Shown here piece by piece: positions 1-55,918 of a stretch of 55,918 nucleotides of DNA; within the stretch, counting starts at the first letter, position 1, and each line of letters starts with the position of its first letter. The notes below the pieces were generated by a model. It saw nothing but the letters and a program-made list of their open reading frames with translations, had not been told where the DNA came from and did no database searches. The position numbers and the translations under genes are program-made. The DNA is from Candidatus Woesearchaeota archaeon (lineage in GTDB: Archaea > Nanobdellota > Nanobdellia > Pacearchaeales > UBA284): positions 1 through 55,918 of the forward strand of contig CAZRGF010000006.1 in assembly GCA_964599615.1 (NCBI GenBank), read 5' to 3'.

Positions 1-492
1 GCTCTTGATTGGAATTCAAGACAGCAAGCTTCGATGATAAGAAAAGAGCAAGAAGTAAAACAAAGAACCCAGATGAGAGAAGTTATCAAGATTACGAAGT
101 TTTCTGATGAAATTTATCCACCTTGCATCAAGAAAATCCTTGAAGGCATGAAACATGATGGAAGAAAAAGAGCATTATTTGTTCTTTTGGGATATTTTAG
201 GAATATTGGCATGGAGTCAGCAGATATAGAGACCAAGTTGCTAGAATGGAATAAGAAAAACTATCAACCATTGAGAGAGAATTATATCAAGACACAGGTT
301 AATTGGTTCAAGAGACAGGAAAAAAGACTTCCTCCTAATTGTGCTTTGCAAGCTTATTATCAAGACATGGGAGTTTGCATGCCCGATGCTTTATGCAGGA
401 AGATAAAAAATCCTGTCAATTATACAATGGTCAAAGCAAGAAGTTTGCAGAATCCAAAACCTTTCAGAAAAAAAAAGAGGGAAGAAGATTAA
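1..492 (+). CDS. priL: DNA primase large subunit, C-terminal Fe-S domain (5'-partial)
   Basis: YPPCIKKIL, RKRALFVL, PPNC..C...C.KIKNPVNY motifs; frame is open from base 1. Confidence 0.85.
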   Translation, partial: ALDWNSRQQASMIRKEQEVKQRTQMREVIKITKFSDEIYPPCIKKILEGMKHDGRKRALFVLLGYFRNIGMESADIETKLLEWNKKNYQPLRENYIKTQVNWFKRQEKRLPPNCALQAYYQDMGVCMPDALCRKIKNPVNYTMVKARSLQNPKPFRKKKREED

Positions 493-532
493 TAAACAAA
501 TTATATTTTGGTATCTGTAAAAAAAGAGAAAG

Positions 533-1144
533 ATGAGAACAAAAAGAAAGCCGAAATATATCTCTGAAGTAAAACAAATAGCAAGACAAGTAGACTTTGA
601 TCCTCATAAAAAAGATTTGAGGGATTTGGTTGAACTTCCCCTTAGGAAAGCGTGTGAAAGGCTTTATGACTTGAATGTCCCATGTTTCAGTTCTTCTGCT
701 AACACAGAAAATGTCAAATTTGGAAAGACCGTAGAGGTTGCAATACAGTATGATAAACTTTCAGATAATAATAAAAAGATTGCAGATGCTCTTGTTCGCG
801 AGCGATATGCCAAATTAGGGTCAGCCCATGGGGAAGGGCATCAATTTCTTACTGTAATCATTCCGATAATGGGAAATTCAACTGTGAGGTATGCTGAAAA
901 AGAAGCAATGAAAATCGTGAATAGATTTGAAAAGCAAGATCTTACTTGGGCTAAAAGATATACCCCCGATGAATTTGTCAAGATAAGCGGTTACGAGACG
1001 TTGAAAGGACTTTCTCCCGAAGATATGGCTAAGCAAGGAGACGCATTTTATGACAAAAATTCGGGATTAATATATATGGACAAAGAACATTATAAAAAAG
1101 CCTTAAGATATGAGAAGCGGGCAAAAAAAAGAGGGGGAAGATAA
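533..1144 (+). CDS. Hypothetical protein
   Basis: 203-aa ORF, no recognised motif. Confidence 0.6.
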   Translation: MRTKRKPKYISEVKQIARQVDFDPHKKDLRDLVELPLRKACERLYDLNVPCFSSSANTENVKFGKTVEVAIQYDKLSDNNKKIADALVRERYAKLGSAHGEGHQFLTVIIPIMGNSTVRYAEKEAMKIVNRFEKQDLTWAKRYTPDEFVKISGYETLKGLSPEDMAKQGDAFYDKNSGLIYMDKEHYKKALRYEKRAKKRGGR

Positions 1145-1202
1145 TTTAAAATACTTTTTGCGATAACGAAAGTATTTTAAATATCATAATTTTACTATCA
1201 TT

Positions 1203-3716
1203 ATGAAAAAAGGGTATGTGTTTGTTTTATTTGCTATTATAATCAGTATTTTAATTATAAATTCTATACAAACTGCGTTGTCTTATGAAACAGAAGAAAC
1301 TGCGATTCCTCAAGCATATAAATGGCTTATTAATCATACTAAAAACAAATGGGATTCATTGACTATAAAGCAAGATTCTTTCTCTTTGCTAGCCTTGAGT
1401 TGCAATTCAACTTATTCTAAACAAGGGAATAAATCTTTGCTTAATCTAAGTTATTACAGCTCAAATTCTAGTTCTGGCAAAATAAGATGCTGGAAAGAAT
1501 CTGGCAAAGCAACTTCTTCTAGCCAGTGTAAATTAGTTGAGACTTCTTTAGCTAAATTAGCTTTAAATGAACTCGGGGGAAACACCAGCGCAGTAGACAC
1601 TTGGCTTTTATCAAATAAAAGAGTTTTTACAACCGGCATCTATTGGTTTTTGCAGATAGATATTGCAAGAGGAAAAGAAGCTTATTGTGAAGTAATGTAT
1701 TCAAATCAGATGCAAAATGTAAGCATTCATGCTGACAAAACAGTTTCAATCAATGGCGTGATTACACCGAATGCCTGTGTTGAAAGCGTTTTCAGAAATT
1801 ATTGGTTTAAATTAAAACAAAGTGAGGAATGTTACGGGAATGAATATCTTATCAAATGTTTTGGAAATGAGTCTACCGCAGACCCTGTAACTGCTAATTT
1901 ATTATACCGAAATAATACAAATGACCCTAGAACAAGTTTCTTTGTTTCTTCTGAAATTTCTCAAGGGACATTAGGGTTCATCAATCAACTTGGCGAGGAA
2001 GAACAAACCCCCGGGATAATGGAATTAAACACACCAAGTTATTGTTTAGCAAATCCTTCTGATCCTGCAGGAACCTGCGATTATGAGGGAACTGCATGGG
2101 CAACATATGTCTGGAACAAAGAGGGCAAAGAAGAAAATGTCAATTTATTCCTGCCTTATTTAATTGTTTATTCTAGTTTTAATGAAAAATATTTCCCTGA
2201 AACTTTTTTATCTACTCTTGTCGGAAGCGAATACACTGAAGAAATCTTAAAAGAAGAACAAAGATTAAGAAAACCTCAGTCTAATGATTATTGGAGTTTC
2301 TGGTTAAATCAACCCTTATTATATGGGCAGTTCTATGACACTCCTTTAGCTGTCTTGTCTTTAGGAACAAGTGTTTCCAATGTTTCTGAAAATAAAGATT
2401 ATTTGTTAGGACATATTGCAAGAGATTATTCTTGGGTCAATACTTTTGATGCAGCTCCAAATCCCAATACACATAGGGACACAGCATTTATACTCTGGGT
2501 TTTCTGGCCAAATTATTGCCCGGGATTCGAGGAGGGTCCAGTAGAGCCCAATGATTGCGAAGCTCAGGGGATTTTTTATAAATGCAAGGAATCTTGTGAT
2601 GCAAATGAAATACCATGGAGCATATTCTCATGTCCTGATTATCTAACCTGTTGTTCAAATGTTACTGGCGGAAATCAGGATGAGTGTCTTGCTAAAGGCG
2701 GAGAATGCTTGAATGAAATAACTTGCCCTGGGGGTTATGGGCAGTTCAATGATGTAACTTCTTGTTCTGATGGAGGGATATGCTGCAAGGAATTTGGTTT
2801 AAGTCATTGTGATGATTGGCAAGGGGGAAATATCTGCGAAATAGGATTTTCATGTCCAGCAGGTCAATCTAAGGATACATTAGATGGGGCGTGCTGTTTA
2901 AGTCAATGCACTGAAGATCAATTCCAAGGTGCTTGCAATTATGATATCTGCGGAATAGATGAGCTATGTTGGAATTATAATACTCAAGGCCAAGTTGATT
3001 TTATCCCTTCTCTAGAAGAAAGGTGCTGTCCTTCATTTTGTGTTAAAGACCGTGATTGTAAAAATGTCGGAGAGGACTGTTCTGCACTTGGGCCAGAGTA
3101 TAATTGTGTTGATTCTAGTGGGGGTTTAGGGCAAACACAAACAACAAAAGATAATGAAGAATGTTGTTTGGATGATTGCAAAAAAGGATGTGTTGCTTCG
3201 CAAATTTGTGATTTAGGTCAAACCTGCGAAAATGGTCAATGGGATCTTGGTTCAATTGAACCAACATGCTGTTTAAGCAAATGCAAGAATAAATCATCTA
3301 GTTCATGGATATGGATAATAATTCTTATTGTAATAGTAATCATTGGAGTTTTAGCTTATTTCTTTTTCTTCAAAAAGAAAAAAGAAGGAGAGGAAATAGA
3401 CGAATTCACTGGGCTGCCTAAAGAAGATTCAAAATCGGGAAAAGGAAAAGATGATTTTGATATGGCTGCTTTTAGTGCATTTCCCAAACAAAATCAAGGA
3501 CAAAAAAGTCAATTTCCTCAAAAAAACCAACAGAGAAATGCTCCAAAGCCAATGTCTTTTAATAAACCAGCAATAAAGCCAGTTTCTACTACAAAACGTA
3601 CAACTACTGTGAAGGAAACAACTATTAACAAAGAGACAAGTTCAGGAAAAACAAAAGCTGAACAAGAATTAGAAGCAACTCTTGGCAAGTTAAAGAATTT
3701 GACTAAGAAGAAATAA
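1203..3716 (+). CDS. Large secreted Cys-rich membrane-anchored surface protein
   Basis: N-terminal signal peptide, many C..CC modules, C-terminal TM (WIWIIILIVIVIIGVLAYFFFF) plus KKKK and a cytoplasmic tail. Confidence 0.8.
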   Translation: MKKGYVFVLFAIIISILIINSIQTALSYETEETAIPQAYKWLINHTKNKWDSLTIKQDSFSLLALSCNSTYSKQGNKSLLNLSYYSSNSSSGKIRCWKESGKATSSSQCKLVETSLAKLALNELGGNTSAVDTWLLSNKRVFTTGIYWFLQIDIARGKEAYCEVMYSNQMQNVSIHADKTVSINGVITPNACVESVFRNYWFKLKQSEECYGNEYLIKCFGNESTADPVTANLLYRNNTNDPRTSFFVSSEISQGTLGFINQLGEEEQTPGIMELNTPSYCLANPSDPAGTCDYEGTAWATYVWNKEGKEENVNLFLPYLIVYSSFNEKYFPETFLSTLVGSEYTEEILKEEQRLRKPQSNDYWSFWLNQPLLYGQFYDTPLAVLSLGTSVSNVSENKDYLLGHIARDYSWVNTFDAAPNPNTHRDTAFILWVFWPNYCPGFEEGPVEPNDCEAQGIFYKCKESCDANEIPWSIFSCPDYLTCCSNVTGGNQDECLAKGGECLNEITCPGGYGQFNDVTSCSDGGICCKEFGLSHCDDWQGGNICEIGFSCPAGQSKDTLDGACCLSQCTEDQFQGACNYDICGIDELCWNYNTQGQVDFIPSLEERCCPSFCVKDRDCKNVGEDCSALGPEYNCVDSSGGLGQTQTTKDNEECCLDDCKKGCVASQICDLGQTCENGQWDLGSIEPTCCLSKCKNKSSSSWIWIIILIVIVIIGVLAYFFFFKKKKEGEEIDEFTGLPKEDSKSGKGKDDFDMAAFSAFPKQNQGQKSQFPQKNQQRNAPKPMSFNKPAIKPVSTTKRTTTVKETTINKETSSGKTKAEQELEATLGKLKNLTKKK
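3645..3716 (+). repeat. 72-bp exact direct repeat, copy 1
   Basis: GGAAAAACAAAAGCTG...GACTAAGAAGAAATAA identical to 4050-4121; it is the 3' end of the 837-aa gene. Confidence 0.95.
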
Positions 3717-3718
3717 AA

Positions 3719-4066
3719 ATGGAATCAAAAATAGGGTTTATATTAACATTGATTGGGGGAATTTTATTGATGATTGGAGGAATTTTTGAAATATTTCTAC
3801 CGTATATTGGAAATTATATGTTAGACAAAGGATGGGCGAGTGGCGAATCTTTTGGCCAAGTTGGAACCACAATACTTTTAATAATGGGAATTTTTTATAT
3901 AGTTGTTAGCTTATTTATAATTATTGCCGGATTTATGATAAAAAATCCAGAAAAAGCAAAAGTTGGCGGCATTTTAGCATTGGTTTTAGGAATAATCAGT
4001 CTTAATGTTTTTGCAGTAATCGGGGGCATTATTGGAATTATTGATGCTGGGAAAAACAAAAGCTGA
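3719..4066 (+). CDS. Small membrane protein, DUF4064-like
   Basis: Three hydrophobic Gly-rich helices; stop codon lies within repeat copy 2. Confidence 0.7.
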   Translation: MESKIGFILTLIGGILLMIGGIFEIFLPYIGNYMLDKGWASGESFGQVGTTILLIMGIFYIVVSLFIIIAGFMIKNPEKAKVGGILALVLGIISLNVFAVIGGIIGIIDAGKNKS

Positions 4067-4121
4067 ACAAGAATTAGAAGCAACTCTTGGCAAGTTAAAG
4101 AATTTGACTAAGAAGAAATAA
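4050..4121 (+). repeat. 72-bp exact direct repeat, copy 2
   Basis: Identical to 3645-3716. Confidence 0.95.
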
Positions 4122-4161
4122 TGATCTGAATATTTAAGAAAATAGATGAAAGGAGGTTTAA

Positions 4162-4740
4162 ATGAAAATTTTAAAAAAGAAGAAAAAACACTTGAATTTA
4201 GACAGACATCATATTGAAAAGAGACATGACAGAAGATTTTTAGGAATTTTCTTGATGTTTGTGGTAATTGCTGTTTTTATTGGTTTTGTGCTTGCTTTCA
4301 CAATAAAGTCTTCAATTACTGGGGGAAGCATTTTCGGTATTGACTGGATTTGGGCTAAACCAACAACTGAAAGTGCTGGAGCATCTATGGGCGGGGCAGC
4401 AACAGGATCTTCTGCATCAAGATGCATTGACAGTGATGGCGGAATAAAACCATACAAGCAAGGAACTGTAAGATACAATGGAAAAACTTATACTGACTTT
4501 TGCTGGGAAAATGGGACAAATGTACCAAATTCCAAATATGTTTCAGCAGAATTTTACTGTTGGAATAACGTGGCAGATAGGTCTTTGATGTATTGTCCTT
4601 CAGGATGTTCTAATGGAGCATGTGTGAATGTAACCCAGGTTAAACCCGGTTTCAGCGATGATACCCCCGGGTATCAATTAGATGAAATGAAAGATTTATG
4701 CATGAATGCGGGCTCTAAATGTGAAAACAGCATGAATTAA
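4162..4740 (+). CDS. Membrane-anchored exported protein with Cys-rich CxDSDGG module
   Basis: GGAGGT SD; basic N-terminus plus TM; CIDSDGG...YTDFC...CPSGCSNGAC; paralogous N-terminus with 7508-8023. Confidence 0.75.
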   Translation: MKILKKKKKHLNLDRHHIEKRHDRRFLGIFLMFVVIAVFIGFVLAFTIKSSITGGSIFGIDWIWAKPTTESAGASMGGAATGSSASRCIDSDGGIKPYKQGTVRYNGKTYTDFCWENGTNVPNSKYVSAEFYCWNNVADRSLMYCPSGCSNGACVNVTQVKPGFSDDTPGYQLDEMKDLCMNAGSKCENSMN

Positions 4741-4813
4741 TTATTTTTTAATTTTTTAATTTTCTTTCTTTTTTCCCAGTAAGATTTATTAATCTCGTTT
4801 TTCTTTGATATCC

Positions 4814-7261
4814 ATGAAAAAAGGGAAGTTTGTAAGTGTATTTATTTTTACAACCTTATTAATGGTTTTATTGACTAGCTTAGCTCAGGCATGTGTTACA
4901 TTAAACCAGTACAAGACAGAATTCTTGCCAGGAGAGACAATGCAGGTTGAGATAAATGTAGATTATGGGAAAACACTTTCAAGAGATATTTATAATAGTG
5001 ACTTGTTTTTGTATAATTCTCAGGGAAATCTTGTCCAAGGAAGTTACTTTGTCCTCAAGATATCAAATACAAAATATTTTGCATGGTTCGATGTTCCCAA
5101 TTATGGGAATTACAAGCTTAAAGTAAGGGCTGTTTGCGGGTCAAGTTTCTATTCTGAAACAGCGTTCGATGTGAATAAATTGAAAAGCACGTATTATGGC
5201 AGCCTGAAGGATTCTGCTTCAGGAAAATGGAAGTATTTAACTTTAGAAGAGAATTCAATGGTTGCAGGAGCATTGTCTTATGATGAGCAGCTTAATGAGG
5301 AAGCTTTAACTGCTTATTTTTCAAGGCAAGATTCGTGTATTAATACTAATTGTTCTAGTAAAGATGCTGCTTTAGCAATGATCGCTTTCAGGGATTTTTC
5401 AACTAGAAGCCAGATAAAAAATCTTGTCAATGCTTACCAAAATGGTTTAAATGGAAACTGGAAAATTGAATTTAATGCAAGCGACTCTTCAGATTGCCAG
5501 TTGAATTATAGCAACAATTCGCAGACAATAAGCCTTTTTCCAGGATTAACTAGCTTTGATCTGGATTTTTCAGAGGTTAATGGTTCAGAAGTCGTGATTT
5601 CAGATAATTGCAATGCGATTTCCAGAAAATTAATTTTTTCTTATAAAACTTTTGTCAAGAATTATAGCATAGCTAATAATTTTGCTTTGCAAGATGTAGG
5701 ATGTTGGGGTACTAATCTTAAGAGTGCATGTGACGGGGAATCAACTGCTTATAATCTATTTGCTTTAAAATTAGCTGGTTTTGGGATCAATAGTCAAGAA
5801 CAATCTATTTCATGGCTTGAGGACAATGCAGAGGATATAGATGAAATAGCGATATTGTACTTATTCACAAAAGACCAGAACAGATTAAATCAAGTCTTAT
5901 CAAGTCAGACTTACAGCGGGGCATGGCAAAAGAAAGGAACGAATGACATCAGGGCAAGTGTTATCAATTATTATGTCTTAAATCAAGTTGTAAACAAGAC
6001 AAATAATGTTTTTGAAGCAATAGACAAAGCCAAAGATTATCTTGAGAAATCATTAGACAGTTCAAATCTGGCTGAGAAAGCATATATCCTATATTTTGTC
6101 TTTCCGAATATAGAACCTGTGATGAGCATATGGCCGGGAGTTGTCAAGGTAAAATCCCAAGAAAGTTTCAATTTGATTTTGCAGAATAAGGGTGTAGAAG
6201 ACATAAATGCAGAAATCACTTTTCTTAATTCAACTTCAAATGTGAATCTCGCAAAAAATAGCATGAAAAATCTAGAAATTCATGTTCCTAGAATAGAGAC
6301 CGAAGATGCAGGAGCAATAAGTGAACCGATTATCATCAATTACCAGAATTCTATCCTGAATTCTGTTTCAAGAAGTTATAGCCTTCCGGTAATCATTTTC
6401 ACTTTTAAGGGAACAAACAGTTATTATTGGAATTATACTATAAACCAAACCCCCATAAATGATACTAGCGGTATAATTAATGATACTCTGAATAATCCTT
6501 CAATCAATGAAACAGCGAATCTAAGCGATAGCTTGATTCAAAAAAATTTTTACTTTGATCCATTGAACATAAACAAAACTTTTTTGACGAGCGAAACCAT
6601 CAGGTTCAGCGCTGAATTAAAGAATTCTTTTTCAGGTCCAATAACAGACCTTAGACTAGAAAAATCAGCAAGCATCAATTATCTTGTTGTTGAACCTTCA
6701 AGTCTTGATGAATTGGGAGCAGGAGGAGGAAAGACAATTAATTTTTATGCTGATCCCAAAGATTTTGGGACAAAAGTAGAAGGAACAGTTATTGCTAAAG
6801 GAACTTATAATGGGCAGGATATTTCCACTGTTCTTGAATTGAATTTTGAATCAAGTATATCTGAACCAACATTAAAGCTGTGCTCTGAAATAAATGGGAA
6901 GAAATGCACTGAAAACCAAGTATGCAAAGAAGGAAATACAACAAGAGCTTCGGATACTAATTCATGTTGTTTAAGTTCTTGTGGAAATACCACTACAGGC
7001 CCTAGCGGAAAATTGATTGCGGTCATCATTGTTGTTGTGGTTATCCTGATTTTAGTGGGAGTTTTATTATATTTAAGAAGAAAACCAAAGAAGGATATGA
7101 AAGACTTTATTGAGGAAGTTTCAAAAGAAAAACAACCGGGATATGACGCCGACTTTTCAGACTTTCAAGGACCAAGTCGCGGAGAGAAGGTCCAGTCCAA
7201 AGAATTTAAAGCTGAATTTGGAGAAGAAGATTTCAGCGACGCGGGTTTCAAAACTCCCTGA
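4814..7261 (+). CDS. Large secreted membrane-anchored surface protein (paralog-like to 1203-3716)
   Basis: Signal peptide from ATG 4814, many N-x-S/T sequons, Cys module, C-terminal TM plus RRKPKK. Confidence 0.8.
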   Translation: MKKGKFVSVFIFTTLLMVLLTSLAQACVTLNQYKTEFLPGETMQVEINVDYGKTLSRDIYNSDLFLYNSQGNLVQGSYFVLKISNTKYFAWFDVPNYGNYKLKVRAVCGSSFYSETAFDVNKLKSTYYGSLKDSASGKWKYLTLEENSMVAGALSYDEQLNEEALTAYFSRQDSCINTNCSSKDAALAMIAFRDFSTRSQIKNLVNAYQNGLNGNWKIEFNASDSSDCQLNYSNNSQTISLFPGLTSFDLDFSEVNGSEVVISDNCNAISRKLIFSYKTFVKNYSIANNFALQDVGCWGTNLKSACDGESTAYNLFALKLAGFGINSQEQSISWLEDNAEDIDEIAILYLFTKDQNRLNQVLSSQTYSGAWQKKGTNDIRASVINYYVLNQVVNKTNNVFEAIDKAKDYLEKSLDSSNLAEKAYILYFVFPNIEPVMSIWPGVVKVKSQESFNLILQNKGVEDINAEITFLNSTSNVNLAKNSMKNLEIHVPRIETEDAGAISEPIIINYQNSILNSVSRSYSLPVIIFTFKGTNSYYWNYTINQTPINDTSGIINDTLNNPSINETANLSDSLIQKNFYFDPLNINKTFLTSETIRFSAELKNSFSGPITDLRLEKSASINYLVVEPSSLDELGAGGGKTINFYADPKDFGTKVEGTVIAKGTYNGQDISTVLELNFESSISEPTLKLCSEINGKKCTENQVCKEGNTTRASDTNSCCLSSCGNTTTGPSGKLIAVIIVVVVILILVGVLLYLRRKPKKDMKDFIEEVSKEKQPGYDADFSDFQGPSRGEKVQSKEFKAEFGEEDFSDAGFKTP

Positions 7262-7507
7262 TTACTAAAACTATATTAAATAAGAAAGATATAATTGATA
7301 GTAGTGTTGGGCGATTGTTTAAAGGAAAACAAAAACAAGGATAAACTTACACATACAGGCTTGAGATGTATTTAATAATAAATTTAGGTAATTGTCAAGA
7401 AAAAACGAAAAATTAGCAAACAATAAAATTGAGATTATAACACATACAGCAAATTATAATTAAACATAATTAAAAAATTTTAGAAAATAGTTTGAAAGGA
7501 GGTTTAA

Positions 7508-8023
7508 ATGAATTTAGATAAACATCATATTGAGAAGAGACATAACAAGAGATTTCTTGGGACGTTCTTCATGTTTTCAGTATTTGCTGTTGCAATGGGA
7601 GTATTTTTGACTCTTGTTTGGATGAATATGAATGAAAGCACTTCTACAGCAAGCAATACAAACATAGAAAGTGCTGGAGCATCTTTAGGCGGAACAACAC
7701 TAACTGGAACAGTAACTTATCAAGGTGTTTTGAATATGATGAATAGATGTTTAATCTTTTCTGGGAATACAACAAACACTACCTGTAATGACATTTGTAA
7801 AAAGAATTTTGGAACATGTACTGCAGCATATGTGGTTAATATAAGTCTTGTATACCCCGATATGCCAGTTTCATGTGGTTTTTCTACATTTAAGGCTGGG
7901 CAGAGATTATTCTGTAACTGTTGTTCAACACTCGGAAATGAAGCAAAAATGGATGAACATGCTCCTACATCAACAGAAATTGATTGTTTTGTTTATGGAA
8001 TTCCTGGTTGTAATTTGACTTAA
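7508..8023 (+). CDS. Membrane-anchored exported Cys-rich protein
   Basis: GAAAGGAGGTTTAAATG start context; NLDKHHIEKRH leader, TM and ESAGASLGG shared with 4162-4740. Confidence 0.75.
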   Translation: MNLDKHHIEKRHNKRFLGTFFMFSVFAVAMGVFLTLVWMNMNESTSTASNTNIESAGASLGGTTLTGTVTYQGVLNMMNRCLIFSGNTTNTTCNDICKKNFGTCTAAYVVNISLVYPDMPVSCGFSTFKAGQRLFCNCCSTLGNEAKMDEHAPTSTEIDCFVYGIPGCNLT

Positions 8024-8028
8024 TTTTT

Positions 8029-8628
8029 TTATTTTTTTTCTTCAGAAACAGTAGAGCTGGTTTTTCCTTTAATTTCCTGCAATTTTCTAAACAAAACATC
8101 TTTTTCAAATAAAATCTTTTTTGCAGCAATATCTCTGCTGTGCAAATTATTTGCTAATTCGTTCACAAGAAGATTATAGTCTTGTATCTTCATCTTTATC
8201 TCATCTGGTTCGAGTATTTCTATGCTTGTTGGCATATAATCAAAGATAATCTGAATCAATCTCTTGAAATTTTCTATAAGAAGTTCAGTTTCTGCAAAAG
8301 TTGTAAATAATTCTTGAGTATCCTGGTAGTTAGTTGATTTATTGAAAGATTTTGAGATAATCAAGACATTAGGCTCTTTTTCAAGTTCTTTTAAAAGCAT
8401 TTCCATTATCTGTTCTATGTAATCTGCGGGTTTTCCAACAACTTCAAAAATAAAGTGACATTTGAGGTAGCCTTTAGAAAGTTTTTCTTTTATTTCTTCT
8501 TGTTTTTCTTTTTCTGATTTTTCTTTTGGTTCTTTTGTTTCTTCTTTCTTGTCTTTGTTTTCTAGATTTTCTTCTTTAACTTCTTCTTTGTTCTCTTCTT
8601 TCTTTTCTTTTTTCTTTTTGCCAAACAT
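8029..8628 (-). CDS. Conserved archaeal hypothetical protein
   Basis: Lys/Glu-rich N-terminus, FEVVGKP and DYMPTSIEILEP motifs; TATA 29 nt before ATG 8628. Confidence 0.7.
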   Translation of the reverse strand: MFGKKKKEKKEENKEEVKEENLENKDKKEETKEPKEKSEKEKQEEIKEKLSKGYLKCHFIFEVVGKPADYIEQIMEMLLKELEKEPNVLIISKSFNKSTNYQDTQELFTTFAETELLIENFKRLIQIIFDYMPTSIEILEPDEIKMKIQDYNLLVNELANNLHSRDIAAKKILFEKDVLFRKLQEIKGKTSSTVSEEKK

Positions 8629-8891
8629 AATTTGCAATAGTTTGAGGGGTTTTTAAATGTTAATAGAATATGTAGATGTATCTTATGTGGTTAAGTATCT
8701 AACCATTTTTGGTTCAAGGAGATTGTGAATAAAAATAAGGGGCTTACACCTATGGACAAAAAAACAGAATTATCCCCCTACCTTTTTTATGATGATAATT
8801 AGAATTTGTGTTTAATAACACGTATTAATGGTTTCATTGAAACCAAATTTTCAAAATTTGCGCTTCGCTTTTTATTAATAACTTCACAGGA

Positions 8892-10376
8892 TTATCTAGC
8901 TCTTTTTATAATCGCTATAAGTACCAAGATTAAAATCAATCCCGATAGAACATAAAATAGAATTTTCATAAATGAGAAACTTGAAGTCTCGAATGTTCCT
9001 AGTGCATAGCCTGTAATTTGGTCTGAAGAGTATGTCCTAGAGGGCATCAATGATTTCTGAATATATGCTTCTGGATTTTCTTCAGCTTGGGCCTGGTTTG
9101 ATGCTGGACTTGTAATTGAGCTTGAAATTATGTTTGAAGTTTCGTAGCAAGACATGAGGTATATTTTTTCAGAGTCTTTTTCACCCAAGCCTTCTACAAT
9201 TATTTCATAGTTGCCTGATTTATTCAAACAATCCAAGGTTATTTCAAAAGTGGGGACATATTCTTTAAATTTTGTTCTTACGTGATATGCTATCTTATCG
9301 CTTACTAATTTTTCATTTTCATCCTGGACATAAGAATATATTGCGTATTTTCCAGTGTCCCCCTTGTAAATTTTAGCTTCGATTTCGATTGTTGAACCGA
9401 ATTTTGCTTTGTCTGGAGAATCTTTTATTCTTATGCTAGAATCTGGGTCGTTTTCTTCATTTGTTTGATTGTTTGTTTCATGACTATTGTTGTTTTCTCC
9501 TATTGTGCCGTTTAATATTGTTACATTCGATAGATTAGATTCAAAGGTTGTTGTTGAATTTCTTATCTTGATTTGAACTGTTGCGTTTCCTATAAAAAAA
9601 TCATCTGAGTCTATTATCGAGATGATTTCTATTGAAAGGTTTGAATTATTTGTATAGGTAAAATTTTCAATCCAAGAATTTTTATCACTCCAACCATCTA
9701 TTGTCCAAAAACGATTTAGGTATTTGGTGTTGTTCTTTATATCTATTTTCAAATCATAGAATCCATATGTAAAGTTTATCAGATTTAGGTTTATAGTAAA
9801 ATTTGTCTTATTATTATAAACTTCTGCGGGAAAATCCACTGAAATTAATGGTTTATAGGTTTCATTTGATTGGTTTTGTTCTTGATAATTGGATAAACAA
9901 GGGGTTGGCTCTTTAGCAATGAAGAAATTATTTATTAATTGTATACTTTCTCTTTCTTCTGCAATATCCGAATAATTGAGATAATCTTCTAAAGAGATTA
10001 GATTCCAGAGCCAAATTTCATCTCCAGAGTTTGATAGTCCTAGATTGCCTTTTTGTATCTGGCAAGAGCAGTTCCACTTTTCCAGAAAATTGGGGACATT
10101 ATCTGCTATAATTAAAAAAGAGAATGGCTTGATGGCGATATTTAAGGTAGTGTTCGAACTTCCTTTATCTTTTAAGATCCATCCAGTAAGATTTATTGTT
10201 TCATTATTTTGGTTATAGAGTTCAATCCATTCCCCGTTTGTGTCACCGCCTTGTAAATCATTAGGATTATAGAGAACTTCGTTGATAATCACTGCTTGAG
10301 AAACGTTCATTGACGCTATAAAAAACAATGCAACAAAAAATAAGGTTATAACTATTAGGGAAAAACCTCTTTTCAT
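8892..10376 (-). CDS. Lamin tail domain (LTD) surface protein
   Basis: VIINEVLYNP..EWIELYN..INLTGWILKD; signal peptide and C-terminal TM. Confidence 0.85.
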   Translation of the reverse strand: MKRGFSLIVITLFFVALFFIASMNVSQAVIINEVLYNPNDLQGGDTNGEWIELYNQNNETINLTGWILKDKGSSNTTLNIAIKPFSFLIIADNVPNFLEKWNCSCQIQKGNLGLSNSGDEIWLWNLISLEDYLNYSDIAEERESIQLINNFFIAKEPTPCLSNYQEQNQSNETYKPLISVDFPAEVYNNKTNFTINLNLINFTYGFYDLKIDIKNNTKYLNRFWTIDGWSDKNSWIENFTYTNNSNLSIEIISIIDSDDFFIGNATVQIKIRNSTTTFESNLSNVTILNGTIGENNNSHETNNQTNEENDPDSSIRIKDSPDKAKFGSTIEIEAKIYKGDTGKYAIYSYVQDENEKLVSDKIAYHVRTKFKEYVPTFEITLDCLNKSGNYEIIVEGLGEKDSEKIYLMSCYETSNIISSSITSPASNQAQAEENPEAYIQKSLMPSRTYSSDQITGYALGTFETSSFSFMKILFYVLSGLILILVLIAIIKRAR

Positions 10377-10527
10377 AGAAATAATAGAATTATGAATTTT
10401 TTAAATATTTCTCAAATGTGGAGTTTATTTTTAGTATTGTGTTACTCCTTTATAGTGTATACAGACAAAAGGTTTATAAACTTCAGGGCCCTATATACTA
10501 AGGGTAAACTAACTCTTTATAGATAAA

Positions 10528-11244
10528 ATGATTAATTACACGAGTTCCGAATATACAAAAAAAGGCAAATTAGGCTTGCTGGAGATTTTATTAGCTGGAG
10601 CTTTAAGTCTTGGTTTTTTAACAGTAGTTGGTTCTTGTGCAGTAAATAGATACAGGAGCAGGAGCCAAAGCAATAAGGCAGATACAGAAGAGGTTGTTGT
10701 AGAAAATCATTCGGCACTTCAAAAATCAAGAAAACAATCAAGAGAAAAAGTGGATATTTCTAAATTAGAGAATATTCCCCATTTAACAAAAAATCTCACA
10801 AAACACTATGCTATAGATGTAGATGATTTAAGAGAACCTAAAATCCTTTATCTTACTACATTTACGGGTGAGTATTCTGGTGCTTCTAATAGGCACCTCG
10901 ATTCTAAAGAGTATTATTGTGCTCTTAGGGTAAACTATGATGGAGAACTTTCTAAAGAACAATGGTTTCCAGATAAACCCATAATTGTAGTTTTAACTAA
11001 CCCAAAAACTGGTAAAAGCATTGAATGTCCATTATTAGACTATGGGCCAGGAACAAGAGTCACAAGAAAAGCTGGAAATCAGATTGTTGATGTTTCTCCA
11101 AGAGTTGCTAGAGAGTTGTTTGGTGTTGGAAGAAGTGGGAGAGTGGATAAAAGGGAAGTTATTGTTCAATGGAAAGATTTAGATTTAGGCAAATCGACAA
11201 TTCTAGCTACTGCCACAAACCCGGAACTTTATTCTTACAATTAG
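10528..11244 (+). CDS. RlpA-like double-psi beta-barrel protein
   Basis: VVLTNPKTGKSIECPLLDYGP...IVDVSPRVAREL resembles the RlpA/DPBB pattern; N-terminal hydrophobic segment ending GSC. Confidence 0.6.
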   Translation: MINYTSSEYTKKGKLGLLEILLAGALSLGFLTVVGSCAVNRYRSRSQSNKADTEEVVVENHSALQKSRKQSREKVDISKLENIPHLTKNLTKHYAIDVDDLREPKILYLTTFTGEYSGASNRHLDSKEYYCALRVNYDGELSKEQWFPDKPIIVVLTNPKTGKSIECPLLDYGPGTRVTRKAGNQIVDVSPRVARELFGVGRSGRVDKREVIVQWKDLDLGKSTILATATNPELYSYN

Positions 11245-12220
11245 GGCATTTTCCCCTTTTGATTTTATTCTCGATAACAAGAAAATTCCTTCTTTTTATC
11301 AAAACTTGGTTGCAATTAGGGCAGAAAGTTGTTGAACCTTCTTCGTCTTTTATATTCCCTGTGTAGACAAATTTTAAATCCTGTTGTTTTGCTATAGCTT
11401 TTGCCTTAAATAAAAACTCTGGTTGAGTGGGAGGGACATTTGTTAATTTATAACAAGGATAGAACGCTGAAAAATGCAAGGGAACTTCTGTTCCGAGATT
11501 CTCTTTTATCCAAGAGATTGTCTGTTTTATCTCTTCTGTGTTGTCATTATATCCGGGAATAATGAGATTAGTTATCTCAAGCCAGACTTTTTTTTCTTTT
11601 AATAATTTTAGTGTTTCTAGAACAGGCTCTATTCTGCCTTCGCAGATCTTTTCATAGAATAATGCGTTTCCTTTCAAATCTATATTAGCTGCTTTGATAT
11701 AAGGGATTAATTTTTTCAAAGGCGCAGGATTAATAAAACCATTAGAGACTATAGCACATTTTATTTTTTCTTTTTTAGCTAGTTTTGCAATGTCTAGCAT
11801 GTACTCATAAAATACTGTTGGTTCAGTATAAGTAAAAGAAATACTCTTAACATTATTTGCTTTTGCTTGTTCAACAATTGATTCAGGAGAAGCTTCAAGA
11901 TGAGGAACATCTTCAAACCTTGCTTGGGAGATTTGATAGTTCTGACAATGTGTACAATGCAGGTTACAGCCTGTTGTTGCTATGCTCAGAGATTTTGAAG
12001 AAGGAAGAAAATGGTAAAAAGGTTTTTTTTCAATAGGGTCAATTGAAATAGAACAGGGTTTTCCGTAGACTAATGAATAGAGTTTGTCATTCATGTTAGC
12101 CCGAGCGCCGCAAGAGCCCCTTTCAGAATTTTTTATAACACAGAATCGAGGGCATAGTTGACATTGAATGTCCTTATTTTTTAACAGTTTATAGAATAGG
12201 GCCTCCTTTAATTCTGTCAT
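11207..12220 (-). CDS. amrS: AmmeMemoRadiSam system radical SAM enzyme
   Basis: CQLCPRFC, DPIEKKPFYHF, GCNLHCTHCQN, FTYTEP, TFCPNC. Confidence 0.92.
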   Translation of the reverse strand: MTELKEALFYKLLKNKDIQCQLCPRFCVIKNSERGSCGARANMNDKLYSLVYGKPCSISIDPIEKKPFYHFLPSSKSLSIATTGCNLHCTHCQNYQISQARFEDVPHLEASPESIVEQAKANNVKSISFTYTEPTVFYEYMLDIAKLAKKEKIKCAIVSNGFINPAPLKKLIPYIKAANIDLKGNALFYEKICEGRIEPVLETLKLLKEKKVWLEITNLIIPGYNDNTEEIKQTISWIKENLGTEVPLHFSAFYPCYKLTNVPPTQPEFLFKAKAIAKQQDLKFVYTGNIKDEEGSTTFCPNCNQVLIKRRNFLVIENKIKRGKCPNCKNKVPGLWQ

Positions 12221-12235
12221 GAATTTAAAAGAGAT

Positions 12236-12634
12236 TTATGGTTTTAAAGGTTTTGGAACTATGGAATAATGCAAAGTATCTTCTAAAATTGAATCTCTAA
12301 ATGTAGAATTTGCTTTTGGCGGATAATAATTAGCAAGTCTTTCATAATTAGATGTTTCATAATTGGCTGCAAAATAAAGGGCAGTAAGCACAATAGCTGA
12401 TCCTGCTACAATAAGAGAATTTCTAATGAAATTTTTGATTTTTCTCGAATGTAATTTTTTGCTATGTTCCCTTGTTGGACTGTATTCCCAAGTATGAATC
12501 TCAAGTGCTTCCATTAATTCCCAAAAAGGTATTTCTTGTATCCCCGATCCTGGCACTTTGCCGAGTTTTTGCATTAATCCCCTTCTCTCTTTCCTTGATG
12601 CTGTTTTGAATTTTTCATCTTTTTTCTCATTCAT
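12236..12634 (-). CDS. Hypothetical membrane protein
   Basis: One TM segment; overlaps the upstream ORF by 8 nt. Confidence 0.55.
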   Translation of the reverse strand: MNEKKDEKFKTASRKERRGLMQKLGKVPGSGIQEIPFWELMEALEIHTWEYSPTREHSKKLHSRKIKNFIRNSLIVAGSAIVLTALYFAANYETSNYERLANYYPPKANSTFRDSILEDTLHYSIVPKPLKP

Positions 12635-12944
12635 TTTGTTTCTCCTCCAATAATTTTTCTAGCTCTTCATCTGTTGCTAATGGTTCAAGATGCGCTTTTT
12701 TTTCGATACCTCTCATACGCTCATAGGCTACAGAACGAAGAGCTTGCATTCTTTGATCGTTTTTATACTCCAATGTGCTTCTCCAAGCGTCAAAATACGA
12801 ATATCTTGCGTTTGTTGCACTCTTTCGGTATAGCCCGAGGATTAAGTCTAAAAAGTTGGGGTATTCTATATCTCCATTACTGATACTACTTTCTACTGAA
12901 CTAATTGCTAACCTTTTTTCAACTTCGGGAAGCTTGTTTGTCAT
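12627..12944 (-). CDS. Hypothetical protein
   Basis: 105-aa ORF with GGAG SD-like upstream, divergent from trmB-like gene. Confidence 0.55.
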   Translation of the reverse strand: MTNKLPEVEKRLAISSVESSISNGDIEYPNFLDLILGLYRKSATNARYSYFDAWRSTLEYKNDQRMQALRSVAYERMRGIEKKAHLEPLATDEELEKLLEEKQNE

Positions 12945-12993
12945 TTTATTTCTCTCCAGTTATAAAAAAGTCGCGTTTTTTGTTCTTTAATCT

Positions 12994-13016
12994 ATGTTGT
13001 TATTAGATGACAACAT
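12994..13016. promoter_or_regulatory. Putative operator palindrome
   Basis: ATGTTGTTAT-TAG-ATGACAACAT (1 mismatch) between divergent genes. Confidence 0.5.
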
Positions 13017-13041
13017 TTTTAAGCCTGTAAGGTTTAGAGAG

Positions 13042-13767
13042 ATGGGGTCGAAAATGATAAAAGAAACGCTAATAGAATTTGGATTGACTGATAAGGAAGC
13101 TGAAATTTATATCAAGTTATTAGAAGAAAGGAGCTGTACTGCTTCAAGGATTTCTAAGCTTTCGAAGATGAACAGAACAACAGCCTATCTTGAACTTGGG
13201 AATTTGATGAAAAAAGGTTTAGTCAGTTATATCATCAAAGATTCAAAAAGATATTATCAAGCAGCTTCTCCTGGAAAGTTTTTAGAGATATTGAATACCA
13301 AAAAAGCAAAGATAAAAGAGATTTTGCCTAGTTTAAAAGACTTGCATAAATCAATTGAACCTTTCAAGTTCGAGGTTTTTGAAGGCAAAGAAGGAATAAA
13401 AACATTTTATCAAGATATTTTGAATAATGCTGGAGAAGTTTTAGCTTTTGGAGTTACTGGAAATGCTTTTGAGATTTTAAAATATGACTTCCCCCATTTT
13501 GTCAAGAAATATGAAAAAGCGGGGATAAAAGCAAGATATCTAGCAAATGGCTCTGCTAAAGAATTATTGAAGCAATTGCCAAAATCAGGAGTCAAGATAA
13601 AGTATCTTCCTGAAAAATATTATTCTGATATAACCACAATTATCTATAAAAATAAGGTCGCTATTCAATCTCTTATCAAGGACAATTTGTTTGTGGTAGT
13701 TATCTCTGACAAGATGCTTTACGAGGGATACAGGAATTATTTTGAGTTTATGTGGAAATTGATATAA
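13042..13767 (+). CDS. TrmB family transcriptional regulator
   Basis: FGLTDKEAEIY..L HTH, EGKEGIK, PLD-like C-domain; start likely 13042 or 13054. Confidence 0.85.
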   Translation: MGSKMIKETLIEFGLTDKEAEIYIKLLEERSCTASRISKLSKMNRTTAYLELGNLMKKGLVSYIIKDSKRYYQAASPGKFLEILNTKKAKIKEILPSLKDLHKSIEPFKFEVFEGKEGIKTFYQDILNNAGEVLAFGVTGNAFEILKYDFPHFVKKYEKAGIKARYLANGSAKELLKQLPKSGVKIKYLPEKYYSDITTIIYKNKVAIQSLIKDNLFVVVISDKMLYEGYRNYFEFMWKLI

Positions 13768-13812
13768 AAAGCTATCAGAAAGCTTTTTATATAGTGTTTT
13801 TTTAAGATAAAG

Positions 13813-14121
13813 ATGGCACACACAAGGATAAGATTGTCATCAATAAATATAACGAAGTTAAATGAGATAATTGGTGCAGTCAAAGAAATTTCAGGAAAAT
13901 CTGGCGTTGTAATGAAGGGGCCTATTCCACTTCCTACACGAAAGTTAAAAGTGACTACAAGAAAGTCTCCATGTGGGAATGGAAAAGCGACTTTTGACAG
14001 ATTTGAAATGAGAATCCATAAAAGAGTTATTGATTTGCCTTCTGATGAACGTGTCCTCCATAGTATCATGAGACTTCCTATTCCAAAAGAAGTTAATGTT
14101 GAAATTGAGATGATTGAGTAA
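13813..14121 (+). CDS. rpsJ: 30S ribosomal protein uS10
   Basis: GPIPLPT..RKSPCGNG..FDRFEMRIHKRVIDL. Confidence 0.97.
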   Translation: MAHTRIRLSSINITKLNEIIGAVKEISGKSGVVMKGPIPLPTRKLKVTTRKSPCGNGKATFDRFEMRIHKRVIDLPSDERVLHSIMRLPIPKEVNVEIEMIE

Positions 14122-14250
14122 TTTTAGTTATATGTGTAAATAAATATTAATCTGGTTCTGGAGATTGTTAAAATTAATTCTAAAGAATACTACTAAAATA
14201 CGCATACACCCATAGCTGTACTAAAATGCAGAAATTAAACTAACAAGTAA

Positions 14251-15177
14251 TTAAGGAAACAATGTGATTGACTTAGAAACACTAGCGATGTACTTATATG
14301 CCAAGTTTATCTTAAGAGGAGCTGCATTTGTCTGCATCCCGATTATTTTTGAACATGTGACTTTTCTTGCTACAGGAGCCATTCCATTTGTGCCTTCTAT
14401 TGTTGAACCGCTAAGAGATTGAATACTGCATTTCAAGTCCGGTTCATTTCCTGTATCAATGTAGACTTCAACAAATCCTTCTTTTAATTGTTCTTTTGTT
14501 CTTGCACTCGAATCAGTCCCATATAATTTATCACAATCCAAATCAGAATAATAAACCTTGCCTCCTCCTTTGTTTTCTATCAAGAAAGAGATATAAAGTT
14601 TATTTCCTTGTGTCTGTTCTGACATGTTGGTTATTTGAATAGGAGCATTTGTGTTTGAACCTGTCCTGATCTTGTTCCCAGAAAGAGGGCACATTCCATC
14701 TCCTTGGCCTATACAAACAGTTGCTTCTGTGTGTGTTGCATAATTATAACAAACATCTGCTTTCATTGAAAAATTAAAAGCATTATTCATGTTCGCTAAG
14801 GAAGATGTTGCTTGTTCTGCGAATTTAAGGACTTCAAAACCAGCTTCCTGTTGTTCTGTTTTCTTAGTAAGCTGATTCTGGTTTATCAAGTTCGTTTGAA
14901 CTCCTTCTAAATTATTTCCAATTCCAGTTAAATAGAACCTTGCTGTTCCTGGAGCTACATCATAACCCCCATAATTTTCAGCTTTAAGATATATTGGGAA
15001 CAAAGTCCCAGAATTTATTATTGAAGGTGGAGCATTATCTACAAAGCTAAGAGTCAAACCAGTTGTATTAAACACATTTGTGTCCTTTGACTGACTGCAT
15101 CCTGTTTGTGTTGCCCCTAAGCTGAGCAATGCTAAGAATGCTATTGTCATGAAAATCAAAGATATTTTATTTTTCAT
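14251..15177 (-). CDS. Secreted/lipoprotein-like hypothetical protein
   Basis: Signal peptide ending QTGC; beta-rich Ig-like character. Confidence 0.7.
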   Translation of the reverse strand: MKNKISLIFMTIAFLALLSLGATQTGCSQSKDTNVFNTTGLTLSFVDNAPPSIINSGTLFPIYLKAENYGGYDVAPGTARFYLTGIGNNLEGVQTNLINQNQLTKKTEQQEAGFEVLKFAEQATSSLANMNNAFNFSMKADVCYNYATHTEATVCIGQGDGMCPLSGNKIRTGSNTNAPIQITNMSEQTQGNKLYISFLIENKGGGKVYYSDLDCDKLYGTDSSARTKEQLKEGFVEVYIDTGNEPDLKCSIQSLSGSTIEGTNGMAPVARKVTCSKIIGMQTNAAPLKINLAYKYIASVSKSITLFP

Positions 15178-15296
15178 TTTTTCCTCTTTTGCTGATTTAT
15201 TATGGATTTATGGATTTTTAAATTTATTGTCTATACCGTATTGTTAAGTTAGCGAGTGCTGGGGAGCAAGCCCCCCTTTTCTTCAAAAGTTTATGT

Positions 15297-15683
15297 TTAT
15301 CTTAATTTGCACAATCTAATCAAGGGGTGCAAATTCTTTGATGGAAAGTGGTTAGTCCACTGATACTTATCATGCTCTTTGCTTAACTTTATATAATTAG
15401 TTAATGACTCAGCTTTATAAAAAGTTAGAATAAAATGTTTATTCCTTCTCTTTGGAATTGCATCAATTGTATTAAGTTCCTTAAAGTTTTTTGCTTTCAG
15501 TCCGGTTTCTTCCTTAACTTCCCTAATAGCTGCCTGCATTCTTGTTTCTAAAAATTCAACATGCCCGCCAGGAAAATCCCAATATCCTGGAAGACCTTTA
15601 TCATTCTTGCTTCTTCTTACAAGAAGAATCTTGCCCTTATGATAAATTACTGCCTTTACAAGAGGTTTTATTCTACCATTCAT
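15297..15683 (-). CDS. NUDIX hydrolase
   Basis: Nudix box GGHVEFLETRMQAAIREVKEETGL. Confidence 0.9.
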   Translation of the reverse strand: MNGRIKPLVKAVIYHKGKILLVRRSKNDKGLPGYWDFPGGHVEFLETRMQAAIREVKEETGLKAKNFKELNTIDAIPKRRNKHFILTFYKAESLTNYIKLSKEHDKYQWTNHFPSKNLHPLIRLCKLR

Positions 15684-15875
15684 TTTCCCAGCCAAGTATC
15701 TTGATTCCAGTATTCATTTAGATGGGTAATTTTACTATCTTTCATTTTTAGAATCATTATTCCAACTGTCATATTTTTTTTATCTACATGTGTTTATTAT
15801 CTTGTTTTTGTCTTTTGGTTTTCGAAGCTCTTAAAAACAATGTAATACCTTGAGACTTATCGACCTAGCCTAGGT

Positions 15876-16814
15876 TTATGAGATTTGGCTTGTGTCAATT
15901 GAGAAACTATAATCTCTTGAAAGTTCTACGCCATATATCATTGTTGTGATAAAGTCATAATCTTGTCTTTGTGCTCCCTGATATAACACCGTTGAACAGC
16001 GAAGTGTTTTTTGGTCTTTTATCTCCAAAACATTGCCTACTAATTGATTGTTTGTTGTCCTGCAGTCTAGCGGTTTACCTGCTAATTTTGCGCTGAAAAA
16101 TGTCTTGTTCTCATTTTCTTCTAGAAAGTCCTGCAAGAAGATCTTTGAGCCTGAATTCTTAGTGAAAGTCAATTCTAGATTGACTTTGTAAGCATCTCCC
16201 TGGGAATAGATTGATTTTTGCATACTAACCATAACCTGAGAAGGTTCTTGGGCAATTGGTGGTTGTTCTTGAACCGGGACATAAACAGTTGTTGTTGCAT
16301 CATTTGTTTCAAGATATTTTACATTTACTGTAATACTGGAGCTAAAGGGCTGGTTCATCTTGGGCAGTCCCGTATAGGTATATTGTCCATATTCTGGAAA
16401 ATATACTTCTTTTGTTCCGGGAATAATCTCATCACTTGATGAAGAACCCATCAGACCAGAAGATTCTTTTTTAACTGTTTCTGCTGCTGGAACTGAAATA
16501 TCTTGGCAGTTTCCTTCTGTTGGAATTCCACCGTACTGGTCTAAAATGCTGTCTTTGACGCAAAGTTTTACTTGTCGCTCTTTTTTATCATAATTGCTTA
16601 CTTTAATACCAATAAAGAAAGTTTCTCCTGGCTGAATAGTTTTTCCTGATGTTAGCGTATCTGTTCTTGAAATCAGAGAAAAATCAATTCCAGTTTTTCC
16701 TGAGTTGGGATTTGTTGGAGTGCAGCCTTCTTGACCTGAAATAAAGACTAATGATAATATTATTAAGGAGATTAAAATTATTTTTGACATATTCTCTCTT
16801 TTTTTCATTTTCAA
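15876..16814 (-). CDS. Secreted/lipoprotein-like hypothetical protein
   Basis: Signal peptide ending SGQEGC; architecture like 14251-15177. Confidence 0.7.
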   Translation of the reverse strand: MKMKKRENMSKIILISLIILSLVFISGQEGCTPTNPNSGKTGIDFSLISRTDTLTSGKTIQPGETFFIGIKVSNYDKKERQVKLCVKDSILDQYGGIPTEGNCQDISVPAAETVKKESSGLMGSSSSDEIIPGTKEVYFPEYGQYTYTGLPKMNQPFSSSITVNVKYLETNDATTTVYVPVQEQPPIAQEPSQVMVSMQKSIYSQGDAYKVNLELTFTKNSGSKIFLQDFLEENENKTFFSAKLAGKPLDCRTTNNQLVGNVLEIKDQKTLRCSTVLYQGAQRQDYDFITTMIYGVELSRDYSFSIDTSQIS

Positions 16815-16848
16815 TGATATATCCCTGTTTTCTCAAGCTTTTATATTT

Positions 16849-18291
16849 TTATCCTGATGGTTGTTTTATTATTTTTGTGGAGTATCTGGATTCTACAGTA
16901 TAACTTGATTCGATTTCAATTGCCGCTCTTTCAGCATAAATAGGGGCCTTGGTAACTTGAAGATAACAAGAGAAAGAATATTCTTTATCTACAGAGTCAT
17001 AAGAGATATAATTCGCTTTCATCCATGTTTCGTTTATATTCCTTATCACAAGTTCATTTCCTTCTGCACTGAAATAGTCACAATCTGCCATTATTCCTTC
17101 TGGGAAGATAATCCTTATTATCTCAATATTTTTTAGGGTTGTGTCTTCATCCCTTTGTTTTATTGCGATGTAGAACTTGTAGCCGCCTTGTTTGCCCTGA
17201 TCAAAAGGAAGATCATTTGGAGAATGAAGGGCGATGGAATAAGGGACATTATTCGCCAATTCTGTCTTTACTTGTTTTGGACCTACGCTAGAATACTTTT
17301 GTCCGATATAAATTGGCCAGACACCATTTAAGATTACGGGCCTTTCCAAGACAAGATAGACATTTGTTGAACAAACGTTTTTTGGATTTGTAGAAGTTGC
17401 TGTACATTCAGGAACTTCACTTGAACAAGTCAAAGAAGTTTCCTGAGTTTCAGAAGACATGTCAAAAACAAATTCATTCCCAGAAGCATAGCTTCCCATA
17501 TTCTCTATCCTAATTTCGCGGCTTTTTTCAAAATTATCCCCCAAGTAGCATTTCGGGACTAGATGCAATTTGAACACTTCGGGGTTTGATACAGAAATAA
17601 GAGCATCTAACTTAATGGTATCTTGTCTAATGTCTTTATTTTTAAAATTGACATTCACTTCTAAGACCTCTTCAGGGCTTTGTATTTCAGGATCCCAATT
17701 AATCCAGAAAGGACATCTTGGGTCTGCTTGGAAACAATACTTCCATTTTGCAACTTCTTGTAGACCATCCCCTACAACTTTTCCAACAGGGTCTAAACCA
17801 ATTTTCCAGTATTCAAGAGCTGCACTTCCTCCTGCAGGCAATATAAAGAGATTGATTAATAACCCAAGAATAATTCCCACTATTAATCCTGAAAGTATCC
17901 TAGAGCCTCGGTCTCCTAAAATCTGTACTATCAAGGATTTTACAAGAACAAATAACATCAAGGCAATAGCGCCAAGAAGAGCTCCAGAGAACAACATAAT
18001 CGCTGTCCCCAATAAACCATTTAATCCAAGAGCGATTATTGAGAATATGCTCAATAAAACACCCATAATTGCTCCAAAAATTGCTCCAGGAATCATTACC
18101 TCCTTCATTTTTTCCCAAAGTTCGTTTGTACCACCTCCTGTTCCTGCACTGAGTTGTCCAGGTTTAAGGAGACGTATATTCACATTCTTTGGTTTATCTT
18201 CCCCATCCCCTTTTTCAGATTTGGAAATAAGGCCTATTAACCCGCCTATAACTGCACAAAGTATGATTATTGTTAAACCGCTTACTACCAT
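16849..18291 (-). CDS. Multi-pass membrane protein with large extracellular domain
   Basis: About four Gly-rich TM helices followed by a Cys-containing soluble domain. Confidence 0.7.
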   Translation of the reverse strand: MVVSGLTIIILCAVIGGLIGLISKSEKGDGEDKPKNVNIRLLKPGQLSAGTGGGTNELWEKMKEVMIPGAIFGAIMGVLLSIFSIIALGLNGLLGTAIMLFSGALLGAIALMLFVLVKSLIVQILGDRGSRILSGLIVGIILGLLINLFILPAGGSAALEYWKIGLDPVGKVVGDGLQEVAKWKYCFQADPRCPFWINWDPEIQSPEEVLEVNVNFKNKDIRQDTIKLDALISVSNPEVFKLHLVPKCYLGDNFEKSREIRIENMGSYASGNEFVFDMSSETQETSLTCSSEVPECTATSTNPKNVCSTNVYLVLERPVILNGVWPIYIGQKYSSVGPKQVKTELANNVPYSIALHSPNDLPFDQGKQGGYKFYIAIKQRDEDTTLKNIEIIRIIFPEGIMADCDYFSAEGNELVIRNINETWMKANYISYDSVDKEYSFSCYLQVTKAPIYAERAAIEIESSYTVESRYSTKIIKQPSG

Positions 18292-18462
18292 TTTTTTCCT
18301 CTTTTGATTATTGAGAAAACTAAAATCTCGCAATATATAAAATCTTTGTTTTTAATTTATCTCTTTCATCTATAATCCACTAATGTTAGAGAATATTTTA
18401 CATGCTTCTATGATATCTTTTTATCACAAGAATCTTTATAAAATTAAAAGAGTTAAAAAAAG

Positions 18463-19059
18463 ATGGCTACAAGCGAAAGGAGTGCAAGCAATCAAACAAG
18501 TGCAAGTGAAACAGCATATTGGAGAATTTCTGGGCCTTATCTAGTTTCACATGCTGTCACTGGTTTTTACGAGGCATTAAGGAGGGGAGATGAAATAACT
18601 ATTGATAGTTATATGGAAAATAGCTGTTCAAATTTTCCTCTAAGAATTCTTAGACAAATTAGAAAGGATTGTGAAACAATCGTTTTTCTGGAATATCTTG
18701 GTAGGGAAGCAAGAAAAAGGGGAATTGTTCCGGAAATTTCAAGACTTACTAAACCTCAAAATGAAAGAGAAAGAATTCAACAAAGACTTGATAATAAAAG
18801 ACAGAGAGTTTGGAGGGAAATAGAAAAAGACCTTAAATGGGCGGGTATGCTTGAATCAGTTATACCCTATACTTTTTGGGGCAGAGTTGCACCCGGCTAT
18901 GAAAAACGGGAGGAGGGTGTAATAAATCTTAGGGAAGCATGTGGCGCACGAAGAAGAGCTGCTGATTTAGCGTATATCAAAGCATTGAGAACGGAAGGGC
19001 TTTATAAGGAAAGTGAATTAGAGAGGAAAGATTTGGGTTTGGTTGTACATCGTGATTAA
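18463..19059 (+). CDS. Hypothetical protein
   Basis: 198-aa ORF; TTTATAAA 28 nt upstream. Confidence 0.6.
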   Translation: MATSERSASNQTSASETAYWRISGPYLVSHAVTGFYEALRRGDEITIDSYMENSCSNFPLRILRQIRKDCETIVFLEYLGREARKRGIVPEISRLTKPQNERERIQQRLDNKRQRVWREIEKDLKWAGMLESVIPYTFWGRVAPGYEKREEGVINLREACGARRRAADLAYIKALRTEGLYKESELERKDLGLVVHRD

Positions 19060-19243
19060 ATTTTTTCTATTGAATTTTTTAAATGTGGTTTCATTAAATT
19101 TAAAAATTCAGATTATCTACCTTTACTATGTCAGATTACATATGTTCGGAACAGAGAAAAAGCAAAAAACAATTGAAAAAAAAGAGAATGTATAATGTTT
19201 ATAAAAAGGGCGGTCATGGAAGAACGGAAAAGGGAATTGAAAA

Positions 19244-20293
19244 ATGAATGTGCTTTTTATGGGGGATATTATCTTGATAGTCCTAGCTTTGGCTGCTTTG
19301 ATTGTAGCTTCTTATACTGATTTTAAAAAAAGAGAAGTCGCTAATTGGGTCTCTTTTTCTTTGGTAATCGTGGCCATAATTCTAAGAACAATTGTATCTA
19401 TTTTATTGTATACCAATTTTTTGAGCATAGTCTTGAGTGTAGGAATGTTATTAGTCTTTTTGCTTGGTTTTTTCTTTTTATTAAGGAATCAGAAACCTTG
19501 GTTGGAGTATATTGTTGCAATTATCTTTATGATTATATGGTTTTTTACTAGCTCTTTTCATTTAGATTATATCCGCCCGGTTTTTCTTATTTTTGGAATT
19601 TTTATTATCCTGGGCAATGTGATGTACTACACAAAGATTTCAGGGGGAGCTGATGTGAAAATCTTGCTAGCTTTGGCAGTTGCTTTTTCAACAACACCTA
19701 CTTTTTTACATCAAAGCTATAATCTTTATATCCCTTTATTCTCTGGGCTGGTTTTTTCATCAAGTCCATTTATCTTTGATTTTATTGTTAACAGCTTGTT
19801 TGTTGGGTTTGTTTTTGGTTTGGTTTTTTCGCTAGTCATAGCGTTGCGAAACAAGAATCTCTTTATAGAATCTTTTAAGAAAATTAATCGAAAATTCTTC
19901 TTGCTTAAGATAATATTCTTGTTTTTTGGAATAGTTTTTCTAGTTCTTTCTTTAAGTGACAGTGTTTTTATTATCTTGGGACTTGCTTTGTTGATTATAC
20001 CCTATCTTATTGTCTTTGTCAATTCTGTTCAACAATCTTGCATGGTAAAATTAAAATCATGGAAAGAATTGACAGAAGGAGATTGGCTTGTTGATAAGGT
20101 AAAGATAGGAAAAAAAGTTTTAAAGAAAAGTGCAGACGGTCTGACTAGAAAAGACATTCTTCTGATAAAAAAATCAGGGAAGAAAGTCTTGGTCTTAGAC
20201 GGAATGCCGTTTGTCCCTGTTTTCTTGATTTCTATTATTTTGGGCTTGATAATAGGCAACTTATTGTTTCTATTATTAGAGATTATGACCTAA
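19244..20293 (+). CDS. Prepilin/prearchaellin peptidase (A24 family)
   Basis: ASYTDFKKREV and GGADVK catalytic Asp motifs, C-terminal MPFVP, multi-TM. Confidence 0.9.
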   Translation: MNVLFMGDIILIVLALAALIVASYTDFKKREVANWVSFSLVIVAIILRTIVSILLYTNFLSIVLSVGMLLVFLLGFFFLLRNQKPWLEYIVAIIFMIIWFFTSSFHLDYIRPVFLIFGIFIILGNVMYYTKISGGADVKILLALAVAFSTTPTFLHQSYNLYIPLFSGLVFSSSPFIFDFIVNSLFVGFVFGLVFSLVIALRNKNLFIESFKKINRKFFLLKIIFLFFGIVFLVLSLSDSVFIILGLALLIIPYLIVFVNSVQQSCMVKLKSWKELTEGDWLVDKVKIGKKVLKKSADGLTRKDILLIKKSGKKVLVLDGMPFVPVFLISIILGLIIGNLLFLLLEIMT

Positions 20294-20296
20294 ATT

Positions 20297-21157
20297 TTAC
20301 ATGACACAAGGTTTTAGCCCCATATATTTCATCAATGTAAACGGGTTGTTGCTTTGTTCAATTACATAGGCGTTCCCTGCTTGAACAATTGATTTTAAGT
20401 CAGAACATACGTTGTTTGATGCTTTTAATCTCTGGATTTCATTTATATTCAGGGTAAGCCACATGTCGTATTCTTGATCAGTAAAAGGAGAGACTTGTCC
20501 TTGAGAACCAACAAAGAAAGTGTATCCTACATACTGCATATTATTGTCATGGAACTGCATCTTGATTTTAGGGCCTTTTATGCTTGTGACTTGAGAGCAT
20601 TTTTGCATTATTGATTGCAAGTCGGAGGGGGTGATTAGGGGGGCGGGTGTTGGTGGTGGGGTTGGGCATACTCTTCCTGTGTTAATCAATTTTCCCTCGA
20701 TACAATCTTGGGTGATGGTTACGCTTCCGTCCCAGCACGATACTTTGGTCGGTGAAGTACATGGGCATACTTTTCCTGTATTAATTAATGCCCCATTAAT
20801 ACAATTCTGGGTCACAATTACACTTCCATCACTGCATGATATGGTCGTGGACTTAGTGCATGGGCATACTTTTCCCGTATTAATCAATTTTCCATCGACA
20901 CAATCTTGTGTTACAATTACATTTGCATCACTGCATGATATGGTCGTAGATGTTGTGCACAGAGGAGTTGGCGGAGTTACTGGCAGATTAGTTTTTTCAC
21001 TTTTTAGCATTTCAGATGTAACTAGTAGGGCAATAAAAAAAATAGTCCCTAAAACAATTAGATTAATCTGTAATTCAGATAAAGAAAAGTCTTCTTTGTT
21101 CCATTTTTTTTCTGAAAACCACTTCTTTATTGAAAACCAGATATTTTTTATTTTCAT
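20297..21157 (-). CDS. Membrane-anchored protein with three Cys-rich tandem repeats
   Basis: TM, Pro-rich linkers, three 33-aa repeats, globular C-terminal domain. Confidence 0.75.
   Translation of the reverse strand: MKIKNIWFSIKKWFSEKKWNKEDFSLSELQINLIVLGTIFFIALLVTSEMLKSEKTNLPVTPPTPLCTTSTTISCSDANVIVTQDCVDGKLINTGKVCPCTKSTTISCSDGSVIVTQNCINGALINTGKVCPCTSPTKVSCWDGSVTITQDCIEGKLINTGRVCPTPPPTPAPLITPSDLQSIMQKCSQVTSIKGPKIKMQFHDNNMQYVGYTFFVGSQGQVSPFTDQEYDMWLTLNINEIQRLKASNNVCSDLKSIVQAGNAYVIEQSNNPFTLMKYMGLKPCVM
20663..20959 (-). repeat. Intragenic tandem repeat, 3 x 99 bp
   Basis: Units start at 20663, 20762 and 20861 (TGGGCATAC on +); encode CT.....SC.D....TQ.C..G.LINTG.VCP. Confidence 0.9.
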
Positions 21158-21170
21158 TTGAGTCTGATTT

Positions 21171-21863
21171 TTATGGTTTTCTCTTTTTTATATGTCTGGA
21201 GATTTGGTCAGCTTCTGACTCAATATGCTCTTTTTTCTTTTTTTCGTATTTTTCTTGTTCTTCTTTTATCCCCTTAATAACTTCGCCATGTGAGGCTTTT
21301 TTAATCTTTTCTGCGATTTCTTTAAGTTCTTTGTCGTCTGCTTTTTTATGTTCCCAGTCAAAAGAAAGATTATCTGCTTCATATCTTGGGATGATATTAA
21401 TGACAAAGTGCTGGATTCTCTGACCAGCTAGTTGTCCTTGGGGGATATATATACTTAATGATTTCGCATCTAAAAGTTTGATTAGAATCGGGGAAACTGT
21501 TTTTACAAAATAGATAAGCTTGTTCATCAGGGGTTCTGGAATTTCTTGGATATATTGATAATGGTGCTTCGGCAAAATTAATATATGCCCTTTGCTGGCG
21601 GGCATTATCTCCATCAAAACCAAGATGTCCATGTCTTCGTATATTTTTACAGATTCTATTCTTCCGGCGATTATCTCACAGAAAATACATTTTTGCTGGC
21701 TTTGACCGGCTGATTGCTGCTGTTTTATAAATTCTTCAAGTTCTTCGGGAGTAGCTTCTTCAATTTGTTCTTTCAAATCGCCGACTTGGTCTTTAGGCAT
21801 TTTTTCTATCTGAGTTAGAAGCTGTTTTTTGATTGTTTTTGCTTGTTCTTCTGTTAGAGTCAT
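21171..21863 (-). CDS. HIT-family protein with degenerate triad
   Basis: CIFCEII, PASKGHILILPK, GQRIQHFVINIIPRY. Confidence 0.85.
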   Translation of the reverse strand: MTLTEEQAKTIKKQLLTQIEKMPKDQVGDLKEQIEEATPEELEEFIKQQQSAGQSQQKCIFCEIIAGRIESVKIYEDMDILVLMEIMPASKGHILILPKHHYQYIQEIPEPLMNKLIYFVKTVSPILIKLLDAKSLSIYIPQGQLAGQRIQHFVINIIPRYEADNLSFDWEHKKADDKELKEIAEKIKKASHGEVIKGIKEEQEKYEKKKKEHIESEADQISRHIKKRKP

Positions 21864-21971
21864 ATTTTTTTAGTAAATTCAGTTTTAAATATCTTTTTGA
21901 GTTTGGTTTTTGGTTTTTAGAAAGGTTTATAAAATAAATATCTCTAAGTATAAAGTAAAAAAGAGAGTAAC

Positions 21972-22262
21972 ATGCCAGCTAAAAAACAAAAAAGTAAAGC
22001 AATTAAAGTAGTAAAGAATGCTCCTTCTCCAAAATCAAGTGGAAAGAAACAAGTTAATTGGGTTCTTGTTCTTGTGATGTCTATAATCTTTGGAGTGTTT
22101 GGTGTTGATAGATTTATCATGGGTAAAATTGGAACAGGAATTTTAAAATTAGTTGTTACCCTAGTAACTCTGGGGTTTGGCGGATGCATATGGTGGATAA
22201 TTGATATTATTTTAATAGCAACAAAAAGTCCTTCACTAAATGTTGAATTTGTAGAAAGTTAA
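21972..22262 (+). CDS. TM2 domain protein
   Basis: FGVFGVDRFIMGKIGTGILKL..GIW-like WWIIDIILI. Confidence 0.88.
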   Translation: MPAKKQKSKAIKVVKNAPSPKSSGKKQVNWVLVLVMSIIFGVFGVDRFIMGKIGTGILKLVVTLVTLGFGGCIWWIIDIILIATKSPSLNVEFVES

Positions 22263-22282
22263 AATTTAATGTTTAATAGAAA

Positions 22283-22873
22283 ATGAGAAAACTTAGATTA
22301 AAAAACAAGAAAGCAGCATTTGAGATGTCAATAACAACAATTGTCATCCTAGTGATTGCTTTGACAATGTTAATCTTCGGAATGATATTTGTTCGAAAGA
22401 TGATGTGCTCTAGCATGGACTTAATGGAAGGTGTTACTGCTGGAACAAAAACAGAGATAAGCAAATTATTTAGTACAACTGGTGGAGAAGTTATTTGTTT
22501 AGGAGAAGGAGAAAAGATTCAAGATATTTTTCCTTCTGGGACTGTACAAAATGCTTATTGTGGCTTTAATGTAGAGTCAGGAGCATCAAAAACTTTCCCT
22601 ATTGTAGTTGATGAAAATAGTATCACTGTGATTTTTGAGGGTCTTACAGATGCACAAGCAAAGACTTTGGTGAAGAATTGGGTAACACCCGTAGCAAAAT
22701 CTAGTGTTTCTGCTAAAGCAGGTACACAGGTAATTGCCCCTGTATTTTATATGAACATTCCAAAAGATGCGCCAGTCGGATTTTTTTCAATAAATGTAAA
22801 AGTTGGAGAGACAGATCATTTCATGCAATTTAATATCAAGAGAGCTGGAGCTGTCCAAAGCGCAATCTGTTAA
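22283..22873 (+). CDS. Archaeal type IV pilin-like protein
   Basis: Class III signal peptide KKA/AFEMSITTIVILVIA. Confidence 0.8.
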   Translation: MRKLRLKNKKAAFEMSITTIVILVIALTMLIFGMIFVRKMMCSSMDLMEGVTAGTKTEISKLFSTTGGEVICLGEGEKIQDIFPSGTVQNAYCGFNVESGASKTFPIVVDENSITVIFEGLTDAQAKTLVKNWVTPVAKSSVSAKAGTQVIAPVFYMNIPKDAPVGFFSINVKVGETDHFMQFNIKRAGAVQSAIC

Positions 22874-22915
22874 TAAGGTTTTTAAGTTTGTTTTTCTTAA
22901 CTAGTATTATTAAAA

Positions 22916-23839
22916 ATGGCTGAAAACAAGGTGAATGTTTTATTTGTCTGTACTGGAAATACCTTCAGAAGCGTGATTGGGGAATACTGTCTAAGAGATT
23001 ATCTTAAAAAGAGGAAGATAGGCAGTATTTCAGTCAGTTCTGCGGGAATAATAGCAAAGCCTGATTCTATTAACACTTTCACGTTAAAATCTCTTAAATC
23101 AAAAGGAATTGATGCTAGCAAGCATAAACAAAGAAAATTAACTAGGGAGCTGATAAAGGATTCTGATTTAGTGATTGCATTACATAAAGAACATCAGAAT
23201 TTTATTGAAAAAGAATTTGGAGTATATGTCCCTTTGTTCAATGAACTTGTGATAGGGAAAAGTGTTTCTGTTCTAGATGTCAATCGAACTGATGGGCCCA
23301 ATAGTGAAGAATTATTTGAAAAACAAATCAACGATACTGTGGAATATATATACAAGAATACCAAAAAAATATTTGATTATCTGGCATATTCAAATTTCCT
23401 TTTTTTGGATTTTATAAAAGGAAATAAGGAACAAAGAGATGGGTATCCATTTGAGCCATTGTATGAATCAAAACATTCAATTGCCTTTATGTCCATAGAT
23501 ATTCCCAACAAGGAAGATGCTCATGTGCTTGTTGTCCCTAAAATTAGATTCAAATCTTTTGAAGATATTCCCAAAGAGATATTACATGATCTAATAGAAA
23601 CAATTATGATTGTCGGAAAAGCCATTAAAAAGAATCATGGGGGTTATAATGTACTGCTTAATAATGGTTGGAGTGCTGGACAAAGAATATTTCATACACA
23701 TTTCCATGTAATCCCTAGGAATGAAAAAGATGATATAAAAATTGAGATATGGAAAAACAAGAAGCTTAATAAGAATGAATTCATTAAGTTAAATGAACAG
23801 ATTAAAGAGAACATCAATGAGGTTTTAAGAAAATGTTAA
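22916..23839 (+). CDS. LMW protein phosphatase-HIT hydrolase fusion
   Basis: FVCTGNTFRS, VSSAG, DLVIAL in the N-half; GQRIFHTHFHVIPR in the C-half. Confidence 0.85.
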   Translation: MAENKVNVLFVCTGNTFRSVIGEYCLRDYLKKRKIGSISVSSAGIIAKPDSINTFTLKSLKSKGIDASKHKQRKLTRELIKDSDLVIALHKEHQNFIEKEFGVYVPLFNELVIGKSVSVLDVNRTDGPNSEELFEKQINDTVEYIYKNTKKIFDYLAYSNFLFLDFIKGNKEQRDGYPFEPLYESKHSIAFMSIDIPNKEDAHVLVVPKIRFKSFEDIPKEILHDLIETIMIVGKAIKKNHGGYNVLLNNGWSAGQRIFHTHFHVIPRNEKDDIKIEIWKNKKLNKNEFIKLNEQIKENINEVLRKC

Positions 23840-25254
23840 AATTGTATAATACTTTAACAAGAAAGAAACAAGTTTTCAAATCAATCAGTCCCAACAGGGC
23901 CGGGATGTACACTTGTGGCTTGACGGTCTATAATTACGCGCATATAGGCAATCTGCGGACATATGTCTTTGAAGATATCCTTAAAAGAGTTTTGATATGT
24001 GATGGATATAGCGTCCAGCATGTCATGAATATCACTGACGTCGGGCATTTGACTAGCGATGAAGATTCTGGGGAAGACAAGATGGATATTGGTTCTAAAA
24101 GAGAGCACAAAACTCCCGGGGAAATTGCAAACTTTTACACTAATGCTTTCAAAGAGGATTTAAACAAATTAAATATAATTGTTCCAGATGTTTGGTGTAA
24201 AGCAACAGACCATATCCAAGAACAAATTGATTTGATAAAAAGACTAGAAGGAAAAGGGTATACTTACCTTGGAAAAAACGGAAATGTTTATTTTGATACT
24301 AGCAAATTCAAAAATTATGGCAAGATGGCTATGTTAAATCTAAAAGAAGAAACAAGGGCTAGAGTTGAAAAAGATTTAAATAAAAAAAATTCAAGAGATT
24401 TTGTTTTGTGGTTCTCTTTACGAGGTTCAAAATTTGAAAATCACATCCTGAAGTGGCAAAGCTCCTGGGGGGAGGGATTCCCAGGTTGGCATATCGAGTG
24501 TTCTGCAATGTCTATGAAATATTTGGGAGAAAAATTTGATATACATTGTGGTGGAATAGACCATATTCCCGTTCATCACACAAATGAAATCGCGCAATCC
24601 GAAGCAGCTACTGGAAAGAAAGTGGTTAATTACTGGGTTCATGGAAATTGGCTTGTAATGGATTCTGGAAAAAATGAAAAAGAAAAAATGGCGAAATCTT
24701 CTGGAGAATTTATCACGCTTAAAACTTTGGCTGACAAAGGTTATGAACCTTTAGTCTATAGATATTTTTGTTTGACCACGCATTACAGAAATGAATTGCT
24801 GTTCTCTTGGCAAAGTCTTGATGCTGCTAAAAATACTTTTAATACATTAAAGAACAAAATCATTGAAATCAAGGGTGATTTGTCCAGAACGGGGATCTGT
24901 AATGAAAAAATTTTAAAATACAAGGAAGATTTTTTAAAAATTATTAATGATGATATGAATATGCCAAAAGCATTAGCTTTGTTCTGGCAGATGTTAAGAG
25001 ATGATAAATTGAGTAATAATGAGAAATATGCGCTTATATTGGATTTTGACCAGGTTTTTGGTCTGAATCTAGACAAAATAAAAGAAGAAAAATTAGATCT
25101 ACCCAAAGAAATTCAAGAACTATTAAAACAAAGAGAAGAGGCTAGAAAGAAAAAAGATTTTAAGCTTTCTGATGAACTAAGAAACAAGATTAAAGTTAGA
25201 GGATATTCTGTTGATGACACAATCAACGGGCAGAAAGTCAGAAAATTAAATTGA
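23833..25254 (+). CDS. cysS: Cysteine--tRNA ligase
   Basis: YTCGLTVY, HIGN, PGWHIECSAM, KMAKS. Confidence 0.97.
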   Translation: MLKLYNTLTRKKQVFKSISPNRAGMYTCGLTVYNYAHIGNLRTYVFEDILKRVLICDGYSVQHVMNITDVGHLTSDEDSGEDKMDIGSKREHKTPGEIANFYTNAFKEDLNKLNIIVPDVWCKATDHIQEQIDLIKRLEGKGYTYLGKNGNVYFDTSKFKNYGKMAMLNLKEETRARVEKDLNKKNSRDFVLWFSLRGSKFENHILKWQSSWGEGFPGWHIECSAMSMKYLGEKFDIHCGGIDHIPVHHTNEIAQSEAATGKKVVNYWVHGNWLVMDSGKNEKEKMAKSSGEFITLKTLADKGYEPLVYRYFCLTTHYRNELLFSWQSLDAAKNTFNTLKNKIIEIKGDLSRTGICNEKILKYKEDFLKIINDDMNMPKALALFWQMLRDDKLSNNEKYALILDFDQVFGLNLDKIKEEKLDLPKEIQELLKQREEARKKKDFKLSDELRNKIKVRGYSVDDTINGQKVRKLN

Positions 25255-25269
25255 ACTTAGAAAATGAAT

Positions 25270-25293
25270 TACCTCGGGCTAAAGCCCAAGGTA
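25270..25293. other. GC-rich hairpin resembling an IS200/IS605- or REP-type end
   Basis: TACCTCGGGC-TAAA-GCCCAAGGTA just after cysS; no transposase nearby. Confidence 0.4.
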
Positions 25294-25438
25294 TCTATAA
25301 CATGAGTAACACGATAATGAAAAGCGACAGCGCAGTAGCAAGGTATTTATTATTATGCTCATTGTTGAGGTTCATAAGGAGACTTCCTTATACACTAAAG
25401 TTGGAGGATGGAGATTCTGAATCTTGGTTATATCAAAA

Positions 25439-26011
25439 ATGAAAGAAATTGAAACATTGGTACAGGTTTTTGATACTAAAGAAAAAGTGCTACAAACTCT
25501 AAAAAGTTTTGAGTTTAAAGGAATTAGAAAGATAGTTGATGTCTATTTTCTGAACCCTCTGACCAAGGATTTGCAAGTCGTTGATAACAAATGCCCAAGG
25601 AAGTGGTTCAGAGTCCGTAAAAAAGATGATAAATGTTATTTTTGTTTTAAAGAAGACACTTTTGATAAAAAGGATAAATGGATATATTCTGATGAATATG
25701 AGACAGAAGTCAAAGATTTTGAAACATTAGTGAAGATAATTGAAAAATTAGGATTCAAAGAATTAGTAACGATAAATAATCTAAAACATACTTACGAGAC
25801 CGAAGATTACGAAATTGTATTTGAAGAAGTCAAAGATTTGGGATTTTTTTTAGAAGTTGAAAAACTTTGTGTAAACGAAAAAGACGATGTAGTTAAGATA
25901 AAAAAAGATATTCAAAAATTTATTGATGATTTGGGGATAAAAGTTAGTCCTGAATTAAATGTTGGGAAAGCAGAGATGCTAATTGAGAAAAAGAAGATTT
26001 GTTTGGGATAA
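25439..26011 (+). CDS. CYTH domain protein (class IV adenylate cyclase-like)
   Basis: MKEIE, DVYF, FRVRKK, EYET, LGFFLEVE. Confidence 0.85.
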   Translation: MKEIETLVQVFDTKEKVLQTLKSFEFKGIRKIVDVYFLNPLTKDLQVVDNKCPRKWFRVRKKDDKCYFCFKEDTFDKKDKWIYSDEYETEVKDFETLVKIIEKLGFKELVTINNLKHTYETEDYEIVFEEVKDLGFFLEVEKLCVNEKDDVVKIKKDIQKFIDDLGIKVSPELNVGKAEMLIEKKKICLG

Positions 26012-26066
26012 TTAATATTACTTATTTGTGCATAAATGTTTATAAGCAAAATAGTTTTTTATACAA

Positions 26067-26729
26067 ATGTCAGAATTAGAACAGATTCTTCAAGGCATGT
26101 TTGTTGCGTTGAGCATTGATCCAGTGCAACAAAGGACTTTAACAGAAAATCTTGAAAAAATAAAACATAAAGATCAAGCAACTTATGAGCATTCAATAAG
26201 AGTCGCACTTCTTGGGGTTAAAGTTGCAAGAAATATGAATCTTAATCCAAAACCCTTGTTTTATTCGGGGTTATTGCATGATATAGGGAAAATTCTTGTT
26301 GATAAAGAACTTTTAGCTAAGAAAGGGGTTTTTGATGAAGAAGACAGAAAAAAAATGAAGAAACATCCAGAATATGCTTATTATCTGATAAAAGACATGC
26401 ATGATTTTACAGCTGAAATCATTGTGAGGCATCACAGAAGCCAGAAAGATCCTTATCCGGAAGAATTGCCTCCAACAAATAAGTCTTATCCATTAAATAA
26501 AAAATTATGTATTGGGCTTTATGCTCGAATCTTGTCTTTAGTAGATTTTTATGATGCAATCACCACAAGGAATAATGGAAAATATGGTGCTGAAAAATTA
26601 ACTCCAAAACAAAGAAAAAAGATTGTCTTGGAAAGTTATCCTGATCAGGCCGAGCTTATAGAAAAACTATATGCTGATAATGTTTTTGATAATGTCCAAG
26701 ATGATAGTGGATGCCAAAAAGATTTATAA
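26067..26729 (+). CDS. HD-GYP-like phosphohydrolase
   Basis: HSIRV, LLHDIGK, HP, HH..YP, ARILSLVDFYDAITTR. Confidence 0.88.
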   Translation: MSELEQILQGMFVALSIDPVQQRTLTENLEKIKHKDQATYEHSIRVALLGVKVARNMNLNPKPLFYSGLLHDIGKILVDKELLAKKGVFDEEDRKKMKKHPEYAYYLIKDMHDFTAEIIVRHHRSQKDPYPEELPPTNKSYPLNKKLCIGLYARILSLVDFYDAITTRNNGKYGAEKLTPKQRKKIVLESYPDQAELIEKLYADNVFDNVQDDSGCQKDL

Positions 26730-26744
26730 ATTAAAAAAGATTAA

Positions 26745-27098
26745 ATGAACATGGCAAATGAAGTAAAAAAAGAGGAAGTAAAAAAAAGAAGATTTGGCAT
26801 CTTTCATGAATTTAAGGATTTTTTAAAAGAATATAAAATAATTGGATTAGCAATAGCGTTCATCATGGGTGTTGCTGCAACAGCTTTAATTCAATCTTTA
26901 GTAAAAGATATTGTAATGCCCCTGATAACTCCATTTATTCCTGGCGGTGGTTGGCAAACAGCTACCTTTATACTAGGACCAATTGTTCTTAATTGGGGAG
27001 CTTTTTTAGGAGCAGTAATTAATTTTGTGATAATTGCATTAGTTGTATTTTTTATGGCTAAAGCGATTCTACGAGAAGAAAAGGTAACTAAGAAGTAA
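26745..27098 (+). CDS. mscL: Large-conductance mechanosensitive channel
   Basis: EFKDFL..IGLAIAFIMG..SLVKDIVMP..WGAFLGAVINFVII. Confidence 0.92.
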   Translation: MNMANEVKKEEVKKRRFGIFHEFKDFLKEYKIIGLAIAFIMGVAATALIQSLVKDIVMPLITPFIPGGGWQTATFILGPIVLNWGAFLGAVINFVIIALVVFFMAKAILREEKVTKK

Positions 27099-27136
27099 TT
27101 TTATTGAAGTAAATCTAAAGATTAAAAGATAAAAGC

Positions 27137-27559
27137 ATGAAGATGAATTGGTTTTGGTATGCATTAATAGGGATGGTTTTCCTTAGTGTGATGTTTCTTT
27201 TAATCACTAAAGTAAATAAGTTGGGTGTTAGAAGTGAGCTAGTCTATGTTCTACCTTCTATTTTTGCGGTTCTCTTCGGATTGATTTACATATTTGCTGT
27301 CAAAATTCCCTTTGCAGTCCCAAAAAGCATTTGGATATTCTTGGTCCTTGCTGGGCTTTTTGCTGTTATTGGAAATCTTTTGATGTTCAAATCATTGAGT
27401 TTAGCCCCTAATCCAGGATATGCATTAGCGATTATCAGCGCAGATGTTTTGCTTGTTGCTATTGCTTCTGTTTTTATATTCAAGTCAGAATTCACTGTGA
27501 TAAAGGCAATAGGGACAGTCCTTGCTGTTGTAGGAATAATTCTTTTGGGCTTGAAGTGA
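27137..27559 (+). CDS. EamA/DMT family transporter (single repeat)
   Basis: Five TM helices, typical C-terminal G..LAVVGIILL. Confidence 0.8.
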   Translation: MKMNWFWYALIGMVFLSVMFLLITKVNKLGVRSELVYVLPSIFAVLFGLIYIFAVKIPFAVPKSIWIFLVLAGLFAVIGNLLMFKSLSLAPNPGYALAIISADVLLVAIASVFIFKSEFTVIKAIGTVLAVVGIILLGLK

Positions 27560-27639
27560 TATAAACCTTTTGATTTGTTACTTTTCATTAGTGATAACAT
27601 AACCAAAAAGCTTTTAAATATAAATATCTTCTGAGCAAC

Positions 27640-28605
27640 ATGGTAAATTTTACTGAAGGATGGATCAACAAAATCGTTGATGGAAAACATAAATACGTTG
27701 TGACTGTGCCTGAAGAAGGCAAAGAACCCATTATAAAGTATTTTGACAATAAAGTTCTTTATCTGCCAAACGAGCAAGAAAGATTTGAAAAAGAAGCGTT
27801 GAAAAGAGGAGATAATGTGCTTTGGCTTGGAATCACTGGATGGACTAAACCTCCGAAACACTACCCTGCTTTGTATGGAACAAATGCTGAACCAGGAATT
27901 TATGATTCTCTTATAACTGCATTACTAAGCGAATGTGTCTTGATTTTAAAACAAGAAGGCATTGATGTTGATTTAAGACACGGTGTTTCTGATGCAGGAG
28001 TTGATGCAGCTGCAATGGGGGTTATGGAAAAATTGAAGATTTCAGGTTCAGGAGTCAATTGTCCTTTGTATATGCCTTGGGTTGTCGATGATACTAGAGG
28101 CGGGTCTGCTTTGGTTGCAGAAAATAAGGAGAGTTATCATCGATTATATTCTAAGTATCATCAAATCCTTTTAGTCACAGGAGGAAGAGATGCTGCTTTT
28201 TATCATGATTATTTAAGCAGACTCAAGGGAGAAGGTTATTCTATTGTTACAGATGTCATGCAAGTTGTTTCTAGAGAGATTATAAAATCACTTGACCAGA
28301 TGCCAGGGCAAGACAAACCTTCTCTGAATAATGCAGCTGCCTATATCAGAGAAAAAAATTCATTTTCATATTTTCCTGTTCCAAGGACTTTTGATGAGTT
28401 GATGGCCGTCACAAAATTATCTTTGTTGGATAATTCTTATAACTTATTAAAAAAACAGCCAAATGTTTCTTTGATGTCAAGTTTAGAACAAAATTTAGCT
28501 AGATTCAGGGAAGAAAGCAGAAAAGGCAATAGGGAGATAATAACAAAAGCAGAACTTGAAGACAGGATCTCAAGAACTGAGAAAGATTTCTTAGCTTTGG
28601 TTTAA
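27640..28605 (+). CDS. Hypothetical protein, possible SLOG-superfamily fold
   Basis: LGITG, HGVSDAGVDAAAM and LLVTGG resemble SLOG motifs. Confidence 0.45.
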   Translation: MVNFTEGWINKIVDGKHKYVVTVPEEGKEPIIKYFDNKVLYLPNEQERFEKEALKRGDNVLWLGITGWTKPPKHYPALYGTNAEPGIYDSLITALLSECVLILKQEGIDVDLRHGVSDAGVDAAAMGVMEKLKISGSGVNCPLYMPWVVDDTRGGSALVAENKESYHRLYSKYHQILLVTGGRDAAFYHDYLSRLKGEGYSIVTDVMQVVSREIIKSLDQMPGQDKPSLNNAAAYIREKNSFSYFPVPRTFDELMAVTKLSLLDNSYNLLKKQPNVSLMSSLEQNLARFREESRKGNREIITKAELEDRISRTEKDFLALV

Positions 28606-28639
28606 GTTAAATATAAAAACTATTTTTCTTTATAGAGTT

Positions 28640-29035
28640 ATGGCAAAAACAAAGTCAGGAAATTTTAGAAAAGCTTTGACTGTTAGTGAAAAAACGCTGA
28701 TTGCGGGTAAGAATGACCAGCAAAATGAAGAACTGATTAAACAAGTTCAAGAAGATGAATTTGTTTTACATACAAAAATGCCTGGAAGTCCTTTTGTCAA
28801 TATTAAGAATAACGAAAAAGGCGAGAAAGTAAGCAAGGAAGATATTCATGAAGCTGCGATTTTCTGCGTCAAGTATTCACAAGCTTGGAAAAAAGCAAAG
28901 AAAAAACCAGACAAGGTGGAGGTGCATGTTTTTCTAGGAAAAAATATCTTTAAATTAAAGGGAATGAAAACAGGGACTTTTGGAGTTAAGAAACTGAAAA
29001 AAGTAATTATCGAGAAAGAAGAAATTGAAAAATGA
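28640..29035 (+). CDS. NFACT-R (DUF814) RNA-binding domain protein
   Basis: AGKNDQQNEEL, LHT..PGSP, EAAIFCVKYSQAWK. Confidence 0.85.
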   Translation: MAKTKSGNFRKALTVSEKTLIAGKNDQQNEELIKQVQEDEFVLHTKMPGSPFVNIKNNEKGEKVSKEDIHEAAIFCVKYSQAWKKAKKKPDKVEVHVFLGKNIFKLKGMKTGTFGVKKLKKVIIEKEEIEK

Positions 29036-29481
29036 AAAAAGGAGTAGATTTTATAGGTGTAGGAACAGGGGCAATGATATTTAATAGTGAAGGCAAGGTT
29101 TTCTTAGCTAGAAGAGGTGAAAAAGCAAGAAATGAGCAGGGAAAATGGGATTTTCCCGGAGGCACAGTAGAATTTGGCGAAAAAATTGAAGAAGCTATAA
29201 AAAGAGAAATAAAAGAAGAATATGACTTTGATATTGAAGTAATAGAGTTATTAGAAATAATTGACCATATACTTGAAGAAGAAAAGCAACACTGGGTTTC
29301 TCCTTCTTTTGTTGCGAGATTTGTTTCAGGAAATCCAAAAATAATGGAACCAGAGAAATGCAATGGAATCAAATGGGAATTTTTAAAAGATATTGACGTG
29401 AATTCTTTGAGTAAGCCAAGCAAGTCTAATTTTAATTGTTATATCAAGAAGCATGGATATAATGCTCCGAAATTGAGTTAA
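29032..29481 (+). CDS. NUDIX hydrolase
   Basis: PGGTVEFGEKIEEAIKREIKEE, EPEKC. Confidence 0.9.
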   Translation: MKKGVDFIGVGTGAMIFNSEGKVFLARRGEKARNEQGKWDFPGGTVEFGEKIEEAIKREIKEEYDFDIEVIELLEIIDHILEEEKQHWVSPSFVARFVSGNPKIMEPEKCNGIKWEFLKDIDVNSLSKPSKSNFNCYIKKHGYNAPKLS

Positions 29482-29540
29482 AAATCATAATATGTTCTGT
29501 AGGATATAAATCCTTATAAATCTCTTTGATATCTCGAATA

Positions 29541-30182
29541 ATGAATGAGAAAAAACTTCAAGCAATAATGAGGGCTGCAAAAAGCCAGGGTTTAAACAGG
29601 CAAGGGGTATTAGATAGAATGCAAGAGACCTACTTTGCATGTGCAGCAGTGGGCAACCTAGCAGATATGGGCAGATTAGAAAATCTTTCTGGAATTGATG
29701 TAAGTCAAGAAACTCTTCAGAAAGTAGGTAATCTTTATATGTCTTTAGGATCAAATGGTCTTCCTATTTTGAAAGAATTCATTGAAAAAAGAAAAGATTA
29801 TGTGCCTGATAATAAGAGCCTTTATACCACTTTTATAGATTATCTTGAAAAAGAAAAATTTGGACCATTAAGAGAATTAGAGGTTATTGTAAAAACAACA
29901 GTCCCTCTTGAAATGATTATAGAAGTAGGTGCCCAGCACTTGAAAGCAGCGAAATATGAACAATTTAATAAATTGAGTCATGAAAGAAAAATACAAATGA
30001 AGGATATCCCTCTTTATCTTGTTCAAGATGCTTCATTGGCTTTAATTAAAGACGGACGATTGGAAGATGCTCAAAAACTTTTAGAGGATCGTGAAACAGA
30101 ACCATCAGATGAATTTTATTTGACTATGCTCCGTTATAAGCCCACGGGAGAGCTGGGTAAAGAAGAAATTAGTGCACATTAA
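29541..30182 (+). CDS. Hypothetical protein
   Basis: TATA-like box 28 nt before ATG 29541; helical, no recognised motif. Confidence 0.6.
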   Translation: MNEKKLQAIMRAAKSQGLNRQGVLDRMQETYFACAAVGNLADMGRLENLSGIDVSQETLQKVGNLYMSLGSNGLPILKEFIEKRKDYVPDNKSLYTTFIDYLEKEKFGPLRELEVIVKTTVPLEMIIEVGAQHLKAAKYEQFNKLSHERKIQMKDIPLYLVQDASLALIKDGRLEDAQKLLEDRETEPSDEFYLTMLRYKPTGELGKEEISAH

Positions 30183-30232
30183 GATTTATTTCTTTTTAAT
30201 TAACTTTAAAAATCCTTAATTCTAAGAAATTT

Positions 30233-30502
30233 ATGGGGCATTCAGAGATTGTGACATTTCAACTGGGAAAGCAGGGTTTCACTCAGGGAACCATAGAATT
30301 GCTAAAAAAAACATTTAAAAACCACGATTTGATTAAGATATCAGTTTTAAAATCATGTACTAGGGATAGAAACGAGATTAAAGCAATAAGTGAACGAATT
30401 TGCTCTGAACTCCAAAAATCAGAAGGCAGGGAATTCACTTCGAAGATAGTCGGCTTTACATTGAATATAAGGAAGTTAAAACGCATAAAAATTAATAAAT
30501 AG
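30233..30502 (+). CDS. YhbY/CRM domain RNA-binding protein
   Basis: FQLGKQG, HDLIKISVL, IVGFTL; precedes eS19 as in other archaea. Confidence 0.85.
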   Translation: MGHSEIVTFQLGKQGFTQGTIELLKKTFKNHDLIKISVLKSCTRDRNEIKAISERICSELQKSEGREFTSKIVGFTLNIRKLKRIKINK

Positions 30503-30529
30503 AGTTAATTTAAATAAAATAAGTAAAAG

Positions 30530-30573
30530 GTTTTGCATGAAAATGGGCGCATTTTCACAATGTTGTGCAAAAC
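30530..30573. repeat. Bulged-hairpin element, copy A
   Basis: GTTTTGCA-TGAAAATG-ggcg-CATTTTCA-caatgttg-TGCAAAAC. Confidence 0.8.
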
Positions 30574-30601
30574 AATTACACAAAAAGCACATATCAATAA
30601 A

Positions 30602-31039
30602 ATGGAAGAAAAAATAAAATACGGGTTGGTTCATGAGATTCCAAGCCAGAAATTCATCATTGCTTTGGCTGAAAAACTAAAAGCAATGGAAGAGTTTAAG
30701 ACGCCTGAATGGGCAGAATTTGTAAAAACAGGGAGATCTAAAGAAAGGGTCCCTGAAAATGATGATTGGTGGTATGTAAGAGCTGCTAGCATATTAAGGA
30801 CAGTTTATGTTCAAGGAGTAGTTGGGGTCTCAAGATTAAGGAGCAAGTATGGTTCAAGAAAAAATAGGGGGATGAGACCTGAAAAATTTTATAAATCTTC
30901 TGGAAAAATCATCAGAGTCATTCTGCAACAAGCTGGAAAAGCGGGTTTTGTAGAACATATTAAAGAAAAGAGAACAGGAAGAAGATTGACTAAAAAAGGA
31001 TTGAACTTTCTTGAAAGTTTAGCCAAGACTCTGAAGTAA
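30602..31039 (+). CDS. rps19e: 30S ribosomal protein eS19
   Basis: PEWAEFVKTG..KER.P..DWWYVRAASILR; ATG 30602 preferred over TTG 30533. Confidence 0.96.
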   Translation: MEEKIKYGLVHEIPSQKFIIALAEKLKAMEEFKTPEWAEFVKTGRSKERVPENDDWWYVRAASILRTVYVQGVVGVSRLRSKYGSRKNRGMRPEKFYKSSGKIIRVILQQAGKAGFVEHIKEKRTGRRLTKKGLNFLESLAKTLK

Positions 31040-31053
31040 ATATAGGAGTTAAA

Positions 31054-31317
31054 ATGGATGGCGAAGGGGAAGCTGAAAAACTTACAGAACAAATTTTGAG
31101 TCTAGAGCGAGTAGCTAAGACCATGATGACCAGAGAAGCTATTTCTAGATATGGTAATCTCAAGATGGCACATACTGAAACTGCAATCAAAGCAATAGCT
31201 ATGATTGCCCAGGCTGTTCAAACAGGACAAGTCAAAGAGCAACTTACAGACGAGCAATTCAAGGAGCTTTTAAGGGAAATACAGAATAATAAAAAACAAT
31301 TTACTTTCAGGAAATAA
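31054..31317 (+). CDS. PDCD5-family DNA-binding protein
   Basis: MTREAISRYGNLKMAH..LTDEQFKELL; conserved position after rps19e. Confidence 0.85.
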   Translation: MDGEGEAEKLTEQILSLERVAKTMMTREAISRYGNLKMAHTETAIKAIAMIAQAVQTGQVKEQLTDEQFKELLREIQNNKKQFTFRK

Positions 31318-31318
31318 A

Positions 31319-31678
31319 ATGCCATTAGCAAAGCTTTATGAAAAAACAGACATAACCTGGATTTTTGACGAACATGTTGATGGTTCAAAAGTTAATTCAG
31401 CTTATGATTTTCTAGCTACAATGGTAAGAGAACATTCTGAAGGAATTGAGATAAATAATTTAGTTGACGCATTTTCAAGGGTAGGTGTGTTAGGAACCAA
31501 ACAAGCTAGTTATGTTCTAGACCGGATTTATGCCAAAAATCTTACAGAAAAAAAATTAGAGTTCTGCGCTTTAGAAAAAAGTGTTCGAGGAAAGTATAAT
31601 GGCATAGTTTATGTTTCTCCTGGCAAAAAAAGGACTTTTTACAATAAAATCCAAAATCCAGAAGCTTTAAAAGGGTAA
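31319..31678 (+). CDS. Hypothetical protein
   Basis: 119-aa ORF tightly packed in the operon. Confidence 0.55.
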   Translation: MPLAKLYEKTDITWIFDEHVDGSKVNSAYDFLATMVREHSEGIEINNLVDAFSRVGVLGTKQASYVLDRIYAKNLTEKKLEFCALEKSVRGKYNGIVYVSPGKKRTFYNKIQNPEALKG

Positions 31679-31694
31679 AAATCAAGAAAATACT

Positions 31695-31967
31695 ATGGCA
31701 CGCTATAAAACACAAGTAAAGAAATTGAGATTAGGAAAACAAGGGAAAAGGACAAAGTGGGCACCATTTTGGGTTATTCCCAAAGCTTGTGGAAAAGGCA
31801 AGAGAGTACATCCTTCTTATTTAACTAGAGTCAAGAGATCTTGGAGAAGAACAAGAATCAAAACTAAACTTAAGACAAAGGCAATGAGAAGACCAAATAT
31901 TGAGTTCAAGCCAGGAAAAATAAAAAAGAAATATAATCAAAGACCTAAAAACCAAGGGCATAAATAA
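31695..31967 (+). CDS. rpl39e: 50S ribosomal protein eL39 with C-terminal extension
   Basis: MARYK..KKLRL..P.WVI.K..RSWRRT; lies upstream of eL31. Confidence 0.85.
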   Translation: MARYKTQVKKLRLGKQGKRTKWAPFWVIPKACGKGKRVHPSYLTRVKRSWRRTRIKTKLKTKAMRRPNIEFKPGKIKKKYNQRPKNQGHK

Positions 31968-32009
31968 AGTTAGAGGTAAAATAATACCCCTAATCCATAA
32001 ACAAAATGC

Positions 32010-32048
32010 GCAAGACAACGTTGTGTTGATTGAAATCAACAGTCTTGC
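32010..32048. repeat. Bulged-hairpin element, copy B (inverted relative to A)
   Basis: GCAAGAC-aacgttg-TGTTGAT-tgaa-ATCAACA-GTCTTGC. Confidence 0.8.
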
Positions 32049-32116
32049 AAGATAATTAAAACACATAAAGATATAACACATAAAAACTCACTAAAAATTG
32101 AAAACTCAAGATAAAC

Positions 32117-32746
32117 ATGGCAGAGAAAAAAGAAAAAACAAAAATAGAGAAGAAAACAAAGTCTGAAAGAATTGAAAGGATTTATACTATTCCATTAAGA
32201 AAAGAATGGCTTAAGGCTCCGAAGTACAAAAGAGCTAAAAAGACAATCAGGGCAATAAAAGAATTTCTTGTAAAACACATGAAGATTTATGACCGAGATC
32301 TAGACAAGATAAAAGTTGATCCCTGGATTAACCGAGCTATTTGGAGCAGAGGAATAAAAAATGTTCCACATAAGATAATTGTCAAGGCAGTCAAAGAAGA
32401 TGATGAAGTGAGAACAGAATTAATCGGCTTGCCAAGGAATTTCAAATCAGAAGATGAATTTTTCAAGAAGAAGATAGAAAAAGAAAAGAAAAAAGAGATG
32501 GAAAACAAGAAGAAAGCTGAAGAAAAGAAAAGAGCCTTAGAAAAATTAGCAGAAGAGAAGAAGAAAGCTGAAGCAAAAAAAGAAGAAGAAAAAGGCATTG
32601 AAGAAAAACTTGATGACCAAAAGAAAAAAGAAGAAGAAAAAGAACTTCATAGTGAAAAAGAAGTGAAACATGAATATCAGCATGTGGGGCACGAAGTTAA
32701 AGGACAAGTTAAGGCTGCTGTACATAAGACAAACACTAAGAAGTAA
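32117..32746 (+). CDS. rpl31e: 50S ribosomal protein eL31 with Lys/Glu-rich extension
   Basis: ERIYTIPLR..KRAKK.I..IKEF..KHMK..IWSRG. Confidence 0.95.
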   Translation: MAEKKEKTKIEKKTKSERIERIYTIPLRKEWLKAPKYKRAKKTIRAIKEFLVKHMKIYDRDLDKIKVDPWINRAIWSRGIKNVPHKIIVKAVKEDDEVRTELIGLPRNFKSEDEFFKKKIEKEKKKEMENKKKAEEKKRALEKLAEEKKKAEAKKEEEKGIEEKLDDQKKKEEEKELHSEKEVKHEYQHVGHEVKGQVKAAVHKTNTKK

Positions 32747-32783
32747 TTCTTAAAATTTATAAGCTTGGTTTTTATTTATTATC

Positions 32784-33500
32784 ATGGAAACTTTGTCTAC
32801 CTTAAAGCAAGATTTGAATAAACTGAAAAATTCTGAAAGAGCAAAGCAATGCATGAGATATTTCAAGACAGCGAAAGGGGAATATGGGGAAGGAGATATT
32901 TTTATTGGATTAACTTCATCAGAGCAAAAAGAAATTGCAAAAAAATATCTTGATTTATGTTTTGGGGATATACAAAAACTACTGGATTCTGAAATTCATG
33001 AAGAAAGACAGATATCCTTAATTATATTAAGGAAAAATTTTGAAAAAACTAGGGATGAAAAAAAAAGAAAAAATATATTCAGTCTGTACCTAAAAAATGC
33101 CCATAAGGGCAATATAAATAACTGGGATTTGGTCGATTGTTCCACCCCCACCATTATAGGGGGTTTTTTGATTGATAAAGACAGAGAAATTCTCTATAAA
33201 CTTGCAAAATCCAAGAATTTGTGGGAAAAAAGAATCTCTGTGCTTGCTACATTTGCTTTTATCCGCGAGAATGATTTTAAAGATTCCTTAAAGATTGCAG
33301 AAATCCTCTTAAATGATAAACATGATTTGATTCACAAGGCTGTTGGCTGGATGTTAAGAGAAATCGGAAAAAGAAATCAGGATAAAGAAGAAAAATTCTT
33401 GAAAAAGCACTACAAGAAGATGCCGAGAACAATGTTGCGATATGCAATAGAACGTTTTGATGAAAAGAAGAGAAAAGATTACTTGAATTCTAAGATATAA
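32784..33500 (+). CDS. DNA alkylation repair protein (AlkD-like)
   Basis: YFKT..GEYGEGD, NNWDLVD, HKAVGWMLRE.GK, MPRTMLRYAIE. Confidence 0.92.
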   Translation: METLSTLKQDLNKLKNSERAKQCMRYFKTAKGEYGEGDIFIGLTSSEQKEIAKKYLDLCFGDIQKLLDSEIHEERQISLIILRKNFEKTRDEKKRKNIFSLYLKNAHKGNINNWDLVDCSTPTIIGGFLIDKDREILYKLAKSKNLWEKRISVLATFAFIRENDFKDSLKIAEILLNDKHDLIHKAVGWMLREIGKRNQDKEEKFLKKHYKKMPRTMLRYAIERFDEKKRKDYLNSKI

Positions 33501-33540
33501 AAACTTATAAAACTCTTTTTGTTAGTTTTTGGACTTAAAA

Positions 33541-34914
33541 ATGGCCATATACACAGTTTTTAGAGGTACGGGAAGTTGCATTCCAGACATAGTCTGGAAA
33601 AACACTGATTTCAAAGACGCTGTTTTTTACGGGCTAGATGGAAAAATTGTTGATAAATCAACTCAACAAATTATCGGTGATTTTAGAGACAAGACAAAAG
33701 TGGGAATAGAAGAGAGAAGGTATGCTCGGCCAGATCAAAGCGCTTCGGATCTCGGTTTCATTGCTGCAGAAAGAACTTTAGAGTCATCTGGCTTTGATAG
33801 AGATACCATAGGTTGCATTTCTGTGGCCCATAATTTCGAAAATACTTACACACTAGGGTCAAAACTAGATCTAGTTCCAAGTTTTGCTGCGAGAATAAAG
33901 AGAGAATTAGGAATAGATGTTCCTGGAATGATAGCTTATGATATTGTGACAAATTGGGAGGATTTGAGAAGAATAAAAGATGGCTATGGCATAGCATCTG
34001 GTGAAAAATCACTTGTAGTCGAACTTGACCAAACCCCGACAGATGGGAATCTTTCTGGAGTTTATGAGATGGCTAGAGAAAAGTTAGCTGACTTAGGGAT
34101 TGATAAAGAAGGTTTAGAAAAAATTGTGGTTGTGCATAAAGGCATTCCAAACATGGCTGGGAAACTGAAGACAAGATTAGGGCTCAGACCAGAAACAGTT
34201 GCTTATTCAATTATTTTTGGTTGTCCTGGGTGGCTTCAAGCGGTTATACAAACAGATCAATATTTCAAACTCGGAAAAGCTAAAAGAGCATTAGTTATAG
34301 GAGCAGAAACACTGTCAAGGGTTTCAGACCCGCATGATATGGATCGGATGATATATAGTGATGGTGGTGGAGGTTGGGGTGTTGAAGCTATTGAAAGCGA
34401 GCATCCTGTGGGGATAGTGTCCTATGCTGTGAGATCTGATGCTCTGGAATATGCTTATTTATTGAAAATGGGGAAATCTTATAATCCAAATTTTCAATGC
34501 GATGGATTGTTTCTGAAAATGGAGGGGCCTAAGCTTTTCAAATATGCTGCAAAAACTGTTCCACATGTTATTAAAGAAAGCCTTGACAAAGCTAGGATGA
34601 CAATAGACAATGTGAATATGGGTTTGTTTCATCAAGCTAATCAAAGATTAGACGAGGCTATGCTGCACGGGACTTATAGGCTGTATGGGAAAACACCAGA
34701 CCAAATTCCAAAAAATGTTATGCCTCTGACAATTCCATGGCTTGGAAACAATTCAGTTGTGACTTTGCCAATGGCAAGTGATTTGATTGCAAAAGGAACA
34801 GACACAAGATTAAAGGATTATTCTTTTAGAAAGGGAGATGTTATCTTGTTTGCTTCTGTCGGTGCTGGTATGAATAGCAATGCTGTGGTGTACATAGTTC
34901 CTCCAAAAGATTAA
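33541..34914 (+). CDS. 3-oxoacyl-ACP synthase III (FabH-like) with internal duplication
   Basis: GTGS..P, GIEERR, FGCPGW, FHQAN, GNNS, FASVGAGM. Confidence 0.88.
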   Translation: MAIYTVFRGTGSCIPDIVWKNTDFKDAVFYGLDGKIVDKSTQQIIGDFRDKTKVGIEERRYARPDQSASDLGFIAAERTLESSGFDRDTIGCISVAHNFENTYTLGSKLDLVPSFAARIKRELGIDVPGMIAYDIVTNWEDLRRIKDGYGIASGEKSLVVELDQTPTDGNLSGVYEMAREKLADLGIDKEGLEKIVVVHKGIPNMAGKLKTRLGLRPETVAYSIIFGCPGWLQAVIQTDQYFKLGKAKRALVIGAETLSRVSDPHDMDRMIYSDGGGGWGVEAIESEHPVGIVSYAVRSDALEYAYLLKMGKSYNPNFQCDGLFLKMEGPKLFKYAAKTVPHVIKESLDKARMTIDNVNMGLFHQANQRLDEAMLHGTYRLYGKTPDQIPKNVMPLTIPWLGNNSVVTLPMASDLIAKGTDTRLKDYSFRKGDVILFASVGAGMNSNAVVYIVPPKD

Positions 34915-34939
34915 ATACACATAAATTTCTCTTTTAAAC

Positions 34940-35707
34940 ATGGAAGGAGTATTAATTTTAAATAAACCTGCTGGAATAACAAGCCATGATGCTTGTGATA
35001 AAGTCAAGACTATCTTGAATATAAAGAAAGTAGGACATGCAGGAACACTAGACCCCATGGTCACAGGAGTTTTAGTGATTGCTTTGGAAAATTCTACTAA
35101 AGCATTAAGATTGTTTAATGGTTTGAATAAGACTTATCAAGGAATCGGGCATTTGCATGAAGATGTTCCTTTAGAAAAATTAAAACAAGTAATTCAAAAA
35201 AAATTCATGGGAAAAATAAAACAAACCCCGCCAAAAAGGTCAAGAGTCAAGAGAGAAGAAAGAGAAAGAGAGATATTTGAGTTTAATATTTTGAAAAAAG
35301 AAGGAAAAAACTTTGAATTTTTGGTTTCGTGCCAGGCAGGAACTTATATCAGAAAGCTTATAGACGACTTGGGAAAAGAAATGAATATAGGTGCTCACAT
35401 GGCTTCTTTGCACAGGACTATGCAAGGGCCTTTTTCTGATAAAGAATCTATTAAAGTAGAGGACTTGAAAGATGGGAAGAAATTAGAAAAATCATTGATT
35501 TCTTTAGAGCAAGCTGCCAAAAGATTAAACACTAAAATATTGGATGTTGATGATAAGGAAGAACAAGACCTTAAATTCGGAAAATCTTTGAAAAGGGACC
35601 TTTATCTAAAAGAAGGCGAGATTGGTGTTGCGATCAATTCAAAGAATCAAGTTGTTGCACTTATTAAAAGAGAAGATAATCTGATAAGGACTGAAAGATT
35701 CATCTAA
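34940..35707 (+). CDS. TruB/Cbf5 family pseudouridine synthase
   Basis: NKPAGITSH, GHAGTLDP, CQAGTYIRKL. Confidence 0.92.
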   Translation: MEGVLILNKPAGITSHDACDKVKTILNIKKVGHAGTLDPMVTGVLVIALENSTKALRLFNGLNKTYQGIGHLHEDVPLEKLKQVIQKKFMGKIKQTPPKRSRVKREEREREIFEFNILKKEGKNFEFLVSCQAGTYIRKLIDDLGKEMNIGAHMASLHRTMQGPFSDKESIKVEDLKDGKKLEKSLISLEQAAKRLNTKILDVDDKEEQDLKFGKSLKRDLYLKEGEIGVAINSKNQVVALIKREDNLIRTERFI

Positions 35708-35722
35708 TTAGAGGTTTTTAGC

Positions 35723-36340
35723 ATGTTAAAACAAAAAATTCAACAATTAGATTATTCTGTTAAAAAACAGATAGGCAAAAAAATCGAAGAGTTTAATCAC
35801 AAAAATCTTTCAAACAAAGAAAGATTCTTAGAATTATGTTTTTGTCTGTTAGTAGCTAATTGTTCTTTAGACAGGAGCTTGAAAAATTGGGAAAATAATA
35901 AAACCCTTTTTCTTGAGGGGAATCAAAGAGAATTATCCGAAAAATTAAAGAAATTAGGGCAGAGATTCCATAATAATAAAACTGCTTATATCATTGAAGC
36001 AAGAAAACATTTTGATGGATTGAACAATTATCTAAAAACTAAAGAAGAATTTGAATTAAGAGAATTTCTAGCAAGCCATATCAGGGGCTTGGGCATGAAA
36101 GAATCTTCTCATTTTCTAAGGAATCAAGGTTATAAGAATTTCGCAATTCTTGACAGACATGTTCTGAAGACTTTGAAAGAAAACAAGTTTATTGAAGAAA
36201 TCCCTAAAACCTTAACTAAAAAGAAATATCTTCAAATTGAAGATAAGCTTTCAGAACTTGCTAAATCTCTTAATACGACCCAGGCCCATCTTGATCTTTA
36301 TTTATTCTACTTAGATTCTGGAAGAATTTGTCAAAAATAA
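35723..36340 (+). CDS. ogg: 8-oxoguanine DNA glycosylase/AP lyase
   Basis: ELCFCLL, GLGMKESSHFLRN, AILDRHV. Confidence 0.9.
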   Translation: MLKQKIQQLDYSVKKQIGKKIEEFNHKNLSNKERFLELCFCLLVANCSLDRSLKNWENNKTLFLEGNQRELSEKLKKLGQRFHNNKTAYIIEARKHFDGLNNYLKTKEEFELREFLASHIRGLGMKESSHFLRNQGYKNFAILDRHVLKTLKENKFIEEIPKTLTKKKYLQIEDKLSELAKSLNTTQAHLDLYLFYLDSGRICQK

Positions 36341-36550
36341 TAGACATTCTGACAAATTTTTTATGACTTTGCTTTAGACTCTTAACTTCGTCATCTACAA
36401 GTTTAATAACCTAATCCTGATTTTTAATTGAATTTTCTTCGGGTTTTTGAAATTCTAAAAAGATTTTCTATAAAAACAATTCCTGCTATGGGTCATTACA
36501 CATGCAGATATAAGAACTTGGCGAATTAGTTTATTAATTATGTCAGAAAA

Positions 36551-36790
36551 TTAAGCACTTGTTTTTTTCGCTTCTCTCGCTTCTGCTTTATCTTCTTTCT
36601 TTTTTGCAAAAGCATCGTTTCTCTCTTTCTTCTCAATTTGTCTTGCCCATTTGATTTTCTTAGGGTCTCTTTTCATTCTGAAGTTTCTCCTGCATTTACT
36701 CGAACAGAAGTAGATTACACGACCATCACTGTACACAAAGATTATTCCCTGGCCTGGTTGTTGTGGCTTTGAGCAGAAAACACATTTCAT
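36551..36790 (-). CDS. rpl24e: 50S ribosomal protein eL24
   Basis: CVFC..PGQG..DG...FCSSKC..R.P.K.KW. Confidence 0.95.
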   Translation of the reverse strand: MKCVFCSKPQQPGQGIIFVYSDGRVIYFCSSKCRRNFRMKRDPKKIKWARQIEKKERNDAFAKKKEDKAEAREAKKTSA

Positions 36791-36791
36791 C

Positions 36792-37082
36792 TTAAGTGAA
36801 AGCTCCTTTCATTATCTTGGTCCTTATTCTTCTTGCTTCAATTTGGGTCTCTCTTAATATAAGAACATCTTTTAATTTTACAGGGCCTTTGACATTTCTT
36901 CTTATTGTCTTGCCTTGTTCAGTTCCACCAATTACTTTTGCCAGGACTTGAGTTAATTCTCCCCTGAATCCTGTTCTTCCTAGAATTTCTTCAACTTCTG
37001 CAGGGCATGGTTCTCTTGAAAATCTTTCTATTCTCTTTTCCTGTTTTTGATCTTGACCTTGTTGGCCTTGTTGTCTTGCCAT
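36792..37082 (-). CDS. rps28e: 30S ribosomal protein eS28
   Basis: AEV..ILGRTG..GELTQV..RRNVKGPV..D.L.L.E. Confidence 0.95.
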   Translation of the reverse strand: MARQQGQQGQDQKQEKRIERFSREPCPAEVEEILGRTGFRGELTQVLAKVIGGTEQGKTIRRNVKGPVKLKDVLILRETQIEARRIRTKIMKGAFT

Positions 37083-37115
37083 TTTATATTTTAAGATTTA
37101 ACTTGCATCAAAAAT

Positions 37116-37460
37116 TTACTTCTTTGCCCTTTCTTTTTTTCTTTCTGGATCGAGTTTTATTCCAAGTTCAGCAAAAGCTTTTATACCATCTCCTGGTTCA
37201 ATTACAGCTACTGCAGTGCAAGCAACGCCTATGCCTGCTGAAATGCCTAGCTTTTTTCTACTATCCACTGCCTGACATGCAATGCCTTTCTCTTGGCACA
37301 GTACTGGCAAATGTTGAACAATTTCTTTTGGAGAAACATCTTCTGCATAAACAACTAATTTAGCTGTTGCTCTTTCTATTGCCTTGGTTACTTCATTAAC
37401 GCCCTTATCAATCTTGCCTGTTTTTCTTGCAAGTTCTACTATTTCATATGGAGAAACCAT
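37116..37460 (-). CDS. rpl7ae: 50S ribosomal protein L7Ae (eL8)
   Basis: KGVNEVTKAIER, AEDVSP.EIV.HLP.LC; GGAGGT SD. Confidence 0.96.
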   Translation of the reverse strand: MVSPYEIVELARKTGKIDKGVNEVTKAIERATAKLVVYAEDVSPKEIVQHLPVLCQEKGIACQAVDSRKKLGISAGIGVACTAVAVIEPGDGIKAFAELGIKLDPERKKERAKK

Positions 37461-37673
37461 GTTTAACCTCCCTCATGTTTAATTTGGTCATTGGTTTTAT
37501 TATCTTATATTTGAATTTTATTTATGTATATGCTGAGAAAAATAGGTTTAAAAAGCTATCGCCCAAAAGAAGAGTTTTCTTTCAAGGAATATTATATAAA
37601 TAATGAAAATCTTTGATTTTTATAATGCAGAAAAAGGTCTTCTTTTTCTAGCATATGGGAGATTATTCAAAAG

Positions 37674-38231
37674 ATGGATTTAGATGAAAAAGAGTTAATT
37701 AAAATTGTTAAACCTTATTTAGAGGAATGTAGGCCCGGTGATTGGTATCATGCTTTAAATGTGGTTAAGTGGGTTAAGGTTTTAGGAAAGGGAAGAACAG
37801 ATTTAAAATTGTTGATTCCTGCAGCATATATACATGATATTGGTTGGTTTAAACTTACTTCAGATAAGCTTTTGAGTTTTGATGAGGGGGTACTTAAATT
37901 AGAATCAAAAGCTAATGAAAATACTGAGAAGAATGTCAAACTTGTTTTGAGAAAATTGAATTTTAGTGGTTTAGATATTGAGAATGTTATTAGATTAATC
38001 AAGGCAACTGAAAAGTATCATGCTGAAAGAGAAGACGAGGCAATTCTTGTTGACGCAGATAGTTTAAGCAAATTAGGCCCAGAGCATTTAACTAGGAAGT
38101 TTCAGAAAGCTGAGATTCCTAAGGTTCTGGCAAGCTTAGAAAAAGAAATGCCGGGCTGGATTTCAACAAAAAAAGCTAAAGAGCTTTATCCTAAAATGAT
38201 GGAGAGAATTAAAAAACAACTTCTAGGTTAA
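37674..38231 (+). CDS. HD domain protein
   Basis: H...V, AAYIHDIG, LVDADSL. Confidence 0.85.
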   Translation: MDLDEKELIKIVKPYLEECRPGDWYHALNVVKWVKVLGKGRTDLKLLIPAAYIHDIGWFKLTSDKLLSFDEGVLKLESKANENTEKNVKLVLRKLNFSGLDIENVIRLIKATEKYHAEREDEAILVDADSLSKLGPEHLTRKFQKAEIPKVLASLEKEMPGWISTKKAKELYPKMMERIKKQLLG

Positions 38232-39208
38232 TTTTTCCAGGTTACATTTACTTGGTCAGTTCTTTGATTAGGATTTATGTCTGCTAGATTGGGACTTATG
38301 TTTATGCCTGATTTGAACATTTTTTGTCCTAGATATGCAATCATCGCAGCATTATCTACAAGAAATTGTTTTTCAGGAACAAAGCATTTTGCTTTTCTTT
38401 CTTTGCACATAATTTGGGCCATTTCTTGGAGTCTTGAATTGCAAGCTACTCCTCCCCCTAATAAAAGCTCTTTCTTACCAAGATGGGCCATTGCTCTTTC
38501 AGCTACTTCCATTAGCATTGCAAAGCTGGTTTCTTGTAATGAAAATGAAAGGTCTTCAAGTTTGTACTTTTTTGAGTCTAACTTTTGTTTTAAATTAGTT
38601 AACAAACCTGCAAAAGCAACATCCATACCTTTGACAGAATAGGGGAGTTCAATTAAATTTGAAGATTTTGAAGCAAGTTGTTCTATACACTTGCCTCCTG
38701 GAAATCCCAGTCCAGAGTATCTTGCAAAAGTGTCTATGAAATTTCCTATGCCCATGTCAAGAGTTTCGCCAAAAATCCTGTACTTGCCTGCAGCATATGC
38801 AATCACTTGGGTGTTTGCCCCAGAACAATATAATAAAACAGGGTCTTTTGCTTTAGTGATTTCACCAATTTCAAGGTGCGCTATGCAATGGTTTACAGGA
38901 ACTAAGGGGAGGTTAATTTCTTTGGAAAGTTCTTTAGCAAATTTTAATCCTTGCAATAAACAAGGAGCTAATCCAGGGGCGTTTGAAACTGCTATCAAAT
39001 CAATGTCTTTAAGTGAAATTTTGGCTTCTTTGAGAGATTGTTTGAGTAGATTATCGCAAATCTTTTTATGATGTTTAGCTGCTTCAACGGGGATTATGCC
39101 TCCTTTTTCAGTGGTATACATATCTCTTAGATTGCATAAAAAAGTTTTGTCTTTTAAAATCGATATACCAAAAGTATGGGCAGTTGATTCTATGCCAAGT
39201 GTTATCAT
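38228..39208 (-). CDS. kae1: tRNA N6-adenosine threonylcarbamoyltransferase Kae1
   Basis: LGIESTAHT, VNHCIAHLE, SGANTQ, GETLD, DNAAMIA. Confidence 0.96.
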   Translation of the reverse strand: MITLGIESTAHTFGISILKDKTFLCNLRDMYTTEKGGIIPVEAAKHHKKICDNLLKQSLKEAKISLKDIDLIAVSNAPGLAPCLLQGLKFAKELSKEINLPLVPVNHCIAHLEIGEITKAKDPVLLYCSGANTQVIAYAAGKYRIFGETLDMGIGNFIDTFARYSGLGFPGGKCIEQLASKSSNLIELPYSVKGMDVAFAGLLTNLKQKLDSKKYKLEDLSFSLQETSFAMLMEVAERAMAHLGKKELLLGGGVACNSRLQEMAQIMCKERKAKCFVPEKQFLVDNAAMIAYLGQKMFKSGINISPNLADINPNQRTDQVNVTWKN

Positions 39209-39482
39209 GGGTAATTAAAGAATTATCCGTTTTTATTGGTTGTGGTTTGTACTTACAATTTTTATGTCCTGGATTATCAGCGTAGAGGCAGAAATCATCA
39301 GATTGATGGCAAGAACCGGTTATATAGTGGGTTCTTTCATAATAATGGATTGGCTGTCTGACAAAACCGCAAAGATTCCCTTCGTGACTTAGTTCTGATA
39401 TTAACTCCAGTTGTTCTTTAGAAACTTGGATTTGTTTTATTATTGGTTCTCTTTTATGATAATGCTTTTTCTTTCTGGTCAT
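39108..39482 (-). CDS. Hypothetical Cys/His-rich protein
   Basis: Start coupled (ATGA) to the upstream stop; overlaps kae1 by 101 nt. Confidence 0.4.
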   Translation of the reverse strand: MTRKKKHYHKREPIIKQIQVSKEQLELISELSHEGNLCGFVRQPIHYYERTHYITGSCHQSDDFCLYADNPGHKNCKYKPQPIKTDNSLITHDNTWHRINCPYFWYIDFKRQNFFMQSKRYVYH

Positions 39483-40216
39483 TTTACTTTTTCGTAGTCT
39501 TCTTTACTTCCAATATCTATCCAGTTTCCTGAAAACGGGAATGCATAAATATCTTGTTTTTCAAATAATTCAATTATAAAATAAGTCAGACTAAAACTTG
39601 GATTTAACTTGTTTTCTTGCTTCGATTTTTCGTAGAAGAGTTTCATTTTTTCTAAATCTTGTTTTTTGATTAAATATATCCCAGTAACAGCCAAGTCTGA
39701 TTTGGCTTCTGGTGGTTTTTCTTCAATTCCAATTATTCTGTTTTCAGAATCAGTTTCAACTATCCCAAATTTTTTAGCATCTTCTTTATTCGCTAGTTTA
39801 TAACAAGCTATTGATGTTGCTTGTTTCTTTTCAACGAATTCGATGAATTTGTTTAAATCAAGTGAAAAGATATTGTCTCCGTATAGGACTAAGAGGTCGT
39901 CATCTATTTTATTCTGATTTATTCCAATTAAGCAGTCATGTAAGGCACCTTTTTGATCTTCAACCGAGATAGAACCAGTATCTACAATTTCAATTTTCTT
40001 AGATGTTTTTTGATTTGACTGCCACCAAGCAAAATTTGTATAAAATCTGTTGTTTGAAAGTACGTAGATTGTGTCAATCGCTTTCACACTATCTAATTTT
40101 TCAATAAGATAATTGAGGATGGGCATGCCTTTTATAGGCAATAGGGCTTTTGGTTGGCTTGCTGTCAGGGGTAGAAGCCGAGTTCCGTATCCCGCAACTG
40201 CGATAATTACCTTCAT
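39479..40216 (-). CDS. Sugar-phosphate nucleotidyltransferase
   Basis: AGYGTRLLPLT...PKALLPI, GDN, EEKP, WIDIG. Confidence 0.92.
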   Translation of the reverse strand: MKVIIAVAGYGTRLLPLTASQPKALLPIKGMPILNYLIEKLDSVKAIDTIYVLSNNRFYTNFAWWQSNQKTSKKIEIVDTGSISVEDQKGALHDCLIGINQNKIDDDLLVLYGDNIFSLDLNKFIEFVEKKQATSIACYKLANKEDAKKFGIVETDSENRIIGIEEKPPEAKSDLAVTGIYLIKKQDLEKMKLFYEKSKQENKLNPSFSLTYFIIELFEKQDIYAFPFSGNWIDIGSKEDYEKVK

Positions 40217-40746
40217 TTTAAGTTAAATTTTTTATTCTTTTTAATCTTTAGCATGTATTGTTTGATTTCTTCTGGACTTAAGTAGCCTCTTTTGTAAACG
40301 AGGGCTAATCTCTTAGGAAAAAATTTCTTTTTCCTGTTTAATGCTGTTAATAGGAGCTCTTTTCCATAGCCTTTCTTGATAGTTTGAATGTCTGTTTGTC
40401 TTTCATTTTCTCTTGCTGGATTTTTTCCAAAAATCCAGCTGATATCCAGTTTTATCCCAAAAATCAATAATTTTAATAAACCCATCTTGGTCTTTTTAAA
40501 AAACTCAAGATGACAGAGCTCATGAGCAAGAATTCCGGTCTTTAGATTCTTATCTTGTTTCCTGACTTTTGTGCTTATAAAAATGAGGTAAGTATTCCAC
40601 GAAGGGTAGTTTGCTACAAATCCAGAAGCCCAGAATATTATCTTGGGATATTCAACAACGATTATCTTCTTGTCTCTTAGAGAAGGAAAGGACTTTTTCA
40701 CAAGATTATTGATAATTTCCCGATACTCTTTGACATATTTATTCAT
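40213..40746 (-). CDS. Zincin-like metallopeptidase
   Basis: GILAHELCH plus downstream NERQTD. Confidence 0.7.
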   Translation of the reverse strand: MNKYVKEYREIINNLVKKSFPSLRDKKIIVVEYPKIIFWASGFVANYPSWNTYLIFISTKVRKQDKNLKTGILAHELCHLEFFKKTKMGLLKLLIFGIKLDISWIFGKNPARENERQTDIQTIKKGYGKELLLTALNRKKKFFPKRLALVYKRGYLSPEEIKQYMLKIKKNKKFNLK

Positions 40747-40958
40747 GCTAAAAGAAAAAGAAAGAGATTTATAATTTTAACTGTAATAAAGTAGACTCTT
40801 TAAGTTGTCATTTGAAATCTAGTTTTATTGTTTTCAAGAGGGTATTCTTAACATAATTTACATAAAAGGCAGATATAATTTAACCGAAGTAATTAATGAG
40901 ACTTGGGGAATATATAAAAATAAATAAATTAAAATAAAAAAATAAATTTTGAGGAGAT

Positions 40959-41087
40959 TTACTTCTTCTTCTTTTTCTTTTTTCCGCCTCTGGCCATTTT
41001 AGCTTCACATACGTTTCCTTTTCCGTCTACGTAGTAAAGATATCCTGGTTTCCTTTTGACAACGTTTTTTGCAATAACGCTTCCCAT
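40959..41087 (-). CDS. Small basic CC1-like chromatin/DNA-binding protein (42 aa; not in ORF track)
   Basis: Manual translation MGSVIAKNVVKRKPGYLYYVDGKGNVCEAKMARGGKKKKKKK; AAGGAGG SD upstream. Confidence 0.8.
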   Translation of the reverse strand: MGSVIAKNVVKRKPGYLYYVDGKGNVCEAKMARGGKKKKKKK

Positions 41088-41227
41088 TTTTTTCCTCCTT
41101 TATTTTATTTTTAAAATTTATCTTAATAGTCAGAGAGCAATTATGTATTTAAACCTTTCGTTCTCGACGGAAGTTATTAGTCAATGACAACTTTATCCAC
41201 GGTGTTTTTGTTTAGTTAGATTTAAAA

Positions 41228-41593
41228 ATGAAAAAAAACTATATCCTAATGGGAGCAAAAAAATATGAGGCATTTTCTTTTAAGTATCAGGGCAGAGACG
41301 TGAAAATCAAAGCAAAGACTTGTAAGGGGTTTTGGAGAAAGTTTTATGGAAAAATGTTCACTTTTAATAAAGAACCATTAATATTTGAGTTTCGAGAACA
41401 GATTTTAGCTGAAATCCACATGTTGTTCGTTTTTATGCCCCTGTTGGTTGTCTGGTTTGACGCTAAAAAGAAAGTTACTAAGATCAAAATCATGAAACCA
41501 TTTATTTCTTTTGAAAAATCTAGGGCAAAGTATGTTATTGAGATTCCTTTAAACAACAAGTTAATAAGAGACTTTGAACATTTTGAAGACTAA
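41228..41593 (+). CDS. DUF192 family protein
   Basis: IHMLFVFMPL.VVW.D, AKYVIEIP. Confidence 0.85.
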   Translation: MKKNYILMGAKKYEAFSFKYQGRDVKIKAKTCKGFWRKFYGKMFTFNKEPLIFEFREQILAEIHMLFVFMPLLVVWFDAKKKVTKIKIMKPFISFEKSRAKYVIEIPLNNKLIRDFEHFED

Positions 41594-41634
41594 AAAAATT
41601 TAAATACCAAAAAGAACTAACCTACTTAAGAAAA

Positions 41635-42540
41635 ATGAGGTGGTTATGGTTTGGGATTTTAGCTGCAATCCTTTTTGGATTATGGGGATTATTTGATAAA
41701 CTTTCAGGTGCATTAAGTCCATTTACTTCTAATCTTATTTTGTATACTTCTGCTTTGATTGTAACCTTGATAATGCTTGTTTTTAGTAAAAAAATCAAAT
41801 TTACTAAATATGCTTTTTTATCAGGAATTTTTGCTGGAATGGGTAATTTCTTCATTCTTTATTCCTTGTTAAAAAATAAGTTAATATTAGTTTTTCCATT
41901 TGTTTCTTTGGCAGGAGCAGTTTCTTTTTTAATTATTTGGATTTTTGAAAAACCAAAATATAATCAAAAACAAAAAATATTTGCAGTAATTGGGTTAATT
42001 CTTTGCTTCTTAGGAATACTGCTGGTTGCAACTGGTTCAGAAGGACTTCTAAATTTTGTAAAAGAATTAGCTATAAGTCCACTTTATCTCTTGTTCTCCC
42101 TCTTTGTTTTAATTGGATTTACTCTTTGGATTTTTTTAACATATAAGTCTGTTTCAAAAGAAGATATAAGTTCAGAAAATTCTACTTTTTTAAGTGTCCT
42201 TGGTTCTTTTGTTGTAGCGGTATTATCGGTTTTAATTTTAAATTATTCTTCTATAACTAGTTTTCAGTTTTTCAATATTCGCAGTTATATCTACCCAATT
42301 TTAGCTGGAATTTGTGTTGCATTTGGAATTTTGTTAACTTTTAGTGCATTTAAGGGAACAACGACCAAATCTAAATTACAAGAAGCAATTGTGGCAATTT
42401 TAGCAAATGCTGAATTAATCCCCCTATTATTCTTGTCTTATTTTATCTTGCATGAGTGGGTCTGGGAAGGCTTTGTAGGAACGATAATTGTTTTAGCAGG
42501 GCTTTTTTCTTTACATTTTGCGGAAATGATAAAGAAATAA
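41635..42540 (+). CDS. EamA/DMT family transporter
   Basis: About 10 TM helices in two repeats. Confidence 0.75.
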   Translation: MRWLWFGILAAILFGLWGLFDKLSGALSPFTSNLILYTSALIVTLIMLVFSKKIKFTKYAFLSGIFAGMGNFFILYSLLKNKLILVFPFVSLAGAVSFLIIWIFEKPKYNQKQKIFAVIGLILCFLGILLVATGSEGLLNFVKELAISPLYLLFSLFVLIGFTLWIFLTYKSVSKEDISSENSTFLSVLGSFVVAVLSVLILNYSSITSFQFFNIRSYIYPILAGICVAFGILLTFSAFKGTTTKSKLQEAIVAILANAELIPLLFLSYFILHEWVWEGFVGTIIVLAGLFSLHFAEMIKK

Positions 42541-42589
42541 GAAGTTAATGTTTATAACGGGAGTTAGACTGATAAGTAATATTAATTAG

Positions 42590-42619
42590 ACAAGACACTT
42601 TGTGCTGATGCAGTCTTGT
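42590..42619. repeat. Bulged-hairpin element, copy C (degenerate)
   Basis: ACAAGAC-actttg-TGC-tgat-GCA-GTCTTGT; outer stem nearly identical to copy B. Confidence 0.55.
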
Positions 42620-42700
42620 TTTTCTATGAGAACAAAGCGCAGGATAGTAACTAGAACGCAGAGGAGATTTAAGAGGGAGATTATTATTTATTATATCCCT

Positions 42701-43195
42701 TTAGCCTTCAAAATCCAATAAAGAATTCTGGTTTTCTGAAAGATAATCGGATTTCTTAGTTTCTTCTTCTTCGAGATGAACTGGTGGTTTAGGGACTGGT
42801 CTTGGTTCTGTGAAAAATCTTTCATTTCTTAGATACTCCCTGTAAAGTTTGTCTACCATTCTCCTATTAACAAAATCATGATGTCTAAAACCCCCGCCAA
42901 AGGTTTTTGGGATATGGGCCAATTCGTGAATTAAGGTTTTCATTTGATCTTCTTCTGACATTTTATCAAATTTCTCTGAAAGGATTTCAATAACATAGGC
43001 TGGCTCAATTTCAAGTACTTGTTGCAGGATTTTTGGCAGAGTGTGGCATCTTGCAATTATGTTTCTTGAAGAAGATTCATGGCTTCTGATGCAGTATACT
43101 CTGTTCAGGTTTACATGGTTCATACCAAGAACAACACATATTTTCTTGACATTAAACTTAATGTCCAGAGCTTCGTTATATTTTATTCCTGCCAT
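42701..43195 (-). CDS. Putative metallopeptidase
   Basis: ARC..L, YVIE..SEKFD, LIHELAHIP..F.GG.R.H. Confidence 0.8.
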   Translation of the reverse strand: MAGIKYNEALDIKFNVKKICVVLGMNHVNLNRVYCIRSHESSSRNIIARCHTLPKILQQVLEIEPAYVIEILSEKFDKMSEEDQMKTLIHELAHIPKTFGGGFRHHDFVNRRMVDKLYREYLRNERFFTEPRPVPKPPVHLEEEETKKSDYLSENQNSLLDFEG

Positions 43196-43273
43196 CTTAC
43201 AGCTTTATAACTGCCTCCTTTAATATTTATTCTACGGGAAGAAGGGGTTTTAAGGATTGTGGTTTTCTTGTGA

Positions 43274-44131
43274 CTATTTTTGTTCGCCCCAAAAATCTAG
43301 ATGTTTTACTTTTCCTTGTTTGAGCTCTATTAGTGTATTTACATCAGAACCATAACCTGAATTAAGACAAATTGTTCTCTTTATCCTGTCTTTTCCAAAA
43401 TGCTCGTGCATATGCCCTCCGATGGATATTAGTGGCTGATATTTTTCAATCATTTTCCTTGCGACAAGAGATCCGTAATGTAGTCCGTATCTGTTTGAGA
43501 ATTTTTCAGTTATCTCATCAAGCCTTGTATTGTAAGGTACGTTATGTGTTAAAAAGATAACAGGTTTTTCTGATCTTCTAAAAAGAAGATCTATTCTTTT
43601 TAAGAGATGTTGATATTCTCGTCTCTTTCTTTCTAGCTCTCCTTTAGTTTTTTCTTTTAAAGTGGTTTTGTCTTGAGGATATTCTGGACCAGAAGTTATG
43701 CCAAAACCAATTATTTGTGTTTCTTGACCTAAATTTCTTATTTTTCTATGTACGTTCACAATATTTTCCAAATCTTTTATTAATTCTTTGTAGTATCTTC
43801 TTCTTTTCCAATCCCAACTTTTAGTTGTTTGTGCCCAGTCCCAATTTCCAGGAACAACATATACGGGGACATCAAAAGAATTCAAAAATTCCAAAATTTT
43901 TCTACCATCTTTAACTGATTTTTGCATCATTTGTTTAGCATTTGATTTGCCAACAATATCATACCAATTCTTTTTGTACTGGGGATTAGAATTTTTTTCA
44001 TTTAAGACCTGAAAGATGTATTTTTTGAAACTATCTGAACAAAAGTCCCCCGGAGCAATGATTGCATCAAATCCTTTAAAGTGGATTTTTGGTTTATTTC
44101 CATGCAAATCACCAATAACTAAGATCTTCAT
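43274..44131 (-). CDS. Calcineurin-like metallophosphoesterase
   Basis: GDLHG, GD, PGNWD, THNVP, GHMHE. Confidence 0.9.
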   Translation of the reverse strand: MKILVIGDLHGNKPKIHFKGFDAIIAPGDFCSDSFKKYIFQVLNEKNSNPQYKKNWYDIVGKSNAKQMMQKSVKDGRKILEFLNSFDVPVYVVPGNWDWAQTTKSWDWKRRRYYKELIKDLENIVNVHRKIRNLGQETQIIGFGITSGPEYPQDKTTLKEKTKGELERKRREYQHLLKRIDLLFRRSEKPVIFLTHNVPYNTRLDEITEKFSNRYGLHYGSLVARKMIEKYQPLISIGGHMHEHFGKDRIKRTICLNSGYGSDVNTLIELKQGKVKHLDFWGEQK

Positions 44132-44132
44132 T

Positions 44133-44855
44133 TTATTTTATTTCCTCTGCGTTTTTATATGTTTCGAGGAAAAGCTGGTGCATGACTTTCACAAAGGCAA
44201 GGTCTTTGATCAACATAACTGTATTTGACTTGATTAAAGAGATTAAAACTTCTTTATCATCTATTATTGAAATAGCAACACCCTCATTATCAAATTTCCT
44301 TATGTTTTTATGTATTGTAGTCCAATCTTTAACATTTTTTTCAGTTTCTTTATCATGTCTTACTAAAGCTTTAAATTCCACCCCTTTTTTCTTTTCTTTT
44401 ATAACTTCTCTTACCCATTCAGGGTTAAATTCTGCTGTCCATCTTATACTATAATCATATTTTCTTGGTTTTCTATGCTCTTTTATCATCTTGTAGAATG
44501 CTTTTTTTCCATATCCCAGTGTGACAGCTTCTTTTTCCTTTGTTTCATAAAATCGTTTAAGTTTTTTTACTATTTCTTTTGCTTTGTCTAATCTCTCTTG
44601 TTTTTTGTGGATATAATCAAGAAGATGTTCTGGGTTTGTTGCAACAAATCTTTTATTTTTCTCCGGAATTATTTTAACCAGGCCTTTGTTTATCAAAGAA
44701 TTCAGGACATTATAGATTTTTCCATAAGGAACAGAACTTTTTGAACTTGTTTCCATGGAACTTAGCTTTCCAAATTCAATTAAAGTTTGATAAACTTTTG
44801 ATTCATTTTTTGAAAGTCCTAGGACTTCATAGTCTTCGTAGTTTTGTTCTTCCAT
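44133..44855 (-). CDS. TrmB family transcriptional regulator
   Basis: LGLSKNESKVY..L..VPYGKIYNVLNSL..KGLV. Confidence 0.88.
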   Translation of the reverse strand: MEEQNYEDYEVLGLSKNESKVYQTLIEFGKLSSMETSSKSSVPYGKIYNVLNSLINKGLVKIIPEKNKRFVATNPEHLLDYIHKKQERLDKAKEIVKKLKRFYETKEKEAVTLGYGKKAFYKMIKEHRKPRKYDYSIRWTAEFNPEWVREVIKEKKKGVEFKALVRHDKETEKNVKDWTTIHKNIRKFDNEGVAISIIDDKEVLISLIKSNTVMLIKDLAFVKVMHQLFLETYKNAEEIK

Positions 44856-44891
44856 GTTTGTTTAACCTCTTGAGATTTATAAACTTTATTA

Positions 44892-44915
44892 GTACAACCC
44901 CCCCAGGGGTTGCAC
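44892..44915. promoter_or_regulatory. Putative operator palindrome
   Basis: GTACAACCCC-ccca-GGGGTTGCAC between two divergent TATA-like boxes. Confidence 0.5.
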
Positions 44916-44989
44916 AAATATAAATAGGGTTTTTTCTTATGTATTATGTAATCATTAAGTAGTGATTACAAATAAACCAAGAGATAAAA

Positions 44990-45850
44990 ATGTTACAAGA
45001 CAAACTGCTTACTCTGGAGTCTCGTTTTCGAGAAGAAATTGCGAGATTGGGATTTGTAGAGTCAGGAACCTTAATCGGAAGGCCTGTTCAGGAAAGGGCA
45101 CTGGATAGAGTGCTTGACCTAGATCATGTCCTTGTGGTTAGAGCGATGGAGTTGGGCAAATATCATAAGATTGAAGATGTTTTAGAAAATATCAAAGATG
45201 GAACTTCATCTGGATTAGATGTCCAATATGCTATTTTTGATGGGCCTATGAAACCTCATTCAGATAAAGAAAATGAGGTTTTTTTCCATATTATTTTGCA
45301 TAGTCCTGAGACTTATACTTCAAGTCCTTTATTATTGTGCAAGAATTCATGGCAATCTGAAAAACAGTTCTTAGGAAAATCTTTAGATGAATATCAAAGA
45401 TTTCCTGAGGGTGTTACAAAAAAGATGCTGTTTGAAAGCGGTTTAGGACTAGACTCTTTATTGAAGATGGTTTCTAGCAATAGTTCTTTGTATTGTGGCT
45501 GGGAACAATCGGGAAATTTGATTCAACCAAAAGTAGGAGAAAAAGAATTTAATGAAATTGATGAAAGACTTGAATTATATTTTTATTCTATTTTAAGAGC
45601 TGCAAGCAATACCACCCGGCTTTTTATAGGAGATAATAAAGAGGGGATTGACTTGAAAATGTGCGCAAATTTTCAGAGAACTTGTGGAGATTTTAAATAT
45701 TCTAGAATGCCCAGAGAAATTTTTGTAAACAAGAGATTGCTCAGAAATAAAGTTTTAATCTTGTCACAAGGTTTTGTTGACAAATACCAACAAAAAGCAA
45801 TGGACTTTTTGTTGAACTTAAGAGAATATGTGGAAAAAAGAACTAGTTAA
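44990..45850 (+). CDS. Hypothetical protein (possible nucleotidyltransferase-like fold)
   Basis: 286 aa; G-x14-DLDHVLVV is weakly Pol-beta-like. Confidence 0.5.
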   Translation: MLQDKLLTLESRFREEIARLGFVESGTLIGRPVQERALDRVLDLDHVLVVRAMELGKYHKIEDVLENIKDGTSSGLDVQYAIFDGPMKPHSDKENEVFFHIILHSPETYTSSPLLLCKNSWQSEKQFLGKSLDEYQRFPEGVTKKMLFESGLGLDSLLKMVSSNSSLYCGWEQSGNLIQPKVGEKEFNEIDERLELYFYSILRAASNTTRLFIGDNKEGIDLKMCANFQRTCGDFKYSRMPREIFVNKRLLRNKVLILSQGFVDKYQQKAMDFLLNLREYVEKRTS

Positions 45851-45872
45851 GTTTATAATTGATTTTATTTAG

Positions 45873-45918
45873 TTGGTTCGGTGCAAGACGTAACTCAGTG
45901 CACAACGTTGCGAACCAA
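45873..45918. repeat. Bulged-hairpin element, copy D
   Basis: TTGGTTCG-GTGCA-13nt-TGCAC-aacgttg-CGAACCAA. Confidence 0.85.
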
Positions 45919-45976
45919 ATTTAAGGTTATTATTACTTATAGCCTTATAACTGCGCTGAGGCTTTTCAATAAAAAT

Positions 45977-46189
45977 TTAATCATTTATCTCGACAACTTT
46001 TTCTCTGTTAGTCAGTCCTCTTACAATCTTGACTTGAGAACTCGAGACTTTAAAATGTTTTGCTAAAAGCTTTATAAGTTCGATGTTAGCTTTGTTGTCT
46101 TTGGGCGGAGATTTCAAGAAAGCTGTGTTTGATTGCAAGTCAAATTCAGATTTTTTCGAATTTGGCTTGACTTTTATTGTTAAAAACAT
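45977..46189 (-). CDS. DUF167 (YggU-like) protein
   Basis: KVKPNS, SPP.DNKAN.ELI..LA, I..G...REK. Confidence 0.9.
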   Translation of the reverse strand: MFLTIKVKPNSKKSEFDLQSNTAFLKSPPKDNKANIELIKLLAKHFKVSSSQVKIVRGLTNREKVVEIND

Positions 46190-46223
46190 TTTTGAGTTAT
46201 GTTCATAAATAATTTTTGTTAGT

Positions 46224-46261
46224 TGGCTCAGTGAATTTAGGGTTCACAACGTTGTGAGCCA
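46224..46261. repeat. Bulged-hairpin element, copy E
   Basis: TGGCTCA-GTGAA-tttaggg-TTCAC-aacgttg-TGAGCCA. Confidence 0.85.
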
Positions 46262-46291
46262 CATTTGTTTTAACTTATAGAGTTTTTGGAT

Positions 46292-47104
46292 TTATAGTTC
46301 TACGAACTCACAAATTCCATCTACTTTGTCATCTTTAACGTGAACTGAAAAAGGAACTCGGGCTAGTTTTCCACTAGGAGTTCCGCTTGGGTCTAGGATG
46401 ATTATATTTTTGATTTTTTCATGTCCGCCTGAGACACGGATTCCAGTTTTACTTGTTATTTCTTCTGCCCATTTTGTGATAAAACATGGAGACTCCTCAT
46501 TTTTGCTGTAGGAAATGTATTTTTCATAAAATTCATGGGAGACTGGCTTTTTAAGCAAAAGATAAACATGATAACTTGAGCCTGTAAAAAGAACTTTCGT
46601 TTTGAATTTCAAAAGTTTATTGAACGCTTCATCGTTTTTAATCACCTCTATAAGTTGTTGGGCTGCAATCTTTGCTTTTTCAGTTGACAAGTTAGTTCTA
46701 TCAAGGTCAATGAAAATCCTTTCTATTTTCTTGCCTGGGCCTTCGCCATTGGTTGCATAAAAGAATTCAACTGGCTTATTCGGAGGAAAGTAAAGCCATA
46801 TTTTAGCTTGTACCTTTGTAAGTAATCTATTCGCTATAGCTTCATGTCGTTTTACCTTTGTCCTTAACTCAAAAAACCTTTGAGAAAGGTTTTTTTCATT
46901 CAATTCTTGGACGAATAAAGGCTCGTCTTTTGAGCCTCTTCTTAGGAAAACTCCATTAGGGGGAATATGGATTTTAGTGGCTATTTCCTTGGCTTTGAGG
47001 AATGAAGAGAGTTCTTTGATATGTTTAGAATAGAAGTATAAACAATCTAGATGCCCCCTGAAATAAAGCTCTTTTTCATACTTCTTTTTTGAATCTTTTG
47101 GCAT
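46292..47104 (-). CDS. Stand-alone archaeo-eukaryotic primase (AEP) superfamily protein
   Basis: IFIDLD, FTGSSYHVY, IILD and ARVPFSVH motifs. Confidence 0.7.
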   Translation of the reverse strand: MPKDSKKKYEKELYFRGHLDCLYFYSKHIKELSSFLKAKEIATKIHIPPNGVFLRRGSKDEPLFVQELNEKNLSQRFFELRTKVKRHEAIANRLLTKVQAKIWLYFPPNKPVEFFYATNGEGPGKKIERIFIDLDRTNLSTEKAKIAAQQLIEVIKNDEAFNKLLKFKTKVLFTGSSYHVYLLLKKPVSHEFYEKYISYSKNEESPCFITKWAEEITSKTGIRVSGGHEKIKNIIILDPSGTPSGKLARVPFSVHVKDDKVDGICEFVEL

Positions 47105-47179
47105 TTATTGACAAGATTTCATATTTTAAAAATATTTGTCCTTAATAAGATTTAAAAACCATCAAAATCTACTCATTTA

Positions 47180-47602
47180 ATGGGATTAATGAGTGCAAGA
47201 AAACTAGGGAAAGACAGGCAGAAGTTTCGATGGAGACACTTCAAGTTTAAAAGAAGATTGTTAAGATTGAAACAGAGGACTGATCCTTTAGAAGGAACTA
47301 GCCAAGCAAAAGGCATTGTTCTCGAGAAGGTTCAGCTTGAAGCAAAACAACCAAACTCTGCAATGAGGAAGTGTGCTAAAGTCCAGTTATTAAAGAATAA
47401 TAAGACAATCACTGCATTTATCCCTGGAAATTTAGCTCAAAAATTTATTGATGAGCATGATGAGGTTCTTGTTGAATGCATAGGGGGTAAGATGGGAAGA
47501 GCAAAAGGAGATATTCCTTGTGTCAGGTATCAGGTTATAGCTGTAAATGATCAGTCATTGAGCAGATTAGCTCACGGAAAGATTGAGAAAGGTAGGAGAT
47601 AA
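47180..47602 (+). CDS. rpsL: 30S ribosomal protein uS12
   Basis: [19 protein letters not shown]. Confidence 0.97.
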
Positions 47603-47755
47603 AAGTAGGAGGTAAATAATAATATATACTAGCGAACAAAAAATCAAGTGATGATTTTTTGCAAATTGCTAATTAGAAAGTGCCTTGCTATTAAAATTTA
47701 ACACATACAGATTAAATAAAAACAAAAAATAAAGAATATACAAAAAACACATAAA

Positions 47756-48343
47756 ATGATGAAATTATTTGATTTATTCGAAACTGAAGGTGTAATTGTA
47801 ACTGATCCTGGTTTGAAAGGTTACATTAATCTAGATCCTAGATTAATCATCAAGAACCATGGTAGAGCAAGAGAAAAATTTACTCGAATGAAAGTGAGTA
47901 TTGTTGAAAAATTAATTAATGAATTAGCTGTTCCAGGACACAGGGGAAAAAAACATAAAATAATAACAAGAGTTGCTGGAAAACATACTCGAGAGACAAA
48001 TGTAATTATTAAAACTCTTAAAATAATTCAGAAACAAACTAATCAAAATCCTTTACAAATTTTAGTCAAAGCAATTGAGAACTCAAGTCCAAGGGATGAA
48101 GTAACTGCTATTGAATATGGCGGGGCAAAATATCCCCAAGCAGTTGATATCTCACCAACAAGAAGATTATCTTTAGCATTAAGAAATATTGTACACGGGG
48201 CTTATGATAAATCTTTTAATAAAAAGAAAAAAATCTATGAAGTTTTAGCTGATGAATTAATAAAAGCTTCAGAGAATTCTAGTGATTGTTTTTCAATCAC
48301 CAAGAAGAATGAGATGGAAAAACAAGCTGATTCTGCAAGATAG
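47756..48343 (+). CDS. rpsG: 30S ribosomal protein uS7
   Basis: NPLQILVKAIEN..PR.E, AVDISP.RR, EKQADSAR. Confidence 0.97.
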   Translation: MMKLFDLFETEGVIVTDPGLKGYINLDPRLIIKNHGRAREKFTRMKVSIVEKLINELAVPGHRGKKHKIITRVAGKHTRETNVIIKTLKIIQKQTNQNPLQILVKAIENSSPRDEVTAIEYGGAKYPQAVDISPTRRLSLALRNIVHGAYDKSFNKKKKIYEVLADELIKASENSSDCFSITKKNEMEKQADSAR

Positions 48344-48397
48344 ATATATATCCTGAAGTATAGAATTCTTTTTAAAGTAGATTTGTTCTTTATTAAA

Positions 48398-49603
48398 ATG
48401 ATAGAGCGTCATCCTTTTGAAGAACGAAATCCTATGGAGTGTTCAACAAAAGTTAGAGTTTTAGATAAACATTTGTCCTTTGGACTTTCTTTGGCGAGTT
48501 ATTTGGAAGAAGGAAATCTTTCTGTTTCACCATTAAATATTATGATTGCTTTAGCAATGTTATATGAAGGAGCAACAAGAGAAACTGCAGAACAGATAGC
48601 AAAAGTCGCTAAAATAGATACTACGCGCTTGACAAGACATGAAGGATTTAAACAACTTACAGATGCTTTAAATCCAACTAATGCTGCATACACCTTGAAA
48701 TGTGCTAATGCATTATGGGTGGATAATGGCTTTCCAATAAACTCCGAGTTTAAAGGGATTTTGGAAGATTGTTATAAAGCGCAGGTCTATCCTGCAGATT
48801 TTCAGGGGAATCCTAGACAAGAAGAATTAAGAATCAATCAATGGGTAAAAGAGAGAACAGAAGGAAAAATTTTAAAAGTATTTTCCGAAGGTTCTATTGA
48901 TCCACTTACTGGGCTTATTCTTCCAAATGTATTATATTTTAAAGCATCATGGCGAAACAGATTTAATCCAAAATATACCCAAGAACAAGATTTTACATTA
49001 TCAAGTGGAAAAGTTGTGAGTGTGAATATGATGAGAAAAGGGGAGGTTGAGTCTAGAAGGAAATTACCAAAGTTCCAGTATCATAAAAATGATATCGCAC
49101 AAACACTTGTTCTGCCATATAAAGGGGGCAAATTGTTCAATGTTATTATCTTGCCTGATGAAGGAGTTAGTACAAAATGTTTAGAATCATATCTAAAGGG
49201 GGGTAAAGCAAAAGCATTTGGATTAAATGGAGAAACTCATGAAACTGAATTTTCAAGATTAGAACTGCCAGTACATGAGCTTAGGACTAGCTGTGATCTA
49301 AAAGAACCATTAAGAAGGATGGGGATTGAGAGATTATTTTGTGATAACGCACAATTAGATAAAATGTATTCAGAATCAGTGGTAGGCCCCCCTCTTTATG
49401 TCAAGTCAATTAAACATCAAACATACTTCAAGACAAATGAAGAAGGTTCAGAAGGAGCTGCTGTAACTTTTCCTGAAGTTGTAGCTTTAGATGGTGGAGG
49501 GCCCTTGCCAGCAGAATTTGTAGTTGAGAGACCTTTTATAGAGGCAGTTGTAGATAAATTAGGCAATGTCTTATTCTTGAATAGGGTTGAAGATCCAAGA
49601 TAA
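48398..49603 (+). CDS. Serpin family protease inhibitor
   Basis: NLSVSP, INQWVKERTEGKI, NVLYFKASW, NEEGSEGAAVT hinge, ERPF, RVEDP. Confidence 0.93.
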   Translation: MIERHPFEERNPMECSTKVRVLDKHLSFGLSLASYLEEGNLSVSPLNIMIALAMLYEGATRETAEQIAKVAKIDTTRLTRHEGFKQLTDALNPTNAAYTLKCANALWVDNGFPINSEFKGILEDCYKAQVYPADFQGNPRQEELRINQWVKERTEGKILKVFSEGSIDPLTGLILPNVLYFKASWRNRFNPKYTQEQDFTLSSGKVVSVNMMRKGEVESRRKLPKFQYHKNDIAQTLVLPYKGGKLFNVIILPDEGVSTKCLESYLKGGKAKAFGLNGETHETEFSRLELPVHELRTSCDLKEPLRRMGIERLFCDNAQLDKMYSESVVGPPLYVKSIKHQTYFKTNEEGSEGAAVTFPEVVALDGGGPLPAEFVVERPFIEAVVDKLGNVLFLNRVEDPR

Positions 49604-49666
49604 TTATCCTAAGAAATATATTTTTTATTACATAAATCTTTATAAGTTCTTTTCTGATTTTGTTTC

Positions 49667-50569
49667 ATGCCAATTATTGATCTTTCACCTGGAGAAGTTT
49701 TTCTTCTGTTAAAAAATGAGCATGGTCTTTCTTCAAATGATTCTAATGAGTGGATGAAAAATGGAGCATATATGGGAATTGTTGAAAGACACAAAAAATT
49801 GAATAAAGATAAGGGAAAAATCTTCAGTAAAAAAAATTCAGCTGTTTGTGTTAATATAATTGAAAGTGAAGATTATGCGAATATTTATGACTCTAGTGGA
49901 TTGTTTAGTTCTTTGGTTTATAACTTAAGGGCAGACAGAGTTTATTCTGGATTAGAAGACGTTGTTTCAAGACTAAAAGAAATAAACCACAGGACAGGCA
50001 GCAATTCAGATGATGGCTTTAATGATACAATCCATGTTGAAAATTATGTTGCGAGGTATGTGACATCTTTTGCAGAAACAAGATTTGCTGAAAGCGAATC
50101 AGATGGAAGAAAACCACAGCCAACTGAAGAAAAAGAGGTTCCAGAGTGCCTTATTAAAGAATTTTGCGATATACCCTTTGATGGCAGATTCTTACTTCTG
50201 CCAGATGATTTTTCAAAAGATAGTACTTTTTATATGGGTGAGTTATTTAGGTCTTCAACAAAAATTAGAAGATCAAAAACAAGATTTAGCGAAGCAAAAA
50301 AAGAAGGAACTATTGGGTGCCATAGGGGATTTTTATTTAAAATAGTTCTAGGAGAAGATAGGGCAATTATTTCAGAAGTAGATTCAAGTAGATATTCAAG
50401 TGATGCAAGAGTGAACCTCAATTTGAATAAAGACCGACTTTATTTTGATAGAAAAGGAATTGATTTAGCTGTTTCTTGGGTTGCAGACAGCAGATGCAGA
50501 GCAGATACAAGAAACTATGTTGCTCAATATCTCAAAGAATTTTCAGAAAAAAGTATAATCGCAAGATAG
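49667..50569 (+). CDS. Hypothetical protein
   Basis: 300-aa ORF; TTTATAAG 28 nt upstream. Confidence 0.6.
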   Translation: MPIIDLSPGEVFLLLKNEHGLSSNDSNEWMKNGAYMGIVERHKKLNKDKGKIFSKKNSAVCVNIIESEDYANIYDSSGLFSSLVYNLRADRVYSGLEDVVSRLKEINHRTGSNSDDGFNDTIHVENYVARYVTSFAETRFAESESDGRKPQPTEEKEVPECLIKEFCDIPFDGRFLLLPDDFSKDSTFYMGELFRSSTKIRRSKTRFSEAKKEGTIGCHRGFLFKIVLGEDRAIISEVDSSRYSSDARVNLNLNKDRLYFDRKGIDLAVSWVADSRCRADTRNYVAQYLKEFSEKSIIAR

Positions 50570-50614
50570 AAACTTCTTAGAAACCTTTTTAAACATTCTT
50601 TTGATAAACAGTTT

Positions 50615-52804
50615 ATGGCACAGAAAGAATCAAGGATAGATAAGTTCAAAAGACTTGTAAGCCAGCAAGATCATATCAGAAATGTCTGCACTAGTGCACA
50701 CATTCATCATGGAAAAACAGCTATGACTGATAATCTTTTAGCTGCAGCAGGCATGATGGCAAGCAAGAATGCAGGTGATTTAGATTCTGGGATGATGACT
50801 TGGCAGCATTCTGATGAGCAAGAAAGATTGCTTACAGTTGATTCTGCAAATGTTTCTATGGTTCATGATTTTCAAGGAGAAGAATTTTTGATTAATCTGA
50901 TTGATACACCGGGGCACGTTGATTTTTCAGGAAATGTTACAAGAGCAATGAGAGCAATTGATGGAACAATTGTCCTTATATGCGCTTCTGAAGGGATTAT
51001 GCCACAAACAGAAACAGTAATCAAGCAAGCTTTAAAAGAAAGAGTCAAGCCAGTTTTATTCATCAATAAATTTGACAGATTGATTAAAGAATTAAAATTA
51101 ACTCCCGAAGCAATGCAGGAGAGAGTAATCAAGATAATTGCGAGTTTCAACAAACTCATCTCAAAAATTGCTGAGCCAGAATATAAAGAAAAATGGCAGG
51201 TCAATATTGCTGATGGAAGTGTCGCTTTTGGAAGTGCTAGAGACAATTGGGCTTTGTCATTGCCTTTTATGAAAAAGAAAAATGTTTCTTTCAAAGATAT
51301 TGCTAAGATTTATGATATGACTGAAGATGAAAGAAGAGATTGGTGTTGGAAATATGCTCCTTTGTATGAAGTTATCTTAGATATGATTATAAAACATCAT
51401 CCAAGCCCTGTAGAAGCCCAGAAATACAGAATTCCAAAAATCTGGCATGGCGATCCTGAAAGTGAAATTGGAAAAGATTTGATAAATTGCAACCCAAATG
51501 GAAAAGTTGCTTTTGTTGTTACAAAAATAGTCATTGATCAAAAAACTGGCAAAGAACTTGCTGTTGGAAGATTATTCTCGGGAACTGTTCGAGAAGGAAT
51601 GGAAGTTTATCTTAATAATGCTAAGTCAAGACAAAAACTTCAGCAAGTTTTTATTTATGACGGAATCAAGGCAGAACCTCTTCCAGAGATTCCTGCTGGA
51701 AATGTTTTAGCTCTTGGGGGAATATCAACTAGCACTAGCGAGACTGTAACCTCAGAACCCGAGCAGTCATTTGAAGAAATCAGGCATATCTTTGAGCCAG
51801 TTGTCACCCAGGCAATTGAATCTAAAATAGCTGCTGATCTTCCAAAGTTGATTTCTGTTCTAAAGCAAGTAGGAAAAGAAGACCCATGCATCAAAGTCCA
51901 GATTAATGAAGAAACAGGACAACATCTAATCAGTGGAATGGGAGAATTACATCTTGAAATTGTAACTAACAGAATCAGGACTGAAAAAAATGTGCAAATC
52001 AGTACTACGCCACCAATTGTAGTTTATAGAGAAAGCATAAACAAAGCAAGCGGAGAATTTGAAGGAAGATCTCCTAACAAACATAATGTTTTCTTCTTGA
52101 CTGTTGAGCCTTTAGAAGAACCGGTTTATGATGCAATAAAAGCAGGAGAAATCCCCAACATGAAAATCAAGAAAAAAGATGATATCCTAGCGACTAAGCT
52201 TAGAAGTCTTGGGGTCCCTAATGATGAAATCAGGCAATATAGGGAAATTTATGATAACTGTGTTTTTTTAGATAAAACAAAAGGAGAAGTTCATATCGGA
52301 GAAGTCATAGAATTAGTTATGGAAGCTTTTGAACAGATTGTAGATTATGGGGTTTTAGCCAGAGAACCTTGCGTAAGATTAAAAGTTTCTTTAGTTGATA
52401 CTAAACTCCATGAAGACGCAATTCATAGAGGACCTGCACAAGTCCTTCCAGCTGTAAGAGATGCTATCAGATTATGCATCTTAGATGCTAAACCCATTTT
52501 ATTTGAGCCAATACAACAATTAAGAATAGATACCCCTGAAAGATATATCAATGATGTCACAAGGATAGTACAGAGCAGAAGGGGGCAGATGATGGGCATA
52601 GAGCAAGAAGAAGATAGATTTGTTGTTAATTGTACTTTGCCTGTTGGCGAGATGTTTGGCTTGAGCAATGAATTAAGATCTTCTACTGAAGGAAGAGCTA
52701 ATTTCTTTTTAGTTAATCAGTCTTTCAATAGAGTTCCTTCTGACTTGCAAGATAAAATCATAAGACAAATCAGGCAGAGAAAAGGATTGGCTGAAGCACA
52801 ATAA
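50615..52804 (+). CDS. fusA: Translation elongation factor aEF-2
   Basis: NLIDTPGHVDF, INKFD, GMGELHLE, diphthamide loop LHEDAIHRGPAQ. Confidence 0.97.
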   Translation: MAQKESRIDKFKRLVSQQDHIRNVCTSAHIHHGKTAMTDNLLAAAGMMASKNAGDLDSGMMTWQHSDEQERLLTVDSANVSMVHDFQGEEFLINLIDTPGHVDFSGNVTRAMRAIDGTIVLICASEGIMPQTETVIKQALKERVKPVLFINKFDRLIKELKLTPEAMQERVIKIIASFNKLISKIAEPEYKEKWQVNIADGSVAFGSARDNWALSLPFMKKKNVSFKDIAKIYDMTEDERRDWCWKYAPLYEVILDMIIKHHPSPVEAQKYRIPKIWHGDPESEIGKDLINCNPNGKVAFVVTKIVIDQKTGKELAVGRLFSGTVREGMEVYLNNAKSRQKLQQVFIYDGIKAEPLPEIPAGNVLALGGISTSTSETVTSEPEQSFEEIRHIFEPVVTQAIESKIAADLPKLISVLKQVGKEDPCIKVQINEETGQHLISGMGELHLEIVTNRIRTEKNVQISTTPPIVVYRESINKASGEFEGRSPNKHNVFFLTVEPLEEPVYDAIKAGEIPNMKIKKKDDILATKLRSLGVPNDEIRQYREIYDNCVFLDKTKGEVHIGEVIELVMEAFEQIVDYGVLAREPCVRLKVSLVDTKLHEDAIHRGPAQVLPAVRDAIRLCILDAKPILFEPIQQLRIDTPERYINDVTRIVQSRRGQMMGIEQEEDRFVVNCTLPVGEMFGLSNELRSSTEGRANFFLVNQSFNRVPSDLQDKIIRQIRQRKGLAEAQ

Positions 52805-52806
52805 CT

Positions 52807-53511
52807 CTACTTAAGAAGTTTTATTTCTTTGACACCATGTTCTCTAAATTCTTGTTCAATTGCTTCTCCAATTTTTCTTCCTGGTTTTTGTTCTTCATAT
52901 GCGATTGGCAAAAGTGGTAAAACATGCGACATGGAATAAAATGGAACTCCTCTCTTAACAATAGCATCTTGGACAGTTGTTCTGTCGTCTCTTAATTGGT
53001 CCCTGTTTGTCAACCCAATTGCTGAACAAACAGAAGTTTTTGCTTCTAATAATCTATCAGTTGTTTTTAAAAGAGATTCGCCAGTTGTTATTACATCTTC
53101 AACAAGAGCAACTGCGCCTCTGGCAGAGCCAATGAAATATCTATCTTTTATATCTCCATGTTCTTTGGGACATGCTCTTACCATTGCAAAAGAATATCTT
53201 CCTTTTTTGTAATCTGTTCTTTTTTTAGCATATTCCCCTTGGATGAGGCTTCCTAAAGTAGATGCTCCTTCAGGGACTCCCATGATTGTGTCTGGAAGTG
53301 TTTGCTCTTCAGATATGCTGTGAATAAAAGGAATTATGAACTCATCAATCACCTGATAAGTTGTGTAAACATCTTCTAGAAGTGATCTCCAGTTAAGGTA
53401 AAAGTGAGATAATCTGCCTGATTTTAGCGGGTTAGGTTTTTCGCGAAAACCAATAACATTGTCAAGAATAAATCTATTGAATTTTTCTTGGTCAAATTGG
53501 GGCATGTCCAT
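52807..53511 (-). CDS. pyrE: Orotate phosphoribosyltransferase-like protein
   Basis: LKSGRLS.FY.N.R, R..PKEHG, VEDVITTGES. Confidence 0.8.
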   Translation of the reverse strand: MDMPQFDQEKFNRFILDNVIGFREKPNPLKSGRLSHFYLNWRSLLEDVYTTYQVIDEFIIPFIHSISEEQTLPDTIMGVPEGASTLGSLIQGEYAKKRTDYKKGRYSFAMVRACPKEHGDIKDRYFIGSARGAVALVEDVITTGESLLKTTDRLLEAKTSVCSAIGLTNRDQLRDDRTTVQDAIVKRGVPFYSMSHVLPLLPIAYEEQKPGRKIGEAIEQEFREHGVKEIKLLK

Positions 53512-53620
53512 AAATAATTAAAATAAATCTCTTTTTTAAGCATTTATATGCTTTAAAGATAGTTTTTTATAGTATTTTTTGTTTATTTATTAAGAGATTT
53601 ATTTAAAAAAAGAGACAAAC

Positions 53621-54175
53621 ATGAAATCAAAAAAAGTCATTGCATTAATAGGACCTATTGCTTCTGGAAAAGGGACAGCAGCTGATTTTTTCTCCAAAAA
53701 GGGCTTTAAACAGATCACTATGAGTAATTTTTTAAGAACAGAAGCTAGAAAAAGAAAAGTAAAACCAGACCGAAAGTATTTCAGGAAATTACAAGCTGAA
53801 TTAAGAAAAGAATTTGGGCCAAATATCTTAGTAGAGAAGGCAATTGAAAAAATAAAAAATAGTAAAGAAGAAAAGTTTGTTATTGACGGCTTGAGGGATT
53901 ATAGGGAAGCTAAATTCGCAAAGAGAAAATTAAAATTAAAAATAATCTTTATTGATGCAAGCCCTTATGTAAGGTATCAAAGACAAAAACAAAGGGCAAG
54001 ACACGGCTTTTCAGATACTTATCAAGAGTTTTTGCATGAAGATGCAAGAGAAAATGCTATTTTTGATTTTCATAAAACAATGAAGTTAGCTGATTTTAGG
54101 GTTTTTAGTGATGGGGGAAGAGAAGATTTGCATAAACAGTTAGCAAAATTATATGGAAAATTGGGGATAAAATAA
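53621..54175 (+). CDS. P-loop NMP kinase-like protein (dephospho-CoA kinase-like)
   Basis: GPIASGKGT, VIDGLR, R..R...R.R lid. Confidence 0.8.
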   Translation: MKSKKVIALIGPIASGKGTAADFFSKKGFKQITMSNFLRTEARKRKVKPDRKYFRKLQAELRKEFGPNILVEKAIEKIKNSKEEKFVIDGLRDYREAKFAKRKLKLKIIFIDASPYVRYQRQKQRARHGFSDTYQEFLHEDARENAIFDFHKTMKLADFRVFSDGGREDLHKQLAKLYGKLGIK

Positions 54176-54616
54176 TCAGGCCACCTGTAATTCTGGGCGT
54201 ATCGCAAGAACAGCTTCATTTACTCTATCAACTAGAGTATTTATACAATCATATTCTGTTGAGACATAATTATAAGCCCCACCAAGCATAGCTTGAGCTC
54301 CCCTTGTAACAGTATCTGTGATTACAATTATTGGTGGTGCTCTTTTTCCATATAATTTCCATGCTTTTTCAGTAATATAATCGCAAAACTTTGTTGGATC
54401 TGTAACAATATCTGGGCTTGTTAAATCCAAAACAACTGCTACTGGTTTTTGACTTAGCAATTGGTGTTCTAAACACGCAAAATTGGGAAAATAAGGATAA
54501 ACAGATTCATTTAAAATAGAATAACCTTCTTTAGATAAAACTTTTTTAACTTGCTTGGTGAGTGGGCATCTTGTTTTGAAACTATCTTGAGTTGAGGAAT
54601 ATAATATGCCTGCCAT
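54176..54616 (-). CDS. Degenerate receiver (REC)-like domain protein
   Basis: VVLDLTSP, PPIIVIT, A..GGAYNYV; TATA 28 nt before ATG 54616. Confidence 0.5.
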   Translation of the reverse strand: MAGILYSSTQDSFKTRCPLTKQVKKVLSKEGYSILNESVYPYFPNFACLEHQLLSQKPVAVVLDLTSPDIVTDPTKFCDYITEKAWKLYGKRAPPIIVITDTVTRGAQAMLGGAYNYVSTEYDCINTLVDRVNEAVLAIRPELQVA

Positions 54617-54721
54617 TTTTTTATTAGAACAAGGGATATTTAAAGATTTATGTAACAATTTGCAATAAACCTTTTAATTAATTTGAGAAACAGTGGCTAA
54701 AATAAAAACATTTTTATATAC

Positions 54722-54739
54722 AACCTAACTAATTAGGTT
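54722..54739. promoter_or_regulatory. Putative operator of the HTH-10 regulator, site 1
   Basis: AACCTAACTAATTAGGTT between the TATA box and ATG 54740. Confidence 0.65.
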
Positions 54740-55393
54740 ATGTGGATTTGTAAGCTAAAAATAAAACATGATTGCATCATAGGGACAAGGTGTGAAAAGT
54801 TTCAAGTGACTGACACTGGTGTTTCTTTTAACAATTACAGGGAAAAAAGAGTCACCTATTCACCGCAAATCAATACTTTACAGGGCGAGAAAGAGAATAT
54901 TAAAAAATTTTTGAATGATATCAAGAAAGATAAAAGAATTAGAAATTTAGAAATTGAAGGAAATTCTTTCTTTCTCGTAGAAGTTAGAAAAGAGAAAATT
55001 CCTTCTACCTTTAAGACAGAGAAGTTAATTTTTGTCAAACCAATTTTTGTAGATAAACAAGGTTATGAGTTTTGGGAGATTGCATCTTGGAATAGAGAAA
55101 ACCTGAATGAATTTATTAATAACGTCAGAAAAGAGATCAAAGACATTGAAATTTTAAGAATGCAGAAAACAAAGCTTACTGATATTTATTTTCCGAGATT
55201 AATGCCAAATCTTACTGATAATCAGAAGAGGGCAATTGAACTTGCTTTTGAAAATAATTATTATAATTTTCCTAAAGGAGCTAAGATGGAAAAACTTGCT
55301 AAAATCATGAAAGTTTCAACCCCCACTTTTTGTGAACATCTGAAAAAAGCTGAAAAGAAGTTAATGCCCAATGTAATTAATTCTATGAAATAA
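54740..55393 (+). CDS. HTH-10 (bacterio-opsin activator-type) transcription regulator
   Basis: LTDNQKRAIELAFENNYYNFPK...LAK...S..T..EHLKKAEKK. Confidence 0.9.
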   Translation: MWICKLKIKHDCIIGTRCEKFQVTDTGVSFNNYREKRVTYSPQINTLQGEKENIKKFLNDIKKDKRIRNLEIEGNSFFLVEVRKEKIPSTFKTEKLIFVKPIFVDKQGYEFWEIASWNRENLNEFINNVRKEIKDIEILRMQKTKLTDIYFPRLMPNLTDNQKRAIELAFENNYYNFPKGAKMEKLAKIMKVSTPTFCEHLKKAEKKLMPNVINSMK

Positions 55394-55408
55394 TTGGTGG
55401 TTTTTCTA

Positions 55409-55426
55409 ACCCTAATATATTAGGGT
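55409..55426. promoter_or_regulatory. Putative operator of the HTH-10 regulator, site 2
   Basis: Perfect palindrome ACCCTAATATATTAGGGT just upstream of a TATA-like box. Confidence 0.65.
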
Positions 55427-55504
55427 AAATTTTAATATAACCAAATTGGCACTATTATTTAGTAGTTAAAATTAAACAAATAAATTTGATGGAGGAAGAA
55501 TAAA

Positions 55505-55819
55505 ATGCATGATGAAGATGAAAACCACTATGATGGGTATGGAAATTATACAGGGTATACAAGAAGAAGGGTAAGTGATTTACCTGGTGCTTGTTTCGTA
55601 GCAACTGCCGTTTATGGAGATATAAACCACCCACAAGTATGTGCTTTAAGAAGAATAAGAGATAAGGTTTTGAGAAGGAATGTACTTGGAAGAGCATTTG
55701 TTAACTTTTATTATTCTGGAGTTGGAAAAACAGTTGCTGAATTAGTGAAACAAAAATTCCCTAGAACAATTCCAACAATACAGGCTGGTCTTGATAGGGT
55801 TATAGACAAATTCGGGTAG
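55505..55819 (+). CDS. CFI-box-CTERM domain protein
   Basis: CFVATAVYG....V..LR..RD..L....GRAFV.FYY; GGAGG SD. Confidence 0.85.
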   Translation: MHDEDENHYDGYGNYTGYTRRRVSDLPGACFVATAVYGDINHPQVCALRRIRDKVLRRNVLGRAFVNFYYSGVGKTVAELVKQKFPRTIPTIQAGLDRVIDKFG

Positions 55820-55918
55820 AGATAAAAATTGATTGATTGAATTTTTTATTTTTTTATTTTTTATTAAAGCTTAGCAAGAAATCTGTCTGTTTTAACTGAC
55901 AGATGAATTGCGCCTTTC

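Follow-up and report, generated by a model that had tools for sequence, protein, structure and literature searches.

A genus-restricted family of bulged-hairpin repeats spaced to start codons in Candidatus Pacearchaeota, probably MITE/REP-like in nature

Results

The 55,918-nt stretch of archaeal DNA analyzed here (the window) carries copies of a repeat family that is confined to one genus of tiny lake archaea (Candidatus Pacearchaeota, DPANN), has a covarying hairpin structure and keeps a characteristic spacing to start codons. Its conserved heart, ~40 nt long, consists of an outer stem of 6-8 bp and an inner stem-loop, which meet at the invariant junction TTTTG/GTG...CAC/AACGTTG/CAAAA, where AACGTTG is unpaired and lies on one side only. 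The family probably represents genus-restricted, non-autonomous, MITE/REP-like palindromic DNA repeats in a DPANN lineage.

Copies within the window

Matches to the 12-mer CACAACGTTGTG with at most one mismatch were found at four intergenic sites (30556, 32014, 45901 and 46245), as the original prediction had stated, where 0.01 were expected and none of 100 shuffles reached four; at up to three mismatches the excess was lost (20 matches versus 11.8 expected). When the sites were folded as single-stranded DNA and each compared with 200 shuffles, Copies A to D adopted the predicted two-stem bulged fold (outer stem 7-8 bp, inner stem 5-8 bp, 3'-side bulge 7-8 nt) with z-scores of -3.9, -3.4, -2.4 and -3.2, and 0, 0, 4 and 4 shuffles, respectively, folding as well. 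The stem sequences quoted earlier had been correctly read.

Copy A (30530..30573, + strand; covariance model 40.5 bits, E 1.2e-6) belongs to subfamily S1 (GTTTTGCA...TGCAAAAC), has the bulge CAATGTTG and runs in the sense of the S19e gene, the ATG of which (30602) lies 28 nt past the 3' foot. Judging from likeness among S1 copies, the extended unit probably covers 30500..30601 (+), starting with a GAGGTAAGT-like box, TAGAGTTAAT, that overlaps the preceding YhbY-like gene at its stop codon. Next come an A-rich spacer, the hairpin and, directly before the S19e ATG, AATTACACAAAAAG...AAA; the AATTACAC stretch of this unit occupies the position of the genome-wide TATA signal. Copy B (32009..32049, - strand; 35.7 bits), of subfamily S2 (GCAAGAC...GTCTTGCGCATTT), lies antisense between two + strand genes, at 41 nt from the 90-aa gene that precedes it and 67 nt from the L31e gene that follows. 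Copies A and B are thus opposite within one + strand gene run, as had been claimed, with A, C and D forward on the + strand and B forward on the - strand.

Subfamily S3 is represented by Copy C (45848..45918, +; 56.8 bits), which lies between two convergent genes and whose hairpin (45873-45918) is preceded by the conserved flank TAAGTTTATAATTGATTTTATTTAG (45848-45872), and by the Copy D unit (46194..46282, +; hairpin 46224-46261; 49.1 bits). The latter takes up nearly all of a 102-nt intergenic region and ends in GAGTTATGT (46194-46202), 4 nt from the start codon of a - strand DUF167 gene, and in AACTTATAGAG (46272-46282).

A fifth site, proposed at 42590..42619 (-) in a convergent intergenic region, reads ACAAGAC / TGCATCAGCA / CAAAGT / GTCTTGT and is plausibly a decayed copy of the GCAAGAC (S2) subfamily. 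It does share the fold (outer stem 7 bp, bulge 6 nt, inner stem 3 bp; z -2.6 and -2.9), but it lacks statistical support because the covariance model fails to report it even at E <= 10. Additionally, the site at 47632..47669 (+) may be a divergent relative to which the model gives no match: a GGAGGTAAAT box lies upstream of a 10-bp perfect hairpin between a short outer stem, the bulge is CAAA instead of AACGTTG, and the congener G003 has a canonical S1 copy at the matching site.

Family size and range

Further copies exist genome-wide, with the covariance model giving 32 in the source organism's own 1.32-Mb genome, G000 (E <= 1), and a total of 85 matches in five congeners (G001, 21; G002, 30; G003, 18; G004, 1; G005, 15). 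None of 35 genomes of other genera in the family and order had any match. Rfam gave no match even at E <= 1, in keeping with the initial failure to recognize a described family, and a strict 23-base pattern was present in 25 metagenome contigs and in no viral contig. The G000 copies are spread over at least 20 contigs, in both orientations, among ribosomal-protein and other housekeeping genes. Twenty-nine of the 30 copies listed for this genome are intergenic, in a genome that is ~87% coding; most lie 10-76 nt past a stop codon and 5-6 lie between divergent genes. A few copies form inverted doublets (e.g., G000 C12:16288-16368). No two copies within a genome are identical and the closest within-genome pairs differ by 6-8%, so that recent transposition is not established.

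Hairpin structure and the larger unit

A structure-aware scan recovered 23 bulged hairpins with the CAACGTTG core versus 0-2 for control cores of equal G+C. When 29 copies were aligned with plain MAFFT, 72.5% of the stem cells paired, compared with 53.1% in shuffles (0/500) and 29-41% when partners were slid; with 105 copies the figures are 89.2% versus 66.3% in shuffles, with 331 double-sided changes versus 113 and covariation in 13 of the 14 stem pairs. Both alignments therefore bear out, through compensatory changes, the claim that pairing is conserved despite variable stem sequence. The 1434 stem cells of the 105 copies comprise 1255 Watson-Crick pairs, 24 G:U, 38 A:C and 117 other mismatches, with no excess of G:U over A:C; Watson-Crick pairing of this kind fits a DNA-level or strand-symmetric element better than RNA.

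Core and hairpin are inseparable, and the exact 8-mer is almost never found outside a hairpin: CAACGTTG occurs 25 times in the genome, of which 22 are in model-defined copies, one is hairpin-like (C2:33674) and two are coding, such that all 23 intergenic occurrences lie within hairpins. The core is also the most conserved part (88-104 of 105 copies agree per position), and in some copies the palindrome reaches 12-16 bp, e.g., TTCAC-AACGTT-GTGAA.

The hairpin forms the center of a larger unit, ~90-100 nt long, whose arms are AT-rich and which in many cases terminates in a GAGGTAAGT box at one end or in the complementary ACTTACCTC at the other. Of 94 copies, 47 have a GAGGTAAGT-like box upstream and 28 a ACTTACCTC-like box downstream, versus 4 for each reverse arrangement, and the boxes are thus oriented toward the hairpin. 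A ACTTACCTC-like sequence is found at -20..-10 in only 10 of 1502 genes and does not characterize promoters in general. Just 9 of 94 copies have both boxes, too few to establish terminal inverted repeats. The larger unit did not figure in the original prediction, nor did the start-codon and promoter spacing, the copy turnover or the in-frame copy.

Spacing to start codons and promoters

The genome-wide signal upstream of start codons is of leaderless type (AA at -33/-32, TT at -28/-27) and contains no Shine-Dalgarno. An open ATG frame is present on the bulge side of 42 of 94 copies, and 34 of these 42 start 22-37 nt from the 3' foot, so that the 3' stem and flank coincide with the genome-wide BRE/TATA position. 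All 13 S1 copies in G000 are sense to the downstream gene and 12 of them have a start codon 25-37 nt from the foot, which places the S1 core at approximately -50 to -38 relative to the ATG, shortly ahead of the BRE/TATA signal. In S2 and S3 copies the core is on the far side of the hairpin, at a variable 60-100 nt from the start codon, and about half of all copies are antisense to both neighboring genes. Orientation is hence free relative to the chromosome, as first supposed, but not within a subfamily, where it is tied to the neighboring gene.

With a matrix built from G000's own promoters, no promoter that would transcribe the whole hairpin was found: starts between 15 nt ahead of the 5' foot and 14 nt within it scored at background (-1.0 to -1.6), and the peaks were directed outward from the hairpin. 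A T-rich stretch follows S2 and S3 hairpins in the forward direction. Read in the sense of the flanking genes, the sequence after the hairpin is A-rich, not T-rich, in all three subfamilies.

Turnover and an in-frame copy

Copies have been gained, lost and replaced between species. A G002 copy (C4:20554) spans ~112 nt where G005 has 14 nt that hold a Shine-Dalgarno-like GAGGAGT-aaaa-ATG. Upstream of S19e, the spacer is occupied by an S1 copy in G000 and G001, by a reversed S2-type copy in G003 and by other sequence in G002 and G005, and is absent in G004; Copies C and D have no counterparts beside the DUF167 gene in G004, G002 or G005. Of 49 congener copies with flanks mapping to G000, 11 fall within 100 nt of a G000 copy, often one of different subfamily or orientation. 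The two strict orthologous pairs have 0 changes over 52 nt of stem versus 33 over 320 nt of flanking sequence.

One unit lies in frame within a MiaB/RimO-like methylthiotransferase gene, which has ~83 extra residues relative to a solved RimO. This intragenic unit is confined to the genus: the site holds a hairpin in G003 and G005, a flipped, decayed hairpin in G002, an insert without the hairpin in G001 and ~9 extra residues in G004, with no insert in two other genera. No target-site duplication was visible at the intragenic site or at the G002/G005 filled/empty site.

Search for a mobilizing enzyme

The window, in which no cognate enzyme had originally been identifiable, contains no recombinase or HUH gene, and the genome's matches sit on other contigs. 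A co-occurring tyrosine recombinase or HUH/TnpA gene had been suggested as a partner; neither tracks the repeats. The single Y1 (IS200-like) gene in G000 is adjoined by G+C-rich hairpins unrelated to the repeats, and its family is present in G000, G003 and G004 (32, 18 and 1 copies) and was not found in G001, G002 and G005 (21, 30 and 15 copies); all of these genomes are 77-89% complete. The seven divergent tyrosine-recombinase genes of G000 do not adjoin copies, and the number of such genes does not follow repeat copy number. PF01609, PF13358, PF00665 and PF07282 had no match in the organism's own genome, and neither a mobilizing or cognate enzyme nor a parent insertion sequence was found in the genomes examined.

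Discussion

Close parallels include the REP/REPIN elements of bacteria with their RAYT (Y1 HUH) transposases. In the cited passages, REPs are short imperfect extragenic palindromes that are lineage-specific and fall into subfamilies (PMC3733652, PMC6006769), and REPs inside genes are reported (PMC3733652). As far as those passages go, REP/REPIN sequences and the present repeats share a length of ~40 nt, tens of copies, subfamilies, either orientation, inverted doublets, unpaired stem bases and occasional copies inside genes. In contrast, REP/REPIN sequences carry the tag GT[AG]G at their 5' foot, where the repeats described here have a conserved 7-nt one-sided bulge and only some S3 copies start with GT[ATG]G; REP/RAYT systems are bacterial rather than archaeal, no RAYT is flanked by copies here, and copy number is far below that of typical REP families. 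The REP/HUH analogy first drawn thus holds in function only, given a Y1 gene that has unrelated hairpins and does not co-occur with the repeats.

Correia elements are described, in the portion of the source cited, as small non-autonomous, promoter-bearing neisserial MITEs located mostly just upstream of genes (PMC10969869), and to that extent they share promoter-like ends, a possible change of operon structure and hairpin formation with our family. Unlike them, the present repeats have no clear terminal inverted repeats and no target-site duplication, are associated with archaeal BRE/TATA leaderless promoters, and conserve a central bulged hairpin rather than termini. The unit in the MiaB/RimO-like gene adds peptide while leaving the frame intact, much as with Rickettsia palindromic elements; it is a single case, and lineage and sequence differ. 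Rickettsia palindromic elements insert in frame into genes.

Several other explanations bear on the same data. The 8-bp palindrome could be the duplex site of a homodimeric transcription factor upstream of BRE/TATA, defining a genus-specific regulon in which the hairpin is secondary. TrmB-family archaeal regulators use upstream palindromic operators, e.g., the Thermococcales glycolytic motif, and some copies resemble these in having CAC-N5/6-GTG-type palindromes just upstream of BRE/TATA; two TrmB-family genes directly adjoin copies, G000 has 18 paralogues, a perfectly palindromic core that is also the most conserved part is what an operator would have, the S1 core is suitably placed, and a palindromic site would account for either orientation working. 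We nonetheless regard an operator as unlikely, since a duplex-binding protein leaves the kept Watson-Crick pairing of two variable stems unexplained and the 8-mer never stands free between genes. Its position relative to promoters differs by subfamily, convergent genes flank Copy C and the fifth site, one copy lies inside coding sequence, the adjoining genes are functionally mixed, and TrmB paralogue number is unlinked to copy number, with 2 paralogues against 30 copies in G002. A structured RNA, in which the hairpin is transcribed as a 5' leader, 3' UTR or small RNA, seems to us similarly doubtful, as do the roles it might serve there (exonuclease protection, a processing site or protein binding via an AACGUUG bulge). 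Strong covariation is typical of RNA elements, the S1 copies of G000 all run in the sense of the gene downstream, T-rich stretches follow S2 and S3 hairpins, and bacterial REP/MITE hairpins act in mRNA in the material cited (PMC10969869). Against this stand the G:U count, the half of copies that are antisense to both neighbors, the background promoter scores around the 5' foot with peaks pointing outward, the silence of Rfam, and a leaderless-type genome in which S1 hairpins end where BRE/TATA should be.

A hairpin-type terminator or insulator between transcription units, functional in either orientation, would suit the mostly intergenic copies shortly after stop codons, and is very improbable: the hairpin is not terminator-like because the sense strand has no T-tract after it, the copies between divergent genes have nothing to terminate, and a simple terminator has no need of an invariant 7-nt bulge. 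Archaeal intrinsic termination is, moreover, oligo-T-dependent rather than hairpin-dependent. Least credible of all are integron-like attC sites on which a tyrosine recombinase would act in their folded single-stranded form. The repeats and attC sites can both be read as folded single-stranded DNA hairpins in which unpaired bases outweigh stem sequence, which is an analogy only; an imperfect hairpin with an AAC/GTT-containing core, seven divergent tyrosine-recombinase genes in G000, and Copies C and D flanking one small gene in direct orientation would all agree with such sites. The copies, however, are scattered in both orientations among housekeeping genes, with no cassette array and no integrase adjoining any copy, integrase gene number is unrelated to copy number, and the DUF167 gene lacks flanking copies in three congeners. 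Taken together, these results uphold the covarying structure and non-terminator character first proposed and fit a DNA-level or strand-symmetric element better than an RNA, and they do not uphold the attC analogy.

The explanation we consider probable is a new inserted DNA repeat of MITE/REP-like type that has in part been co-opted beside leaderless promoters. Units would have entered AT-rich spacers close upstream of start codons by insertion as DNA, with at least one insertion into coding sequence. DNA rather than RNA would be the working form; a putative DNA-binding or DNA-cleaving protein would presumably recognize the single strand once folded, with the bulged junction giving specificity, and a mobilizing enzyme may be supposed to exist. 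Copies would then pass vertically; selection or intercopy conversion would maintain Watson-Crick pairing, and loops and in some cases the core would decay. Stem conservation, subfamily-specific orientation and tight ATG spacing speak for a host function over a purely selfish element. Many copies may now abut or supply the BRE/TATA region of leaderless genes, and through such promoter donation an insertion could give an operon-internal gene its own promoter region.

A dispersed hairpin repeat with an invariant bulged junction

Copies A, B, C and D, the four intergenic hairpin sites of the window, belong to a family of repeats of ~40 nt that combine an outer stem, an inner stem-loop and a one-sided AACGTTG bulge, and that form the core of a unit of ~90-100 nt. 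As the original prediction had stated, all four carry CACAACGTTGTG at no more than one mismatch, where 0.01 such sites are expected and none of 100 shuffles reached four; at up to three mismatches the same sequence gave no signal in the window (20 matches versus 11.8 expected). The proposed two-stem bulged fold was likewise recovered, with 7-8 bp in the outer and 5-8 bp in the inner stem and with 7-8 nt left unpaired, all on the 3' side, and folding of the four sites as single-stranded DNA resulted in z-scores of -2.4 to -3.9. A fifth, degenerate site (42590-42619) shares this fold and resembles the GCAAGAC subfamily, but was absent from the covariance model matches even at E <= 10 and is probably a decayed copy. 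At 47632-47669 a unit combines an upstream GGAGGTAAAT box with a perfect stem of 10 bp and has CAAA replacing the AACGTTG bulge; it may represent either a decayed copy or a sister family, and a congener (a genome of the same genus) has a canonical copy at that site. The weak model match at 19815-19858 (19.4 bits, E 0.042) lies within a 349-aa ORF and was taken as probably due to chance.

Throughout the source genome (G000; 1.32 Mb in 51 contigs, 33% G+C, 89% complete), 14 sites were found within one mismatch of the 12-mer versus 4 for a reversed control pattern. A scan demanding the bulged two-stem fold identified 23 sites with a CAACGTTG core, compared with 0-2 for control cores of equal G+C content and 11-14 for AT-only cores. 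Further copies had been anticipated genome-wide, and a covariance model trained on 29 copies returned 32 in this genome at E <= 1. The exact 8-mer occurs 25 times: 22 occurrences lie in model-defined copies, one in a hairpin-like site (C2:33674) and two in coding sequence, so that with 23 of 25 in hairpins the core and the hairpin are inseparable. AACGTT showed no genome-wide depletion of the kind produced by restriction-site avoidance (119 observed versus 114 expected).

In a MAFFT alignment of the 29 copies, built without reference to structure, pairing was seen in 72.5% of stem cells versus 53.1% in shuffles, with the observed value reached in none of 500, and sliding the partners reduced pairing to 29-41%. 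For 105 copies from six genomes, in an alignment fitted to the model and built from 100 of 107 source stretches, 89.2% of stem cells were paired as opposed to 66.3% in shuffles and 28-50% in slid structures; 13 of 14 pairs covary, bearing out the claim of conserved structure with variable sequence, and double-sided stem changes numbered 331 versus 113 in shuffles. What stays invariant is the junction, TT..G|GTG...CAC|AACGTTG, while the loops and other stem positions vary freely.

Flanking this core, 47 of 94 copies have a GAGGTAAGT-like sequence (at most two mismatches) 21-30 nt upstream of the hairpin, and 28 of 94 have its complement, ACTTACCTC-like, 10-19 nt downstream; each of the two was seen in the inverse arrangement in 4 of 94. 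The GAGGTAAGT motif is part of the repeat unit. As a general promoter feature ACTTACCTC was discarded, being present at -20..-10 in 10 of 1502 genes, as was a general post-stop-codon signal, the k-mers of the motif having no positional peak there.

Subfamilies and position relative to neighboring genes

With crude gene calls (ATG-started ORFs, taken greedily by length), 29 of the 30 G000 copies listed fall between genes, in a genome of which ~87% is coding. Three subfamilies are distinct in both stems and flanks. S1 (GRWTTTG... or GTTTTGCA...; copy A) is oriented sense to the next gene in 13 of 13 G000 copies, with 25-37 nt between the 3' foot, or outer base, of the hairpin and the ATG in 12 of them, whereas S2 (GCAAGAC...GTCTTGCGCATTT; copy B) and S3 (TTTATTTAGT-GGTTC...; copies C and D) are mostly antisense to neighboring genes. 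Among the 94 parsed copies of six genomes, an open ATG frame lies to the bulge side of 42, starting 22-37 nt from the foot in 34 cases; for another 32 such a frame is found to the opposite side, spaced more loosely at 19-59 nt. Inverted hairpin pairs only a few bases apart were also observed in G000 (C12:16288-16368, C12:18777-18860 and upstream of C7:4056), each a short reversed hairpin followed by an S1-type one, an arrangement that recalls REP doublets (BIME/REPIN).

Promoters of G000 have a leaderless-type signature, with AA at -33/-32, TT at -28/-27 and A-rich stretches at -24 to -22 and also at -4..-2, and there is almost no Shine-Dalgarno signal. These genome-wide positions place the S1 3' outer stem (CAAAAYC) and the AATTACAC that follows it exactly where BRE and TATA lie, and S1 units are alike right up to the start codon. 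A promoter matrix from the same genome, albeit a weak one (mean 1.05 at true promoters versus -1.12 elsewhere) applied to copies that are not independent, scored no start capable of transcribing the complete hairpin above background, on which basis a promoter of the repeat's own reading into the hairpin was rejected; the peaks instead face away from the hairpin on either side, at 17-19 nt and 27-29 nt from its feet.

Distribution and turnover between species

Searches with the model gave 21, 30, 18, 1 and 15 matches in the five congeners (G001-G005), but none in 18 genomes from other genera of the same family and none in 17 from other families of the order, these 35 outgroup genomes being 59-100% complete and, as kin, not independent. 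The six genomes of the genus are also kin, and all are incomplete metagenome bins (77-89% complete), from which repeats and transposases are often missing. A strict 23-base pattern was found in 25 metagenome contigs, whose identical scores indicate that they largely overlap with the six genomes, whereas viral contigs gave none. On protein similarity the lineage is assigned to Candidatus Pacearchaeota, and the public runs listed as containing the window stretch are six DNA runs of lake-water metagenomes, with no RNA run among them.

A comparison of orthologous loci, which the original prediction had proposed, revealed presence/absence polymorphism between congeners. The spacer upstream of S19e is occupied by an S1 copy in both G000 and G001, by an S2-type copy in reverse in G003 and by unrelated sequence in G002 and G005, and is lacking altogether in G004; in the G002 and G005 spacers (L088, L089) the hairpin is replaced by a direct repeat, ATGCGCT(C)TTTA, resembling the GCGCATTT tail of S2. 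Copies C and D flank a DUF167 gene in G000 only, with none there in G004, G002 or G005. At a filled/empty site, the G002 copy C4:20554 accounts for ~112 nt, and the corresponding stretch of G005 is 14 nt long and contains GAGGAGT-aaaa-ATG; this G005 junction is internal to an operon and includes a sequence resembling a Shine-Dalgarno site. Of the 49 congener copies with flanks mapping to G000, 11 have a G000 copy no more than 100 nt away, and these often differ from it in subfamily or orientation (the B site holds a reversed S2 in G000 and a forward S1 in G002), while some of the "empty" G000 sites contain decayed or divergent hairpins.

No two copies within one genome are identical, and the nearest neighbor belongs to the same genome for 35 of 105 copies versus 22 expected. 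In two strictly orthologous G002/G005 pairs no change was found in 52 nt of stem as opposed to 33 in 320 nt of flank, although loop and core do change, and compensated changes were seen in looser pairs. Taken together, the conservation of the stems, the constant spacing and an orientation that depends on subfamily show that the copies are more than decaying junk.

Outside the window, an in-frame hairpin unit lies within a MiaB/RimO-like methylthiotransferase gene of G000 (C14:22322-23851; loci L285-L292). The protein has ~83 extra residues relative to a solved RimO, and the hairpin itself encodes LGSQRC.... At the same codon position a hairpin is present in G003 and G005 and a flipped, decayed one in G002, whereas G001 has a hairpin-less insert, G004 ~9 extra residues and two other genera nothing; the G003 copy has an imperfect inverted end of ~15 nt. 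The unit in this gene is the strongest single evidence for insertion. No target-site duplication was visible here or at the G002/G005 filled/empty site; a short one could be masked at either, given how far the genomes compared have diverged (70-88% in coding DNA).

Candidate partner proteins

A tyrosine recombinase or HUH gene had been suggested as a co-occurring partner, but neither was borne out. The IS200-like Y1 HUH transposase gene of G000 (C9:49534-49866, in the stretch C9:49474-49886; L095 1441-1851) runs off the contig end; its two upstream hairpins are unrelated to the repeat (best model score in the locus 11.9 bits, E 2.1), and its family was found in G000, G003 and G004 and not in G001, G002 or G005 (genomes 77-89% complete), so that it was dismissed for want of co-occurrence. 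In G003 one S2-type copy (22.4 bits) lies ~115 nt downstream of the Y1 gene, and we read it as an ordinary intergenic neighbor. TnpB and DDE families (PF07282, PF01609, PF13358, PF00665) had no matches in the source genome. Seven divergent tyrosine-recombinase-like ORFs of 374-442 aa (C13:30732, C46:529, C11:661, C17:26579, C21:4098, C5:8764 and C17:18653) were set aside as partners, since none adjoins a copy and gene numbers do not track copy number. A XerA-type gene of ~280 aa, present in nearly all relatives, was not found in the G000 assembly.

TrmB-like paralogues (~245 aa) number 18 in G000 compared with 1-7 in the 40 relatives searched; two are in the window (13057-13770 and 44133-44855) and 16 elsewhere in G000, and two directly adjoin hairpin copies (C19:15122, C7:42622). 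As specific binders these regulators were rejected, being widespread and present in numbers that bear no relation to those of the repeat.

Comparison with known systems and interpretation

The original prediction did not recognize the element as a described family, and Rfam gave no matches at the gathering threshold for the window or at E <= 1 for 20 loci with copies, and no paper describing it was found in the open-access literature. An analogy to REP/HUH systems had been suggested. Like REPs, the repeat is a short, imperfect, extragenic palindrome in many dispersed copies (32 model matches in 1.32 Mb), and passages of PMC3733652 and PMC6006769 treat REP features, their RAYTs and REPs inside genes; unlike REPs, it has no GT[AG]G 5'-foot tetranucleotide, the foot consensus being (T/A/G)G(G/A/T)TTTT(G) with only some S3 copies beginning GTAG, GTGG or GTTG, and no single-copy, RAYT-type Y1 gene flanked by repeats was found in these incomplete genomes. 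With MITEs it shares presence/absence polymorphism at orthologous sites; its possible terminal inverted repeats are the GAGGTAAGT-like box and its complement, found together in 9 of 94 copies, and the imperfect inverted end of the intragenic G003 copy; target-site duplications were not visible at the two sites compared, where short ones could hide, and no parent autonomous element with matching ends emerged from the four transposase Pfam families in the source genome or the pattern search of viral contigs. Passages of PMC10969869 describe Correia promoters and RNase III processing for MITEs, and parts of PMC11602168, whose conserved MITEs take in a Woesearchaeota genome, a high MITE density in some DPANN genomes; the hairpin origins of archaeal Rep proteins treated in parts of PMC13107129 are unrelated to the repeat.

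These observations lead us to favor, with modest confidence, a non-autonomous DNA repeat, inserted and akin to MITEs and REPs. Its single strand, folded with the bulged junction, would be read by a protein, and many of its copies would form or adjoin the promoter regions of leaderless genes. A structured RNA might also be expected to have covarying stems, yet the 1434 stem cells comprise 1255 Watson-Crick pairs, 24 G:U, 38 A:C and 117 other mismatches, so that G:U is not favored over the mismatch appearing on the other strand; this lack of preference matches a DNA-level or strand-symmetric element, unlike most RNA families, and we consider an RNA unlikely. We regard a duplex operator for a dimeric regulator, the other main rival, as similarly improbable. 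In its favor, the core is palindromic and two TrmB-like regulator genes adjoin copies; against it, the genes beside copies (S19e, S24e, L15/L18e, L31e, gyrase A, class II tRNA synthetase, NrdR, archease, those two regulators and others) are functionally so mixed that a common regulon was rejected.

Hairpins between genes could in principle be terminators, a reading the original prediction had argued against; the sense-strand flank of the upstream gene is A-rich (AATTACAC... in S1, ACTAAATAAA... in reversed S3) and lacks the T-tract of an intrinsic terminator, so that we give this explanation very little weight. We give still less to an attC-like site, an analogy of the original prediction that fits poorly: integron attC sites form a same-orientation cassette array beside an integrase, whereas these copies are dispersed in both orientations with no PF00589 gene beside any of them. 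A bolder and rather improbable reading would make the bulged hairpin a site of recombination or nicking in a new mobility system of archaea that works on single-stranded DNA, whose enzyme would be neither a recognizable Y1 HUH protein nor an integron integrase and which would move hairpin and leaderless-promoter cassettes directly upstream of start codons, rewiring operons in streamlined DPANN genomes.

Bacterial genomes have been studied extensively for small dispersed palindromic repeats, but the tiny, tightly packed genomes of DPANN archaea hardly at all. The covariance model offers a simple metagenome marker for the genus, and the invariant bulged junction a concrete bait for the protein that reads it. 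In this genus one structured unit touching the next promoter makes up most of as many as ~30 intergenic regions in a genome (model matches range from 1 to 32 across six genomes), and genes for ribosomal proteins, gyrase and tRNA synthetases lie beside it. Should the unit move together with promoter parts, it would provide a direct means to split and rebuild operons in reduced genomes.
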